Below, in pieces: positions 1-64,000 of a stretch of 64,000 nucleotides of DNA. The stretch comes from Carcharhinus amblyrhynchos. Its lineage: Eukaryota. Position numbers and translations under genes: made by a program. Positions within the stretch are counted from its first letter, which is position 1; the number at the start of each line of letters is the position of its first letter. Location: assembly GCA_965287045.1 (NCBI GenBank), contig OZ336878.1, forward strand, positions 105,586,001 to 105,650,000. The letters are read 5' to 3'. Under the pieces are notes generated by a model. That model was not told the origin of the DNA and searched no databases. It saw nothing but the letters and a program-made list of their open reading frames with translations.

Positions 1-801
1 ACTGAAGGAACTGCAATATATATGTAAGTTCAAATGCTGAATGGACTGGGACGAACTTCAAGTGCCCTTCTCCATGATATGCATCATTGGTTAAGTAAGC
101 AATGTCACAATAAGTTTTATGAGTTCCTGCAGTAAACCTTAGAGACGGTAAACACTGCTTTAATCTACGGCAGTGGTGGATAAATGTTTATAGATGGTAT
201 GCTGCTGAAGCAGGCTGTCTTTTTCTGCATTGTGTCGACATTTGAGTGTTATGGCAGTTGTGCACTTCCAGGGATATCCTGCATGCGCATTGTAATTGCA
301 GGTGAAAACTCAAATTGTTGTTTTGTTAATTAATGGGCTTTGAAAAGATCCACACAGCAGTTCAGATAATCTAAAGCACATCGTACTATTAAGCACAATT
401 TGCCATCTGGCATTCAATAAAACCGCAACGCCCCAGAAGAACTGAACCTGAATAGAATTGTAATGAACACAATTATTATGACAAAAGTACATGGAATGTA
501 AACATGCATTGAATTACTTTTTGAATCGAAAATTCAAAAAAAAATACAAAATAACATGGATAGGCAGAGTATTCTTTCAGAATTAATAATGTAAATGTGT
601 GACATCATTTGTCAAAATTTACGGGAAATACTGGTCAGCTTTGGAAGCTACATTACCTTTTTTGCAGAGTCCGAAATACAACGAGCACAAGTGGAAAACA
701 GAAAATTTAATCAATTAAAACATGCATATTTCAATGTAGGCTGGAATAGTTTGCTTTTATTATTTCCTGACGAAATGGCCGGAAAAATATGTTTTCCTCA
801 C

Positions 802-837
802 CAGCTTTGTTTAGCGCAGTTTTCAACGACTTAATTT
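802..837 (-). CDS. Microexon C0, 36 nt, (E)IKSLKTALNKA
   Basis: cctatctctccaccag|AAATTAAGTCGTTGAAAACTGCGCTAAACAAAGCTG|gtgagg; same length and pattern as the other C exons. Confidence 0.75.
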
Positions 838-3280
838 CTGGTGGAGAGATAGGACACTTGTGAATATTGTTCTACTGATTTGCATCCTTAGTGCAGTTTG
901 CTGCTTGTTTTCTTTCGCAGCTCATTCGGAATTTCGATTGAAATTAGTAGCATCTAACAAACGAGAAAGATGTAATCAGCAAGACACGCGTTTCTATTTG
1001 CAATTATGCATCAACGTTTCTTCATTTGACTGACTATACCTTGTGTAAAACAAACCGAACCATTGTTGCCTTAATTCGAACATGAAACCAAATATCATCT
1101 TTGACCCTGGTTTGTTGGATTAATTGCAGGACGGAAAAGGAGTCTTATGACTACCCATAATCACCCAGGGTGGTTTGACCAATAATCACGTAAGGCCTCA
1201 ACATTTTGCGCAACCGCAATCAAGATGTTGCTGGCAGTGCGAAAGAAGTTTTCCATAGGCCATTACCATACAATCAGAAAAGAAAAAACAATAGTTGGAT
1301 TATTTCGACAATCTATGGCCGGGTAGCAGATGAAGAACCCGGCAAAAATGCCGGGAGTGAAGTCAAAGATTTCATTTGACATGACCATTATTTCATTCAA
1401 CGGAGCAGTGCCATTTTGCCCCGGTCGTGAAAAAATTGCATATTAGTTTCCAAGTATGAGGAGAGCTGAAACAAATATTCGATCATATAGAGCACGTTTC
1501 CCAGCTTCTCTGTTTTTTTTTCAACGCTACGTTCAATTCGGTTAAGTACAGAAAGTCTTTTTTTTGTCTGAACTGCAAGGATTATTGGGGCTGAGATGAC
1601 ATTTTTCCTCTGCTTGAGACCAAATCCCTCATCCATATATTACTTCACTGGGGCATTTAATGACAACACGCTTCTACACCACAACTCATTGTTCTTCCAA
1701 ATATACTATCCTTACTTCTGCAAATTTATTCTATGCATTCCTATCCTCCAGGTGGTATCACGACAACGGACAATATCAACGGTGGCGTTGATCCATTTGA
1801 TGAGTCGTCCGGCAGTTTTCTTAGGAATTCCGGACCAGTAGGACAACTTGATAGTTGAAAAGAAAAAAAAACTGATGAGAACCTCCCTGTTTTCGGTGAA
1901 TGCCGTTGACAATGCAAAACAGTTCGCAATTTGCATAGGCCTGTAGGAAATACCAGGGAAATTTCGAGGGATTGCACTTAGCCCCAAAATTGGTTAATGA
2001 GGCAACTGGTTCCCAGCCAAAACATCCACTGAACCATTAACTGTACCTGAACATTCCTGCACATGCTCCACGAGCGGGGTTCATGAATAAACGCTCCATA
2101 ATAACAGCTTATGCACTCAAAAATTTGACGATATTTTCTACCTTCCAATTATCCAACGAATCCAAGCGACTACCGGTAGTCATGACTGAGCTACCACGCC
2201 TTCCGCACTTAGGAATAATTCAATTGCCCAGAATCTTTCTGGTTAGGCTACCAAAACCTACAACACTTGTTTTTACTCGCGTCAACACTGACACATCTTA
2301 ACATAAATCAGTAGCAACTTTCATACTAGTACATATTTCCTTTAAAATTCCCCCTGACTCGTTTGCCCTCCAACATTGCACAGAATCAAAATCCAGCTCC
2401 ACGGCTACCGTACACCCAACTACATCGCCACTCCTGATCAAACACGCAACGAATGTTCAACCATTCGATCCGCTCAATTCCCTTCAGTCATCGATCAAAC
2501 CAACGCCCTCACGATATTTATTCCACCCACTATCCTAACCCATTATCAGTCACAGTCTCCCGAAATATGTCGGCTTCCATGATCTCTCGTCTCCCGATTG
2601 AAGCGAACCATGTAATCAATTGTCATTCACCACCAGACAAATCAATCACCAAAACTCCAGTAACATTCGATCAGACAAAAACAGCTCCCCGCAACTAACA
2701 ACAAACCTTAATTTACTAGTTCAATAATACAGTACGTTACTAACTCAATAACACCCGCCTGATTATACCTAAGTGTCCAAGCGCAGCATTACCTCAGCCC
2801 CATCTATGTTTATTTTAATTCTCCTTAAAACCATGTCAAACAGTTGAATAGACCACCCACGTGACCACGTCAAGCGCATGCCCAGTCATTGCAGAGCATT
2901 AATCTAAACCTCACCCAGCTAACCCCGTGTCAAGTCCATACCTCTTTCGTATACCAACTTCGGATGACAAAACGCGCTCAAAGCCAGTTGCTCGATCAAC
3001 AACCACCTCGCCCATAAGCCAAATGAGGGGTCTCCTAGCAGGAGAAACCTACCCCTACACATCAGCAAACATACTCAACCCTGTGATTCTGAGCCACCAA
3101 CCAAATCCACCTTTTAAAGCCTCATGCCCACTAACGAGTCATTTATATTCCTTGACGCTGATAGCCCACTTCCAACTAGCAAAACAGATCTGCCATAAAC
3201 GCGTTCAGCATGTACCCATCTCATAAAATTAGCCATCTACCTAGTTCTATATGTTATCCGTTCCAACGCACACCCTCACA

Positions 3281-3326
3281 CATACACACACATGCACTCT
3301 ACACACACACGCACACACACACTACT

Positions 3327-3367
<41 letters not shown>
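3281..3367 (+). repeat. (CA)n microsatellite, imperfect at left
   Basis: Directly visible CA tract. Confidence 0.95.
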
Positions 3368-3370
<3 letters not shown>

Positions 3371-4121
3371 TCAGCCTGTCACCCGTGAAAACTTATGTCT
3401 ACCACAATAATCAGCGAATCATTTGACATTCAAGCTTATCAGTCTACAGCAGGAAGGGCGTTTTCCCTTCCACTGACTAGAAGGCACGACTGAGCAATTC
3501 CCTGTTGAGACTGCAAGGGCTGCAGTTTCAGTTTTGGCCAACGAAGTCACAAAATATCTTTGTGTACAGCCTTGCCACAATATCAGAAGGTGTAAGGGTG
3601 TATGGCATTAAACATAAAGTAATCTTTAGTGGGGTTCCTGATATTCTGACAATTTATTTGCGATTGCTTTTCTGTAGCTCAGTGGACATGGATTCGACAA
3701 CGTAAGACTTTCACTTCAGCCAGAAGTACATTTAGGATAATACTGTCACTGTCTGTGGCCATTGCCGAAAGATTGCGGCTTTGTTATTTGCATGAGTGAA
3801 GATCGACGTGAGAGGCTGGTGATCTCCCTTGTGAAAATAGTAAATTTGCATCAATGCAGTCATTGTGCAACTAAATGCGTTTTTGTTTTGCTGGGCATTG
3901 AGCAACTGGAGCTTTCGTAATTTCCATAGCTTCCAGGAAACGACACAAATATATTTTCCCGCTTTTATGTCAACTGCAAATAAGTATTGAACCTTAACAT
4001 ATAGTTTTAGTCTTTTTATTCCGGTTGTGATATAACTAGAACTCATCCGATCCTTTTGATGTCCTATTCGTAAAATATTAAAAAGTACTGTTACGCAGAC
4101 AACGACAAAAACCGTCCTCAC

Positions 4122-4148
4122 CCTTCATGTTTGCTTGAAGCTTGGCCT
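4122..4148 (-). CDS. Microexon A0, 27 nt, (E)AKLQANMK
   Basis: tattttaag|AGGCCAAGCTTCAAGCAAACATGAAGG|gtgagg; similar to A3 (EAKLAATVR); weaker AAG acceptor. Confidence 0.65.
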
Positions 4149-6659
4149 CTTAAAATATTTTTGAGAATCAAAATTAACTTGGATGCAAAATAACATGAAT
4201 GTCGTTCGTGTTTGTTTAAAACAGGAAGAGTCAGGTATAGCCGAGTATAGCTGAAAGGAATCAGTGTCCTTGAAGAGAAAAATGTTCGCGCTTCAATGGT
4301 ACATAGATCTAATTTCCCCAGAAAAAAATGTTTGGCAAGCTTACAGTTTGGCGAAACTCAATTTTACATGTTGCAAAAAAGAATAGCATAAATGTTTAAA
4401 TAATGCAATGGTGTCAATGATATTCAATTTGTTGATTTTCAAATTGTACAATTAAACCTTATCAGTTTGCAATTGCTCTAGAAATTAATGCAACAATACA
4501 ATTTTGGTGTGTGCAAAAATGTTTAGAATAACATCACAAATTTCAGATGGTTCTCTAAAAGCGTCGATTTAGCACATACTGCTATAATGTAAGCAGCAAA
4601 TTATTTAAATAACATTATATACCGCAAACCAGACAGAAATAACAAGAGGTGCTTACTTGCTGAAAAGAAAGATGCGTTCCAGATGTTGTTTCTCAAACCA
4701 TCATCAGGACATGCGGATTCCAGGTTTCAAAATATAACAGCAGAACTTGTTGGTAGGTGGGCTCTAATTGCCCTAGGCTTTACCATGGAGTCAGGAATGA
4801 GGATGGATATCGTTAACTAAAAGCAAATATGCAAGGCTTGAACGTATTTCATTTGCATGATAGCAATATTTGAATCTTCTGCTGTATATAAAGCTTCCCA
4901 TGAACGCTTATATGCGGTCCATCCTTGAATGAAATTCATGGTTGAAATTGAACAGTCTAATGAACAGCCCTTGGTCGGCTGTCGCTAAACCTATCCACAG
5001 ATAGGTTTAATTCTATTTTATGCAACAAAAAAAGTACCTTATCTGGTCATCGTTGTGCCTATTGGTGAACTCAATCACAATTTTGCCAATAGGTCCGGAG
5101 TCAGTTCCCGATCTAGTAAGATTAATACTAAAACTATGACACATCCTAGCTGTTCTGCACGATATTGGCCATCGCCGTCACATCACTGTGTTCTCAATTA
5201 AAGAATGAACATAAGATCTCCACCACAGTCATGGAAGTTGTGAAACAAATCTTAAATTACTCTGACAAGGGAGGCATTTCATTTTTGCAAGGAACAGTTG
5301 AAGCGAAACACTCCCTTGTTACTAGCTATACAAGCTTTACTTCCGTTATTAGAATGCCGTTGACATGGTAATCGGACGGGAGAAATGCTCTGTTTTCAGA
5401 AATGGTTCTTATTTGTTTTAAGAGCTCATCCGTTTCTATGATGGTAATGCAATTGGAATATTTGAGGAGACTGCAGTTCTTTTTTCTGTATTTTGTGCAG
5501 ACATACACATTTAATTAATAAAATCCACTGTTTAATTTGAACATTTGTATATAAACTGATTAATTCTTTTCAATGTTGAAACCTCCAAACGTACCATATT
5601 AAGGACATTACAAGCTACTGCATTACATGGGCAAGGTGTGCCAAGATCCGAGGCCAGATCCCTGGCTTGTTGGTAAGATTAGGCGTTTGACAAATACGGT
5701 TTGCTTAAGAGAGACAAAGCAAAAAAAAAATCCAGAGTTGCGTAGGGAACAAAGTTATAGGGTTCCATGTGCTTGAACATAGGAAAAAATAACTTCTTAA
5801 CATGAACTCAAGTGAATTATAATCACTCTATTGTGTGAAAACGAGCATGGTAAGGTATGTGTGCAAGCAGATGAAAAAAAACGATTCAGACAGAAGAAGG
5901 TTTAATGTATGTGTTTCTGGGATTTCGAAACACAAGGGCGCACAATCGGTGCACAGAGGACAGAGTTGCGTTTTTAGTTTATCTTCGTACGATGGTATAG
6001 CCCATTTGGAGGTACGTAGGCTACAAGGAGAGAGCGGATTTGGAAGAAGTGGTATGATGCTTGCCTTCAATTCAAAGGTACATTAAATAATGATAACAGT
6101 TCCAGATCTTCTAAATAATCCAGTAAATTAGTAACCGCCACAAATTTAAAGTAACAGTGTTTTGACGCGAGAGCTCAGTCCCGTGTTTTACACATTCACT
6201 GCCATTGGTATTAGCACATTCGCACAATTTGCCATTCTTGTAGCCACAGGAGTTCCGGGATTCGGCGTTTCAGCATCGGCTGTAGGCACAGCGAGATTGT
6301 CCTGCGTCCCATATTTCTGATAAGGTTGTGTTCAACTTACGGAAATGCAGTCAAAAATTGAGTTGGTGGCTGCCAGTCGGACTGCGGCAGACTTGTGTTC
6401 AGGCATGCTACATTGCCCCTTACGCAACATATTTTCATCTGTTTCGGAAAACAAATGGAAAGACCCTTCCTCTGGGTCGTGCAGCCCGAGGCAAGTTCAT
6501 GGAACTCGAGGTGGCTCAGCTTCTGGGGAACGAAGAGAGAGAGTGAATTAACAATACATCCAGGAGGCTCGATAGTGGACGTTGAACAGTAGCGCATCTG
6601 CAGAACCCAGCGTCAATCCTGGATGTTGCGATTCCTCCCTGGTGCCAATAACAATGAGC

Positions 6660-9600
6660 ACATGTGCAGGACGATCTGAGGGGGTCAGATAAAAAAAAAA
6701 ATCAAAGTCCGAGTTTCACATTAATTACGTCGACATAGGCAATAAGGAAGTGTGATGTTTTGCTGTAGAATTTAGGGAGCTAGATTGCAGGATGAAACGT
6801 AGGACTTCAAATGTTGTAATCTCTGGGTCGCTAATGGTGCCATTGGTTCAGTGAACGAATGGACCGGAGAATAGTGCGGTTGAAGAGATGATGCAGGATG
6901 GAATTACATTGATCAATGATACCTTCCTGGGGATGTTGAAACCTGTAATCTCGAATGTGTTGCATCGAGATTAATATGGAAACAATAGACTTGCCGGGAA
7001 ATCTGTGAGTGATTTTGTGTGTATGCGTGAATTTATCTGCATGTATCTGGAACAGGGATGTGTCACAGTGTGGATATGCAGTGAAGGCAATGCACAGCAA
7101 AATATAGTAGAAAGAAACAACTCCGTTTAGAAGGCAGTGTGAAGAGTGACACATTAAGCATGATATGACATACTAAGGTTGATACCTCATAATCGAACAC
7201 AGAGAGTTTTCATGGTGAGGCTGATGAACAGAGGGTGTTGATTATCACCTGGGAGTCTGATATCATTGCATTCTCAGAGACTTTGTAACTCATTTTGGGA
7301 GCTTCAGGAGAAACAGTGGATAATTGGAACAGGAGCTGCTGCTGCAAATATTGATTAAGAAGTCAGTTAGCCCAGGAAGTAGGGAAGATATCAAAACAGT
7401 CACCAGAACTGGCGCCATATGGCTGGAACATGGCAAATCTTTTCGAGTGCAATCACATTTCCGATAGTGTACTACTGGTGCCAAATTGTCAGGATAGATC
7501 GTTGAGGACATTTCGTGAAAAGAACAAACCAAACTAAAATTGGCGTGATAATAATTCCCAAATAGAAATTCTCATCGGTCAAGTGTCAAAGGCATATATG
7601 GGGAAGAATGCATAAAGTGCATTAAACCGAACGGTTGAGCTGGCATGTAGAACGTCTTAAAGGAGTGAGTTTTTTTTTAATTTGCAGATTTAATTGCGGA
7701 GTTGATAGTGCGTCAGCTGGGGTGCATTTCGGCGATTTGTAACCATAAATCCATAAGATTTATGGCAGTGACGGAGAGGGAGATGATGGCGTGGAAATAT
7801 GTTTTTGAAGCTGAAGGCCGAGTTAAAGATGGTAAGCCAGCATCTAACCAAATTGGACTGTGAACAGTTACTTCTAGGAAGAACCACATTGGAGTAGTCG
7901 GACTCATTAAAAAAAATCGGAGAACATAATGCCATTACATCCCGGTGAAGAAAAGAATTATTTGACGAAAGAAAAATCCAGATTCCCATGGATGTCAAGA
8001 CATAAATCGCATTTGATAAGGAAAGAAAAAAAAGGTGTATGACATATTAGCGGTGCTCCAATTAAGGAGCACACTAAAATACTTACACAATGTGCGGGGA
8101 GGAAAGCAAAAAAAAAGAATTAGAAGGGTGAAGAGACGACAAAAAGCTATCACAGGGCAGAAAAATAAGGAATTTAGAAAAAAAAACCTCTCAGACTACG
8201 TTGGTAAACAGGCAAAGTGTATGGCTCATTCGGGACCGAAAGGGCAAACGTTTTGTAGAGCCCGATGACCAGGTCGATGTGTTAAACAAAGTTTTTTTTT
8301 GCATCTGTGTTCACGAAACGATTAAGATGTAGGTTTAGAAAGCAAACAGGATGCCTGAAATATAAATGAACAGGTGAGAATTGGAAGCGATGAGGTGCTT
8401 CAGGCCCCAGCTGGTAAAAAGTAACTTTGCATTCATGCCTAGGTGAGATTTATGGACAGAGAATGAACGGCTACATACATTATTTAGCAATAATAATGAC
8501 AGAAGTAACTATATAATGGCTATTCTGTCTGAGACTGAAGCATGCTGAGATGTTTGTTCAACTCCTAGATTGGAGTCAGTTGCTGACTGTAAAGTTGCTC
8601 TGGTGTGGAAACTGTGATCTGATGCTTCCCAGGTAAGGGAAGTTGTATACATTAAGCCAGACATGGTGCCCCTGATTTCTATGGAGGTTATGTATGTTAC
8701 GTGTCAAAAGAGCGACGTGTAATGGCGTCTTCCTGGACATCCAATTTCCTTGGATGTTCGAGTCATGTGATCACTTTCCAGTTACATAGTTCGCTTGATG
8801 ACAGTGAAATTTCTGGAGCCAAGTGGAGAACTTTGAAAAGAAAGATATTTGTTTTTTTTTGGTGGGGCGGGGTGGGGGGGGGGGGGCGGGCAGTGGGCAG
8901 TAATAACGCAAAGAGGACAATCATTGCAATGAGACTTCTACCCTGAAGAACGTTTCAGAAAAGAAGATAGATTCTACATTGAGGGTATTTCTTGGCCAAG
9001 GCTTTCCTCAAACTGGTAATATATATTTTCAGTTAAATAGATAAAGTTAATGTTTAGTTAAATCTGCAGTTCAGTTAAAGTTAAAATGCCATTTAAGAGT
9101 TGAACGTCAGTTTAAAACTGACGCTCTGTTCGAGTTAAAGTTCGGTAAAATGTGAATGAGTTACAACTGTTTATGTTTGGGTTGGTACTAAAAGTGTTAA
9201 ATAAATACATGCTGACATTGATGTCCTTGCTTGTCTCATTAAACTGGAATGCTTGGAAGTTGTTTAAATGAAATCTATATAACAGATGCGACCTACGCTA
9301 CCGGGCGGAGTAGTATGGGAAATTGCAGAGGTTCTGATTATAATTTTCACACTTTTCCTGACCACAGGAGAGGAGCAGGTCGACTGGGTGACAGCTAATT
9401 TTGTACTTTTATTTTATATATGTTCTAGACTAAATCCATCCTATTAAACTGCAGAATGTCTACAAGCAACATTAGGAAAATATTGGTCATAAATAGAAAT
9501 GACAAAATGAATATCCACTTGGAGAGGCGAGTACTCATCAAGGACAATCTACATGGCTTCCATGCGGGGAGATCATGCCTAACAAATTGGATTGATTGTT

Positions 9601-10720
9601 TCACGCAGTTGACAGGTGTGCAGGTGAGGATAGCACAGCTGCTGTAATCTAAAATTAATTCACTAAAATTTTCAGAAGACCCCACACAGGACATCAGCGA
9701 AGGGGAGTCGGATCCAGTGCAATTTATAAAATTGGAAACATATTTGGTCCAGAGACGGGAGGCAGGGTGTAATGATCGTTTTTCTTGTGAGTGGAAGACT
9801 GTGCCCAGAAGTGTGCCATAAGAAAAGATATTTGGTCCCTCCCTCTTTGTACTGTAATGGCATGTGCAAATGTGGGGAATACGATAGTTCATTTCGTGGA
9901 TGACAAGAAGATTGTACTGTGGCGAAACGTGAGGAGGAAAGCCTTAGTTTGCAGTATGATATGGACTGGGTGAACAGATTTGCAGGCAAATGGGAAACGG
10001 GGTTTAAAACTAATAGTGTGAAATAATGCATTCTAGAAGAAATAACAACGTAAGGGTAGGACGTTGAAATCACCAGAGAGACCATTGGTGCATAGCGAAA
10101 TATTTCTCAAGGCAGCTAATGCGGATGAAGAAGAGATATGGATATTTTCCTCTAATGGCAGTCATAGAAAACAAAAGCCGTGATGTTACCATGGAATTGT
10201 ATAATGCAAGTTAGGCTACAGCTAGAGTACTGTGTGCAGTTCTGGTCGCCACTCTATTTAAGGATGTGCTTGAGCATGAAATAATGTGATTAACGCGGGC
10301 GCTTTGTGCTGCGCGTATAAGAGCGGCGGCGTAGCTAGTGTTGTTTTCCTTAGGCCAGAGAAGAAGCTTGCGGGAAACTCGCCCAGTTGTACATAATTAT
10401 GACTGATCACAGATAGTATAGAAAGGAAGAAACTTTAGTAGAAACTCTAATGGAAGGAGCAGGAGGTTCTGTGTGGATTTGATAGGAATAAAATCACCCG
10501 AAGGGTGGTTACAATCCGGAATTCATTTCCTCATAGAGTAATGGAGGCGAAGCGCTTCACCATATTTAAGAAACGTTTAGATAAGCACATGAAACGCCTT
10601 GGTATACAAGTTTACGTAACATATATTGGAGAATGGAACCATTAAAGATAGGCTTTTGATCATTCGAACGGACATGATGGCCCAAGGGCCTCTTTCGGCG
10701 CTGTGAAACGTTATGCACTT
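6660..10720 (+). mobile_element. Old degenerate CR1 LINE, interrupted at about 8449..9284
   Basis: Remnant RT motifs HGFHAGRSCLTNWIDCF (9456..9647) and FVDDKK; ctagagtactgtgtgcagttctggtcgcc matches the younger CR1 copies; many stops; left boundary uncertain. Confidence 0.75.
8449..9284 (+). mobile_element. Putative solo LTR or other insertion inside the old CR1
   Basis: Non-CR1 block starting ttatgg and ending tataaca, AATAAA near 9200, gat on both flanks; CR1-like sequence resumes after it. Confidence 0.35.
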
Positions 10721-10890
10721 ATGTAAGTAAGATATGGCTTTAAAATAGCAGGTGGCCTGTGGTAGACCACATCACGCTGCACAATTAACGAAGGTATGTC
10801 TCAAGAGAGAGTGCACGGATTTCTAGTAGAACTGCCCAGACGTCTGTCACAACCCATATTCAAAGTGTTACACGTAACAAAAAGCATTGC

Positions 10891-10944
10891 CTTTCAAAGC
10901 AATTATTCCATTTTTCATTTCCCAAGGTCCTTTCTTGCAATTGT
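10891..10944 (-). CDS. Candidate 54-nt exon, (D)NCKKGPWEMKNGIIALK, with GC donor
   Basis: Strong acceptor ctttattttctcag; AAG|gcaatg donor; open in phase 1; no paralogous copy seen. Confidence 0.35.
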
Positions 10945-11210
10945 CTGAGAAAATAAAGATTCCCCAACTCATTGGCTTCGATATCAGTTCTCCTGAATTA
11001 CGAAGCACACAGTGAAGATCCAATTCCCCACGCCCATCCGCCTCCCCGCTCAAAGAATGGATCCTCAGGTCTTCGGCCGCACCGAGCAGAGTACCATCAT
11101 TTCAAAACAGTAACTTTGGTCCAATGCCCACTGCACAGAGTCATCAATTTTTCAGTGATTCTTGGATTATCAGAGCACCACTTAGCATTTTTAAAATAAC
11201 CAGTTGTGCA

Positions 11211-12136
11211 ACACCAAGATTGGGGGAACGGCAAATTGTGCGGAGGGTGTGGAGAGTCTGCAGAAGGATCTAGATAGGCTGGGCGAATGGGCCAGGAAAT
11301 GGCAAATGGAATTTAATGTTGGCAAGTGTGAGGTGGTCCACTTTGGTAGGAAGAATGGTAGGAAGGACTATTACTTACGTGGCGAAAAACTGCAGCATGC
11401 GACGGTGCAGAGGGACCTCGGGGTCGTTGTGCATGAGTCGCAAAAACCCAGCTTGCAGGTGCAGCAGGTGGTCAGGAGGGCGAATGGGATGCTGGCCTTC
11501 ATAGCGAGGGGGATTGAATATAAAAGTAGGGAGGTCTTGCTGCAGCTGTATAGGGCATTGGTGAGGCCGCAGCTGGAGTACTGTGTGCAGTTTTGGGCGC
11601 CGCACCTGCGCAAGGATATTTTGGCCCTGGAGGGAGTGCAGAGGAGGTTTACTAGGCTGATACCGGAGTTGAGGGGATTGAGCTATGAGGAGAGGCTGAA
11701 TAAACTAGGCTTGTACTCGTTAGAGTTTAGAAGAATGAGGGGAGATCTCATTGAGACGTATAAGATGATGAATGGGATGGATAGGATAGAGGTGGAGAGA
11801 CTCTTCCCGCTCAAAAAAGACAGTAGGACTAGGGGGCACAGCCTCAAGATAAAGGGGAGGCGGTTTAGAACGGAGTTGAGGAGGAACTTCTTCACTCAAA
11901 GGGTGGTGAATCTCTGGAATTGTCTGCCCGTTGAAGTGGTGGAGGCTGCCTCGCTAAATATTTTTAAGAAGCGGGTTGATGGGTTTTTGATAAGAGAAGG
12001 GATTAAGGGTTATGGGGAGAGGGCGGGAAAGTGGAACTGAGCCACGACAGATCAGCCATGATCTTATTGAATGGCGGGGCAGGCTCGAAGGGCTAGATGG
12101 CCTACTCCTGCTCCTATTTCTTATGTTCTTATGTTC
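11211..12136 (+). mobile_element. Young 5'-truncated CR1 LINE (ORF2 C-terminus, 3' UTR, TTCTTATG tail)
   Basis: ORF 11204..12040 with LQKDLDRLGEWARKWQMEFNVGKC, YRALVRPQLEYCVQFWAP and RNFFTQRVVNLWN; tandem 8-mer tail. Confidence 0.95.
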
Positions 12137-14001
12137 AACGGGTAAATTTTCAGTCACGCCTCCCAAGCCTCTAATTCCCCAAGCTCTCAAAGAAGAAAGA
12201 AGGAGTACAGTTACAATTTCGGGTGACGCGGATGAGAAACTATTTCACCAATTGGATCGCTTCTCACCTGCGGTCAGTAGTTAAGAAACATCAACTTTAG
12301 CCTGCTTTTACACAGTGATTTTCTTCGTTGCAGCACGTTTCTCTGCTGCTCAAATGCAAGCTCAAATGTGTAATCTGCCTGCCGTGTATCCACGCTATGA
12401 GGCCAATTTTGGGACTAATCACTTGGTTTTCTCCTGCATGAGACAACTACCTACGCTGACGTTCCATGCTCAATCGACAGATTTTGTGCTTCATCGCATT
12501 TCCTGAGAAAAGTGTACTGTGTCGAATGTAGGGTAAAAAATGGCGACATGCGCAAGTGCGGTTGGTTCCCAATCTAAGCTCGAGCAAATCCACCGAGCGC
12601 TTACAGTGCTGGAATCCAACACTGACCTCTCTCCAACTGTTTCCTTTGTTTTGCATTACATGTCGTATATGGATTTCAGTACAGTTGAGATCTCATATAT
12701 GTAGACCGAAAACTTCAGTCATTGGCGGATCGTATTCCCTTGTCTGTTTGCGAAGACCATTTAAAGCCATCCCACAGGTGCAAAATTCGGATTTTTTCGA
12801 TGATTAGATGAGATTCTATGATGGAACAAATGATTTAGTATTGCCACATTCACATCGTGGCTCACTGACGTTTACTAGGACTTGTATAGATTCAGACAGA
12901 ACTGCGCAGAAAAGCGATACAAAATATGACGGGAACGGCGAGGACTTGAACTAAAGGGAAACATGGTAATAGCCCCCTTTGCATTTCCGTTGGCCATCGC
13001 TCGGCGTGTCAGAATCGACTGTCTATCCGCCTTCACACTTTCTTATCTGACACTTTTGTTCTGTTTTGTTCAATTTGGCATACTTGTATCTCGTGAGAAT
13101 TCCCAGAGAGGAAACTCTAACAACATGTGTTTTATCTTTCTGTATTCTCACGTTTTGAACTTCAGTATGGAGGAGAGCCAGTGGAGAAATGGTATTGTCA
13201 CTCTATGCTCTGTGGACCCATGTTTCAACTTCAATATGGCAAGTAGTGAAACTTTAATTCGATAGCAATTTGGCTTAAAAAAAAATCTAAACATGTTCGA
13301 GTTTGCTCAATTGTTTGAAAACCAATCTTGGGTACCAAATTTCTTCAGTGAAGTCAATCGATCATCCTTACCTCATCGAGCACCTCCACCAAGCGCAGAA
13401 GATCCACTTTACGAGCATGAACAACTCGATGGAATTGTTCGTTCTTGTAGCAAGACGCGAACTTGGGATTATTCAGCAACTGCGACCTACTTGCCTAATA
13501 ATATTTAACAGCGGACACCTCCCTTTCCTGCCCGCATGTGCGGACCAGTTCAATGAGGTTAGTGATTTCCGTACTCGGCAAAAAAAAGATGATAACGTGA
13601 TTTTTGATTTTATCAACTAATCTTTTGGACGTATATTTGACTCAATCAAACAGCGTACTGCTTCCATTGTTAGCAGTGGGCGAAACTCGATTTGTTTTTT
13701 TTTAATCAGCCAACCTTTTCAAAACTAAAACAAAATAATACGCATCATGTTCAAGCCTTTATCGTTAAAAAATGCACATAAACTTGCAGAGCCGATTTTT
13801 TTCCGCGCACAATATCGTAGATAATCGGTGTTGTCTTGCCAAATAATCAGTTTTTTTATTGTTCCTCGTATTGTTATAGGTTGAAATACTGGATTTCTGC
13901 GTTGGACGTAATGAATGAATAGAAAGTGATTTGGAATGATATTTCATTTTTCAGCAATCTTCACCTTGTGGACGATAAATTTTCTGAAAATCATTTTCTA
14001 C

Positions 14002-14028
14002 CTAAAATTTTACTATTCCTTTCCAGAT
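14002..14028 (-). CDS. Microexon G4, 27 nt, (D)LERNSKIL
   Basis: ttctttattttcag|ATCTGGAAAGGAATAGTAAAATTTTAG|gtagaa; similar to G2. Confidence 0.6.
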   Translation of the reverse strand: MWKGIVKF

Positions 14029-15161
14029 CTGAAAATAAAGAAACGGTTCAATATATTCGATTTCCTATGTAATTTAACTTCGATTGTGAAGCAGGAAATG
14101 TGAAGTACTGGGAAATATTCGCCAATAGATCATTTAAAGTAACATTTTTAGACTTAACATTTAATATTCATGCATCAATGAATCTACTTGTATTCATGCG
14201 GTGCCCATTGTGCAAATCAGAGGTGAAATGTGGAAGTCTTTACCTCACTGAGCACGGGCATTCATTTAAGTTTGTTTACACATGTATACACGAGAGAAAA
14301 CATCTATTTATTTTTCAAACGGGGAGAATCAATTTGATGACAACTGGGTGTTGGGGATCATAAATATCGCAACTGACCTGTCCATTACACAGAACTGATT
14401 TGATGCTGTATACTTATGCAACATAAGGTTATGTGTATACATTTCAGTGAACATCCGTACATATATCAATAATGCTTGAGTTCCACCTTCATGGATCTTT
14501 CCACTGCATTTGCTGATTGTCAAAAATCGGAATTAAAATTAATTTAATTAAAGGGATCCAAAAGCAAAAATATTTACGGTCCTCCTTTTTATGAGACAGT
14601 TGATTGTGGAATTTAAAATCAATAGTGAGAATTAATTTCCCTGTCAATTTTCCGGGTTATATCAATTTTAGCCTGCCTCCTGAATCAGAATTTAATTTCT
14701 TCTTATTCTGTATCTTTTTAAGTATTAGGTTTGTTGGCATATCCAAACGCAATTCTTCTTGTAGCGATTTTTCTTCTGTTCTCTCATAAATAATTAATTC
14801 ACTCATGGGCCCTATTTCATGTTGGTGAAGATAGGTTACTTATATTCAATTATCTATAACGAAATAATCTAAAGAAATAATACCTCACTGAATGTATACT
14901 AATATTTATTTAAAAAATATTGGCAAATTCAAATCAAGAATTTGGCCTGGGACGACGACATACTTATTTATCTTGGAACTTTTAAATCGTGTCGGGGGAA
15001 GGACTAGAGATCGATGTTGAGTATGTGGAACTGTTAATATCCTTCTCATGAAAAATCACGATAATCCCCTTTGCAGTAAAAAGGAAAGTGAATAATATTT
15101 TATCGAAATCGGTGATAGTTCAGGAGCATAACTGCAACTTACTCTTTTGAGAGAAGATTAC

Positions 15162-15185
15162 CTTTAAAATGTATAACGTTTTCCA
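15162..15185 (-). CDS. Microexon H4, 24 nt, (V/M)ENVIHFK
   Basis: ttttgttttaccacag|TGGAAAACGTTATACATTTTAAAG|gtaatc. Confidence 0.65.
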
Positions 15186-15879
15186 CTGTGGTAAAACAAA
15201 ATAGAATGTCGTCTAAATAAGTAAATAAGAAATGTTAATTTTACATTTTGTCTATCTTGCTGAGAATGGCAAAATGTGTCATCGGCACATGACAGTAACT
15301 GTCATTATTTTTCAATCCTCTATTTTGTTGTGAACTGGGAGGCAACAAGTAATTCCAACTTGACCTTGGTTGAGGTTCAGTGTGTAATATGCCCTCTCGT
15401 CATGAAATGCATCTTGACAAGCTGCTGCAATAATTTATGTGCGCCACCTGGCCGTCACCTTATATGTTTCTTCATTCCTTTGCCAGACATTCCGAGGGGT
15501 TTAACTCAAATGCAATGAAAATGTCACGAACAGAATCACTTTTTTTTTGGTGGTGGAATTATAACAGGTCTAGGTTGAGCAACGTGTATCTGTTTAAGGA
15601 TTCATGACGGTCAATGGGCGACTAACATTTTTGTCTCTGTTCATAGAATCTTAGCTTTACCTTCTGCTCCAACTCTGATTGTTTTAAATTCTCACTATTT
15701 ACGGATTTCCCTTCATGATGTACATTGACAAAAACTGAACTGAAAATTGTTTAATGAACCTGAATGCACAGATTGAAATGTGGTAGAAGCATGTACAATT
15801 ATTAATAATACTACATCTGATTTTCAGCAAGATTTGGATGCTGTATGGTTGTATTTAGTGTGCTTCTTTCGGGTAAATA

Positions 15880-16155
15880 AGCACAGTGGAACAGTTGATT
15901 TCACTGCTGCCTCGCAGCGCCAGGGACCTGGTTCGATTCCTGGCTTGAGTTATGTCTGTGCAGAGTCTGGGTGTTCTCCCCATGACTGCATAGATTTTTC
16001 ACACGTAATCCAGTTTCCTCCCATAGTCCGCAAGAGTGTTAGTGAAGTGATTTGGCCAAGCTAAATTCTCCCTCAGTACACCCAAACAGTCGCTGGGGTT
16101 TTCGTAGTAACTTCCTTGATTTGTTGAGTAATTCTGCTTTTGACACAAATAAATA
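15880..16155 (+). mobile_element. tRNA-derived SINE, degenerate
   Basis: Head gcacagtgg..cactgctgcctcgcagcgccagggacctggttcgattcc with B box; body shared with 42812 and 62575 copies. Confidence 0.8.
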
Positions 16156-16304
16156 ATAATTTTAAAAAAGTAAGTGAAGGATGGCGGATAACTCTTCATC
16201 GGACAATGCGATTGGAGGGTGTTACTCTCTTGTTACTGCATTAACGTATTTCAATTTCATAACTGATATAGTTAACTGACGAAATAATGCTTAGAATTTA
16301 AGTT

Positions 16305-16615
16305 ACGTGGGTGGCATTGTGGCACATTTCTCAGCACGGCTGCCTTACAGCGCCAGACAGTTGGGTGTAATTCCAAACATTCGTGTATAGCTGGTACATG
16401 CACTCGCCATTTTCGAAGTTTCCTCAAGTGTTTCAGTTTCCTTCCGGAGTCCAGATATGTGCAGGTTAATTTGATTGGCCCTGCTAATATGTATTTAGTG
16501 TCAAGCAGATTAATATCGTAAATATCTCGGTTATAGTGAGAAGGCGTGTGTTGAATTGTTCTCGGAGCACACTAAATTTGCCAAATGGACTCCTTCTGCA
16601 CTGTAGGAATTATGT
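16305..16615 (+). mobile_element. tRNA-derived SINE with CR1-like tail, degenerate
   Basis: Same head as the other SINEs; tail ccaaatggactccttctgcactgtagg. Confidence 0.75.
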
Positions 16616-16725
16616 GATTCCATGATACAACAGTATAACAATTTGGAGCTGGTAAACAACGAAATATAACTTTGCAAACACTTTTGATTGCAGAAAAAAA
16701 AACATAGCTATATCTGATACTTCAC

Positions 16726-16752
16726 TGAATTTAGCCTTGAGATTCCCATCCT
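16726..16752 (-). CDS. Microexon I3, 27 nt, (E)DGNLKAKF
   Basis: ttctctttgtttacag|AGGATGGGAATCTCAAGGCTAAATTCA|gtgaag; strong acceptor, weaker donor. Confidence 0.5.
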
Positions 16753-16956
16753 CTGTAAACAAAGAGAACGAAATATTATGCACCAGGGAATTGAATTGCA
16801 TGGACGAAAATAGTCAGCTCCCCTCATTGACTTTGAAAGAATCAACATTGTTTGTGTGTTACTGTTATTCTTTTAACGGTCTCTCCAAATGAATAATTGC
16901 GCCTTAAAAATGCGAGATCGCATCGTTAGGTGCGGATCTGTATACAGATCAGCTAC

Positions 16957-16983
16957 CTAAAATTTTACTTCAGCTGCTCAATT
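16957..16983 (-). pseudogene. Decayed G-type microexon copy
   Basis: Shares AGTAAAATTTTAG|gtag with G4; acceptor AG lost and in-frame TGA present. Confidence 0.45.
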
Positions 16984-18884
16984 TAAAAGATTGTTCAGAA
17001 GTGAAAAATTAAAAATACAGTCTCTATCCTGAGATTAGTTAGCGGACTTTTGAAGTTGATTTGTTACTTGAAGACCCAGCGTAATTCGGAAGAGGGTTTT
17101 TCGCTGATGATTGCACAATGGTACACACGATTCCTTTCTTTTCACGTAGTGAAACAACTTTCAATCTTCTTTCACCAATAACTGGACGGTATTCAGAATT
17201 CGACTGGAAAGTGGAAAATAACATAGACATTAATGGATTTGCAGGGAACTATTACTCCAGTGACTAAAAAGAATATTTGAGTTTTTCCTTGAAAATTCCT
17301 GTCCATCGCTGACAAAACAGGTATCAGTAGGATGCTACCATGGGTTTTTTGCCTGAAATTTTGCGAATCCAAAATAATCAAGCTCCTTGTTAAAACCCAT
17401 TATACCAGAACAATTAACACACCATCAATCAAGTTACAAAATCCACCGACAGTGCACAAATGACCAAGGCGTATTAAAATCTAAGTGTGCAAGGGAAACT
17501 CTCCGTCACTCTTTCCGGAGCACCTTCCAAAGTCGTAACCTCAAACAATTAGAGAGTCCCTTACTGTAACTTCTATTAAGTTGAATAGTTTAGGAAATTC
17601 AGGTCATGATGCAGAAAAAAAGCAGATTCAGAAACAAAAATCTAGCTGATCATGTAGTCCCGCGACAAAAAAAAGTACTGCACGATTCAATTCTGGTCAA
17701 ACATCAAATTGATAAAGTATTATTGAGTTTGAATTCTTCGGCATGCTCTTGGGTCAAGAGTGATCCACGAATATGAGCTTGCTGTTGAACCAAACATATA
17801 CGGTGGTTACCACAACAACAAATAACCATGGTAGTATGGTTTTCATGCCTGTGTAATAACATGTTTCAAGGCCAAATGTTTAACGTCCCTTCGATCATTT
17901 CGAAAAAAAACATGCCATGCGGTTCCGCTTTCTCAGAGGAATCATGGTGGCCATACACGGCCAGATATTGCTGTTAAACGTCTGACAATAGACTGCACAA
18001 TTAGATGGGATCCCACGTTTTGAGGACTCAACAATCTGTCTATAAGTATTCAGATAAGATTTAAGCATCCTGTTTGGATTTCTCCAAAGAGATGGTCGCT
18101 GAATTCTGTTTGTATCAACAGCTTGATGGCTGATATGAACACAGTTAAAACAACCAAACCGTATAAATTATTGTATTTTCAGAAAAAAAAGTGCCAGGCA
18201 CTGGAATATACACACTGAATATTGTATTTGGAGACTCCCAGTTACCTCCCCCCTGCATCACTCATGGGCAAAGATAAAATGATTAAAATGACTAGATGCC
18301 GGAACTTAATGTAGATGCGGTGAATCAGAATTTGGTGGACAAACACACACCAAATGTGAACATGCTGCTCTACAGTTGTGGAGAGTAGCTTAGATATTCT
18401 GTTTTCTTGGGAGAATAATAAATAATTTAATTTGATATTTCATGCAATTCCTGCTATTAAACTAGAAATGTCTAGTATGGATATAAACGCAGTTTACAAA
18501 AAAAAATGTTGGCCAATCAATTCAAATTGCGAATTTGCCATTAAAAGCAGATCTTAGAATATTCCAGTTTTGGTACACTTTAGCACACCAGTGTGTTTTC
18601 TTTTATTTTTTTTTCCGTTGATTGCTCTGTGTTTGTCCAGCAAATCCTGTTTCATTGCATTTATGTTGTAAAGACTTAAAGAGTTTAAATTGCTGTTGAT
18701 GAAAGACGATATCGTTCTGTAAAATGCTTTTTCATATTTGCACTTTGTATAACGTATATTCACCATAGATTCCATTTTGGAGATGCTTTTGTTGACAGTG
18801 TTGTGCCAAGAGTGGACGGACATATCTGGTCAGGTCAAACCTTGTTGATGTTTTAGATAATGGGTGAAAATATTTCATTCCTAC

Positions 18885-18911
18885 CGGAAAATTTATGCAA
18901 TGCCTTTAAAT
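18885..18911 (-). CDS. Microexon G2, 27 nt, (D)LKALHKFS
   Basis: cttcctacttttcag|ATTTAAAGGCATTGCATAAATTTTCCG|gtagga. Confidence 0.65.
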
Positions 18912-19593
18912 CTGAAAAGTAGGAAGTTTCCTTGAAGCGCAATATTCAGAATCATTAAAAATAATAATTCACGTTTTGTCATTAGCAATGGCCTATAACT
19001 CATAAGCAAGAATGACAAAAAGTTGTTGACCAATTAAACGATTAGATACAGCTTGGTGTATATCAACTGAGTCGAAATAAAAATAGAGGAAAGCAACACT
19101 CTTCGAGGCAAAATCATTTCTATTGTTGAGTTGCACACGGGGAAAACATGTTGTTCACGTTTGCCTTAGCAGTTTCACAGGTATGCTGATGCAATTGCAA
19201 TATTCTAGCTGTCATTAATTTATCTCTAATAATTGATTAGTTTTCCAATGTTCGTCATTCTTTCAGATTTGAATGGCTTTGGTATTCAAATGCCAAGTGA
19301 AATGAGATCAGTGCTAAAAATGAAAATATGCAAATCAGATTGCCGAATGACGGCCTCATATGTTCCCGCCTGTTTCAAACAATATAATTGAAACAATTTG
19401 GCTCAGGGCTACACGTGAAAAAAACAGTCTGAATCAAGGGAAGGAACTTGATCCATATGAAGAGCGTCGCGGGATTGCACAGTACAATGACAAGCAATGA
19501 ACACATTGTAAAGAAAAAATGTAATTTGCGTTAATATTAGAAACATTGCCTTTCTCGTCAATTATTGGGTACACAAAAATATTTGTCAATTAC

Positions 19594-19617
19594 CCGTAAT
19601 TTCCTGAATCTTTTCAG
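19594..19617 (-). CDS. Microexon H2, 24 nt, (A)EKIQEIT
   Basis: ggtctgtgtgttcag|CTGAAAAGATTCAGGAAATTACGG|gtaatt. Confidence 0.65.
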
Positions 19618-20104
19618 CTGAACACACAGACCACAATATACAAAATTATGTAAACAGTCAAATGCATGTTCTTGCAAGAGGATCACTTAAAATGACAATC
19701 GCTTTCTGAGTTTGATGTGTCGGTCAGATAGATTTTTAGCTTACAAGCACATTAAGATGAGACTTGATTAATGCATGAAAACTATGCATGTTGATTAATG
19801 ATATATTCTGGCATTTTGGAAATGATTTTCAAGGAAACGTGCGAGTATGCATGTTTTTTTTTCCCCCCCGCAATTATCAGAAGATATAATTTTAAATATA
19901 ATTTTAAAAATGGGAAAGGATAGCGGCGGATACACATGATAGAACAATATCTTGTTGAAGAGTCCCTTCGGGCCACTTGGGAAATCTCAGTTCGGTCACC
20001 ATAACCAAGAAGGAGATCGAAACAGACATTGTACTCAATCAGCGCAAGAGAGGTGCGCAAACACCTGTTCAGAAATTGAGTGTGAACAACAAAAATAATT
20101 GAAT

Positions 20105-21475
20105 TCAATTTAGTGATATGGAAGTTATTGGAGAAAACTCTTCGAGACAGGATTTACTCCCACTTGGAAATGAATGGGCGTACTGCGAAAGGCAACATGG
20201 TTTTGTGCGGGAAAGGTTGTGTCTCACTAACTTGATCGAGTTTCTCGAGGAAGTGACGAAGGTGATTGATGTGGGTAGGGCAGAGGATGGTGGCTGCATG
20301 GTTTTCAGTAAGCCCTCTGACAAGGTCTCGCATGATTGGATGGTGCAGATGATGAATTCGCATGGGATCAGAGATGAGCCGGCAAGGTTGATACTGAACT
20401 GGCTCGCTCATAAAAGACACAGGGTAGCAGTGGAAGGGTTTGTTTCTAAATGAACCGCTGTGACAAGTGGCGCTCTTCAGGAATCAATGCCGGGACCGTT
20501 GCTGTTTCTAATATATACATATAAATGATTTAGGGGAAAAATGTAACTGTTGTCATGAGTAAGACTGCGGATGACACAAAGGATGATGCATTTGCGGATA
20601 GTGATAAGGACCATCAGAGGTTACAGCAGGACAGAGGTCGGTTGGAACTTGGGCGGAGAGTTAGTAGATGGAGTTTAATGCGGGCAAATGTGAGGTAATG
20701 CATTTGGAAGGTCTAATACAGGGAGGACATATACAGTAATTGGTAGAACACGTGAGAATATTGATAGGGCTTGCGATCTAGGTATACAGGTACACAGGTA
20801 CTCAAAGTGGCAACGCAGGTGGAGAAGATAGTCAAGAAAGCACACGACATTCTTGCCTTCATCGGCCGGAGTATTGAGTTTAAAAATTGGCAAGTGAAGT
20901 TTCTGATTTATAGAACTTTAGTTAGCTGTCCTTGGAATATAGCATTCAACTCTGTTCGCCACACGTCCGGAGGGATGTGGAAGCTTTGGCAAGTGTACAG
21001 AAAAGATTTACCAGGACGTTGCCTGGTAGGGAAGACATTACCTATGAGAAGAGGTTGAAGAAAGTTGGTTTGTTTTCACCGCAAAGACGAGGGTTGAGGG
21101 GCAACTCGATTGAAGTCTTGCGATTATGAGGGACATGAACAGTGTGGATACTCAGAATGTTTTTTTTCCCAAGGTTGGAAGAGTCAGTTCCTAAGGGCAC
21201 AGACATAAGGTGCGAGAGGCTAGGTTTAAGGGAGAATTACGAGGCAAGATTTATTTTTACACGGAGGGTGGTGGGTGCCTAGAACTCGCTGCTGGAGTTT
21301 TAGTGGAAGCAAATATGACAGTGATTTTTAAGGGGTGTTTTGACAAAAGCATGAATAAGATGGGAATTGAGGGATATGGTCCCCAGAAGAGTAAGGAGAT
21401 TCACTTCAATGGGGCACCATGTTCGGTGTAGAGTTGGAGGTCCTGTTCCTGTTCTTTAATTTGTTTTGTTCTAGA
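20105..21475 (+). mobile_element. Degenerate 5'-truncated CR1 LINE
   Basis: QHGFVRERLCLTNLIEFLEEVTK, gcggatgacacaaag (ADDTK) and EYSIQLCSPH..QKRFTRTL, with frameshifts. Confidence 0.9.
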
Positions 21476-21649
21476 CACTTTAAAAGATGATTAGAATGAT
21501 ACTGTGCAATTAGAATTCATTCCTATTAAGATATCTAACAGGAATAAATGGGCCCCTAACTCAAGTATTTTTTTAGGGGGACAACTTCCTTATTTGAGGG
21601 GGAGCTCATTTCAGGATGCCTCGGGCCCATGGTTTTCTCCTTATCAGTA

Positions 21650-24600
21650 TGTGCAAAATGAGGGATAGATGGCCATAAACAATTCGCCGAACCGGAATTC
21701 AGAGCTGGATCTTCATCTGAAATTAATGAAAAACAATTGTGACGCTAGGCGATTCGTGGAAAGCAAGTTTAGCATTTACCGCAGCTGAGGATTGCACAGG
21801 CAGAATAGGAATGGGTGACCATCATGGACAACAAAAAGCAGAGGAAGCTAGTTCAGGAATCCCCAGTAGTCACCCCCTTCTCAGATAAATACACAACTTT
21901 GGATCATTTCGAGGAATTGTCCTCTCAGGGGAGAACAGTAACAGACAAATTTGTGGCACTGTGGCTGTGTTACTATTTGACGGTCGAGGGGAAAATTAGT
22001 AGCATGTTATAATTATACGGAATTCAGTAGCTCGGCACCGACAGGCGCTTCTGTCCCTGCGACAGTGAGTCAAGAATGGCATTTTGCTTCCTGAAGCCAG
22101 GTTCCAGGATGCAATACATTCGTTCATTCCAGTAGGAAAGAGAAAAATAACAAGGGTCGTGGTTCACATTGATACAAAGGACACAGTTAAACTAAAGTAC
22201 ACCTATCTATAAGGTGAGTACAGGATGTTAAGATATAAATCACAATGCAAGGTCTCACTATAGGAATCTCAGGGTTTCTTCATTTTTCGCGTGCGAGAGA
22301 GAGCAGGAACACGATGTTGCATCAAATGAAAATGCGTTTGGAGAAATTGTGTAGCCAAGATGGATTCCGATTCCTGAAACGACAGGACCGGATTGGAGAT
22401 GATGGACTTATACAAAACGGAGAGGCTTCACCTAAGCAGAGCTGGCACCAATGTTCTTGTCGGAATTTTAGCCGATTCTGTCGGAAAGTATTTAAACTAG
22501 TATGACAGGTGATTAGGATTCCATCATTTAGGTCAGCTGAGTCAGATTCAGTTCAGAAATAATGAGGCATAACATTCGTAGAAAATTGCGATGCCCTTGG
22601 AATAGGAGGAGAAGAGCCTTTTAAAATGTGTCCAACAAGTCGACGTGACGGGGTTATCTTGTTTATACTTGAATGCACAGAGTATAAAAGACGGAAAATA
22701 CCAATAATGGTGCAAAAATCAATTGGATTTTTGAGGAAGCATGATATACTAAACTGATCAGCAACCTCTGAATCATGAGTTGAGCGTAGCAGTAAAGAAA
22801 GGGCAGGCACTCTATTGAGAGTATTCTATCGACCAACAAATATTGAAAAGGAAATGTTGAAAAAAGCAAACTTCTTGTTGTAAGACCAAGAAAGCAAGCA
22901 GAATAGGAACTTTCAGCTGTGCAAATATTAACTGAGATTCAAAAAATGTAACGAACACTGAAGGCACAATAAATCATGTTGTCTTCGAAGGATTTTTTCA
23001 ATCGATTAGCGATAAAGCCAACGATAGGGCAGACAATATCTGAACTAGTGTTCGGGAGCGATAGGAAAAAAACATGGGTGAACTGAGAGTGGGCGACCAT
23101 AATGGGGATATTGATCACAATTCAATTAGATTTAGCATTATCATGTAAAAAGGCAGAGACAAATCAGGGTTAACATATTCGGCGAAGGAGCTTTCTGCAG
23201 GAGTTTGAACGGACTCGGCTGATGGGGACTGAAAAGTATTGCTGGCGGGCAAAACAGTAGGAAAGCATTGAACATTGAAAAGCGAGATCCAAACGGGGGA
23301 AAAAAATAGACATGCCACCTCCAGAAAGACGAATCATACTGTCAAATGTAATGCGCCGTTGTTGGCTAGAAGAATGCAGGGATGCACAAACAGGAAGATA
23401 AAACTTAAAATGGGTGCAGTGAATTAAACATTGCCGATAGCCCAGACGACTACTGCAAGCGCACTTATGAAGCTAAAAAAAACAAAAATATTTTTTTCAG
23501 ATAGAGGCTATCAAAATATTAGCAAATCAGTGCAAGGAAAACGGAAACATTATAAAGATAAAGCTGAATTAAGGAAAATGTTGGGGATATCATAATTGAA
23601 GGAGGGCATTTTGCGTCGGGGCAGAGACTGAGGGAAGAGTTTTAAACTAATATTTCACCTCCGTCGTGTTTACGAAGAGCAAAAAAAAAACCGCAGATAT
23701 AATTGCTTATCAGGTTTCATTTTCGGCATTCGACGGAATAACAATTACGAGGAGGAAGAACTCGAAGGGTTGGAATACTGAAAACTTAATAACCCCTTCG
23801 GGCCAGATCGTTTTTTTTTCCCAAGGCTACTGAATGAGATCAGGGTGGAGATGTCAAATGCCCTCAGGGGGGGTTCTCCAATCCAAGTAGATACAGAGGA
23901 GGTACAGGAGAACTTGAGAAATGCAAAAGCCATTTCACTGTTTCATAACGAATTGAATGAACTGCCAAGCAATTATAGGCCAGTTGGCCTTACCAAGTAA
24001 TGGTGGACAAATTATTACAATCAATCCACAGGGATAGAATTAACCGTTACGTACGAAGGCATGGACCATCTAGATTCAATAGCACAGATTTGCGAACAGA
24101 AAGACTTGTCTGACAAATGTGATTGACGTCTATGAGGGGGCGAGAAGAAATGGTTATGAAGCTCGTTCATTGCAAGCAATGTACATATATTTTAGCATGA
24201 AGGCTGACAAGGTCTGGCGCGGTACATGCGTCAAAAAAAATAGGATGCAGGCTTCTGTGGCAAATTGAACAGTGTGCATTCTTCGCAACAGAAAGTAAAC
24301 GGTAATGATTTATGAATGCCATTGCGAATGGAAAGCTGTATCAAGAGGTTTTCCACAGGGCTTGATGTTATAGCAAATGCGCAGACATAACCTGAGCATT
24401 TGGAAAAATAAAACAGAGCAAATATGACAGCACCTGTTTTGAATCTTGGGCTCAGATTTTCCAGCATTTTGTATTTTTTATTTGTTTAAAGTTCTAGCAT
24501 ATTCGGTAGCTTTCTGTTATGTTCGGAACAATTGTTTTCTGTTATACATTAACGATCTGGTTGTGAAAATGACAGGCACGATTGAGATGTTTGCAGAACA

Positions 24601-25235
24601 GTGGATAATGTAGAGCGTAGTTATAATTTCTAAAATGGCATAATTTGTTCCGAGTCTCACGCAGTAAAATGAAAAAATGATTTTAACATAGAGAAATACC
24701 CAAGGAAGGCACGTGGACAGGAGAACCGGGTATTGTGTTGTAGTACAATATGACAAGAAGTTCAGTGCCCTGATTGCGGGCGGAGAAATTACGGAGAGAT
24801 GTGGTAGGTTGTTTTTTTTTCTTGAACCTAACGAGAGCGAGGTGTGATTTGATTGTCGTGTAGAAAATAATCAGAGGAAGGGACTGGGGATATGATAAAA
24901 TTGTTCCACTCGGAGGAGAATTCTAGTGCCAGGTGCATACCGTCTAGATACGTGACAAAAGGTGCAAGGTTGACATGAGGACTTTTTTTCAGGCAGAGAG
25001 TGCTGAATGACTGGCGTTGGCTGCTCGAGTTGGAGTTGGACAAAAAGACACTTAACAGATGTTTAAAATAGGTGAATGTGTACCTCAAATGCTGTAAAGT
25101 ACGGGGCTGTGGGGATTGCAAAGAGTTGGAATTCGAAGGGACACCTGGTTGGCCTCATGTTGGCATGGAAAAGTTGGGCAAAATGGCCTCCTTCTTTGCG
25201 CGAATTTTCTATTTTTTTTCTCTTTCTGATGTTCT
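21650..25235 (+). mobile_element. Long, heavily decayed CR1 LINE (ORF1, endonuclease and RT remnants)
   Basis: ORF1-like remnant near 22030-22450 (GISGFL..DGFRFL); aattataggccagttggccttacc (NYRPV.LT) near 23970; CR1-like 3' end near 25180. Confidence 0.75.
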
Positions 25236-25372
25236 TATTTATTTCCCAACTGCTTGACTTATATCACTACAAATTGTATATTCAATGAAGCTGTGCATAT
25301 GAATAATTACAGATATAAAGTGAACAATGGTTGATTTTTAGCATAATTAATCTATTTAGTTGAATGATTTAC

Positions 25373-25399
25373 CAAGTTGATCTCGCAGGAATTTATTAT
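25373..25399 (-). CDS. Microexon I1, 27 nt, (D)NKFLRDQL
   Basis: tttatattgtgtttcag|ATAATAAATTCCTGCGAGATCAACTTG|gtaaat. Confidence 0.7.
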
Positions 25400-26352
25400 C
25401 TGAAACACAATATAAAGTTGACCAAATATGTAATGCATTCAATGTAGGTAACATATTGTATGGATTGCATTTCTTGTAATAATGACGGCTCTGTTCTAGT
25501 GTTTTCTTTAAATTTTACTTAGTGCATCGCGGCTTCCAAATAACATTAAAAAGTCGTAACCAGGATTGAACGTCAATACAACAAAGCACTACACTTCTAA
25601 TGTAAACAGTAACAAAATGCCTGCACGTAACGGTTGATGTGCGGTGTTTCAGCAATATTTTCATGAGTCTGAGAAGCATATAGGGGTATTGCCCTTGAAA
25701 CATGCCATCAGACGTTGCCAGCAAAGACAATATAAAGACGTTTTGGACAAAAACTCAAGTAATGCAAGATTATCTGGAACAGTAGTCCTTTAAAAAATGA
25801 ATGTCAAAATATTACAACTCAATTATCAGCCTTCAAGTTGCACTGCAAGTCAATTATCACTTTCGCTCAATTTGAACATTTCTGACTTACTCAAATTGAA
25901 GAATTGTCTTTTTTTTTCTCTTGACTGTCGTGAATAATAATACCTTGTATCCCTCATATACTGATTCCGTCCAAGTGGCCTAATATATGTCTCAGTCAAA
26001 ATTTCTCCGAACCATGTCATTTCATACTTCTAACTTCGTAGAATTCCTAGCAAAAGGGTCATTAATGGAACTAAGCTGTACTATTTAGTCCAGTCTCCGT
26101 TGAGGGGAGACAAAAACATATGAATGGCAACAAGGTCAAACTTTGTCTAACCTGTTTTGCTTCAGTTTAGTGGGTAACAGTGTAGTAATTATCATTGAAA
26201 CATATTTTTCTAACAAATAAATACCAAAGAAAACCTAGAGACGGCTGTGATAAAATTGCCATGCGCAACCAAAAATGTCACTGTTTAATGTTTAACAAAC
26301 AACGAAGAACGACTGTCAATCAGAAGATCTAACATTTTATAATTTCCATCAC

Positions 26353-26376
26353 CTGTTAGTGAATCTGTATTATTTT
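26353..26376 (-). CDS. Microexon H1, 24 nt, (E)NNTDSLT
   Basis: tctgcctctttccacag|AAAATAATACAGATTCACTAACAG|gtgatg. Confidence 0.6.
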
Positions 26377-26662
26377 CTGTGGAAAGAGGCAGACATTAAA
26401 AAACAAGTCATATAAATCAACTCCAATATTCTGAAGATGGCAAGATAAAACATTAGCAACATAAAAATGAATGTTTCGGCTTCGTTGAACATAAAAAGTG
26501 CCAGTGCTTGATCGAACGTAAACTTGTCAATGCTATATCAAGAGTGATCCTCAGAGATAACGGGAAAAAGATCTAAAAAATGCCAAATCATCTCCCCAGA
26601 TTTCTTATATTTCCTCGTACTCATGCACTTTCCCGTAATTAATAAATAGGACATGATAAGCG

Positions 26663-26664
<2 letters not shown>

Positions 26665-26694
<30 letters not shown>
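26665..26694 (+). repeat. (GT)n microsatellite
   Basis: Directly visible. Confidence 0.95.
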
Positions 26695-26695
<1 letters not shown>

Positions 26696-28387
26696 CTTTA
26701 TCTTAGGACGTGTTAATTATCCGAAAAAAAACTGTTTTTCTTTTTCTCTAAGAGCTGGTAAAACGAAGTAACGAAGTCCCTTCAAACTACTAATATGAAA
26801 TGCCGAAATAATAAGTCACTTAGCTAAAAGTTGTTGTTTCAATGCTGATGCGCGTCGTAACACAACGTCTGCAAATTTCAACCACTCTGTCGCCGTTTCC
26901 TTATTGATTTCTGCATAGGAACACAGGCATAATGAAATCCATACCAAAATCTATTATTTTAAACATACCTTTCCGTTAGGAACATTGCATTCAATGTATA
27001 TCACATCAGTGGAACAGCATAGTCTGCCGCGTAAATGCATTTCCCTTCAGTAGCATCTGCATCATTTAAAAATCTGTCTAGAACTACACTTGCCCATGAA
27101 TTAAACATAGAATACTTCCGATGATGGGATGCTGAATTAAAAACAGCAAAGGGAGCTGAAATCGCAAGGGCCTGGCAGCATAATTGGAGAGGAGATACAC
27201 AATTTGCCCTTCCTGTCACAAAGAAGCCCACATATTTCGGAGATTATGAATCGACTCGACAGAACAACTCAACTCCCCTGACCAGCTGAAATTTTTTGAT
27301 CACCTCCATGTTTTATTGAAAATTTTGCATGTTGTTTACGTTACGCGCAAGATAACATTGTTTGCAATTATTAGAGTTACACGTGTGCTTATCATTGTCC
27401 TATAGAAGATCTTAGTTTCCTTTAACCCTAATTGTTTATGCTGATTCCAAATAATGATATCAAACAATATTATTCCCATCCGTCTGGCGAGTGACAGCCT
27501 GCTTGAAATTTTGGGATGACATTTAAGCATTCCGTTACTGCAGCATATATTACTGTGAATTAAACGAAAACATTTTTCACCTTCTCCGTTGTTTTGAAAC
27601 CTAAGCTGCTGAATTCCTTATACATGACTTAGCTACAAACTAACTTCACCGTTCCAATTTCTAATGGATCTCACCCCACCATCTATCCATTCGCTTCTTC
27701 TGTGAACTCTTGATATCGAGTGTGATTTTACATATAACATTATTCGTCTTCTTGGTTATATTCCGTGTGGGTAATTGAAAGCTAATTTGCCCAATTCGAG
27801 AGAAGCAGTTCCATCCTTACATGAGGGAAGCACTTCTAGAAAAGGTTTTTTTTTTATTCTAGATCGCTGGGTTTTTTTCTCAGGTGCCCTCTCAAGACCA
27901 GTTCTTGCCATTGGGTGTCCTCGAATAATCATGTCTCTTCTGCCAAGGGGTTCTTCCGTGCAGGATCGTTCTGAACAAGATTTTTTCGGTTGCTCACGTC
28001 TGAAAAAGCAGAAAACAAAGAGGGGTACAGCCCTAAAACTGGCCTTATTGCCCACCCAGCCCACACCGTCATGTCACACATTTCTAGAAAAAAAATACCC
28101 CCATGCATTCCATATTCCTCTATTCCTTGCATTGCCTTTTAAGTGGGAGGATGCCACGGGAAGTTTGCTATTTTATTTGCATCCACCGTCTTCTTTGTCA
28201 GCACGTTCCAGGAACTTATCATTCTCTGTGTAAAAATAAATCCTCTCACAACTTCTTTAACATTTCCCATGTTTACCTTAACACTGTATCCGCTTACGAT
28301 TGGCATTTCTATCCTGCGAGAACGACTCAGAATGTAGATAACGCTACCCTCCACTCCCAGTCTCCCCGCCAGAACACCATAATTTTA

Positions 28388-28700
28388 AGGGCGACCAGGT
28401 GGTACAGTGGTTAGTACTGCTGTCTCACAGCGCCAGGGATTCGGGTTCAATTCCGGCCTTGGACCACTGTCTGTGTGCAATTTGTATATACTCTCTGTGT
28501 TTATATGGTTTTCCTCTGAGTACTCTGGTTTCATCCCACACCGCAAAGATGTGAGGGTTAGGTAAATTTGCCGTCCTGAATTGCTCATTATTGTTAGGGA
28601 GAGTAGCATGGTCAGTTGATGGAGTTAAGAGGATAAAGCCTGGGTGGAAATGCGGTCAGTGTAGCGTCGATGTGCCAAATGGTCTCTCTGCATAATAGGC
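28388..28700 (+). mobile_element. tRNA-derived SINE
   Basis: gggcgaccaggtggtacagtggttagtactgctgtctcacagcgccagggattcgggttcaattcc (A and B boxes). Confidence 0.85.
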
Positions 28701-28714
28701 CTTTTATGTTTCCA

Positions 28715-29050
28715 TCACTTGTGTAAACATCTATCAGACAGGCTGTCAGCCTCCGATGTTCATGTGAAAATAAATCAAGTTTGATCAACATTTCCGCATA
28801 GCCAATAGCCTCCAAATCAGGCAACTTCCTCACAACCTTTTGCAACCTGTCATACTATTTGTCAAAATCTCCTTGGCCATGCATACTGTCCTAACTTGTT
28901 CCACCCGACAAATCGCAGAGATTTTATACGATCAAAATGTGCACCCCTTGAACGACTCTAATTTTCAACGAGTTGCAATGTCTGCACCTTCTGTTGCCTG
29001 GGATTTGGAATATGTCTGCCATCCTTTCTAAACGTATGCCCCTCTCTCTG
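28715..29050 (-). mobile_element. Degenerate CR1 fragment
   Basis: ORF 28612..28845 LPDLEAIGYAEMLIKLDLFSHEHRRL resembles CR1 ORF2 PELRGLSYEERLNKLGLYSLEFRR. Confidence 0.6.
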
Positions 29051-29335
29051 TGAAATATATTAGTCCTTTAAATCTTCCCTTAAAAGTTCCAATTTGATAC
29101 CTGTATCGGGCATCGACTGTACCAATCCATCACTGGCTCGTTAAATTGCATCATAAACTGGCTTGAGACTTTTTTTTTGTTTCTATGTGGCAACATGTGA
29201 ATAAAATAAATCACACCTAAGCGTTCACCTAAGAGCTGTTTATAACTTGCATATTTATTTCCTGACCAAAGCAATATTTATTTAAATGTGCATATTCATT
29301 CACTCTCTGATGTGTTAACTCACAACAGTACTCAC

Positions 29336-29362
29336 CGTTAGAATTCATCTTCTCAGTCAACT
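29336..29362 (-). CDS. Microexon B1, 27 nt, (E)LTEKMNSN
   Basis: ttatctggttag|AGTTGACTGAGAAGATGAATTCTAACG|gtgagt; homologous to B2 and B3. Confidence 0.8.
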
Positions 29363-29494
29363 CTAACCAGATAATAATACAAAACAGATAATATATATGA
29401 ATATTCATTTTTCATTTTAACCAGCATATAAACATTGAACAAATTTGAAATTTTGAAACTCCTAAATACTTTTTAGAAAGCTAAATAACTTTAC

Positions 29495-29521
29495 CTTTTT
29501 CTCTCACAGCCAACTTCTCTT
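29495..29521 (-). CDS. Microexon A1, 27 nt, (E)EKLAVREK
   Basis: ttcttactttcag|AAGAGAAGTTGGCTGTGAGAGAAAAAG|gtaaag; homologous to A2 and A3. Confidence 0.8.
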
Positions 29522-30495
29522 CTGAAAGTAAGAACCCAAGTCGTTTAGACGTTATGCACAACGTTCAGAACATTTATTAAATACTCTGGCTTTCAAATGA
29601 TCCTCGCTGCAAACGTAAAAGTACGGTGCGATTAAAAGCAAAATGAAGTCTTATCATTTGGTTCTGTTGCAGATTTTTTTTTACTTATTTTAACGGAATT
29701 GACAAATCGAAATGTGTCTAACGGAAAGGACTGGGCATATGTTCAGATAACTGCCAGGGAATTGGATATTAGAGTCGTTATCTATGATCAGAATTGGGAA
29801 GGCAACAGTCAGGGCTTCATCTTTAAGGACTAACTTTACACAATCACTTACACCAAAATATTATCACAGTTAATTTTTTACGATTCGTAGCTTGGATGCA
29901 TTGTTCCAGACAGATGTTAGAATAGATTTCTGCTCCCAACAACAGCCCCGTCCGAAATATACATTTGTTTTGGTTACCAACAACTCTTGCTTTGCGGCTT
30001 TCGAACTTTCATTTTTAAAAAAAGCTCTTTTTCAGCAGGAGCACTAAACGATAACTTAATTTCACACACAACTTCCGGAGAGAAGTGGCAGTTTCTCGCC
30101 CGTACACCAACGATCGATTGAAAAAGCGATGATAAATAAGACATAACGCATAAAGAAAGTAACAATTCCTTCGCGTGGACGCAGAGTCCGCAACGAAATG
30201 CAGGCAAATACTTTTCCTCAGCATTTCGTAAGCGACATAAAATGCCTCTTAAATCACTTTTCAAGTGGATTGGACTTTCACGATGGGGTAGACAGACGGC
30301 GTGAAATCTGTCTTTCATGTGAGGCAGAGGGTATCCCGTGAAATCAATGTAGGAGTAGCCAGTTATCAAACTTAGGTGCAGCAATTTTCTTTTTCTCTGT
30401 CTCTGAGGAACTGTTGTTAGCTAGATAGTATATCTCTTTACACCTGATTTCTGAAGAGAAACGCGCAACCCCCGTATCAGAACCAGTACAATTGA

Positions 30496-31281
30496 ATAGT
30501 AGGAAGGATTATTACTTACGTGGACAATAACTGCAGCAGGCGACGGTGCAGAGGGACCTCGGGGTCCTTGTGCATGAGTCGCAAAAACCCAGCTGGCAGG
30601 TGCAGCAGGTGGTCAGGAAGGCGAATGGGATGCTGGCCTTCATAGCGAGGGGGATTGAATATAAAAGTAGGGAGGTCATGCTGCGGCTATATAGGGCATT
30701 GGTGAGGCCGCAGCTGGAGTACTGTGGGCAGTTTTCGGCGCCGTACTTACGCAAGGATATTTTGGCCTTGGAGGTGGTGCAGAGGAGGTTTACTAGGCTG
30801 ATGCCGGAGTTGAGGGGGTTGAGCTATGAGGAGAGGCTGAATAAACTAGGCTTGTACTCGTTAGAGTTTAGAAGAATGAGGGGAGATCTCATTGAAACGT
30901 ATAAGATGATGAATGGGATGGATAGGATAGAGGTGGAGAGACTCTTCCCACTCAGAAAGGACAGTAGGACTAGGGGGCACAGCCTCAAGATAAAGGCGGG
31001 GCGGTTTAGAACGGAGTTGAGGAAGAACTTCTTCACTCAAAGGGTGGTGAATCTCTGGAATTCTCTGCCCTTTGAAGTGGTGGAGGCTGCCTCGCTAAAT
31101 ATTTTTAAGACGCGGGTTGATGGGTTTTTGATAAGCGAGGGGATTAAGGGTTATGGGGAGAGGGCGGGAATGTGGAACTGAGCCACGACAGATCAGCCAT
31201 GATCTTATTGAATGGCGGGGCAGGCTCGAAAGGCCAGATGGCCTACTTCTGCTCCTATTTCTTATGTTCTTATGTTCTTAT
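30496..31281 (+). mobile_element. Young 5'-truncated CR1 LINE
   Basis: ORF 30546..31181 nearly identical to 11204..12040; TTCTTATG tail. Confidence 0.95.
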
Positions 31282-32118
31282 AACAGTATTAAGAATTAAA
31301 CGGACATTGACGTAGTTTTCATTTCTCGGGCCTTTAGCCTGCAGCTTGATAGCTTCAGTTCCTAAAACATATGGTTATTGTGTAGTGATCCTTAAAATTG
31401 GTCTCGGACAACAGCAAACATTTTAGTGCCTCTTCCGACAGAATCGGTTCATGTTTCTGGGAGACGGCCAGCTTTTTTGCGGCACAGAACGACAACGATT
31501 TAACCATTTTGGAAGTTGTTTGTCCAACTTGTAGAACGCAACGCACTCCTACTTATTTTTTTTTAAGCATAGTTGAAGTTTACGCCCAAGGCAAATAAAA
31601 GACAAAACGAATTCCGGGTTTAAGTCCATAAAAGCTGTTGAGTTACAGGATGAACCGTCCATGGAAAGACTACTGTTGGATCATATTTATCGGTTTCCCT
31701 TTGATGATTAATGCTATTATTATTGTTCTGCGTTCTTGTTAGTGCACGCTAATAATAAGGGATAATTATGTCATTAGTGATAAGAGCAATGTTTCCGAAT
31801 GGTTGTTGTTCTGGCCGTCAAATAGATAATCCGATTCTGCACATCGTAGCCGGACAGACTAATTTCATGTGATTACAACGAATGTTACTGGCGACACATC
31901 TGGGTAGAAATTAAACATTTCAACAACATTGCAAATTCGCACTTCGAATCAAATAATTTCACTATTTTCACTTCATACACGCTAGCTTTGGAATGCCGGT
32001 TCATCATAAAATATTAAATGTCATTTCGTTTCATCAGTGCCGATACGTAACATGACTGATCAAAATAGTACTGGATGAATTTTATCCCATGGAATACGGA
32101 ACAATTATGCGCAGTCAC

Positions 32119-32154
32119 CTTTTTCTTTTAGCAACGTTGTTAGTATCTTTATTT
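32119..32154 (-). CDS. Microexon C1, 36 nt, (E)IKILTTLLKEK
   Basis: tttttttttcag|AAATAAAGATACTAACAACGTTGCTAAAAGAAAAAG|gtgact. Confidence 0.8.
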
Positions 32155-33019
32155 CTGAAAAAAAAATCACATCCAGCGATTGCCACTTTGGAATTTGAAA
32201 CACATGGGTTATTGGTTTGTTGTTAAGGAATTGCAGATGTTCTATCTATAAATATCGTTAAAATCGTGATGCTGAATTTGGTCACACAATATTTGAAATG
32301 TCAGGCATTAAATGGGTTATTACCGTTAGGGACTGTCGGGAATTTTCATGAAAGTTTCGCTGATGCTTTGGAGGGTAAGCATTGATAGAGAGTGATATCC
32401 GGATAGTTACGAAAAATGGGGGTGGGGCGGGGCGGAGATGGGGTTGGGGGCACGTAGCTAGCGCAGAATTCGGTTAGACAATGGCAACTGAAAAATGTAA
32501 CTGACTGAACTGCGATTGTGGGCAGATTCATGAACCATGAGATGTTGGTTACTCGAGATAAATTGGAAAGGCTAAATCTACTTTAAATTTCGGAGTAGCT
32601 CCGTAATGGAGAAGGGATAGCTCACTGAGCCACCGTCCGGATTATTCAAAACAGTATACTCGAGCAGGCGATTTGTCCCATGGCTCCAGATTAACCTGCC
32701 TGACAGAAACAGCCTCATTCTAAGCACAGGACTCGCCACCGGAACTCCAACTCCTAATTTGACCAGGCGACTGCAACCCATCCGCCGCAGGTGTTATTAC
32801 TTCATTATCCCCGTAAGCACACGGAGACGAAAATCTTCCATCGTATGAAAGCAACTAAATTTGTTCTATTATTTTTACGTATATTGGATTGCAATTAATC
32901 TTGTTTTTTTCTTGTGAATTAGACAGAAAATGCACGCCGTCCAAAAAGTGCACGAAGGAGAAGGAAAGAAACGGCTGACGAATATACTGGTATATTTATA
33001 GCGAGGGTACAAACAAATA

Positions 33020-34150
33020 TCACCTCAATAAAAGGAAGATCCAAACAAAAGTCTGATGGCAGCATGGATGAAGAGGTTCTGCAGCTGGTTGGTAGGTGAT
33101 ATCAGACTTGTGAATATATTTTCTCCAACGGAAGACGATGCAATTCAGCATGTCCGTGGAGTTCTGGATTGTTCCGGCTGCTTTTCTGAGGCAACGGAAA
33201 GTGTGCAAGGAACCAATAAGTGCGATGACGGGTTTCGTTCAATACTGCTCCAAAGCATGTTGTAATAAATAGTGTAAGAATGTCTTCTGTTGATGGTCTG
33301 TAAATGTTGGTTATAGTCAAAACTGACGTGCAATATTCCCTTACACTCCTAATAAAATAAGGGAGTTGCTGTGCTTTCTTAAGGAAAGTGTCAGTGTGCA
33401 GGGGCCAAGACAGACTGATGGTGATCTGGAAACATAAAAAAAAACGCTTGAAACTCTCCACCATTTGTACTTCATTCCCTTTGGTTGAGATAAGTATCTG
33501 TCTTCCACTGTGCTTCCTGTAAACTTCTCCTTCGTTTTACTAATATTCAGGGAGAGATTATTGATTTCGCAAATAGTCGATCTCCATCTTTTACTCCGTC
33601 TCATCATTGTTGAGATTCGATCCACTCCGGTAGCGTCATTAGTTAACTTAAAGTGGGGCTGAAATGGAGTTTGGCCACAAGGTGCATAAGTAGTGCGGTA
33701 ATGAGGCTAGGCAAACAAGTAATGCCCTGCCGCGCACCAGTGTTGAAGACAATTGTGGGCCAGTTGCCTTTGCCTATTCTTACTTAAAGTGCCTTGCGGG
33801 TCACACGTTCTAGGATCCAGTCACAGAGGATGAAGCAGAGCCCGTGGCCACGCACTTTGGACGTGAGTTTGAGGAAATAATGGTTTTCAACGCTAAACAG
33901 TCGTCTATAAAGGGGTCTGAAGTAATTGTCCTTGTTATTCTGGTGCCCCAAGGACCAGTGTAGCTTCACGTATGTGGTGCTGCTGTGCGCCTGTTAACGG
34001 CGATAGGTGCATGTAATTGATTCAGACAATCAGGGATGCCGGAGGTGATCCGTACCACAAATAATTATTCGAAGCATTTCGCAGCAATGGATGTCAGAAC
34101 CACTGGGCGACAGTCGTTAAGGCACGTTCCCTGACTTTTCTTTGACACAA
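33020..34150 (-). mobile_element. Degenerate Rex1/Babar-like LINE fragment
   Basis: KKAQQLPYFIRSVR..TNIYRPSTEDILT resembles the KKAQQRLYFLRRL..NFYRCTIESILT RT C-terminal motif; NNLSLNISKTKE; LCDWIL. Confidence 0.75.
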
Positions 34151-35443
34151 GGTCCAATGATTTCGACGATAGAAACCTCATTACAGGCCAATCCCCCACT
34201 ATCGCCCAGAACAGTGGCTAACCATAACCTGTTAGAACTAAATTCGAACATCCCACATATTCTCACGTGCTCATGAGACGCCTCAGGATAATCTCACTTC
34301 TTTGCAAATACCATTCCCACCTCCATACTGCACTTCCACAATGGAAAATGCTACCTTCAATCAGAGATATTCCAAAACAATAATTAACATCCAAACATCT
34401 GACACCCTGCACATCAATTCACCAAAGCAGTCGGTTTGTTCTACTCCGCACACTCTGACTACCCGCCCAATTCCGCTTAATATGTAAGAACACAATTTGC
34501 TCTGTGCCGTAGAAATTAATGGCGCTAACATCCGCAATCCCGATCACAACCACGCAAACACTTATAACAACTTTGGACGGCCTTGTACTCCGGATGAAGG
34601 AGTGTGAACCAGACGATACTGCTGACCGACGAATTATCTATCAGCCGCCCTGACGATTCTCTACCTTACATTTGCCCCATTTTACAGGCCATCGTGCACA
34701 AGAACACACCTTCGAATCTGATTGACTATTCAATCGATCATGCCTTCCAGTTTCCCGACCCATGTTATTCTATCTAACTTTCGCATCTCCGAAACATTCC
34801 ACTTTTCCTGTCCAACAGTAAACACGCCGTCGTAGTTCCATCCATGAGAGGGACTTTTCCACATTGTTGGTTCTGTGTGGCTTGTCAGAATGTGCTTGCA
34901 CGTAGGGACATCAAACGTAGAAAAAATGACAGCAATATTTGGAATTAACACGTGTGATTAAATCATAGTTTCTGGATTGCAATCTTGTTTTTGTTTCGCA
35001 ACAAAATAATCAAAACTCTGACTGTTGTTAGAGATATCTGCTCAGTCACGATATACATGACTGTTTCACCACGCAGATCACGAAAATTAAATCCAGTGTT
35101 GAAATTAATGCAATTATTTCCAAGTGCAATTTTGCCTTGGTTAAATTGAAATTAAACATCAACATAACGATCCATTCTGAATGACCAAGTTATCGGTGAT
35201 AAATTTCATTTTTATTGAAGTTAATGACAGCATATTGAGTGTTGTTATACAGAGTAATAGATTCCACAAGAATGGTAATCGTGATTTTTCACAATGTTTC
35301 CAAATATACAGGTTTCCCTGAACTATGGTAAGAAATTAAATGAATAAGAGGACCAGTGCGGATGGAAAGAAAGAATGGACGGAATAGAAAAGATAGAGAG
35401 CAACATATTTTCTTTTTTCTCCCCAGTTACACGTTCTTCTTAC

Positions 35444-35464
35444 CATTTTCTTTCCTTTCGGCAC
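35444..35464 (-). CDS. Microexon D1, 21 nt, (G)AERKEN
   Basis: tttcatttctgatgcag|GTGCCGAAAGGAAAGAAAATG|gtaaga; homologous to 63224..63244. Confidence 0.75.
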
Positions 35465-35670
35465 CTGCATCAGAAATGAAATGATGCAATTGCGAATATT
35501 ATGAAGATGCACTCATTGAACGACAGTGTTTACATCGTCTATTCGATTTATAATATCAACTGTTAATCCCGTCATCAATTCAATTCATTGGCGAATGGAA
35601 TTGAATCCGGCCATTGGATCTGATCGACACCAATCCCAATCTTGTCATATGGACGTAACTAAACATTTAC

Positions 35671-35738
35671 CTGCAAAACACCGTAGCAGTACAGAGGCAC
35701 AGTAGCATGCCAATCAGTCGAAACCACAAATGATTAGA
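35671..35738 (-). other. Candidate exon E1, 68 nt, frame unresolved (phase-0 reading SNHLWFRLIGMLLCLCTATVFC is hydrophobic)
   Basis: tttctttcacag acceptor and CAG|gtaaat donor; 3' end similar to 63686..63737; not frame-compatible with phase-1 D. Confidence 0.4.
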
Positions 35739-37214
35739 CTGTGAAAGAAACCGAAGGAAACTTAAAGTGGGAAAAATTATACATGAACTATAACCCAAGA
35801 TCAGCTTTAAAGTTGGGTCTCTTGCGCTGTGATGCAGCAATGCTAACCACGACGCCACTTTGCTATACACAAACCCGCAACGTACACAAACTTTCTGGTT
35901 TGCTCTTTGCTGCAGAGAGTAAGTTGACTGGCACGCTAACTTAATGAACCCACCAACGCCCCCCCCCCCGCCCCATAAGAAGTTGCGTGAACGTTTTAAG
36001 GACGTTACTTAATTCTGCAATTCGTCTTCGAGCCCATGCATCGAATCGCCGCCACGAGATTATCCTGCACTGATGATATCATTATCTAATTGGACCGCGG
36101 TTCATCATCATATAAAACTTATTTCCCTTCCTCTTTTCAGCTAAAAGTACACCTGTATCTATGGGCAACAGAGACAGACGAAGACCGTATTTTTTTCAAC
36201 AGATAGGTCCAGCTCCTTGCCACCTCGTGTACCGCGGTCGAAAACCTGCCGTTGAAGGAGATTACTCGATGCGCATAAGTACAGAAAACACAATAATGAG
36301 CCGGATACTCCTCATGTCTGCCGTAGTTTACTGGAATAAATTACCAGTTGGTAATTATGGTTGAATTGGTCACCTGCTTTTGTCCCTGCAGTGTTATTCG
36401 AATTAGTCCATCCTGCTCCGAGACCGTTCAGAATTTCAGCACAAAACATCAGCCTCGCCAAGTAAGATGAAAACAAATCAATTTCGAAGAACTGGACCTG
36501 CAAACATGCATCAGAAAAGCGTTTTGATGACATTGTTGTATGATATCATGCTGCAATTGTAACGTTCACCATGAAGCAAATTTGTTGGTATGCATTTGTA
36601 ATATTTCGATGGAATAATCCCTTAGTTTTCCAGAAAGTTGACATATGTATATATAACGTAAGTGTGTTGAAGTCAGAGTTCAAATTTCAAATAACCGTTT
36701 AGGGATCTTAATGAATGATTTAACATGTGTATTAATAATTGAACGGGTCAAACGAAAAAAAAAACTTGCATAGTGAACAATTAAGCATTACCGAAGAATT
36801 CCCCCAAAACGTCTTAGGCAACATTTCCTTTTTTTTACTTAACCCGCAGACAACCCAATAATCTTAGCAAGAGGCCCTGTTGCTTTTGGGAAAACATATC
36901 ACAGAGTCTCACTGTCTCTATCACTCTTTTTCTTGCCTGTTATATTCAAACTCAACAAATCCCAGCCTTGTGAAGTGAAACGTCACTTTCCTGCAGTGGC
37001 AGAAGCCTGCTTACATCATCTTCTCCCATTCTTTTACTGCAGGGAACATGATTCAGGATATCACTGAGCCAAACCTGGAATAGTTTCCAAAGCCGCTCTA
37101 CGTATATTGTTCCCTTGTCCAAATCACTTGAACGTGATATTACACTTAAAATTCGCCATGAAATAAACTTATGCAATATCCTTTTCCCTGCACAGAAACA
37201 GAGGCCGATCTCAA

Positions 37215-38598
37215 GACCAATGTAATCACCGTCTTAGAGTGGTTTGGGAGCATAGTCATAACCCCATGAAAAGAATGGCCTGAGTGAGCAGACACAGCAC
37301 GGATTCGTTAAGGGGAGGTCGTGTTTGACGTATTTATTTGATTTCTATGAGGATGTGACTAGTGCGGTAGACAGAGGGGAACCGGTGGATGTGGTGTTTT
37401 TAGATTTCCAAAAAGCGTTTGATGAGGTGCCTCACAAAATGTTGCTACAGAAAGGTAGGGTGCACGGAGTTGGGGGTAAGGTGTTAACATGGATAGAGGA
37501 TTAACTGTCTAATAGGAAGGAAAGAGTTGTTATCAATGGGTGCTATTCTGGTTGGCAGCTGGTGACCAGTGGAGTGCCGCAGAAATCGGTGCTGGGGCCT
37601 CAACTATTTACCATTTATATAGATCATCTGGAGGAGGGGGCTGAGTGTAGGGTGACAAAGTTTGCTGATGACACGAAGATAAGTGGAAAAGCAAATTGCG
37701 TGGAGGGTGTGGAAAGTCTGCAGAGAGATCTGGATAGGCTGAGTGAGTGGGCGAGGACCTGGCATATGGAGTAAAATGTTAGCAAGTGTGAGGTTATCCA
37801 CTTTGGCAGAAATAATAGTAGGAGGGATTATTATTTAAAAGGCGAAAAGCTGCAACATGCTACGGTGCAGGGGTCCTTGTGCATGAGTCGCAAAAACCGA
37901 GTCTGCAGGTTCAGCAAGCGATCAAGAAGGCGAATGGAATATTGGCCTTTATAGCGAGGGGGAAAGAATATAAAAGTAGGGAGGTCTTGCTGCAACTGTA
38001 CAGGGTACTGGTGAGGCCGCAGCTGGAGTACTGTGTGCAGTTTTGGTCGCCGCACTTGCAGAAGGATATATTGGCCTTGGAGAGAGTGCAGAGGAGGTTA
38101 ACTAGGCTGATACCGGAGATAAAGATGTTGGCCGATGAAGAGAAACTAATTAGACTGGGTCTGTACTCATTGGAGTTTAGAAGGCTGAGGGGGGATCTTA
38201 TAGAGACGTATAAGATAATGAAGGAGATGGATAGGGTAGAGGTAGAGAGATTCTTCCCTCTTAGAAAGGACAGCAGAACTAGAGGACACAGCCTTAAGGT
38301 AAGGGGGGGGGGGGAAGGCTGCAGTTTAGATCAGAGTTGTGGAGGAACTTCTTCACTCAAAGGGTGGTGAATCTCTGGAATTCTCTGCATGTTGAAGTGG
38401 TGGAGGCTACCTTGCTAAATATATTTAAGTCAGGGGTAGATAAGTTTCTGATAGACACGGGAATTAAGGGTTATGGGGATAAAGCGGGAAAATGGAACTG
38501 ATCCACTTCAGATCAGCCATAATCTTATTGAATGGTGGGGCAGGTTCGAAGGGCTAGATGGCCTACTCCTGCTCTAGTTTCTTATGTTCTTATGTTCT
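37215..38598 (+). mobile_element. 5'-truncated CR1 LINE, frameshifted
   Basis: TSGVPQKSVLGPQLFTIYI..KFADDTK; ORF 37879..38370; TTCTTATG tail. Confidence 0.95.
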
Positions 38599-39584
38599 AA
38601 ACGTCTTTATCGTAAAGGTTCTCGACTATCCTGCCACCTTCACATAGCAAGTAACCCTGAATATCAAATTCCAACCAACGGCTATGGGCAAGTCGGAACA
38701 CGATCAATAACCTTGGCGTCTGTTGGTATCAGCAGCAGACAAAGACGGAAATTTTTAATGCTGACTTCAGTGAGCCGGCTCACCCGCCCATCCCCCGAAT
38801 AAGAGAGGCGAAATGCAGCTCTTTGTTCACCTGGCAGTATTGATGCCACCAAAAGTTATGGCTCAGTAATGTGCAAGTGTTACCACAGCATTCTAAATCT
38901 TTGAGACGTTCAAGCATCACAACCTGCGTTGTCCAATCACAGAAAATATATCTGACGACCAGCAAACTTGTTTAGAGTATTATACCGCAACTCGAAGCAC
39001 TGACCATACGTAAACAGCTCCTCAGTGGGCCACGTCTTCCCTGTGTATGACTGGAGGTTTCTGAAGGAAATACGCTACTCAGAGCGTATGCACGGTTAGG
39101 GAGGGCCAGCAGAGCAGGTGAAAAGCTTCACTGACACACTCATCGATCTGAAGAAATTGCAACAATCTATTAAAAACTACTAAATCTTGGGCAAAGTCTG
39201 AGCCGGAGTGTGGGAAAATAAAGTGGAAGCAGCACAGCATCTTCGGTTTAGTCGATGACACAAAGTTAAAGCAAAGTGCGAACACTCCAGTGATCGCGTG
39301 GTAAGTCAGAGAATGATTCTGTTTAGTTCTCCAAATACCACCTGCTCCAGTGTCAGTGATTGAATTCGAGCGTTATACTTCTCAGTAACCTGGAACTGTT
39401 TTTGTTTAGTGTGGAAGCACATCACCGTAGATCCAAATATCTGCCTAAGAGAAAGAAAACAATTCACTTTTCAATTAAATAAATGTTGTAACTATGCGAT
39501 ATTCTAAATCGCCTTTGTAAAATTTTAAACGCGTTTTACCTCCCTTTCAAATTCAGCACCCAGTAATTCATATATGTATATAGA

Positions 39585-39625
39585 CGTGTGCGTGTGTGTG
39601 TTTGTGTGTGTGTGTGTGTTTGTGT
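39585..39625 (+). repeat. Imperfect (GT)n microsatellite
   Basis: Directly visible. Confidence 0.9.
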
Positions 39626-40809
39626 AAGAAATGGAATTGTCTCGGCAATTTATCGAAGTATTGATGCTGCCTGTATTGAATCAATTGGCTCGCTAGGTTA
39701 TGATCTTCATTATGTCGAAAATCAATCACTAAATTCATTATATGCTTCTCCCCATTGCTCACCCTCTTTCTGCCACAAACGGACCACACTCACAAAATTG
39801 CATTTCCGCTGCCAAATAAGCATTCAACAAATATTTAAATACTACAAACTTTTCATCACGCCTCGACTTTATGAAAGGAATAAACTGTCATTATTTTGAT
39901 TGGTGGTTTCGTTTTCTCAATCCATTTAGCGCAATTTTCTGTGTAAATCTGTGAATATAAAATTACCTAAATTGAAAACGAAAACACGTGCAAGCCTTTT
40001 AGCCAAAACAGAGTTTATTTACATTCGTTCCCCATGTTCCAAGTGCCGAATCTCATGTGAATTTTAAATATATTGCATAACCTAATTAGACTCGTCGAAT
40101 TGAATGTTTTATTTAGAAAACACTTTCTGCAATAATAACCTGCAACAATACTGTCAGGAATTATGACCTTAAATTGGTTCAGACAACTCAAATCACGTTA
40201 GTGATATAAATGATATTCTGTGAAGAATTGCTTGCAAATTTAACACCAGAAACGTACTACCTTCCCCCTGTTGAAGTTCTCTTCTGAATTGCATTCAACG
40301 TCATTGAGAATCGGCCTTATGACTGTTAATGTCCCAGTTTACCGTCGAGTAATAACATGGCATCCGAAACATAATATGTTGGAGCAATAGCTAAATTAAA
40401 CTCTTTTGATTCAATAGGTGCTGCTGTCGCAGAGCGCCGATGGTATAGTGAACTTCCAACATCCGCTCAAATATTTTGCTGTTGTTAATAAGATAGTCAA
40501 TGGAGTAACGACAATACCACAATTTGCAATGAGTTTCGACAAAACCAATTTATGTCTAAAAGTCTCGAAACATCCCATTTGTGTGAGATACTTGAAATTA
40601 AATAAAGCTTTCAATTCTCCATGCATCATCGCAGCACAGTGTTCGGAGAGTGCATACGAAGTGATTTGGCCCCCCGAGTCTGTACGGACTCTGTAAATGT
40701 GCACCAGGCATATGCCCAATCCCACACCCTAACTCCATAATTCTGTAAAGCCACGCATTGATCATGGCCCGTGTTCCTAATGTCTGCTTCCTCGACATGT
40801 GGTAGCACT

Positions 40810-40970
40810 TATCTAACTAACGTTGGAGTGTATGTGGAAATCGAAACATCAGACAGACAAGCAGACACGGGCATAAAATGCAAACTCCACAGTCACCCAA
40901 GACAGGAAATGAACCTGAGTCCATGACACTGTGAGGTAGCTGTGGCAACAATTGTGGCAATGTGCCACAC
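40810..40970 (-). mobile_element. tRNA-derived SINE fragment
   Basis: Reverse complement of SINE head and body (caaactccacagtcacccaag..gaacctgagtcc..ctgtgagg). Confidence 0.7.
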
Positions 40971-42811
40971 ATTCCCTGTCACAGCCAGACCACATCCTTC
41001 ATTTTTGCATGCCAATGTAACGTGGAATTTAAACAAACACGCATTTAGCTAGCTCAACAAAGTATGTGGCTTCTTGCAATCAAACATTTTTCGAAGTGTC
41101 ACAGATGTTGCTCCCACTTTCAACGCGAAGCTACCAGATCTCGAATATGACATTCAGAATGTGTGAGTGTTGTTTTTTATTGCTTCCAATGTTAAACACA
41201 ACCAGGATGTGCCTCATAACAAACAGCATAAGTTCAATAGGTAGCGCTCATTTGGTATGGAAAAAAATGATATTTGTTTCGTCATTTCTGATTTAGCCAT
41301 GCCAATATTTTGCAGAAAGGCACATTTGTGATATATCTGATTGACAGGTTTTCTCAATGAAATCTCCCTCAGCAATCTAGCTTTCGTTCATCCAACTGCC
41401 AATAACTATTACCCAAGGATACTTGAACGAAAATTACAAGGGAACACTACGGTGCGTCTTCAATGTGAATACAGTTATGGTAACAGAAGGTAAACCAGCT
41501 TAGTTTTGTCTTCAGATAAGTACATCAACCCATCGACCGGCAAAGCTTATTTCCGGTTGCATTTTGTAGCCTCGATCTTTCAAAATTTCAGCATTCTAGC
41601 ATTGTCAGCAAATCAGTAAATAAGTAGCCAAAGAGTGCTGTCGACGGACTGTTCCGCGCAACAACTGTGGCTGTTGTAACGAGTAACACAATCGTTTGCC
41701 ACACAGCAAAATCATTATTTGTTTGAATGAATCGAGCAAATTGACCCACAACAAAGTGTTCAGTTCCTTCGAAAACAGTGGTTGACATGCGCATTGTTGA
41801 ACTTTAATGTCACATTGTGTCCACATTCCTAAAATGTGTATCATTTCAGTGTAAAAAAAAGATTAGTTCATTTGCAAATCTGAGCAGGAAGAACTATTAA
41901 CTGCAAAGTCCATCCTCGGCTCAACTTGAGGTAGTTAGCATAACAAATTCCGACCTAGAGAATGTTGACTCCACGTCTTATGAGGGAATAAATCCATGCA
42001 TCGGTTTAACAGAATGGTCACCCTCGCCCCCCACCACCTCCCCCCCCCCCACCCCCCGTACCTCCCGTCCCCCGGAAACATCCCTCCTGCAGACCAGAAG
42101 ATTAGCATTTCAGAGCAATATGCTTCCCTAACCAGGCTGCTCCTTCAGCGCGAATGTATAAGGTGGAAAATTGCCTACATTTGATCTGCATACATTAAGC
42201 AGCAAACATTCGAACAATCAACCAATATTTGATCAATCTGCTCTCAAACATTGGCAATGTATGAAATCATGTTACCAACATGGCTGTCATAGACCATATG
42301 TGTGCGCAGAACTTGAACGAAAATGGTGCATTTCGTTCTGTCGTTTGCCATCCCGGCTATAGTCCACAAATGGTAATACATAACGACGTAAATTGCCGTG
42401 TTGAAAGAGACCACCAAAGTAGACTTTCAGGGACATTGGCGCCGGCAATTTGATGTCACGCGATACAAGGGGGCGTTGCTGTGTAGAGGGACGTCTCAAC
42501 TCACTGCTGCTCTCGTTGGCATAAATAAAGACTTGTCTGGTTGCTGAAAGCTAACTAACAAATCGAATATAGTCCGTACACAGCTTCTTGATAGTTGTTT
42601 TCTAAACGCAAGCACTTCCAGTTGCTTCACGTGCGGAATGTAATTCAACGTCAAATCATACGATGCACTTCAATATTATTCTGCTTTCTGTATTCGGTCA
42701 CGATTGATATGACAAATTGAAATATAATAAAAATAATAATATTTGCCTTAAATGAATGTAAAAAAATATATAATGTTGATAACGTGTATCTTCAACTTGT
42801 ATGTTACATTC

Positions 42812-44282
42812 AGGGCGGCGTGCCGGAGCAATGGCTAGCACTGCTGCCTCACAGCGCTAGGCACTCGGGCTCGATTCCCGGCGTGAAACAGTGTCTGTGC
42901 GGAGTCGCATTTTTTCTCCCCGTGTCTTCTGTTTTAACTTCGGTACTCCGGTTCCCTCCCACAGTCTGAAAGGCGTACTGGTTAGGTGCATTGGTCATAA
43001 GAACATAAGAAATAGGAGCAGGAGTAGGCCATCTAGCCCTTCGAGCCTGCCCCGCCATTCAGTGAGATCATGGCTGATCTGCCGTGGCTCAGTTCCACAT
43101 TCCCGCCCTCTCCCCATAACCCTTAATCCCCTCGCTTATCAAAAACCCATCAACCCGCGTCTTAAAAATATTTAGCGATGCAGCCTCCACCACTTCAACG
43201 GGCAGAGAATTCCAAAGATTCACCACCCTTTGAGTGAAGAAGTTCCTCCTCAACTCCGTTCTAACCGCCCCCCCCCCCCCGCCTTTATCTTGAGGCTATG
43301 CCCCCTAGTCCTATTGTCCTTTCTGAGCGGAGAGAGTCTCTCCACCTCTATCCTATCCATCCCATTCATCATCTTATATGTCTCAATGAGATCATCCCTC
43401 ATTCTTCTAAACTCTAACGAGTACAAGCCTCGTTTATTCAGCCTCTCCTCATAGCTCAACCCCCTCAACTCCGGCATCAGCCTAGTAAACGTCCTCTGCT
43501 CTCCCTCCAAGGTCAAAATATCCTTGCGTAAGTGCGGCGACCAAAATTGCACACAGTACTCCAGCTGCGGCCTCACCAGTGCCCTATACAGCTGCAGCAA
43601 GACCTCCCTTCTTTTATATTCAGTCCCCCTCGCTATGAAGGCCAGCATCCCATTCGCCTTCCTGACCACCTGCTGCACCTGCAGGCTGGGTTTTTGCGAC
43701 TCATGCACAAGGACCCCGAGGCCCCTCTGCACTGTCGCCTGTTGCAGTTTTTCGCCACGTAAGTAATAGCCCTTTCTACCATTATTCATACCAAAGTGGA
43801 CCACCTCGCAATTGCCAACATTTAATTCCATTTGCCAGTTCCTGGCCCATTCGCCCAGCCTATCTAGATCCTTCTGCAGACTCTCCACACCCTCCGCGCA
43901 ATTTGCCGTTCCACCAATCTTGGTGTCATCAGCAAATTTCGACACCATACACTCGGTTCCCTCCTCCAGATCATCTATATGAATGGTAAATAGCTGAGGG
44001 CCCAGCACCGACCCCTGGGGCACTCCACAAGTCACCAACCGCCAATCCGAATAGCATCCATTGACCCCCACCCTCTGCCTCCTATTAGACAGCCAATCCT
44101 CTATCCACGCTAACACCCTACCCCCAACTCCATGCCCCCTTACCTTCTGCAATAACCTCTTGTGAGGTACCTTTCTCCCTTAGTGCCCCCGAACAGCCGC
44201 CAGAGTGTGGTGATTAGGTGATTTTCACAGTAACTTCATTGCAGTGTTAAACTCAGCCTACTTGTGACCAAATAAATAAACC
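42812..44282 (+). mobile_element. tRNA-derived SINE split by a CR1 insertion (5' half about 42812..42996, 3' half about 44172..44282)
   Basis: 5' half ends ggttaggtgcattggtc; 3' half ttctcccttagtg..cacagtaacttcattgcagtg..aataaataaa is colinear with the uninterrupted copy at 15880. Confidence 0.8.
42997..44171 (-). mobile_element. Young 5'-truncated CR1 LINE
   Basis: ORF 43250..44152 with GVPQGSVLGPQLF and KFADDTK; tail cataagaacataagaa. Confidence 0.95.
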
Positions 44283-45709
44283 AACATAAACAATTAAACT
44301 GTATTGAACTTGATTATCTAGGAGAATATCATGCGTTGAGCTGCCTGGCTGGCAACTGCTCGGCGGCCACTATCCTGAATGTGCGCGAAAAACACTCCCA
44401 GACGCCTGCTGCAATTTCATGTTCAGACGAACAGTGACTGGATGGCGCACATGATATCTGTACAATCCGTCTTCTTCAACTCTTGGCGAACCACAATCGC
44501 TGATACCTGCATTGCGTGGCGTTGTCTGAAAGTGACACTGCAATCCCCTGTTTGTGTCAATGAATGAAATTGCAACACAGGTAATTAAAGATGTTCCTTT
44601 CATTGGAAATTATGGATGCTCCCGTGGGGAGTGGGTGGAGCTCGACTGTGTCATCTTATTGCTTGGGTGTAAATATCACGGCAATGGAAAAGGTATCCAA
44701 GCCTGAAATTTGGGATAAAATCGCTCCTGTAAAATATTCTGAGACGGAAATTTAGAAATTGCGCTGTTTGCTATTCTGCTCTCACTGTTCATTCAATGAA
44801 TTGAAGTTGGTCAATAAAAGGCCCATAATTGGCTAGTTGCGGGGTCCTTTAGCGGTATGGGCGGATTTGCTGGCCCATATCCTGCCAGTCTCACAGGCAA
44901 TTGCGTCTGAATCTAGACGGGCGTGATCACGCACAAGATATTACAATTTCACACTACCCAATGCCTCAACTGCATTCCACCTCCTGGGAGCGGAGTATTA
45001 TACCCCAGGTCTGCAAATGCCTTTACAATGTTGACCAGCTGGAATCGAAAATCTCAACTGCGTATTTTCTAACGTTGCTCATCAGACACACATCTCCGCT
45101 TAAGAATGTCATCAAAAGTTCTACTTTTACCTGTATTACAGCAAAAACATAATTTGTAAAAGTTCTAATAAAATCCAGGAAAGATTATCAGTAATGCCCA
45201 GTGTCTAGTGCAACATCTTCTCGCCAAGGCACTTGCAACACCACCTTTCCTCTATGAAACGGACAGCAGGTTTATGTTAATATCAGAATCCGGCAATTGG
45301 CATTCTGCTGCCGTGTCATTCTTACTGAAAACAATGTTACCATTGCCAAAATCAGTGCTACACTGTGCGTTGACAGTACGAGAAATGGCTGAAGCTGGTA
45401 TTGAGGAGTGTTGTGAATTTTAAATGAAAAAAAACACGTATTTGTGAGTGTATCTTGAGTATAAGGGTAGAAAGGGTAGTAAATCCATGCGGCAGCGATG
45501 CAATTAGAGTGCTCGGAACAACAATATGTGCACAGAGGCAGGATAGCGTACAATGCATAGATTTGCACTATTTTATTTTAAATTTCAGTCAATTTGTAAA
45601 CTATCAGAGCTGACGCCCTTAGTATTGTTATGCTTCCTTCGTCCTATGCTAATTTGGATACTCAGCAGTCCTTCTTTTTACCTGCCATAAGAAAACCATT
45701 TTAAATTTG

Positions 45710-45990
45710 TACAAAGAACAAAGAACAAAATCAGTCCGGGAAACAGGCCCTTCGGCCCAACGAGCCCGCGCCGCCATCTCAACACCACCAGTCCACCTCT
45801 CTACCCATGACCCCTATCTAATGTTTTATGGCCATCCAGATTGAGGGAAACTGATTTAGGGACAATTTTTTCCTGCCAATCAGCCTAACAGCACATCTTT
45901 GGGGTGTGGGAGGAAACCGGAGCACCCGGAGAAAACCCACGCAAGCACGGGGAGAATGTGCAAACTGCCACAGGCACCGGCCAAAATCCA
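45710..45990 (-). mobile_element. CR1-like 3' tail fragment plus SINE body
   Basis: acaaagaacaaagaac..caggcccttcggccc; gtgggaggaaaccggagcacccggagaaaacccacgca. Confidence 0.75.
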
Positions 45991-46664
45991 TGTGTCTGCA
46001 CAGCAATCAGCGATAGTCACTGAGCTGTCGTCTTGCCCAGTATCTTGTCCAGTTTAGGCACACACTAACGACATGAAGCACTAGGCCAATCTCGAACAAC
46101 CAAGAGCAGCCCCAGTACGACCCATCGCCTGAATGCCCCTCGTTGGACACGAGGTGGACCGACTTAAAACCTGTGAATGAAAGAGAGAAAAAAAACATTA
46201 TTATCATACTATACCCATTTACATTACCAGGGACGCCCCAATGCTAATTACCCTTATTTAAAAAGTTCTCCTATATCCACCCATCTCCAACTCAGTCCTG
46301 TGCCTGTCTAAGTTACTCTTAAAGGACTCTAGCGTGTTTGCCTCCACCACCTCTGGCAGCATGCGTGAGGATACCTCTGAGGAAGGGCCATCCAGATTCC
46401 ACACGTTGGCTCTATAGTCTCTTCACAGATGCTGTCAAACCTGCTCAGATTTTCAAGCATTTTCTGATTTACTTAATGAATCTCATCGTGTCATGGGACT
46501 TCGCGTAAATTGAATTGTTACTAGAATGATGTTTGTCCGGAATTGCTACGGAAGATTAAAAATAAACAGAAGGTGCCTGCAAAACGCAAGTGGCCTGGCA
46601 ACATTTCTGGAGAGAGAAACAGAGCTGATTCTTGAAAAGTAAAATGGCTTCAACATGGTTTGAA

Positions 46665-46990
46665 CGGCGTTCTTGCAGAGTGGTTAGCAGTTTTGCCTCA
46701 GAACTCCGGAGACATGGGTTCGATTCCCGGCTCAGGTCACTGTCTGTCTCGTCTGCATATTCTCCCCGTTTCTGCATCGGTTTCCTCCGGTTTCTTCCCG
46801 TAGTCCAAAGATGTGCCAGTTAGGTGCATTGATCATGCTAAGTTGCCCTTTAGTGTCCCGCGTTGCGTAGTTCAGAGAGATTATCGAGGTAAATATGTGG
46901 GGTTGGGCCTGGGTTTGGTTGTTGTGGGTGCAGACTCGAATGGGCCAAATGATCGCCTTCTGCACTGTAGGGCTTCTATGGATTGTATGA
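46665..46990 (+). mobile_element. tRNA-derived SINE with CR1-like tail
   Basis: gtggttagca..gggttcgattcccgg head; tail tgggccaaatgatcgccttctgcactgtaggg. Confidence 0.85.
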
Positions 46991-47413
46991 TAATGATGTT
47001 CCGTTGAATAAAATTATACTTGACTTGTTACGTCTAGCTCTCTTTCCAGAAAGGTTGCATCACCAGCTTTATATTTGTTTTCTTTATTTGATTTTCTCCT
47101 TTGTTTCAATTCCATGCATTTCTGTTTTACAATGCAGGCAAATGGCGATACGTGAGGTGAAAAATGGTTTGTATACTTTAAAGTTATATCTGCCTTCCAC
47201 TGACCATTAACCCCAGCAGACTGTGCTGACATTCATTGGATTAAATGCATCACTGTATGGTGTGTCCCTTCTGGTTATTAATTGTCTAACATTAAGCAAG
47301 TCCACGTGGAACATGTGGTGTCACATGCGAAATGTTGAGGCGCTTCCGTCCTCATAGCAATGCCACCAATTTACTTCCCATTTATACCATTATACCTGTA
47401 CAAAATGTCTCAC

Positions 47414-47437
47414 CAACCTTATTGTTCTTTTGACCCG
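47414..47437 (-). CDS. Candidate microexon, 24 nt, (A)GQKNNKV
   Basis: gttatttggcag|CGGGTCAAAAGAACAATAAGGTTG|gtgaga; moderate acceptor, no clear paralogue. Confidence 0.35.
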
Positions 47438-47974
47438 CTGCCAAATAACTTACAAGTCAATTCTTGATTTCATTGTTCTAAAGCACTATTTGTTATTATC
47501 TTGCGTTTTAACCTCACCATAATTATGCTAATTGAAAGTTCTGCTGCCCTTGCCTCAATCAGGACCCAAATACACTTCCAGGATTGCAAAAATACTTTGA
47601 TCTAATGGGTTGACGATTAATATCTCGATATTCTTAAGCATCCGTGCGGGTGTAAAATCTATCCAATAGTTTCACTTTTAGCCTCACAAGCCTACTAAAT
47701 ATTTACACTGTTCGATTTCTAACCGTATACACCTAGAATTAAATTCGAGTAGCAAACAAAAATGTTCACCTTCGATGAGCAAACAATATGTTCACCATGT
47801 GCTGCCTTAAACTTGGAACCATTATAGCTTTGAATTATCCCTCTTACATTTGTCAACTTCACTCGAATTTAGGATATTGCTGCAGAACAACCCATAAATT
47901 TTCTACTTCACGGTTATTTTGGGCATGCATCTTGGTATGTACGTTTGTGGAATGATGAATGATGGAATTTCAAC

Positions 47975-48130
47975 AGGTTCATTTGATATGATGAGCTTTT
48001 GGAGCGCTGCTCTTTCATCGTTTGCTCCAAAAGCTCGTGTTACCAAATACAACTTTTAGAATTAAATCGGTTGTTTTAAGACTTCTGTCTGTACGCACTC
48101 CAGTCCAACGCCGGAATCTCCACAGCATGG
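47975..48130 (+). mobile_element. Penelope-type terminal-repeat remnant with inverted junction
   Basis: Perfect 13-bp inverted repeat gagcttttggagc..gctccaaaagctc; downstream part resembles the reverse complement of 60725..60820. Confidence 0.6.
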
Positions 48131-48138
48131 ATACTCAC

Positions 48139-48165
48139 CTTCGGATTTTAAAATTTCGTTAAACT
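48139..48165 (-). CDS. Microexon B2, 27 nt, (E)FNEILKSE
   Basis: ttttcgtcatttag|AGTTTAACGAAATTTTAAAATCCGAAG|gtgagt. Confidence 0.8.
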
Positions 48166-48300
48166 CTAAATGACGAAAATGAAAAAGCAGATGCTATTTT
48201 TAAATGTGACTTTCTAATGAATGGTACTTAATTGAACTGTGCACATTCATTGGAATTGTGTAAATCCATACGGATTATTATGTAGCAAACGCGGGTTCAC

Positions 48301-48327
48301 CTTTCTCTTTTGCAGCTAACTTCTCTT
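48301..48327 (-). CDS. Microexon A2, 27 nt, (E)EKLAAKEK
   Basis: attctgttttcag|AAGAGAAGTTAGCTGCAAAAGAGAAAG|gtgaac. Confidence 0.8.
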
Positions 48328-50160
48328 CTGAAAACAGAATAATGAAGTAATATGTTATTTATTTTTCAATAAGTTTTCCAATTTTCCATTTAACGCAACA
48401 AAGCTTCCACATCCTGGACAACACAAAATAAGCATAACTCTCCATATACATGGAAGAACGACACGCATATGTGATTAAAACTGAATGTTGTTAACAAATG
48501 TAAGCTTTGCGATTTTTTTCCGCATGGACAATGAAAATCTAATATAAAGAGTAGGGGACTGACACGATTACAGAAGAAAGTCATGGGCATATGGCACAAG
48601 ATTGCACAAACTGGCCCATAGGCTGAAAAGGAAGGAAGTACACAGTATGAAAGAGAGCCGTTGAAGTCAGGTGTAGCCAATCGAAGCCTTAAACTTCACC
48701 CCAAAAATGCTAACAGTGAATGGGTACTCAGATAGTGGGAACAACGACATAGGGCCCCAAATCCAAGACGTTGAATGACAACATAAACTTCTGCTTCCAT
48801 GATAACTAGAGTGAGAGACAGAGTCTCACGGGAAGAGTGCTGATGAAGCAGGGTCCAGGTAACTAAATGCAAACTCAGGCACCACAGATCACATGATAGC
48901 CGCACGATATAAACCTAACACATAACAAGAGGTATTGTTGCTTTGTCTCGACAAAAAAGAAACAGACTGGGGGAAGGCAGACGAGTGATGTGATCGAAAC
49001 ATCCCAAAAGCCTCCCTAAAAGAAGTAGATCGTTTTCAGTGCAGAGTTTAAGGAAATATTTCTGAATTCTCCGTAAACACTACACGTCAGGAATTTGAAT
49101 TTACCACTGTCAAGAAGCAAGGTGTTAAATTCAGATGTTGATTGAATGTAAACGACAATACGTTTTAAATAAAGTTGTCTGTCGTTCCACTGTCAGATAT
49201 CTTCCTCAATAAATTGCCTTATGAGCAGATGTACCTGGCTTTCAAGAAGCAACGGAATAACAAGCGATGTATTCCTCAGTGTCCGTGCATAACAGCATCG
49301 GAAATCAGAGTAATAAAAGTAAGGGAGCTAGTTCAGTAGAGATCACGAACAATTCGATGCTATAACAATCAATGGAGCCTGAAAAAAAGCCACCGAATGT
49401 GAAGCCAAATCAAGCATCTCATCAAAAGTTTTATCGAAGCGTCAGCACCACGGTTAAGGCTTGGTCCAGAAATCCAGCAGCGAGAGGCATGGGGCGCGGC
49501 AGGTGATGGGGTATCGTCACTTTCGGCCGTCTCCAGCCCTTCTCGACAACCAGCGTGTTCACGGCAATGTAAAACCTACAATGGGTGTATATAATCGTCT
49601 TCAAATCTTGAATGCAGGATGTAATATATGTCCTCGAACACAAAACGTTCAACCTTCAAATGGACATTTCAGAAGCATGGCAACCAGTCTCAAGTTTAGC
49701 TGGGAATTTATCCTGAGCAAATGAACACTCATTTCCTATCCCGTCTCCTCGAATTAAGCAGGACGTCCCGCATACAATGTGCAGGATTTCCAAAGACCAA
49801 TGAGGAACCGCCACCCAGGGAACTGTCCTTTCAGTTGACAGAATTATTCATTTCACTTCGTCCATTTGCTTTCAGATAACTCTCAATGCATCGATGTGAA
49901 CACGCTATATTTTGCCAGGGAGCCAAGACAGTAATCTACAAATACCTACCATACAAGCCATCATTTTATGCATCAAAATTTCGCCACAGTCTGAGCTCCA
50001 TCACGAGTTCTTCAATGAATGCGAACCCGGCCACAATGGTGTTCGCCCACGGCCAGGAACAATGATGACTTTATTGACCTTCACTGGCTCCCCTTCCTAA
50101 TCTTAACCAGAAACAAGGAGGAGGCACTCCAGCATTAGATAATTGTGTTTTTTTTTATTA

Positions 50161-50675
50161 GGGGGAAACCCGGATTAAAAGAAGAGTAGCGCGAGAGCTG
50201 GTGAAAATTCAACGACCGCAGTGCTGTCTTCACGATCCACCTAGACCATTTTTTTTTTCTCTCGGCTCTTTGAACACTTTATGTTTCTCCGTTTGCAAAG
50301 CTACTTTCAAACTATGCTCGTCGAGGTTTTGAAGCTATTCCGATATTGAGACCCAATAGGTAAACTTCGTATTACGCAGCGTTAATGCCGAATACATGTC
50401 GTATTACCGAACTGCCTCTTTTTACACTTGCAGCAACGAAAGGAATTGGCAGATTTTTAAATCGCTGCCATGAAATTGATTGTTAGAATTCATGAAATTG
50501 TACAGGTCTGGGAGTAAAACGAATGTAACCGAAGCTCAGGGGGCTAAGCTCAGAGCAATCACTTTAATTGTATATTTTTTGGAATTGATCTTGAATTTCT
50601 GCCGGTGGTATGCATCGTCCCGGAGAGCAATCGAAAAAAAAGACTCACGTTCCTCCTTCAATCCGTGTTTCCCCC
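50161..50675. mobile_element. Putative MITE (515 bp) with imperfect terminal inverted repeats and TA flanks
   Basis: ta|gggggaaacccggattaaaagaagag ... ttcctccttcaatccgtgtttccccc|ta; 21 of 26 positions match; no transposase ORF. Confidence 0.65.
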
Positions 50676-50684
50676 TAATATATT

Positions 50685-51600
50685 TTATTATTATGGCAAT
50701 ATACATTTTCTATATGGGGATGCTGCAGTACTGGTGCGGGGGGCGGGGGGGGCGGCGTGGGGTGCAGCTGGTGTTTGTTGTGGGGGGGGGGGATGAAGTT
50801 GGTCACCACAACATTTAAATGGCGAATCGGCCTTTATTTAATGCATACAATGAACGATGCGATCGACTACATAATGCTTACCCTCTCTCCTGGGTTGCCA
50901 CAGATCCGACTCCCGTTGACGCACGAGCTTCTCGAAACAAATGTCGTTCGACGGCCAAACGTAATGGTTTATTTTATTTTCTGGCCTGCAAATTAGCTGT
51001 CACCCTATTGCTGCGCAGTATCACAACAGCAGACAGCAACAACCAAACGTTAACCCTTTATTTTTACATCGGCTCAATGACAAGAGAAACTTATATGAGC
51101 TTATATTAAATCATTTCTTCAGTACTGATTTTGAATTCTTTGAAATTAATATATTTCATTCCACTTCAGGAATATTGGATTTGTCATTATCGTTCGGCTT
51201 AAAATAAGAAATATGATCTGAAATTATCCATGTCGTAATTAGTGATCCATTAAGAATATTTTTGTTGTTGTTGTTGGCTCGAAGCAGAAATACTTCACCT
51301 GTTTCTTTTAGCAAGGCGTATACTTTGTTTATTTCTACGAGGTAAACGGTAAAGTTATATGCAAAAATGATTAGTTCATTTATAATTAAAACAAATATTT
51401 TTTTTATGGCAATATGCATTTTCTATATGAGGATGCTGCAGTATTTGAGGGAAAAATGAAATTGGTCACCAGAGCAATTAGATCGCATATCGGCCTTTAT
51501 TTTAACCATGAGATTGGCTATATGTTGGTCACCCTTTCTCCTGGGATGACGCAACTCCGATTCCCACTGTTGTACTAGCTTCTAGAAAGAAATGCCACTC
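50685..51600 (+). repeat. Diverged direct duplication (about 50685..50950 versus 51400..51600)
   Basis: Shared ttatggcaatat.cattttctatatg.ggatgctgcagta, ttggtcacca, atcggcctttattt and ccct.tctcctggg blocks. Confidence 0.85.
51299..51334 (-). CDS. Microexon C2, 36 nt, (E)INKVYALLKET
   Basis: gtttacctcgtag|AAATAAACAAAGTATACGCCTTGCTAAAAGAAACAG|gtgaag. Confidence 0.8.
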
Positions 51601-53264
51601 GTCTGAGAATGCATCGCTGACAAAACAACGTTACGTACTTTTTAAATAATGCTTTGTCTCCGAACTCAAGCATGTTCACCCTCCTTGATCACCGCGTGTC
51701 GCTGTGTTATCTTCGTTGCGGATCAACGTTCTTTTCTTTCACCCAGACCTGTTGATTCCACACAACCCTAGTTCAATGCATTCCACCGACCCCCATTAGC
51801 CTCGCCGAATGACATTTGTGCTCAAGGTTATGAGGTTAAGTGAGTGGTGTTGGAGGATATATGGTAAATACATTTGCGATAACAACACTGACCTTTGGGA
51901 ATAATACAGGTTGTCGATATGAGTAGGGCTGAATATTTTCTATGGCGGTTATATGATGTATTGGAGATGGAGTGTTCTTGGGCAGTGAGGTATGGATTGC
52001 TAACCATTGACTGTCGGTTTGGTCTTGGCGCGATATTATTATGAAGTGGCAGTGAGAAAAAATAGAGGTTATTCTGTGCATGCGGACACGTGCGCGAGCA
52101 ATGAGGTGCATGTTCGTTCAGTGAGGTGGGGGAGAGGGCGGATGGGGTATCGCAAAGTATTGCACAGACAGGTGAGATTTTCCCATGTGCGTGAGGGTGT
52201 GATGGATTGGCGCTGTGTGTACGTTTGATATTGTTGGTGTGCATTGTCCTTTGTTTTGGGAGGATAGGGTTTGATTTATGCTTCAGGTCATTTGTATAAA
52301 ACTTCACTGTTGGGGACGGTGTGGCCGTGGGTGGTGGTGGTTGGTTGGGGGTGGAGTACTCCAGCTGGAAAGAAAAATCATACTAAACCAGTGGGGGAAA
52401 GCAAAATGACTAGAATATTAATCAAACGTCTCAATTCCTATTTACAGAGCTGAACATGCAAATAGAAGAAGCGGGGGGTGGGGGCGGGGGGAACAAATAT
52501 GTCCTCTTCGTTTCATGGGGAAACTGCGATGGATTTTCTTGAAGTTGACTGTCATTGCAAGAAAAGTTGGAACGTTCAAAGCCGGCAATTCAGTCACATA
52601 GCTGTTACTTTTTTGGGCACTGCTTTTTTTTTTAGACTTTCAACTCTATGTAGATTAAATGGAGATCTGCATAGAAAAGGAAATGATTGGCAAAGCGGCA
52701 TCATCACCGATGCAGTATACCGCATAAGGTTAATTGGAAAACTGGATGTGGCAAGCGTGGTATGATTAACAAGGTAATTTGGAGACAGGAACATTGACCA
52801 GCAAGACGGAAACTGTGCAAAGATTGAGGTGAATGACGTGGTAGGTGGGCAGAGTGAAACATGGGTACAGTAACATTACTGTGCTGTTGTAGGTCGCGTG
52901 GTGGCTGTTGTTGGGATAGCAGATACGAAATGCGCAGGATGTCACAGAAGAGTGACGAGAGAAGGCAATTTACGTGTGCAGACAAGCATATCACCTATGT
53001 GTACCGAAGCTGTGTAGTGAGTGTAAATGTCCACAAGGTTGGACCTTGTTGAGCGGATGGTCGCAAATATTCAGATGACAACTGAAATGGGAGAACATAA
53101 TTAGGTTGTTGGGTGGATCGCGTCAGAATGTGCTCTCATAATAGGTCATAGATCGGGTTCATCACATTCACGTGATGGTGTGAATTCGGGAACCATTGGA
53201 CATGCTGAGTAATGACTTCCAGCCAGATGAAGTGACAGGATAAGGGCTGGAGTGGTGGCGATTT

Positions 53265-53617
53265 CTTATTTATTCATCCGTGTAGAATGCGCATGGTTAG
53301 CTGCCCAGCAGATTTGTCAATCCCAAATTGGCCGATTGACAATTGAAAATAAACCACATTTGGATGGTTCTGCAGTGACACGTACACTAGACCCGGTAAA
53401 GACGGCAGGTTCCATTCATTAAAGGACCCGAGTGAACCAAATGGATATTTGCGAAAATCTACAGTGGTTTCATGTTCTTCAATAGCTTTTTAGTTCCAGA
53501 CATATTTTCACTGAATACAAATTCTACTATCTGCCGTGGTGGGATTTGAAATCGGGTCCCCAGGTCATTACCTGAATTCTGGATAAATAGCCTAGCGATA
53601 ATACCAATAGGCCACTA
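53265..53617 (-). mobile_element. Second tRNA-headed SINE family, degenerate
   Basis: Reverse complement begins gtggcctattggtattatcgctagg..ctggggacccgatttcaaatcccaccacggcag (A/B-box-like). Confidence 0.6.
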
Positions 53618-56062
53618 TTAAGTGCAAATGGTGACAATTCAGGGAGATGAAGTTACTCCGCATCAGTAGCCTGCCATTTGTTTGGACAGGAGTTTGACCT
53701 GATTGTTTTTTTTTTGCTCTGCTCTCCGATTCAAACACACTTATGGATGTCCTATATATGTTTTTTTTTCCCACTCGGACGTAAGGCTCGAGTCATTCCC
53801 GAAGTGTATTGCCAAGCAACGCAATTGGTAATGGTAATTATAAACTTCCAGTTCTTTCTCATGGAATCCGCGGCTGGAGACTATTTTATATCCGAAGTAT
53901 GCTCAATATCAGGCCAACCAGAAATCGAAATATATTGGAATGTCTGCATTAGTGCTTGTGTGTGCATGTCAATCTTCAACGATTGACCCCTCCAGTCTTG
54001 GAGCTGTGCGGCTAACACTTAGCTGGCCGACGAAACAGCACATAGTAAACATCGCAAACACGTACGGGTTGTAACCTTGTAATGTCGCGCCTGAGCACCA
54101 TGCAATTATGTTGAGACATCTGTCGCTGATTCAGTGGATTAGTGCTACCATATTTTGACTAATTATTAAATGGAGCACGTCGAAACATTTCTGGAGCAGT
54201 TGCCAAAAGATCAAATTACCACCCCTAAACTAACACGGGAAATTAAATTCCTAGGCACTTAATGAAAATCTTAAGGACAGGGATGGCCATTCATGTTATC
54301 AATGTTTTTCAAAAACGTGGACATTTGTCATTCAATTAATGTGACTGTGTTTTCATGCCTTTAGCGACTTTGTTTTAATAGGTTAATGATACTTCAGATT
54401 TGAAAGGAAATATGTGGCCTCGGTTTGGCTGTCCCTGTCTATTCTCTTCGATCCCCCTCAAAATTAGCGTAAAACGTGACAGAGCCCAGCTGAGCTTCAT
54501 CGAATGGCAGCAGGTTCAGTAAATTCCGAAAAGTTACACGCAGTTCACGTTTAATGAAATGAGGGAACTGTAACGCTACTGTTCATTCTCATTTTATCCA
54601 TGATGCCAAAATAATTGAGTATTATCGGTAGTTGTGTCAAGACTCTGATTAAAAAAAAACGCAAATTTGTGCCTTTGAATTGTGAACGATCTGTGGTAAC
54701 GAAATGTGAATTTTTGGCAAATATGAAATCCGCTTTTATTTTGCGAGAGGATACTAACTCAATTTGATTAAATTCCCTGTACTGATTTCTTTACTTTGTT
54801 TGTTTCAGATTATTGGACGAACATATGAAACCGATTGGTATGGTGTCCAAACTGCCTTTCATCGACTCAACTCGAATTTTAATGTTACAAAAATACTGGC
54901 ATATCAATTGCTCACCGGTTCTCATTCCCGCAACGAACTTTTTTTTTGTTTTAATAGAACAACAAATCACTTCACCTCAAGGTTTGTCATTTTTTTTTCA
55001 TTGTTCACCTTTTCACATAGACTAATCAGAATGTTGAGAAATTCCATGGAAATACGTAAGACTACTCGTTTTCCTTTTGATTGATTCTCCGTTTTTTTTT
55101 AAGATCTCTTATCCCCGATTATTGACCTACTCACGAGAGGAAAAAAAACTTCATATACATTCATCTGCCCTTTCATCAACTTTCCGCTTATCTCACAAGT
55201 ATATTGTGCAACAATTTCTAGTTGAATAGACTTGAAAAAATAACTGCTTGTAGTGACACCTTTTTTTCCTATTGACGGTCTAAATTTTCACAACATAAGG
55301 GCGCATGTATATTTCAGAAACTTTTGAAACTTCCATTGTGATTCGAAATGGTTTGAGTATGTGGATCCGCAATTCTCTCATTTCATCTGAATTCACCATG
55401 CTGCAAAACGAGAGTAAAATAAATGATTCTTGAGTCATGGTATTACCAGGAAGTGTGAAATTGCGTAATGCATTTCTTTTGGTTACTGCATAGGCATGAC
55501 TGTGCTGGTTTCCTGGAGCCTCCGAAAAATAACGCAAACAAAATATGGCAGGAAAAGTAAGCAGTTGCTACTAAACCTGTCTATTTTTTGTTCTTCCACT
55601 GAAAGCTCATTGTGCAACTAAATAAGGCCATTACAAGATGAACATTTGTCATGTCATCTTTCATTAAGAAAATGTGGAACGTATTAAATTGCCAGTTCTC
55701 TTCGCAGATAAAGTTGCATCATCATTGAAACAAACATTCCCGCCTTCCTATTGTAACTGAAAATTATGCTCCATAAATGTTATGTCTAATTATCGAACTT
55801 TATCGTTAACATCAATGTTCTTTCTTACACACTCGCGCATTTTATTCCGTCTGTAAAGATGTGTGCTGTAGATTTTTATTGATAGATGCACAACTGAGCG
55901 TCCGTTCGGCTGCATATTTCCGAGGTTCTGTGGAAAAATAAATTCCATCGCCAATTAATCGGTATTAAATACGTTCGCCTTGCATTTCATGTTTTGATGA
56001 TATCAAAGTCCAAATTATTATTTGTTTTCATAACCGAGAATTTATCAATTTTACCTACTCAC

Positions 56063-56089
56063 CATCGGATTTCAGCTTTTCATCCAACT
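56063..56089 (-). CDS. Microexon B3, 27 nt, (E)LDEKLKSD
   Basis: ttatcttttag|AGTTGGATGAAAAGCTGAAATCCGATG|gtgagt. Confidence 0.8.
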
Positions 56090-56185
56090 CTAAAAGATAA
56101 TCATACAAAATAATTATGTTTCACTGTTTTTTTTCCTTAAGAGTCACCAGAAAAACAGTTCAAACCTATGGAAGTTAAGGCAATT

Positions 56186-56588
56186 CATAAGAACATAACA
56201 TAAGAACATAAGAAATAAGAGCAGGAGTAGGCCATCTAGCCCTTCGAGCCTGCCCCGCCATTCAATAAGGTCATGGCTGATCTGTCGTGGCTCACTTCCA
56301 CTTTCCCGCCCTCTCCCCATAACCCTTAGTCCCCTCGCTTATCAAAAACCCATCAACCCGCGTCTTAAAAATGTTTAGCGAGGCAGCCTCCACCACTTCA
56401 ACGGGCAGAGAATTCCAGAGATTCACTACCCTTTGAGTGAAGAAGTTCCTCCTCAACTCCGTTCTAAACCGCCCCCCCACCCCTTTATCTTGAGGCTGTG
56501 CCCTCTAGTTCTACTGTCCTTACTGAGCGGGAAGAGTCTCTCCACCTCTACCCTATCCATCCCATTCATCATCTTATATGTCTCAATG
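56186..56588 (-). mobile_element. Short 3' fragment of the young CR1, in the A3-B3 intron
   Basis: ORF 56292..56480 RFRTELRRNFFTQRVVNLWNSLP; cataagaa tail. Confidence 0.95.
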
Positions 56589-56606
56589 TAGTGAAAATGA
56601 GTTTAC

Positions 56607-56633
56607 CTCTTACTGTCGCCGCCAACTTCGCTT
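56607..56633 (-). CDS. Microexon A3, 27 nt, (E)AKLAATVR
   Basis: ggttttgtttctag|AAGCGAAGTTGGCGGCGACAGTAAGAG|gtaaac. Confidence 0.8.
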
Positions 56634-58285
56634 CTAGAAACAAAACCGCAAAGTATGTTAAGCGCTATGAAGACTTTAAACATTATTGTCTGGCATAATG
56701 TCTTTCAAATGATCCTCGACTGAGGTGTAAAGGCACTGTGAGCACACAAGTCAACATTGCAAAGACTTATTCTGTATAAAATATTTATAACTACAGAATT
56801 AGCAGTTCCGCAGGTGCAGTACCGAAATCAAATGAGAGACGATCTATGCGCTGTCACGAAATTGAGTGCTGGGATCCTTTTCATTTATCAGAATTTGGAA
56901 TAAAGTTGACAAAGCCGCAGCTCCAGCCACTATATTCACGGCGCTCATTTAAAGCATCCGTTATCCCTAAATTTTCCAGGAATTGAAACGTGCATCGATC
57001 ATTGGGATGAGGAGGTAGATTAACTTAAACAGCCAATTTCCTCCTTTCACAACCATCTGGAAAACAAATGTAGTTTTGCTTTGCTTCCCACTTCGTAAGC
57101 AGTGGCCTATTTCCCAATTCATCTTTTTGTTGTGTTGAAATTTCTGCTAAAAACCCTTCGATGATCTCGAAATAGCATGAGAAGAAATGGTCATCTTATT
57201 ATCGCACAGACAAATGAGGCAGACAAGTCTGACTGTGTATTCATTCTGCAAACTAGAGATGGATTAAAAACAAGGAACAAAAATTATAGAGCATATGACT
57301 ACCGATATACGTGGTTCAATCGTCAAAATCAAAGCCAATTTATGCATTCATTCCCAAATATTTGCAGGCTAATGACTGTTTCGGTATAACTAACTTTCCC
57401 AGAAAAGAATACTTCCAGGGTCAGGGAGCTCCAGGCGTGGTATCAGCCTGAAGGTGATGTTACAAGACTTCCAGTAGATTGAACGTAAAAGAAGTTAGTT
57501 ATTCAAACTTACCGAGTGTCCTCTACGTACAGACAGTTTAAAAGGATTTGCACCGGCAGAATGACTGAATGCAGTGTATACATTCGAATAGTAGGCTCGT
57601 AATTTAATTTCTGCATCCTTCATGTTTCCTTCGTATCGCTTCAGTTATAATAAGATGTACATTTCTTTCCAACACTCAGATAGCTGATTTTGATTAGTGG
57701 CAAAAATAAAAAAAGGAAAACAGTCTTCTTGTTTTTCTTGCAGTGTTAATAATTAACATTTAGCCATTCCTTAAAAAAATGCAATCTTTTCTTCCAAACT
57801 TAGAAACATTCTATTGAAATTCTGGTATTGATGGGTGGTCATTGTTCGCTGTTGATTGACAGAACAGGCCTTCTGTAAAAGGGTTTGAGTTGGAAATGGA
57901 AACAGTCATATTATTAATTGTGTAGTTCCACTGTTGGTACACTATAACTAACGATTGTAATTATAATATCTTTCCGCACTTTCTTGTTCTTTCCTCCTAC
58001 TTCTTTGTAACAACAAAATAACAGACTTCAAACAGTCACTTAGCATAAGCTGTTTTCTTCAGCTCAGGCATATTACCGAGCTTGAACCTTTTTTTTAGCA
58101 GCACTGCCCATTTTCCATTCCTTTGAATTCACATTAGCCATCCACTTCATAATCGCTGGATTTGCAAAAGTAGTTAAACCTAAAATAGCGTACACAATTT
58201 TCAGTTGCCAGTGCTATAATTAGTATGATGGTTAGCAATAACGTTATGGTACGCTTTATGTTCGCTTGAAGATGAGATCAGTCAC

Positions 58286-58321
58286 CTGTTTCTTTCTGCA
58301 AGGTTTGTAATATCCTTATCT
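58286..58321 (-). CDS. Microexon C3, 36 nt, (E)IRILQTLQKET
   Basis: tttatttttttcag|AGATAAGGATATTACAAACCTTGCAGAAAGAAACAG|gtgact. Confidence 0.8.
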
Positions 58322-59342
58322 CTGAAAAAAATAAACGAAATTTCATACAAATATGTCCCTTTATGCTCAATTAAGACATTTTTGTTATTATGGCATGGCA
58401 CGTTTGCTATTTCTAAACTATGGTGTATTAAGAATTAACTACTTAGTCTGCACAGTGTTTAGAATGCAGGTCAGTATTTTTTCAAGCGGGAAAATGCTAC
58501 GTAATGATGTCTCTTAATCGTCTCTTCCTCACACACATGCAGAAGCTACTGTCAGAAACTATACTACCGCAAGCTCACCGATGATTTTCACTGCAGCAAA
58601 GTACCCTGCAAATACTTACAGTCTGCACTCTACCCCAAATACTCCCAGCCTTCTTGTTCCGCAAGCCACGCAGTCCAGTCTCCATTGCGGAAATTGAACT
58701 CTTCCGCCCACCATAAATGCTCGCCGAATGCTCCCCATGATACTGCAACAACGTTGAGCCATTCTCCAACAGGCAGCCGCAACGCAGGAGAAGACTTCAG
58801 CAGGAGAATTAGTTGCGTAAGATAATTGTTTTACCTTTTGCTATTTAGACGTCATCGTCGTTGCTGACTTGCAGAGGTGTGAGTATGAACAACGCATTTA
58901 TTTTCGGTGACACTTTTGACTTTGACCACACTTGGGAAGTGAGGGACAGTTGGATAAACATTGTCGGCCCCAAAAACACTGTTGCAAAAGTAAGTAGTAC
59001 CAAAAAAACTAAGTTCCTGAGCTACGTATAACGATGAGTTTGTCAAAATGATAATATGCTTGCCCTGAGCGTGGTTTTCGAGCAGTGAGCGGAGAGGGAA
59101 ACTGCGTTTCACTTCGTGGGTAGATGGCGTGACTGTGTTAAGGGCAGGGCGGCGGGGTTGGGAGGAGGGGGTGGGGGAGGGTAGCATGGAGAGGTGCGGT
59201 GATCGTGTGTATTGTCGCGCTCGCGTGAACGTGGAGTTCCTTGACACTGCGTGATACGTTTTAATGTGTGTTCGTGAGCGGGTTTTGCACATCTCCAGGA
59301 TACCTTTAAGCGAATCCATCGTAGGGAGGTGTGGGGGGAAGG

Positions 59343-59387
59343 AGTGTGTGTGTGTGTGTGTGTGTGTGGTTGGGGGGGGGGGGGGGG
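59343..59387 (+). repeat. (GT)n followed by a G run
   Basis: Directly visible. Confidence 0.9.
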
Positions 59388-60724
59388 CGGTTCCGGATAT
59401 AAAAGCAACATTAATACGCACATTCTTCCTATTTTCTGGAATGTTAATCAAATTCAAAATGCGCGCATTTTTCTTCCTACTTTCTGGGGCAATTTTCAAT
59501 GGGTGGCTCTAAACTTCAATGTTATTGAAAGCAACGTTGGAAAACGGAACGGCGACAATGAGCTCCGTAACTACCGTAATGACACTGAAAGCCGCATTCT
59601 GCAATTAAAGCATTGAAAAGTCAGAACGTTTAGTTTTCGAGCTGCTGGTCGGGCAGTAACTTTGGTGAAGGTGCATGTTGCGAAAAATAAATGGTTAATG
59701 CCTCACACGAGAAACGAACAAGATAAAAAGTGTGGCTTTATAGGAAAGCAGGTGGATTACCCGGTTGTTGAACAAAATCGTAGGTGGATAGAGAAAAAAA
59801 AACTGGTAGAGTAGAAATTAAGCGCTGTGCTAGGTCGTTGTGAGTGGAACCAATCATAGGGTGCGAAGATTTATAAACCTGTAGACATTAAGGCACTGAT
59901 AGAACTAGCAGCATTCTGTTAAATTAATTTTAATATAAGGTTAAGAGCTGACAAGAAGCATTTGCGCATACAAGAATCAGTATTTGATTCAAACGTTTTA
60001 TTGTTTCGAAGGAATGTTGTCCACTTTAGTAAAATCAGTCTATTGCTCGGCATCGAGCTAAAAACACGTTAGAATGAAACCATTTTTCGAGAGATTAACT
60101 GAGCCTTGGACATATACATGTCGCATCAGCTAAAATCTTGTTTGGAAAGAACGTGTGGAGCATTTGACCACATTTCATAACTACGGTTTATTCACTGCCT
60201 GAGCGAGATGCCCTGGTGCCTAGACGAGCTTTCACAAGTTTCATTGCTTTGACAGTGACTATTAAGGGGCGTTTATTTGAACTTTGGGCTGAGCGTTTAA
60301 AGCTATTAAGCGACAGTATATTGGGCTCAGCCAAGGCAGGAGCCAACTTCCGGATTTCATGGGCTAATAGTGTACTGTTATGCCGTGAAGGGAGATGTGA
60401 ATGGTTCAATCTTTGACAGCGTTATTGTTGATCTGAGCATTTTGAAGATGATTGATTTAAAGTTCCTGAAAGATGGGAGTGATTGATAAAAAATAAGTCT
60501 GTCCTTGATTGTAAATGTTAGATTCGTCACAGAGGTTTTGTTGCTCTTTGTCAGACCTAGAAAATCCTTTGACGAACTGCTGATGGCCGTTGGTTTAAAT
60601 AAAGTTACGCATTTATTCAGAGGTGCACCTCGCAAGTCTTGCATTCTGTAAACATTAGGCGTCACTGGCCACTTTGTTTAATTCACCCACAGTCACTATG
60701 CTGTATAACCTGGCAGTTTGGAAG

Positions 60725-61590
60725 TGCAGTAAGAGGTCTCACAACGCCAGGTTGAAATATAACCAATTTGATTGATAATTAACTCACAAGCTTTGGAGGT
60801 TTGCCCCTTCATCAGGTGAATGGAGAGTGTGGCCTCAGAGCATAAAACTTCACACACAGTTTACAGATTACTGATTAGAATGCGAGTCTTTGCAAGTAAC
60901 CGGCTATTCAAATCTTAAAAATGCAGACAGTGTGAGTGGAAAGAGCATTAGGCATAGGTTAAATAGATGTGAATTGTCTCCAGACAGTACAGTAAGTGAG
61001 GTTTTGCAAACCCAGGCAAGTCATGGGGGTTGCAGATAGTGCGGCATGAAACCAAGATTCCGGTTGAAACCGTCCTCATGTGTGCTGACCTTGGCTATCA
61101 GTCTCTGCTCAGCGACTCTGCGCTGTCGTGTGTCGTGAAGGCCGATTTGGAAAACGCTTCCCGAAGGTCAGAGGCCGAATGCCCGTGACCGCTGAAGTGT
61201 TCGCCATCAGGAAGGGAACAGTCTTGCCTGGTGATTGTCCAGCGATGTTCATTCATCCGTTGTCGTGGCTTCTGCATGGTCTGCTCCATGTACCATGCTT
61301 CGGGACATCCATTCCTGCAGCGTATTAAGTAGACAACATTGGCCGAGTTGCAAGAGCATGTGCCGTGTACCTGGTGGATGGTGTTTTCAACTGTGATTAT
61401 GTCATCCATGTCGATGATCCGGCATGTCTTGCAGAGGTTGCTTTGGCAGGTTTGTGTGGTGTTGTGGTCACTGTTCTCCTGAAGACTGGGTATTTTGCTG
61501 CGAACAATGGTCTGTTTGAGATTGTGCGGTTGTTTGAAGGCAAGAAGTGGGGGCGTGGGGATGGCCCTGGCGAAATGTTCAGTTTGGAAA
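60725..61590 (-). mobile_element. Penelope-like element 3' part (GIY-YIG endonuclease remnant plus terminal repeat)
   Basis: ORF 61098..61664: PPLLAFKQPHNLKQTIVRSK..CKTC..CNSANVVYLIRC..AWYMEQTMQKPRQRMNEHR..HF..H; the YIG motif is degraded. Confidence 0.9.
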
Positions 61591-62574
61591 TGTTTCAGCA
61601 GTGTAAAAAGACGTGGTGGCAGTGCTAGGAAGAAAGCTACATTGCTATTCAGAGAGTCGACCACTGTCAGAATACGGCGCCTACCGTCGAATTCCCATCA
61701 GAGTTTCCACCCGAACAATGAGTCCACCACGGCAATTACAGACTATCCCGAATAAAACCCACAACACTAGCGATCTGCCTGGCCGGACGAATGTCCATCA
61801 AGGGCCTAGGCTTTCTTCCAGCATCGACGTGCCCGAACATTCCGACTACGGTCTATAACACTATTCCGCACCAACCTGATAGCAATGCATTTCCTCCCTC
61901 GTCATCTTACACTGATCTAACACATATTGCCGCTGTTCTAAACGCAGCTCCAAAATTTTCCTCAGTCCCTTCGCCAGCTAACTGTTCCATAACACTCACG
62001 CCAACTTCTCGACCTCTTTCCTTTTTTGCATTCTCCGTGGCTTCTGTTTATGCATTGTTACTCAGGTGCCATCAAGTTGCAGATACTGGGGTGACCAATA
62101 TCTGAAATCGTAGACTTGACTTCACTTTTCAAAGGCTATAAAAACTGCATTGGAGAGCCTTGGCAACGAGCTGAGCTCTACTTTTCATTGAAATCCCAGG
62201 CAGACGAATATCCGACATATACCTTTTTCATCGACTTTAGTAAGTCAATTATGCGCGGAATGGAAATCTATGTGATTGTAACTGATCAGATTTCTTCACC
62301 CCAAAACAAAAATGTGTTATGCATTGTTGAATTCCTGTTCGTTCTGGCAGATATAAGTGTTTTACAAAGCAACTTAATCAGTTGAATTAGTTTCGTGAAT
62401 ATATTGCTCAATCAACTTAGATGCGTGTTTCACCTCCCAGAATGGAAGAGCAAACAGATGTTGAAACATGATGCGTTTGATTAGCATCATTTGTTGCTTC
62501 AAATTTAATTAAGATAATACATCAAGATAATCATTCAAGCTGCACTGACAATTTTGATTAAAGCTTAAGTTCAA

Positions 62575-62862
62575 TTATCACTGTAACAATTAAGCTTGCA
62601 TTAACACTGTAATGAAGGTATTGTTAAAATTCCCCAGTCACCAAACTCTGGCTCTTCTTCGGGTTCACTAAGGGACGATTTAGCACAGTCAATGCGTGCA
62701 ATCAGCACATCTTTCAGACTGTGAGAGAGAGCCTGTGCACCCGGAGGAAAACCACGCAGATATAGGGAGAACGCACAGATACGTAAACACAGTGACCTAA
62801 GTCAAGAAACGAAACATGTCTCTGGCGCTATGAGGGAGCACTGCTAAATACAGTGCCACCGT
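62575..62862 (-). mobile_element. tRNA-derived SINE
   Basis: Reverse complement of the SINE at 42812 (gcattaacactgtaatgaag..cacccggaggaaaaccacgcaga..tggcgctatgaggg..gtgccaccg). Confidence 0.85.
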
Positions 62863-63223
62863 TGCAGTTGCACATCATATACAGCAAGATAATCAATTGA
62901 GTGCAGATACATGTCGGCAGTTGCAGTAATACTTCCAAAGTCTATATTTTTTCCTTGACTTATGACAGACAAATACCAAGGCAACAGAATCGTGAACGAA
63001 TAGATGAAACAATACAGTGGACGATTTGAATTGATTTATTATTGTTACAGGTATTAGTACACATTCAAAAGTATTGTTCTTTGCGCACTATACAGACAAA
63101 GCATAACCTTCATAGAGAAGGAAAGGAGAAAGTGGAGAAAATAGTTTTACAGTCATAGCTAATAAAAGGAAAACCATATAGGCTTGTTTTAAAATATTAT
63201 AATACCCAGCAATTTCGTCTTAC

Positions 63224-63244
63224 CATTGTCTTTCCTTTCTAATT
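63224..63244 (-). CDS. Microexon D3, 21 nt, (E)LERKDN
   Basis: tttcatttctggaacag|AATTAGAAAGGAAAGACAATG|gtaaga. Confidence 0.75.
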
Positions 63245-63685
63245 CTGTTCCAGAAATGAAATAATGTAAATGTGATTATTAGGAAAATGAAAAAAAATCC
63301 GACTGTTCCCATCCATTTATTGCCAGGGCAGTTATCAATTACCTCAATTAAATATAATGCCAATCCTTTAATATATCATCTAAAAATTTCATTGGAAAGA
63401 AGAAAATTTTCATCGAACATAAATTTTCTGAGCTGGTATTCGCTTCATATCATTTGCTGGCTTGTCTCCCCAACTCTCAAAATTCAGTTATAAGTTGCCG
63501 AGGACCACTTGTTTTTAAAGTGCATCTTTCAAGTGCTGCGTCACCTACGAGGTAACCAATGGACACCCCACCCCCACCCCAGATCTTACCCAACTTTTAA
63601 GGATATGGTGGTCAGATTTCATATTCTTCCATACGTATGTCTACGTTTCCATACTTTCCAGCATTCAGCATATGTCTGTCCTTAC

Positions 63686-63737
63686 CTACAAATAGCCGTG
63701 GTCGACATCACTTCCCACGCCTTTTGATAATCTCTCA
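63686..63737 (-). other. Candidate exon E3, 52 nt, frame unresolved
   Basis: cttacatcttgtag acceptor and TAG|gtaagg donor; positional and 3'-end similarity to 35671..35738. Confidence 0.35.
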
Positions 63738-64000
63738 CTACAAGATGTAAGTAGATAGAAACAACTCTAGTGCAGTGAGTGCTGTGCAGTAACTTGCATG
63801 CATTTAGTTATGAATGTTCTATTCTCCAAATTAGGTTCATGTCTTGTGATTCGAAAAGTTGGGCCTCACACTGACGGTTATAAATAATTACATCATAAAT
63901 TATCCTCCTTCTCAATTCAGATGATAACAGATTCATTAAGAAAACTTTTAATTTTAGGATCATCAACAACTCTTCCACAACATTTTCTTTCATCATTTCG

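What the first reader, a model, noticed from the sequence alone, without database searches (positions are those of the whole stretch)
802..63244. Hidden 62-kb array of at least 20 symmetric phase-1 microexons encoding a long coiled coil (BG/butyrophilin-tail-like)
Seen: 20 minus-strand segments of 21, 24, 27 or 36 nt, each with an AG acceptor and GT donor, totalling 555 nt (under 1% of the span) and not resolvable from the ORF track. Joined: ELERKDN|EIRILQTLQKET|EAKLAATVR|ELDEKLKSD|EINKVYALLKET|EEKLAAKEK|EFNEILKSE|GAERKEN|EIKILTTLLKEK|EEKLAVREK|ELTEKMNSN|ENNTDSLT|DNKFLRDQL|AEKIQEIT|DLKALHKFS|EDGNLKAKF|MENVIHFK|DLERNSKIL|EAKLQANMK|EIKSLKTALNKA. It has no stops and shows roughly 3-4 hydrophobic spacing; the other two phases hit stops. 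Known: chicken BG genes build their cytoplasmic coiled coil from many ~21-nt exons, and butyrophilins have 21/27-nt heptad exons. Inference: this is a rapidly evolving modular coiled-coil gene, possibly immune-related, in a shark-like genome. Any exon could be skipped or duplicated without frameshift, so rod length could be tuned combinatorially.
Basis: partly seen in the sequence, partly recalled or inferred. Interest (0 to 1): 0.88.

Follow-up and report, generated by a model that had tools for sequence, protein, structure and literature searches.

The report
Megabase microexon rod genes with B30.2
The 20 tiny exons are real and are a small slice of a 2.5-million-base cluster of shark-type genes that likely build very long helical rod proteins from hundreds of 27- and 36-base exons, some predicted to end in an immune-type B30.2 binding domain but apparently without the membrane anchor of butyrophilins.

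Summary
All 20 exons are confirmed: 555 nt, open in phase 1, 20 and 17 stops in the other phases. The array extends far beyond the window: 316 minus-strand against 17 plus-strand hits in 1.72 Mb held of a 2.5-Mb cluster. It reads as tandem genes: a short head exon with ATG, up to about 190 symmetric microexons, and a diverged B30.2 (PRY/SPRY) last exon. That exon is intact twice, frameshifted once, and a weak decayed remnant at the likely end of the window's gene. A second cluster on contig C16 pairs the same exon class with the same B30.2 subgroup. No Ig, RING, B-box or lectin domain was found in 561 ORFs over 1.12 Mb. Annotated shark and ray proteins join homologous exons in the same order, and ray isoforms differ by single-exon-sized blocks. 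Missing: RNA from this species, any protein record joining rod and B30.2, the gene's exact start, and any test of function. Verdict: not a BG or butyrophilin member, but likely a soluble, giant, elasmobranch offshoot of the 'heptad tail + B30.2' design.

The parts
The array continues beyond base 64000; features outside the window (head exons, B30.2 exons, C16 cluster) are given in genome coordinates in the full report
   Evidence: score 17.0
58286..58321 (-). microexon, 36 nt
   Evidence: score 23.7
56607..56633 (-). microexon, 27 nt
   Evidence: score 17.9
56063..56089 (-). microexon, 27 nt
   Evidence: score 23.5
51299..51334 (-). microexon, 36 nt
   Evidence: score 14.6
48301..48327 (-). 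microexon, 27 nt; member of the class also found 12 times on contig C16
   Evidence: score 28.6
48139..48165 (-). microexon, 27 nt
   Evidence: score 18.8
35444..35464 (-). microexon, 21 nt; flanks homologous to those of exon 63224 (block duplication)
   Evidence: score 9.8
32119..32154 (-). microexon, 36 nt
   Evidence: score 22.1
29495..29521 (-). microexon, 27 nt
   Evidence: score 21.0
29336..29362 (-). microexon, 27 nt
   Evidence: score 13.7
26353..26376 (-). microexon, 24 nt, linker-like; start of the block that aligns with ray protein P0012 residues 410-515
   Evidence: score 13.2
25373..25399 (-). microexon, 27 nt
   Evidence: score 17.6
19594..19617 (-). microexon, 24 nt
   Evidence: score 8.7
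18885..18911 (-). microexon, 27 nt
   Evidence: score 8.4
16726..16752 (-). microexon, 27 nt
   Evidence: score 14.2
15162..15185 (-). microexon, 24 nt; weak splice score, but fills an 8-residue gap in the alignment to the ray protein
   Evidence: score 3.4; 8-residue gap when left out; 35.4 to 43.9 bits when it is included and 19031-19066 is left out
14002..14028 (-). microexon, 27 nt
   Evidence: score 17.3
4122..4148 (-). microexon, 27 nt
   Evidence: score 13.8
The array continues before base 1, to a decayed B30.2 remnant about 185 kb further on (C9 105,400,403-105,400,587)
   Evidence: score 18.4; for the remnant
   Evidence: score 6.6

Best explanation
The window holds 20 symmetric phase-1 microexons from the middle of a giant gene in a same-strand cluster, and the cluster likely encodes soluble cytoplasmic coiled-coil rods of the 'short head + long heptad rod + B30.2' type, with the B30.2 exon apparently decayed in this particular gene. 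Shown: the exons, their strand bias and extent, the repeating 36+27-nt (three-heptad) unit, block duplication of exons with flanks, B30.2 exons downstream of the arrays on two contigs, and colinear annotated homologues in sharks and rays. Inferred: the exons are spliced in this species; the rods dimerise as coiled coils (about 90 nm if 589 residues, about 280 nm if 1881, before breaks); the family arose from a butyrophilin- or TRIM-like 'heptad exons + B30.2' 3' half that gained a new ATG exon; and it grows by tandem exon duplication. Most likely working: a splice-tunable spacer or scaffold that holds a B30.2 ligand-binding module, or in B30.2-less copies such as this one acts through the rod alone on cytoskeleton or trafficking partners, like the chicken zipper protein and the enterophilins. 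That last step is analogy only (about 40%).
For: Strand-biased array: 316 vs 17 hits inside the cluster, 0 minus-strand hits in 0.28 Mb held outside. Hydrophobic residues at positions 2, 5 and 9 in 88%, 93% and 80% of 56 36-nt exons. AlphaFold model of the skate homologue is helices and short loops only, mean pLDDT 76, pTM 0.23. The head exon's only credible hit among 1.84 billion proteins (2 hits; the other is an unrelated repeat protein) is catshark XP_038671248.1, which starts at that Met and continues with matches to the next microexons in order. The 20 joined exons align to ray P0012 at 43.9 bits; 0 of 300 exon-order shuffles reach this. 13 of 15 ray isoforms differ by exon-sized in-frame blocks at 11 sites. 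Intact B30.2 exons lie 5 kb and 14 kb after the last scored microexon, same strand. A 27-nt exon pattern has 17 hits genome-wide, 0 in the reversed control: 5 on C9 and 12 on C16, and all 12 lie 73-536 kb upstream of a same-strand B30.2 of this subgroup (three independent groups, chance about 0.03). A second pattern has 10 of 10 hits inside the C9 cluster. No Ig, RING, B-box or C-type lectin family in 561 minus-strand ORFs; the Ig control was found.
Against: No transcript evidence from this species was obtained. None of the homologous protein records carries B30.2 (Pfam scans of P0001, P0003, P0012; no precomputed domains for the 5 hits), and a search of 1279-3650-residue proteins found nothing (weak). 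The rod-to-B30.2 splice is therefore inferred from position only. The remnant at the end of the window's gene is weak (14.5 bits), and no remnant was found at two other presumed gene ends. The gene's start is not established, so one 930-kb gene versus two genes is open (about 60:40). Close paralogous exons show only a modest third-position excess (mismatch 0.21, 0.22, 0.29 over 129 pairs), so constraint is weak and some exons may be dead. Butyrophilin vs TRIM ancestry is unresolved: one B30.2 prefers BTN3A1 (90.6 vs 66.8 bits), the other is a near tie (56.1 vs 54.2); no tree was built. 408 of 969 ORFs were dropped as repeat-covered before the Pfam scan, and ORFs were cut at 10-kb stretch borders. 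About 0.8 Mb of the cluster was not fetched.
Confidence: 0.68

Rival explanations
1. The rod genes are real but independent of the B30.2 exons: a lineage-specific structural coiled-coil family (for example germ-line or cytoskeletal), with B30.2 exons belonging to interleaved genes or long lost.
For: No homologous protein record has B30.2; the ray gene is annotated with three other C-termini. ESM Atlas feature neighbours of the catshark protein are generic rods (CCDC89, ODF2, HMMR; 96-121 of 256 shared features).
Against: The B30.2 exons sit on the array's strand just after microexon runs (phase-1 acceptor shown for the 103.955-Mb one), and no RING or Ig exon was found to partner the 106.384-Mb one. 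The same pairing recurs on C16.
Confidence: 0.17
2. A true BG/butyrophilin-type membrane protein whose Ig and transmembrane exons were missed, the array being its cytoplasmic tail.
For: A bona fide butyrophilin on C46 has phase-1 33- and 27-nt tail exons before its B30.2; the best PDB match of one cluster B30.2 is BTN3A1.
Against: Contiguous DNA from the window up to the head-to-head RBM4-like gene has no Ig hit. The catshark and ray proteins start at the 39-residue head and have no hydrophobic segment near the N-terminus. The genome-wide V-set search was inconclusive (150 of 1793 candidates scored).
Confidence: 0.07
3. The window's gene is a decaying or transcribed pseudogene of the family.
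For: Decayed B30.2 at its likely end, no clear head exon if it is a separate gene, weak codon-position signal.
Against: All 20 window exons keep AG/GT and an open phase 1 while paralogous exons have diverged by 19-33%. The scan selects for open exons, so dead exons would be invisible.
Confidence: 0.08

Closest known systems
Chicken BG genes and the BG-derived zipper protein
   Same: Tandem same-orientation cluster; heptad tail built from many symmetric small exons; copy-number variation and alternative splicing of tail exons; a soluble tail form that regulates actin-myosin (passages of PMC4046983, PMC5938342, PMC8813856).
   Different: BG has signal, IgV and TM exons, 13-36 exons of 21 (or 24) nt and no B30.2. 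Here there is no Ig/TM, exons are mostly 27 and 36 nt (three heptads per pair), a gene has up to 60-190 exons over 0.1-0.9 Mb, and some copies have B30.2.
Butyrophilins (BTN/BTNL, ERMAP)
   Same: Phase-1 small heptad exons followed by a single-exon B30.2; best PDB match BTN3A1.
   Different: No IgV/IgC/TM found; a few heptads there against hundreds here; the cluster's B30.2s form their own diverged subgroup, closer to six C16 copies than to the C46/C53 butyrophilins.
Enterophilins (guinea-pig intestinal leucine-zipper + B30.2 proteins)
   Same: Recalled, not read: soluble proteins with an extended heptad zipper, with or without a C-terminal B30.2. Enterophilin-1 binding SNX1 and lowering surface EGFR was seen only as a table row and reference title in PMC13749957.
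   Different: No sequence relationship tested; the recalled rod is about 45 heptads against up to about 270 here; exon structure not compared.
TRIM proteins with PRY/SPRY
   Same: Soluble coiled coil + B30.2; C9 96-112 Mb is rich in SPRY exons.
   Different: No RING or B-box found; TRIM coiled coils are short and encoded by a few larger exons (recalled).

Membership tests
BG / butyrophilin | Extracellular IgV (and IgC) domain | tested here: not met
   0 Ig hits in 561 minus-strand ORFs of 85 aa or more over C9 105.40-106.52 Mb, control found; tblastn with a C46 IgC exon best E 0.35; no PF22705 hit between C9 102.66 Mb and the contig end
BG / butyrophilin | Signal peptide and transmembrane exon before the heptads | tested here: not met
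   Annotated homologues start at the head Met; highest 19-residue hydropathy 0.28-1.77, the higher values only in variable C-terminal tails; no spliceable TM exon seen in exon scans. The window gene's own first exon is not proven.
BG / butyrophilin | Heptad repeats encoded by small symmetric exons | tested here: met
Butyrophilin / TRIM | C-terminal B30.2 (PRY/SPRY) exon | tested here: inconclusive
   Met by position for two genes of the cluster (over the Pfam cut-off); only a weak decayed remnant for the window's gene; splicing to the rod not shown
Butyrophilin | B30.2 nests within the butyrophilin clade | not tested
   No tree built; nearest PDB neighbours only
BG / butyrophilin | MHC linkage | not tested
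   The flank found is an RBM4-like gene; MHC genes were not searched
TRIM | RING and B-box | tested here: not met
   (no positive control for these two domains in that scan)
Type II C-type lectin with coiled-coil neck | TM exon and C-terminal CTLD exons | tested here: not met
   No PF00059 hit between C9 102.82 Mb and the contig end among 150 of 211 candidates scored; none, though split CTLD exons can be under 85 aa
Enterophilin | Sequence homology; enterocyte expression; SNX1 binding | not testable with these tools
   The one original paper asked for was not held; architecture recalled

The most novel reading that the evidence does not exclude
Elasmobranchs carry an undescribed two-cluster family of megabase genes in which up to about 200 microexons encode rods of up to about 280 nm tipped by a diverged B30.2 sensor. 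Combinatorial microexon skipping sets rod length and register, making a splice-programmed molecular ruler and one of the most microexon-dense vertebrate genes known.
Probability: 0.4. Interest if true: 0.88.

Novelty: new variant of a known kind. Interest (0 to 1): 0.74.

Why it matters
Genes like this are nearly invisible to annotation: coding sequence is 0.6% of the span, and public models are named after unrelated rods (CENP-E-like, EEA1-like, myosin-like) and look like fragments. If confirmed, the cluster gives a B30.2-family identity to a large hidden part of shark and ray genomes, extends the BG/butyrophilin tail design by roughly an order of magnitude and off the membrane, and offers a natural system for testing how hundreds of symmetric microexons are recognised across multi-kb introns and whether skipping tunes a protein ruler.

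Tried and rejected
RNA evidence: no RNA holder listed (one run of unknown kind held 0.40 of the words); no reads were laid, so splicing in this species stays open. Homologue search with the 57-aa head exon frame against longer proteins: no candidate. Alignment search of 1279-3650-aa proteins: none. Homodimer prediction for skate residues 58-233: no verdict, score 0.02, alignment not used. A regex test for Ig domains failed its own positive control and was replaced by Pfam scans. Genome-wide V-set search inconclusive. Genome-wide SPRY family search missed the cluster's diverged B30.2 exons because only 150 of 376 candidates were scored; my early 'no B30.2' reading was wrong and was overturned. 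P0002, the second hit, is an unrelated unnamed repeat protein and was dropped. ESM Atlas neighbours of P0001 are generic coiled coils with low shared-feature counts; CCDC89/ODF2/HMMR identity rejected. The database names CENP-E, EEA1 and myosin are automatic labels; no matching Pfam family was found. A TM-like frame at C9 106.758 Mb lies beyond the RBM4-like gene and ends in a stop; rejected as the array's anchor. C16 DNA could not be read, so that cluster rests on search coordinates only. Ten literature searches listed no paper describing this family; the library lacks most subscription journals, and no supplements were read.
Full report
1. Observation. A scan of the window for AG|15-63 nt|GT segments with generic splice scores gave 8 high-scoring minus-strand hits, all multiples of 3, against 1 on the plus strand. 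Joined, they have 0 stops in phase 1 and 20 and 17 in the others. Untrained controls: 9 open 3n hits on the minus strand, 2 on the plus strand, mean 0.85 (max 3) in 20 Markov simulations.

2. Extent. The window is G000 C9:105,586,001-105,650,000 in a 2.9-Gb genome. I fetched 1.99 Mb around it and on one comparison contig. A model trained on the array found 201 minus vs 9 plus hits in the contiguous 1.064 Mb and 316 vs 17 in the 1.72 Mb held between 103.96 and 106.49 Mb, with 0 minus hits in 0.28 Mb held outside. Lengths: 27 nt (179), 36 (84), 24 (19), 30 (14), 18 (11), 21 (4), others (5). About 0.8 Mb of the cluster was not fetched; a pattern search still found exons of one class in those gaps, and 10 of 10 genome-wide hits fall in the cluster. 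The median gap between exons is 3.3 kb.

3. What the exons encode. The 36-nt exons have hydrophobic residues at positions 2, 5 and 9 in 88, 93 and 80% of 56 cases, the 27-nt exons most often at position 4 (61% of 110). A 36+27 pair is 21 residues, three heptads. Proline and glycine are rare and net charge is near zero. Window exons form higher-order repeats (21-36-27-27) with homologous flanks, so the gene grew by block duplication. An AlphaFold model of the skate homologue is four long helices and one short one, joined by short loops.

4. Gene structure (features outside the window, in C9 coordinates, minus strand). A 132-nt exon with an ATG 14 nt after its acceptor occurs three times (105,372,205-105,372,336; 104.758 Mb; 104.360 Mb). 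Searched against 1.84 billion proteins it hits catshark XP_038671248.1, which begins at that Met and continues with matches to the following microexons in order. So the cluster is several genes. A diverged B30.2 exon with a phase-1 acceptor lies 5 kb after the last microexon (103,955,183-103,955,689); a second intact one lies at 106,383,664-106,384,173 and a frameshifted one at 104.389 Mb, upstream of the next head exon. Both intact exons pass Pfam's SPRY cut-off (38.5 and 47.1 bits against 26.3). A DNA profile of the three finds a decayed remnant, starting at its acceptor, at 105,400,403-105,400,587, between the last microexon of the window's run (105,427,990) and the next head exon (14.5 bits, E 0.0064; reversed control E 1.6). 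No remnant was found at two other presumed gene ends. The window's gene therefore likely ends without a working B30.2. Its start is uncertain: either a candidate head exon at 106,332,669-106,332,771 (one 930-kb gene, 191 scored exons, 1881 residues) or an unfound start in the 39-kb gap at 105.722-105.761 Mb (62 exons, 589 residues). I favour the first at about 60:40 because that gap shows neither a head exon nor a B30.2 remnant, and the exons after it align to an internal part of a catshark protein.

5. A second cluster. The two intact B30.2s are most like each other and six B30.2 exons on C16 (60.4-66.4 Mb). A 27-nt exon pattern has 17 hits genome-wide and none in the reversed control: 5 on C9, 12 on C16. 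Each C16 hit lies 73-536 kb upstream of a same-strand B30.2 of this subgroup. This independent repeat of the layout is the strongest support for linking rod and B30.2. C16 DNA itself was not read.

6. What is absent. Of 969 minus-strand ORFs of 85 aa or more between 105.40 and 106.52 Mb, 561 not covered by repeats were scanned against Pfam: one SPRY, one CRTAP-like retrocopy, transposon-type domains, and no Ig, RING, B-box or lectin domain; a control IgC exon was detected. The region is closed upstream by an RBM4-like gene on the other strand. A real butyrophilin on C46 shows IgC, TM, a few 27-33-nt phase-1 tail exons and B30.2 in 44 kb, so the method sees such exons when present.

7. Homologues and splicing. 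Five proteins score E 1e-5 or better among 8000 candidates scored, from Scyliorhinus canicula, S. torazame, Leucoraja erinacea and Narcine bancroftii. The window's exons 12-20 align with Narcine P0012 410-515 (32% identity, 43.9 bits); 0 of 300 exon-order shuffles do as well. Of 15 Narcine isoforms compared with the longest (15 of 19 cluster members listed, plus one), 13 differ only by in-frame blocks of 8, 9, 12 or 18 residues at 11 sites and 2 by their C-termini. These are RefSeq predicted models; that such isoforms usually rest on RNA-seq alignments is recalled, not checked. None of the records carries B30.2, which counts against a universal rod-B30.2 link.

8. Mechanism. Shown: anatomy and homology above. 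Inferred: spliced mRNA, a soluble protein with a short unstructured head, a discontinuous coiled-coil rod of about 90 or 280 nm (at 0.1485 nm per residue), and in some paralogues a B30.2 module. Symmetric phase-1 exons let the gene gain, lose or skip units without frameshift; skipping 8, 9 or 12 residues also shifts heptad register, so isoforms would differ in geometry as well as length. The likeliest job is a spacer or scaffold. An immune role is plausible from B30.2 kinship but untested.

9. Comparison. BG genes have 13-36 tail exons of 21-24 nt, IgV and TM, no B30.2, and a soluble tail form (zipper protein) acting on actin-myosin (passages read in PMC4046983, PMC5938342, PMC8813856). Butyrophilins have Ig, TM, a few heptads and B30.2, and occur in cartilaginous fish (passages of PMC12841164). 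Enterophilins, recalled as soluble zipper + B30.2 proteins, are the closest architectural match; only a table row and a reference were seen (PMC13749957). The locus works like these tails but fails BG/butyrophilin membership on Ig and TM, and TRIM membership on RING and B-box. Ten searches of the held literature listed no description of the family (listings only for the rest). Two earlier AI notes report similar arrays in other shark genomes without a family; they were not tested here and are not counted as support.

10. Verdict. Real and much larger than reported; a new variant of a known design; interest 0.74. The main gap is transcript evidence.

Noticed in passing
L063:2984-4270 minus (C9 105.973-105.974 Mb): Intronless 429-codon open frame of a CRTAP/leprecan-family gene (TPR_leprecan E 7.5e-112) inside an intron of the array; looks like an intact retrocopy.
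   Followed up: partly
C9 106.518-106.552 Mb, plus strand (L144, L145, L147): RBM4-like gene (RRM exons, zinc-knuckle-like exon) head to head with the cluster's 5' end; a usable synteny anchor.
   Followed up: partly
G000 C16 60.4-66.4 Mb: Six B30.2 exons of the same subgroup and 12 matching microexons on both strands: a probable second cluster about 6 Mb long.
   Followed up: partly
C9 103,490,007-103,490,039 minus: One microexon-pattern hit 465 kb beyond the mapped 3' end; possibly a further family member.
   Followed up: no
C9 105.92-106.00 Mb and C9 105.037-105.125 Mb: Recent block duplications: a 27-30-36-nt exon unit repeated about five times, its exons lying in repeated DNA, and about 15 similar 27/30-nt exons with a different Asp/Arg/Met-rich, non-heptad repeat.
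   Followed up: no
   Followed up: no
C9 105.687-105.693 Mb, 105.956-105.960 Mb, and L165: LTR/endogenous-retrovirus-like elements in introns (protease, RT, RNase H hits in L165; ORF listings). Observed only.
   Followed up: no
window 11195-12040, 30531-31181, 37822-38370, 43250-44179, 61098-61697: Retroelement-derived frames (by appearance CR1/L2-type LINE ends and one Penelope-like piece; labels recalled); repeats cover about 13% of the window.
   Followed up: no
C9 102.75-102.82 Mb: Eight single-exon C-type lectin domains in tandem on the minus strand.
   Followed up: no
head exons at C9 105.372, 104.758, 104.360 Mb: All three keep a Tyr-x-Asn motif in an acidic context near the N-terminus, resembling an SH2-docking site (recalled motif, untested).
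   Followed up: no
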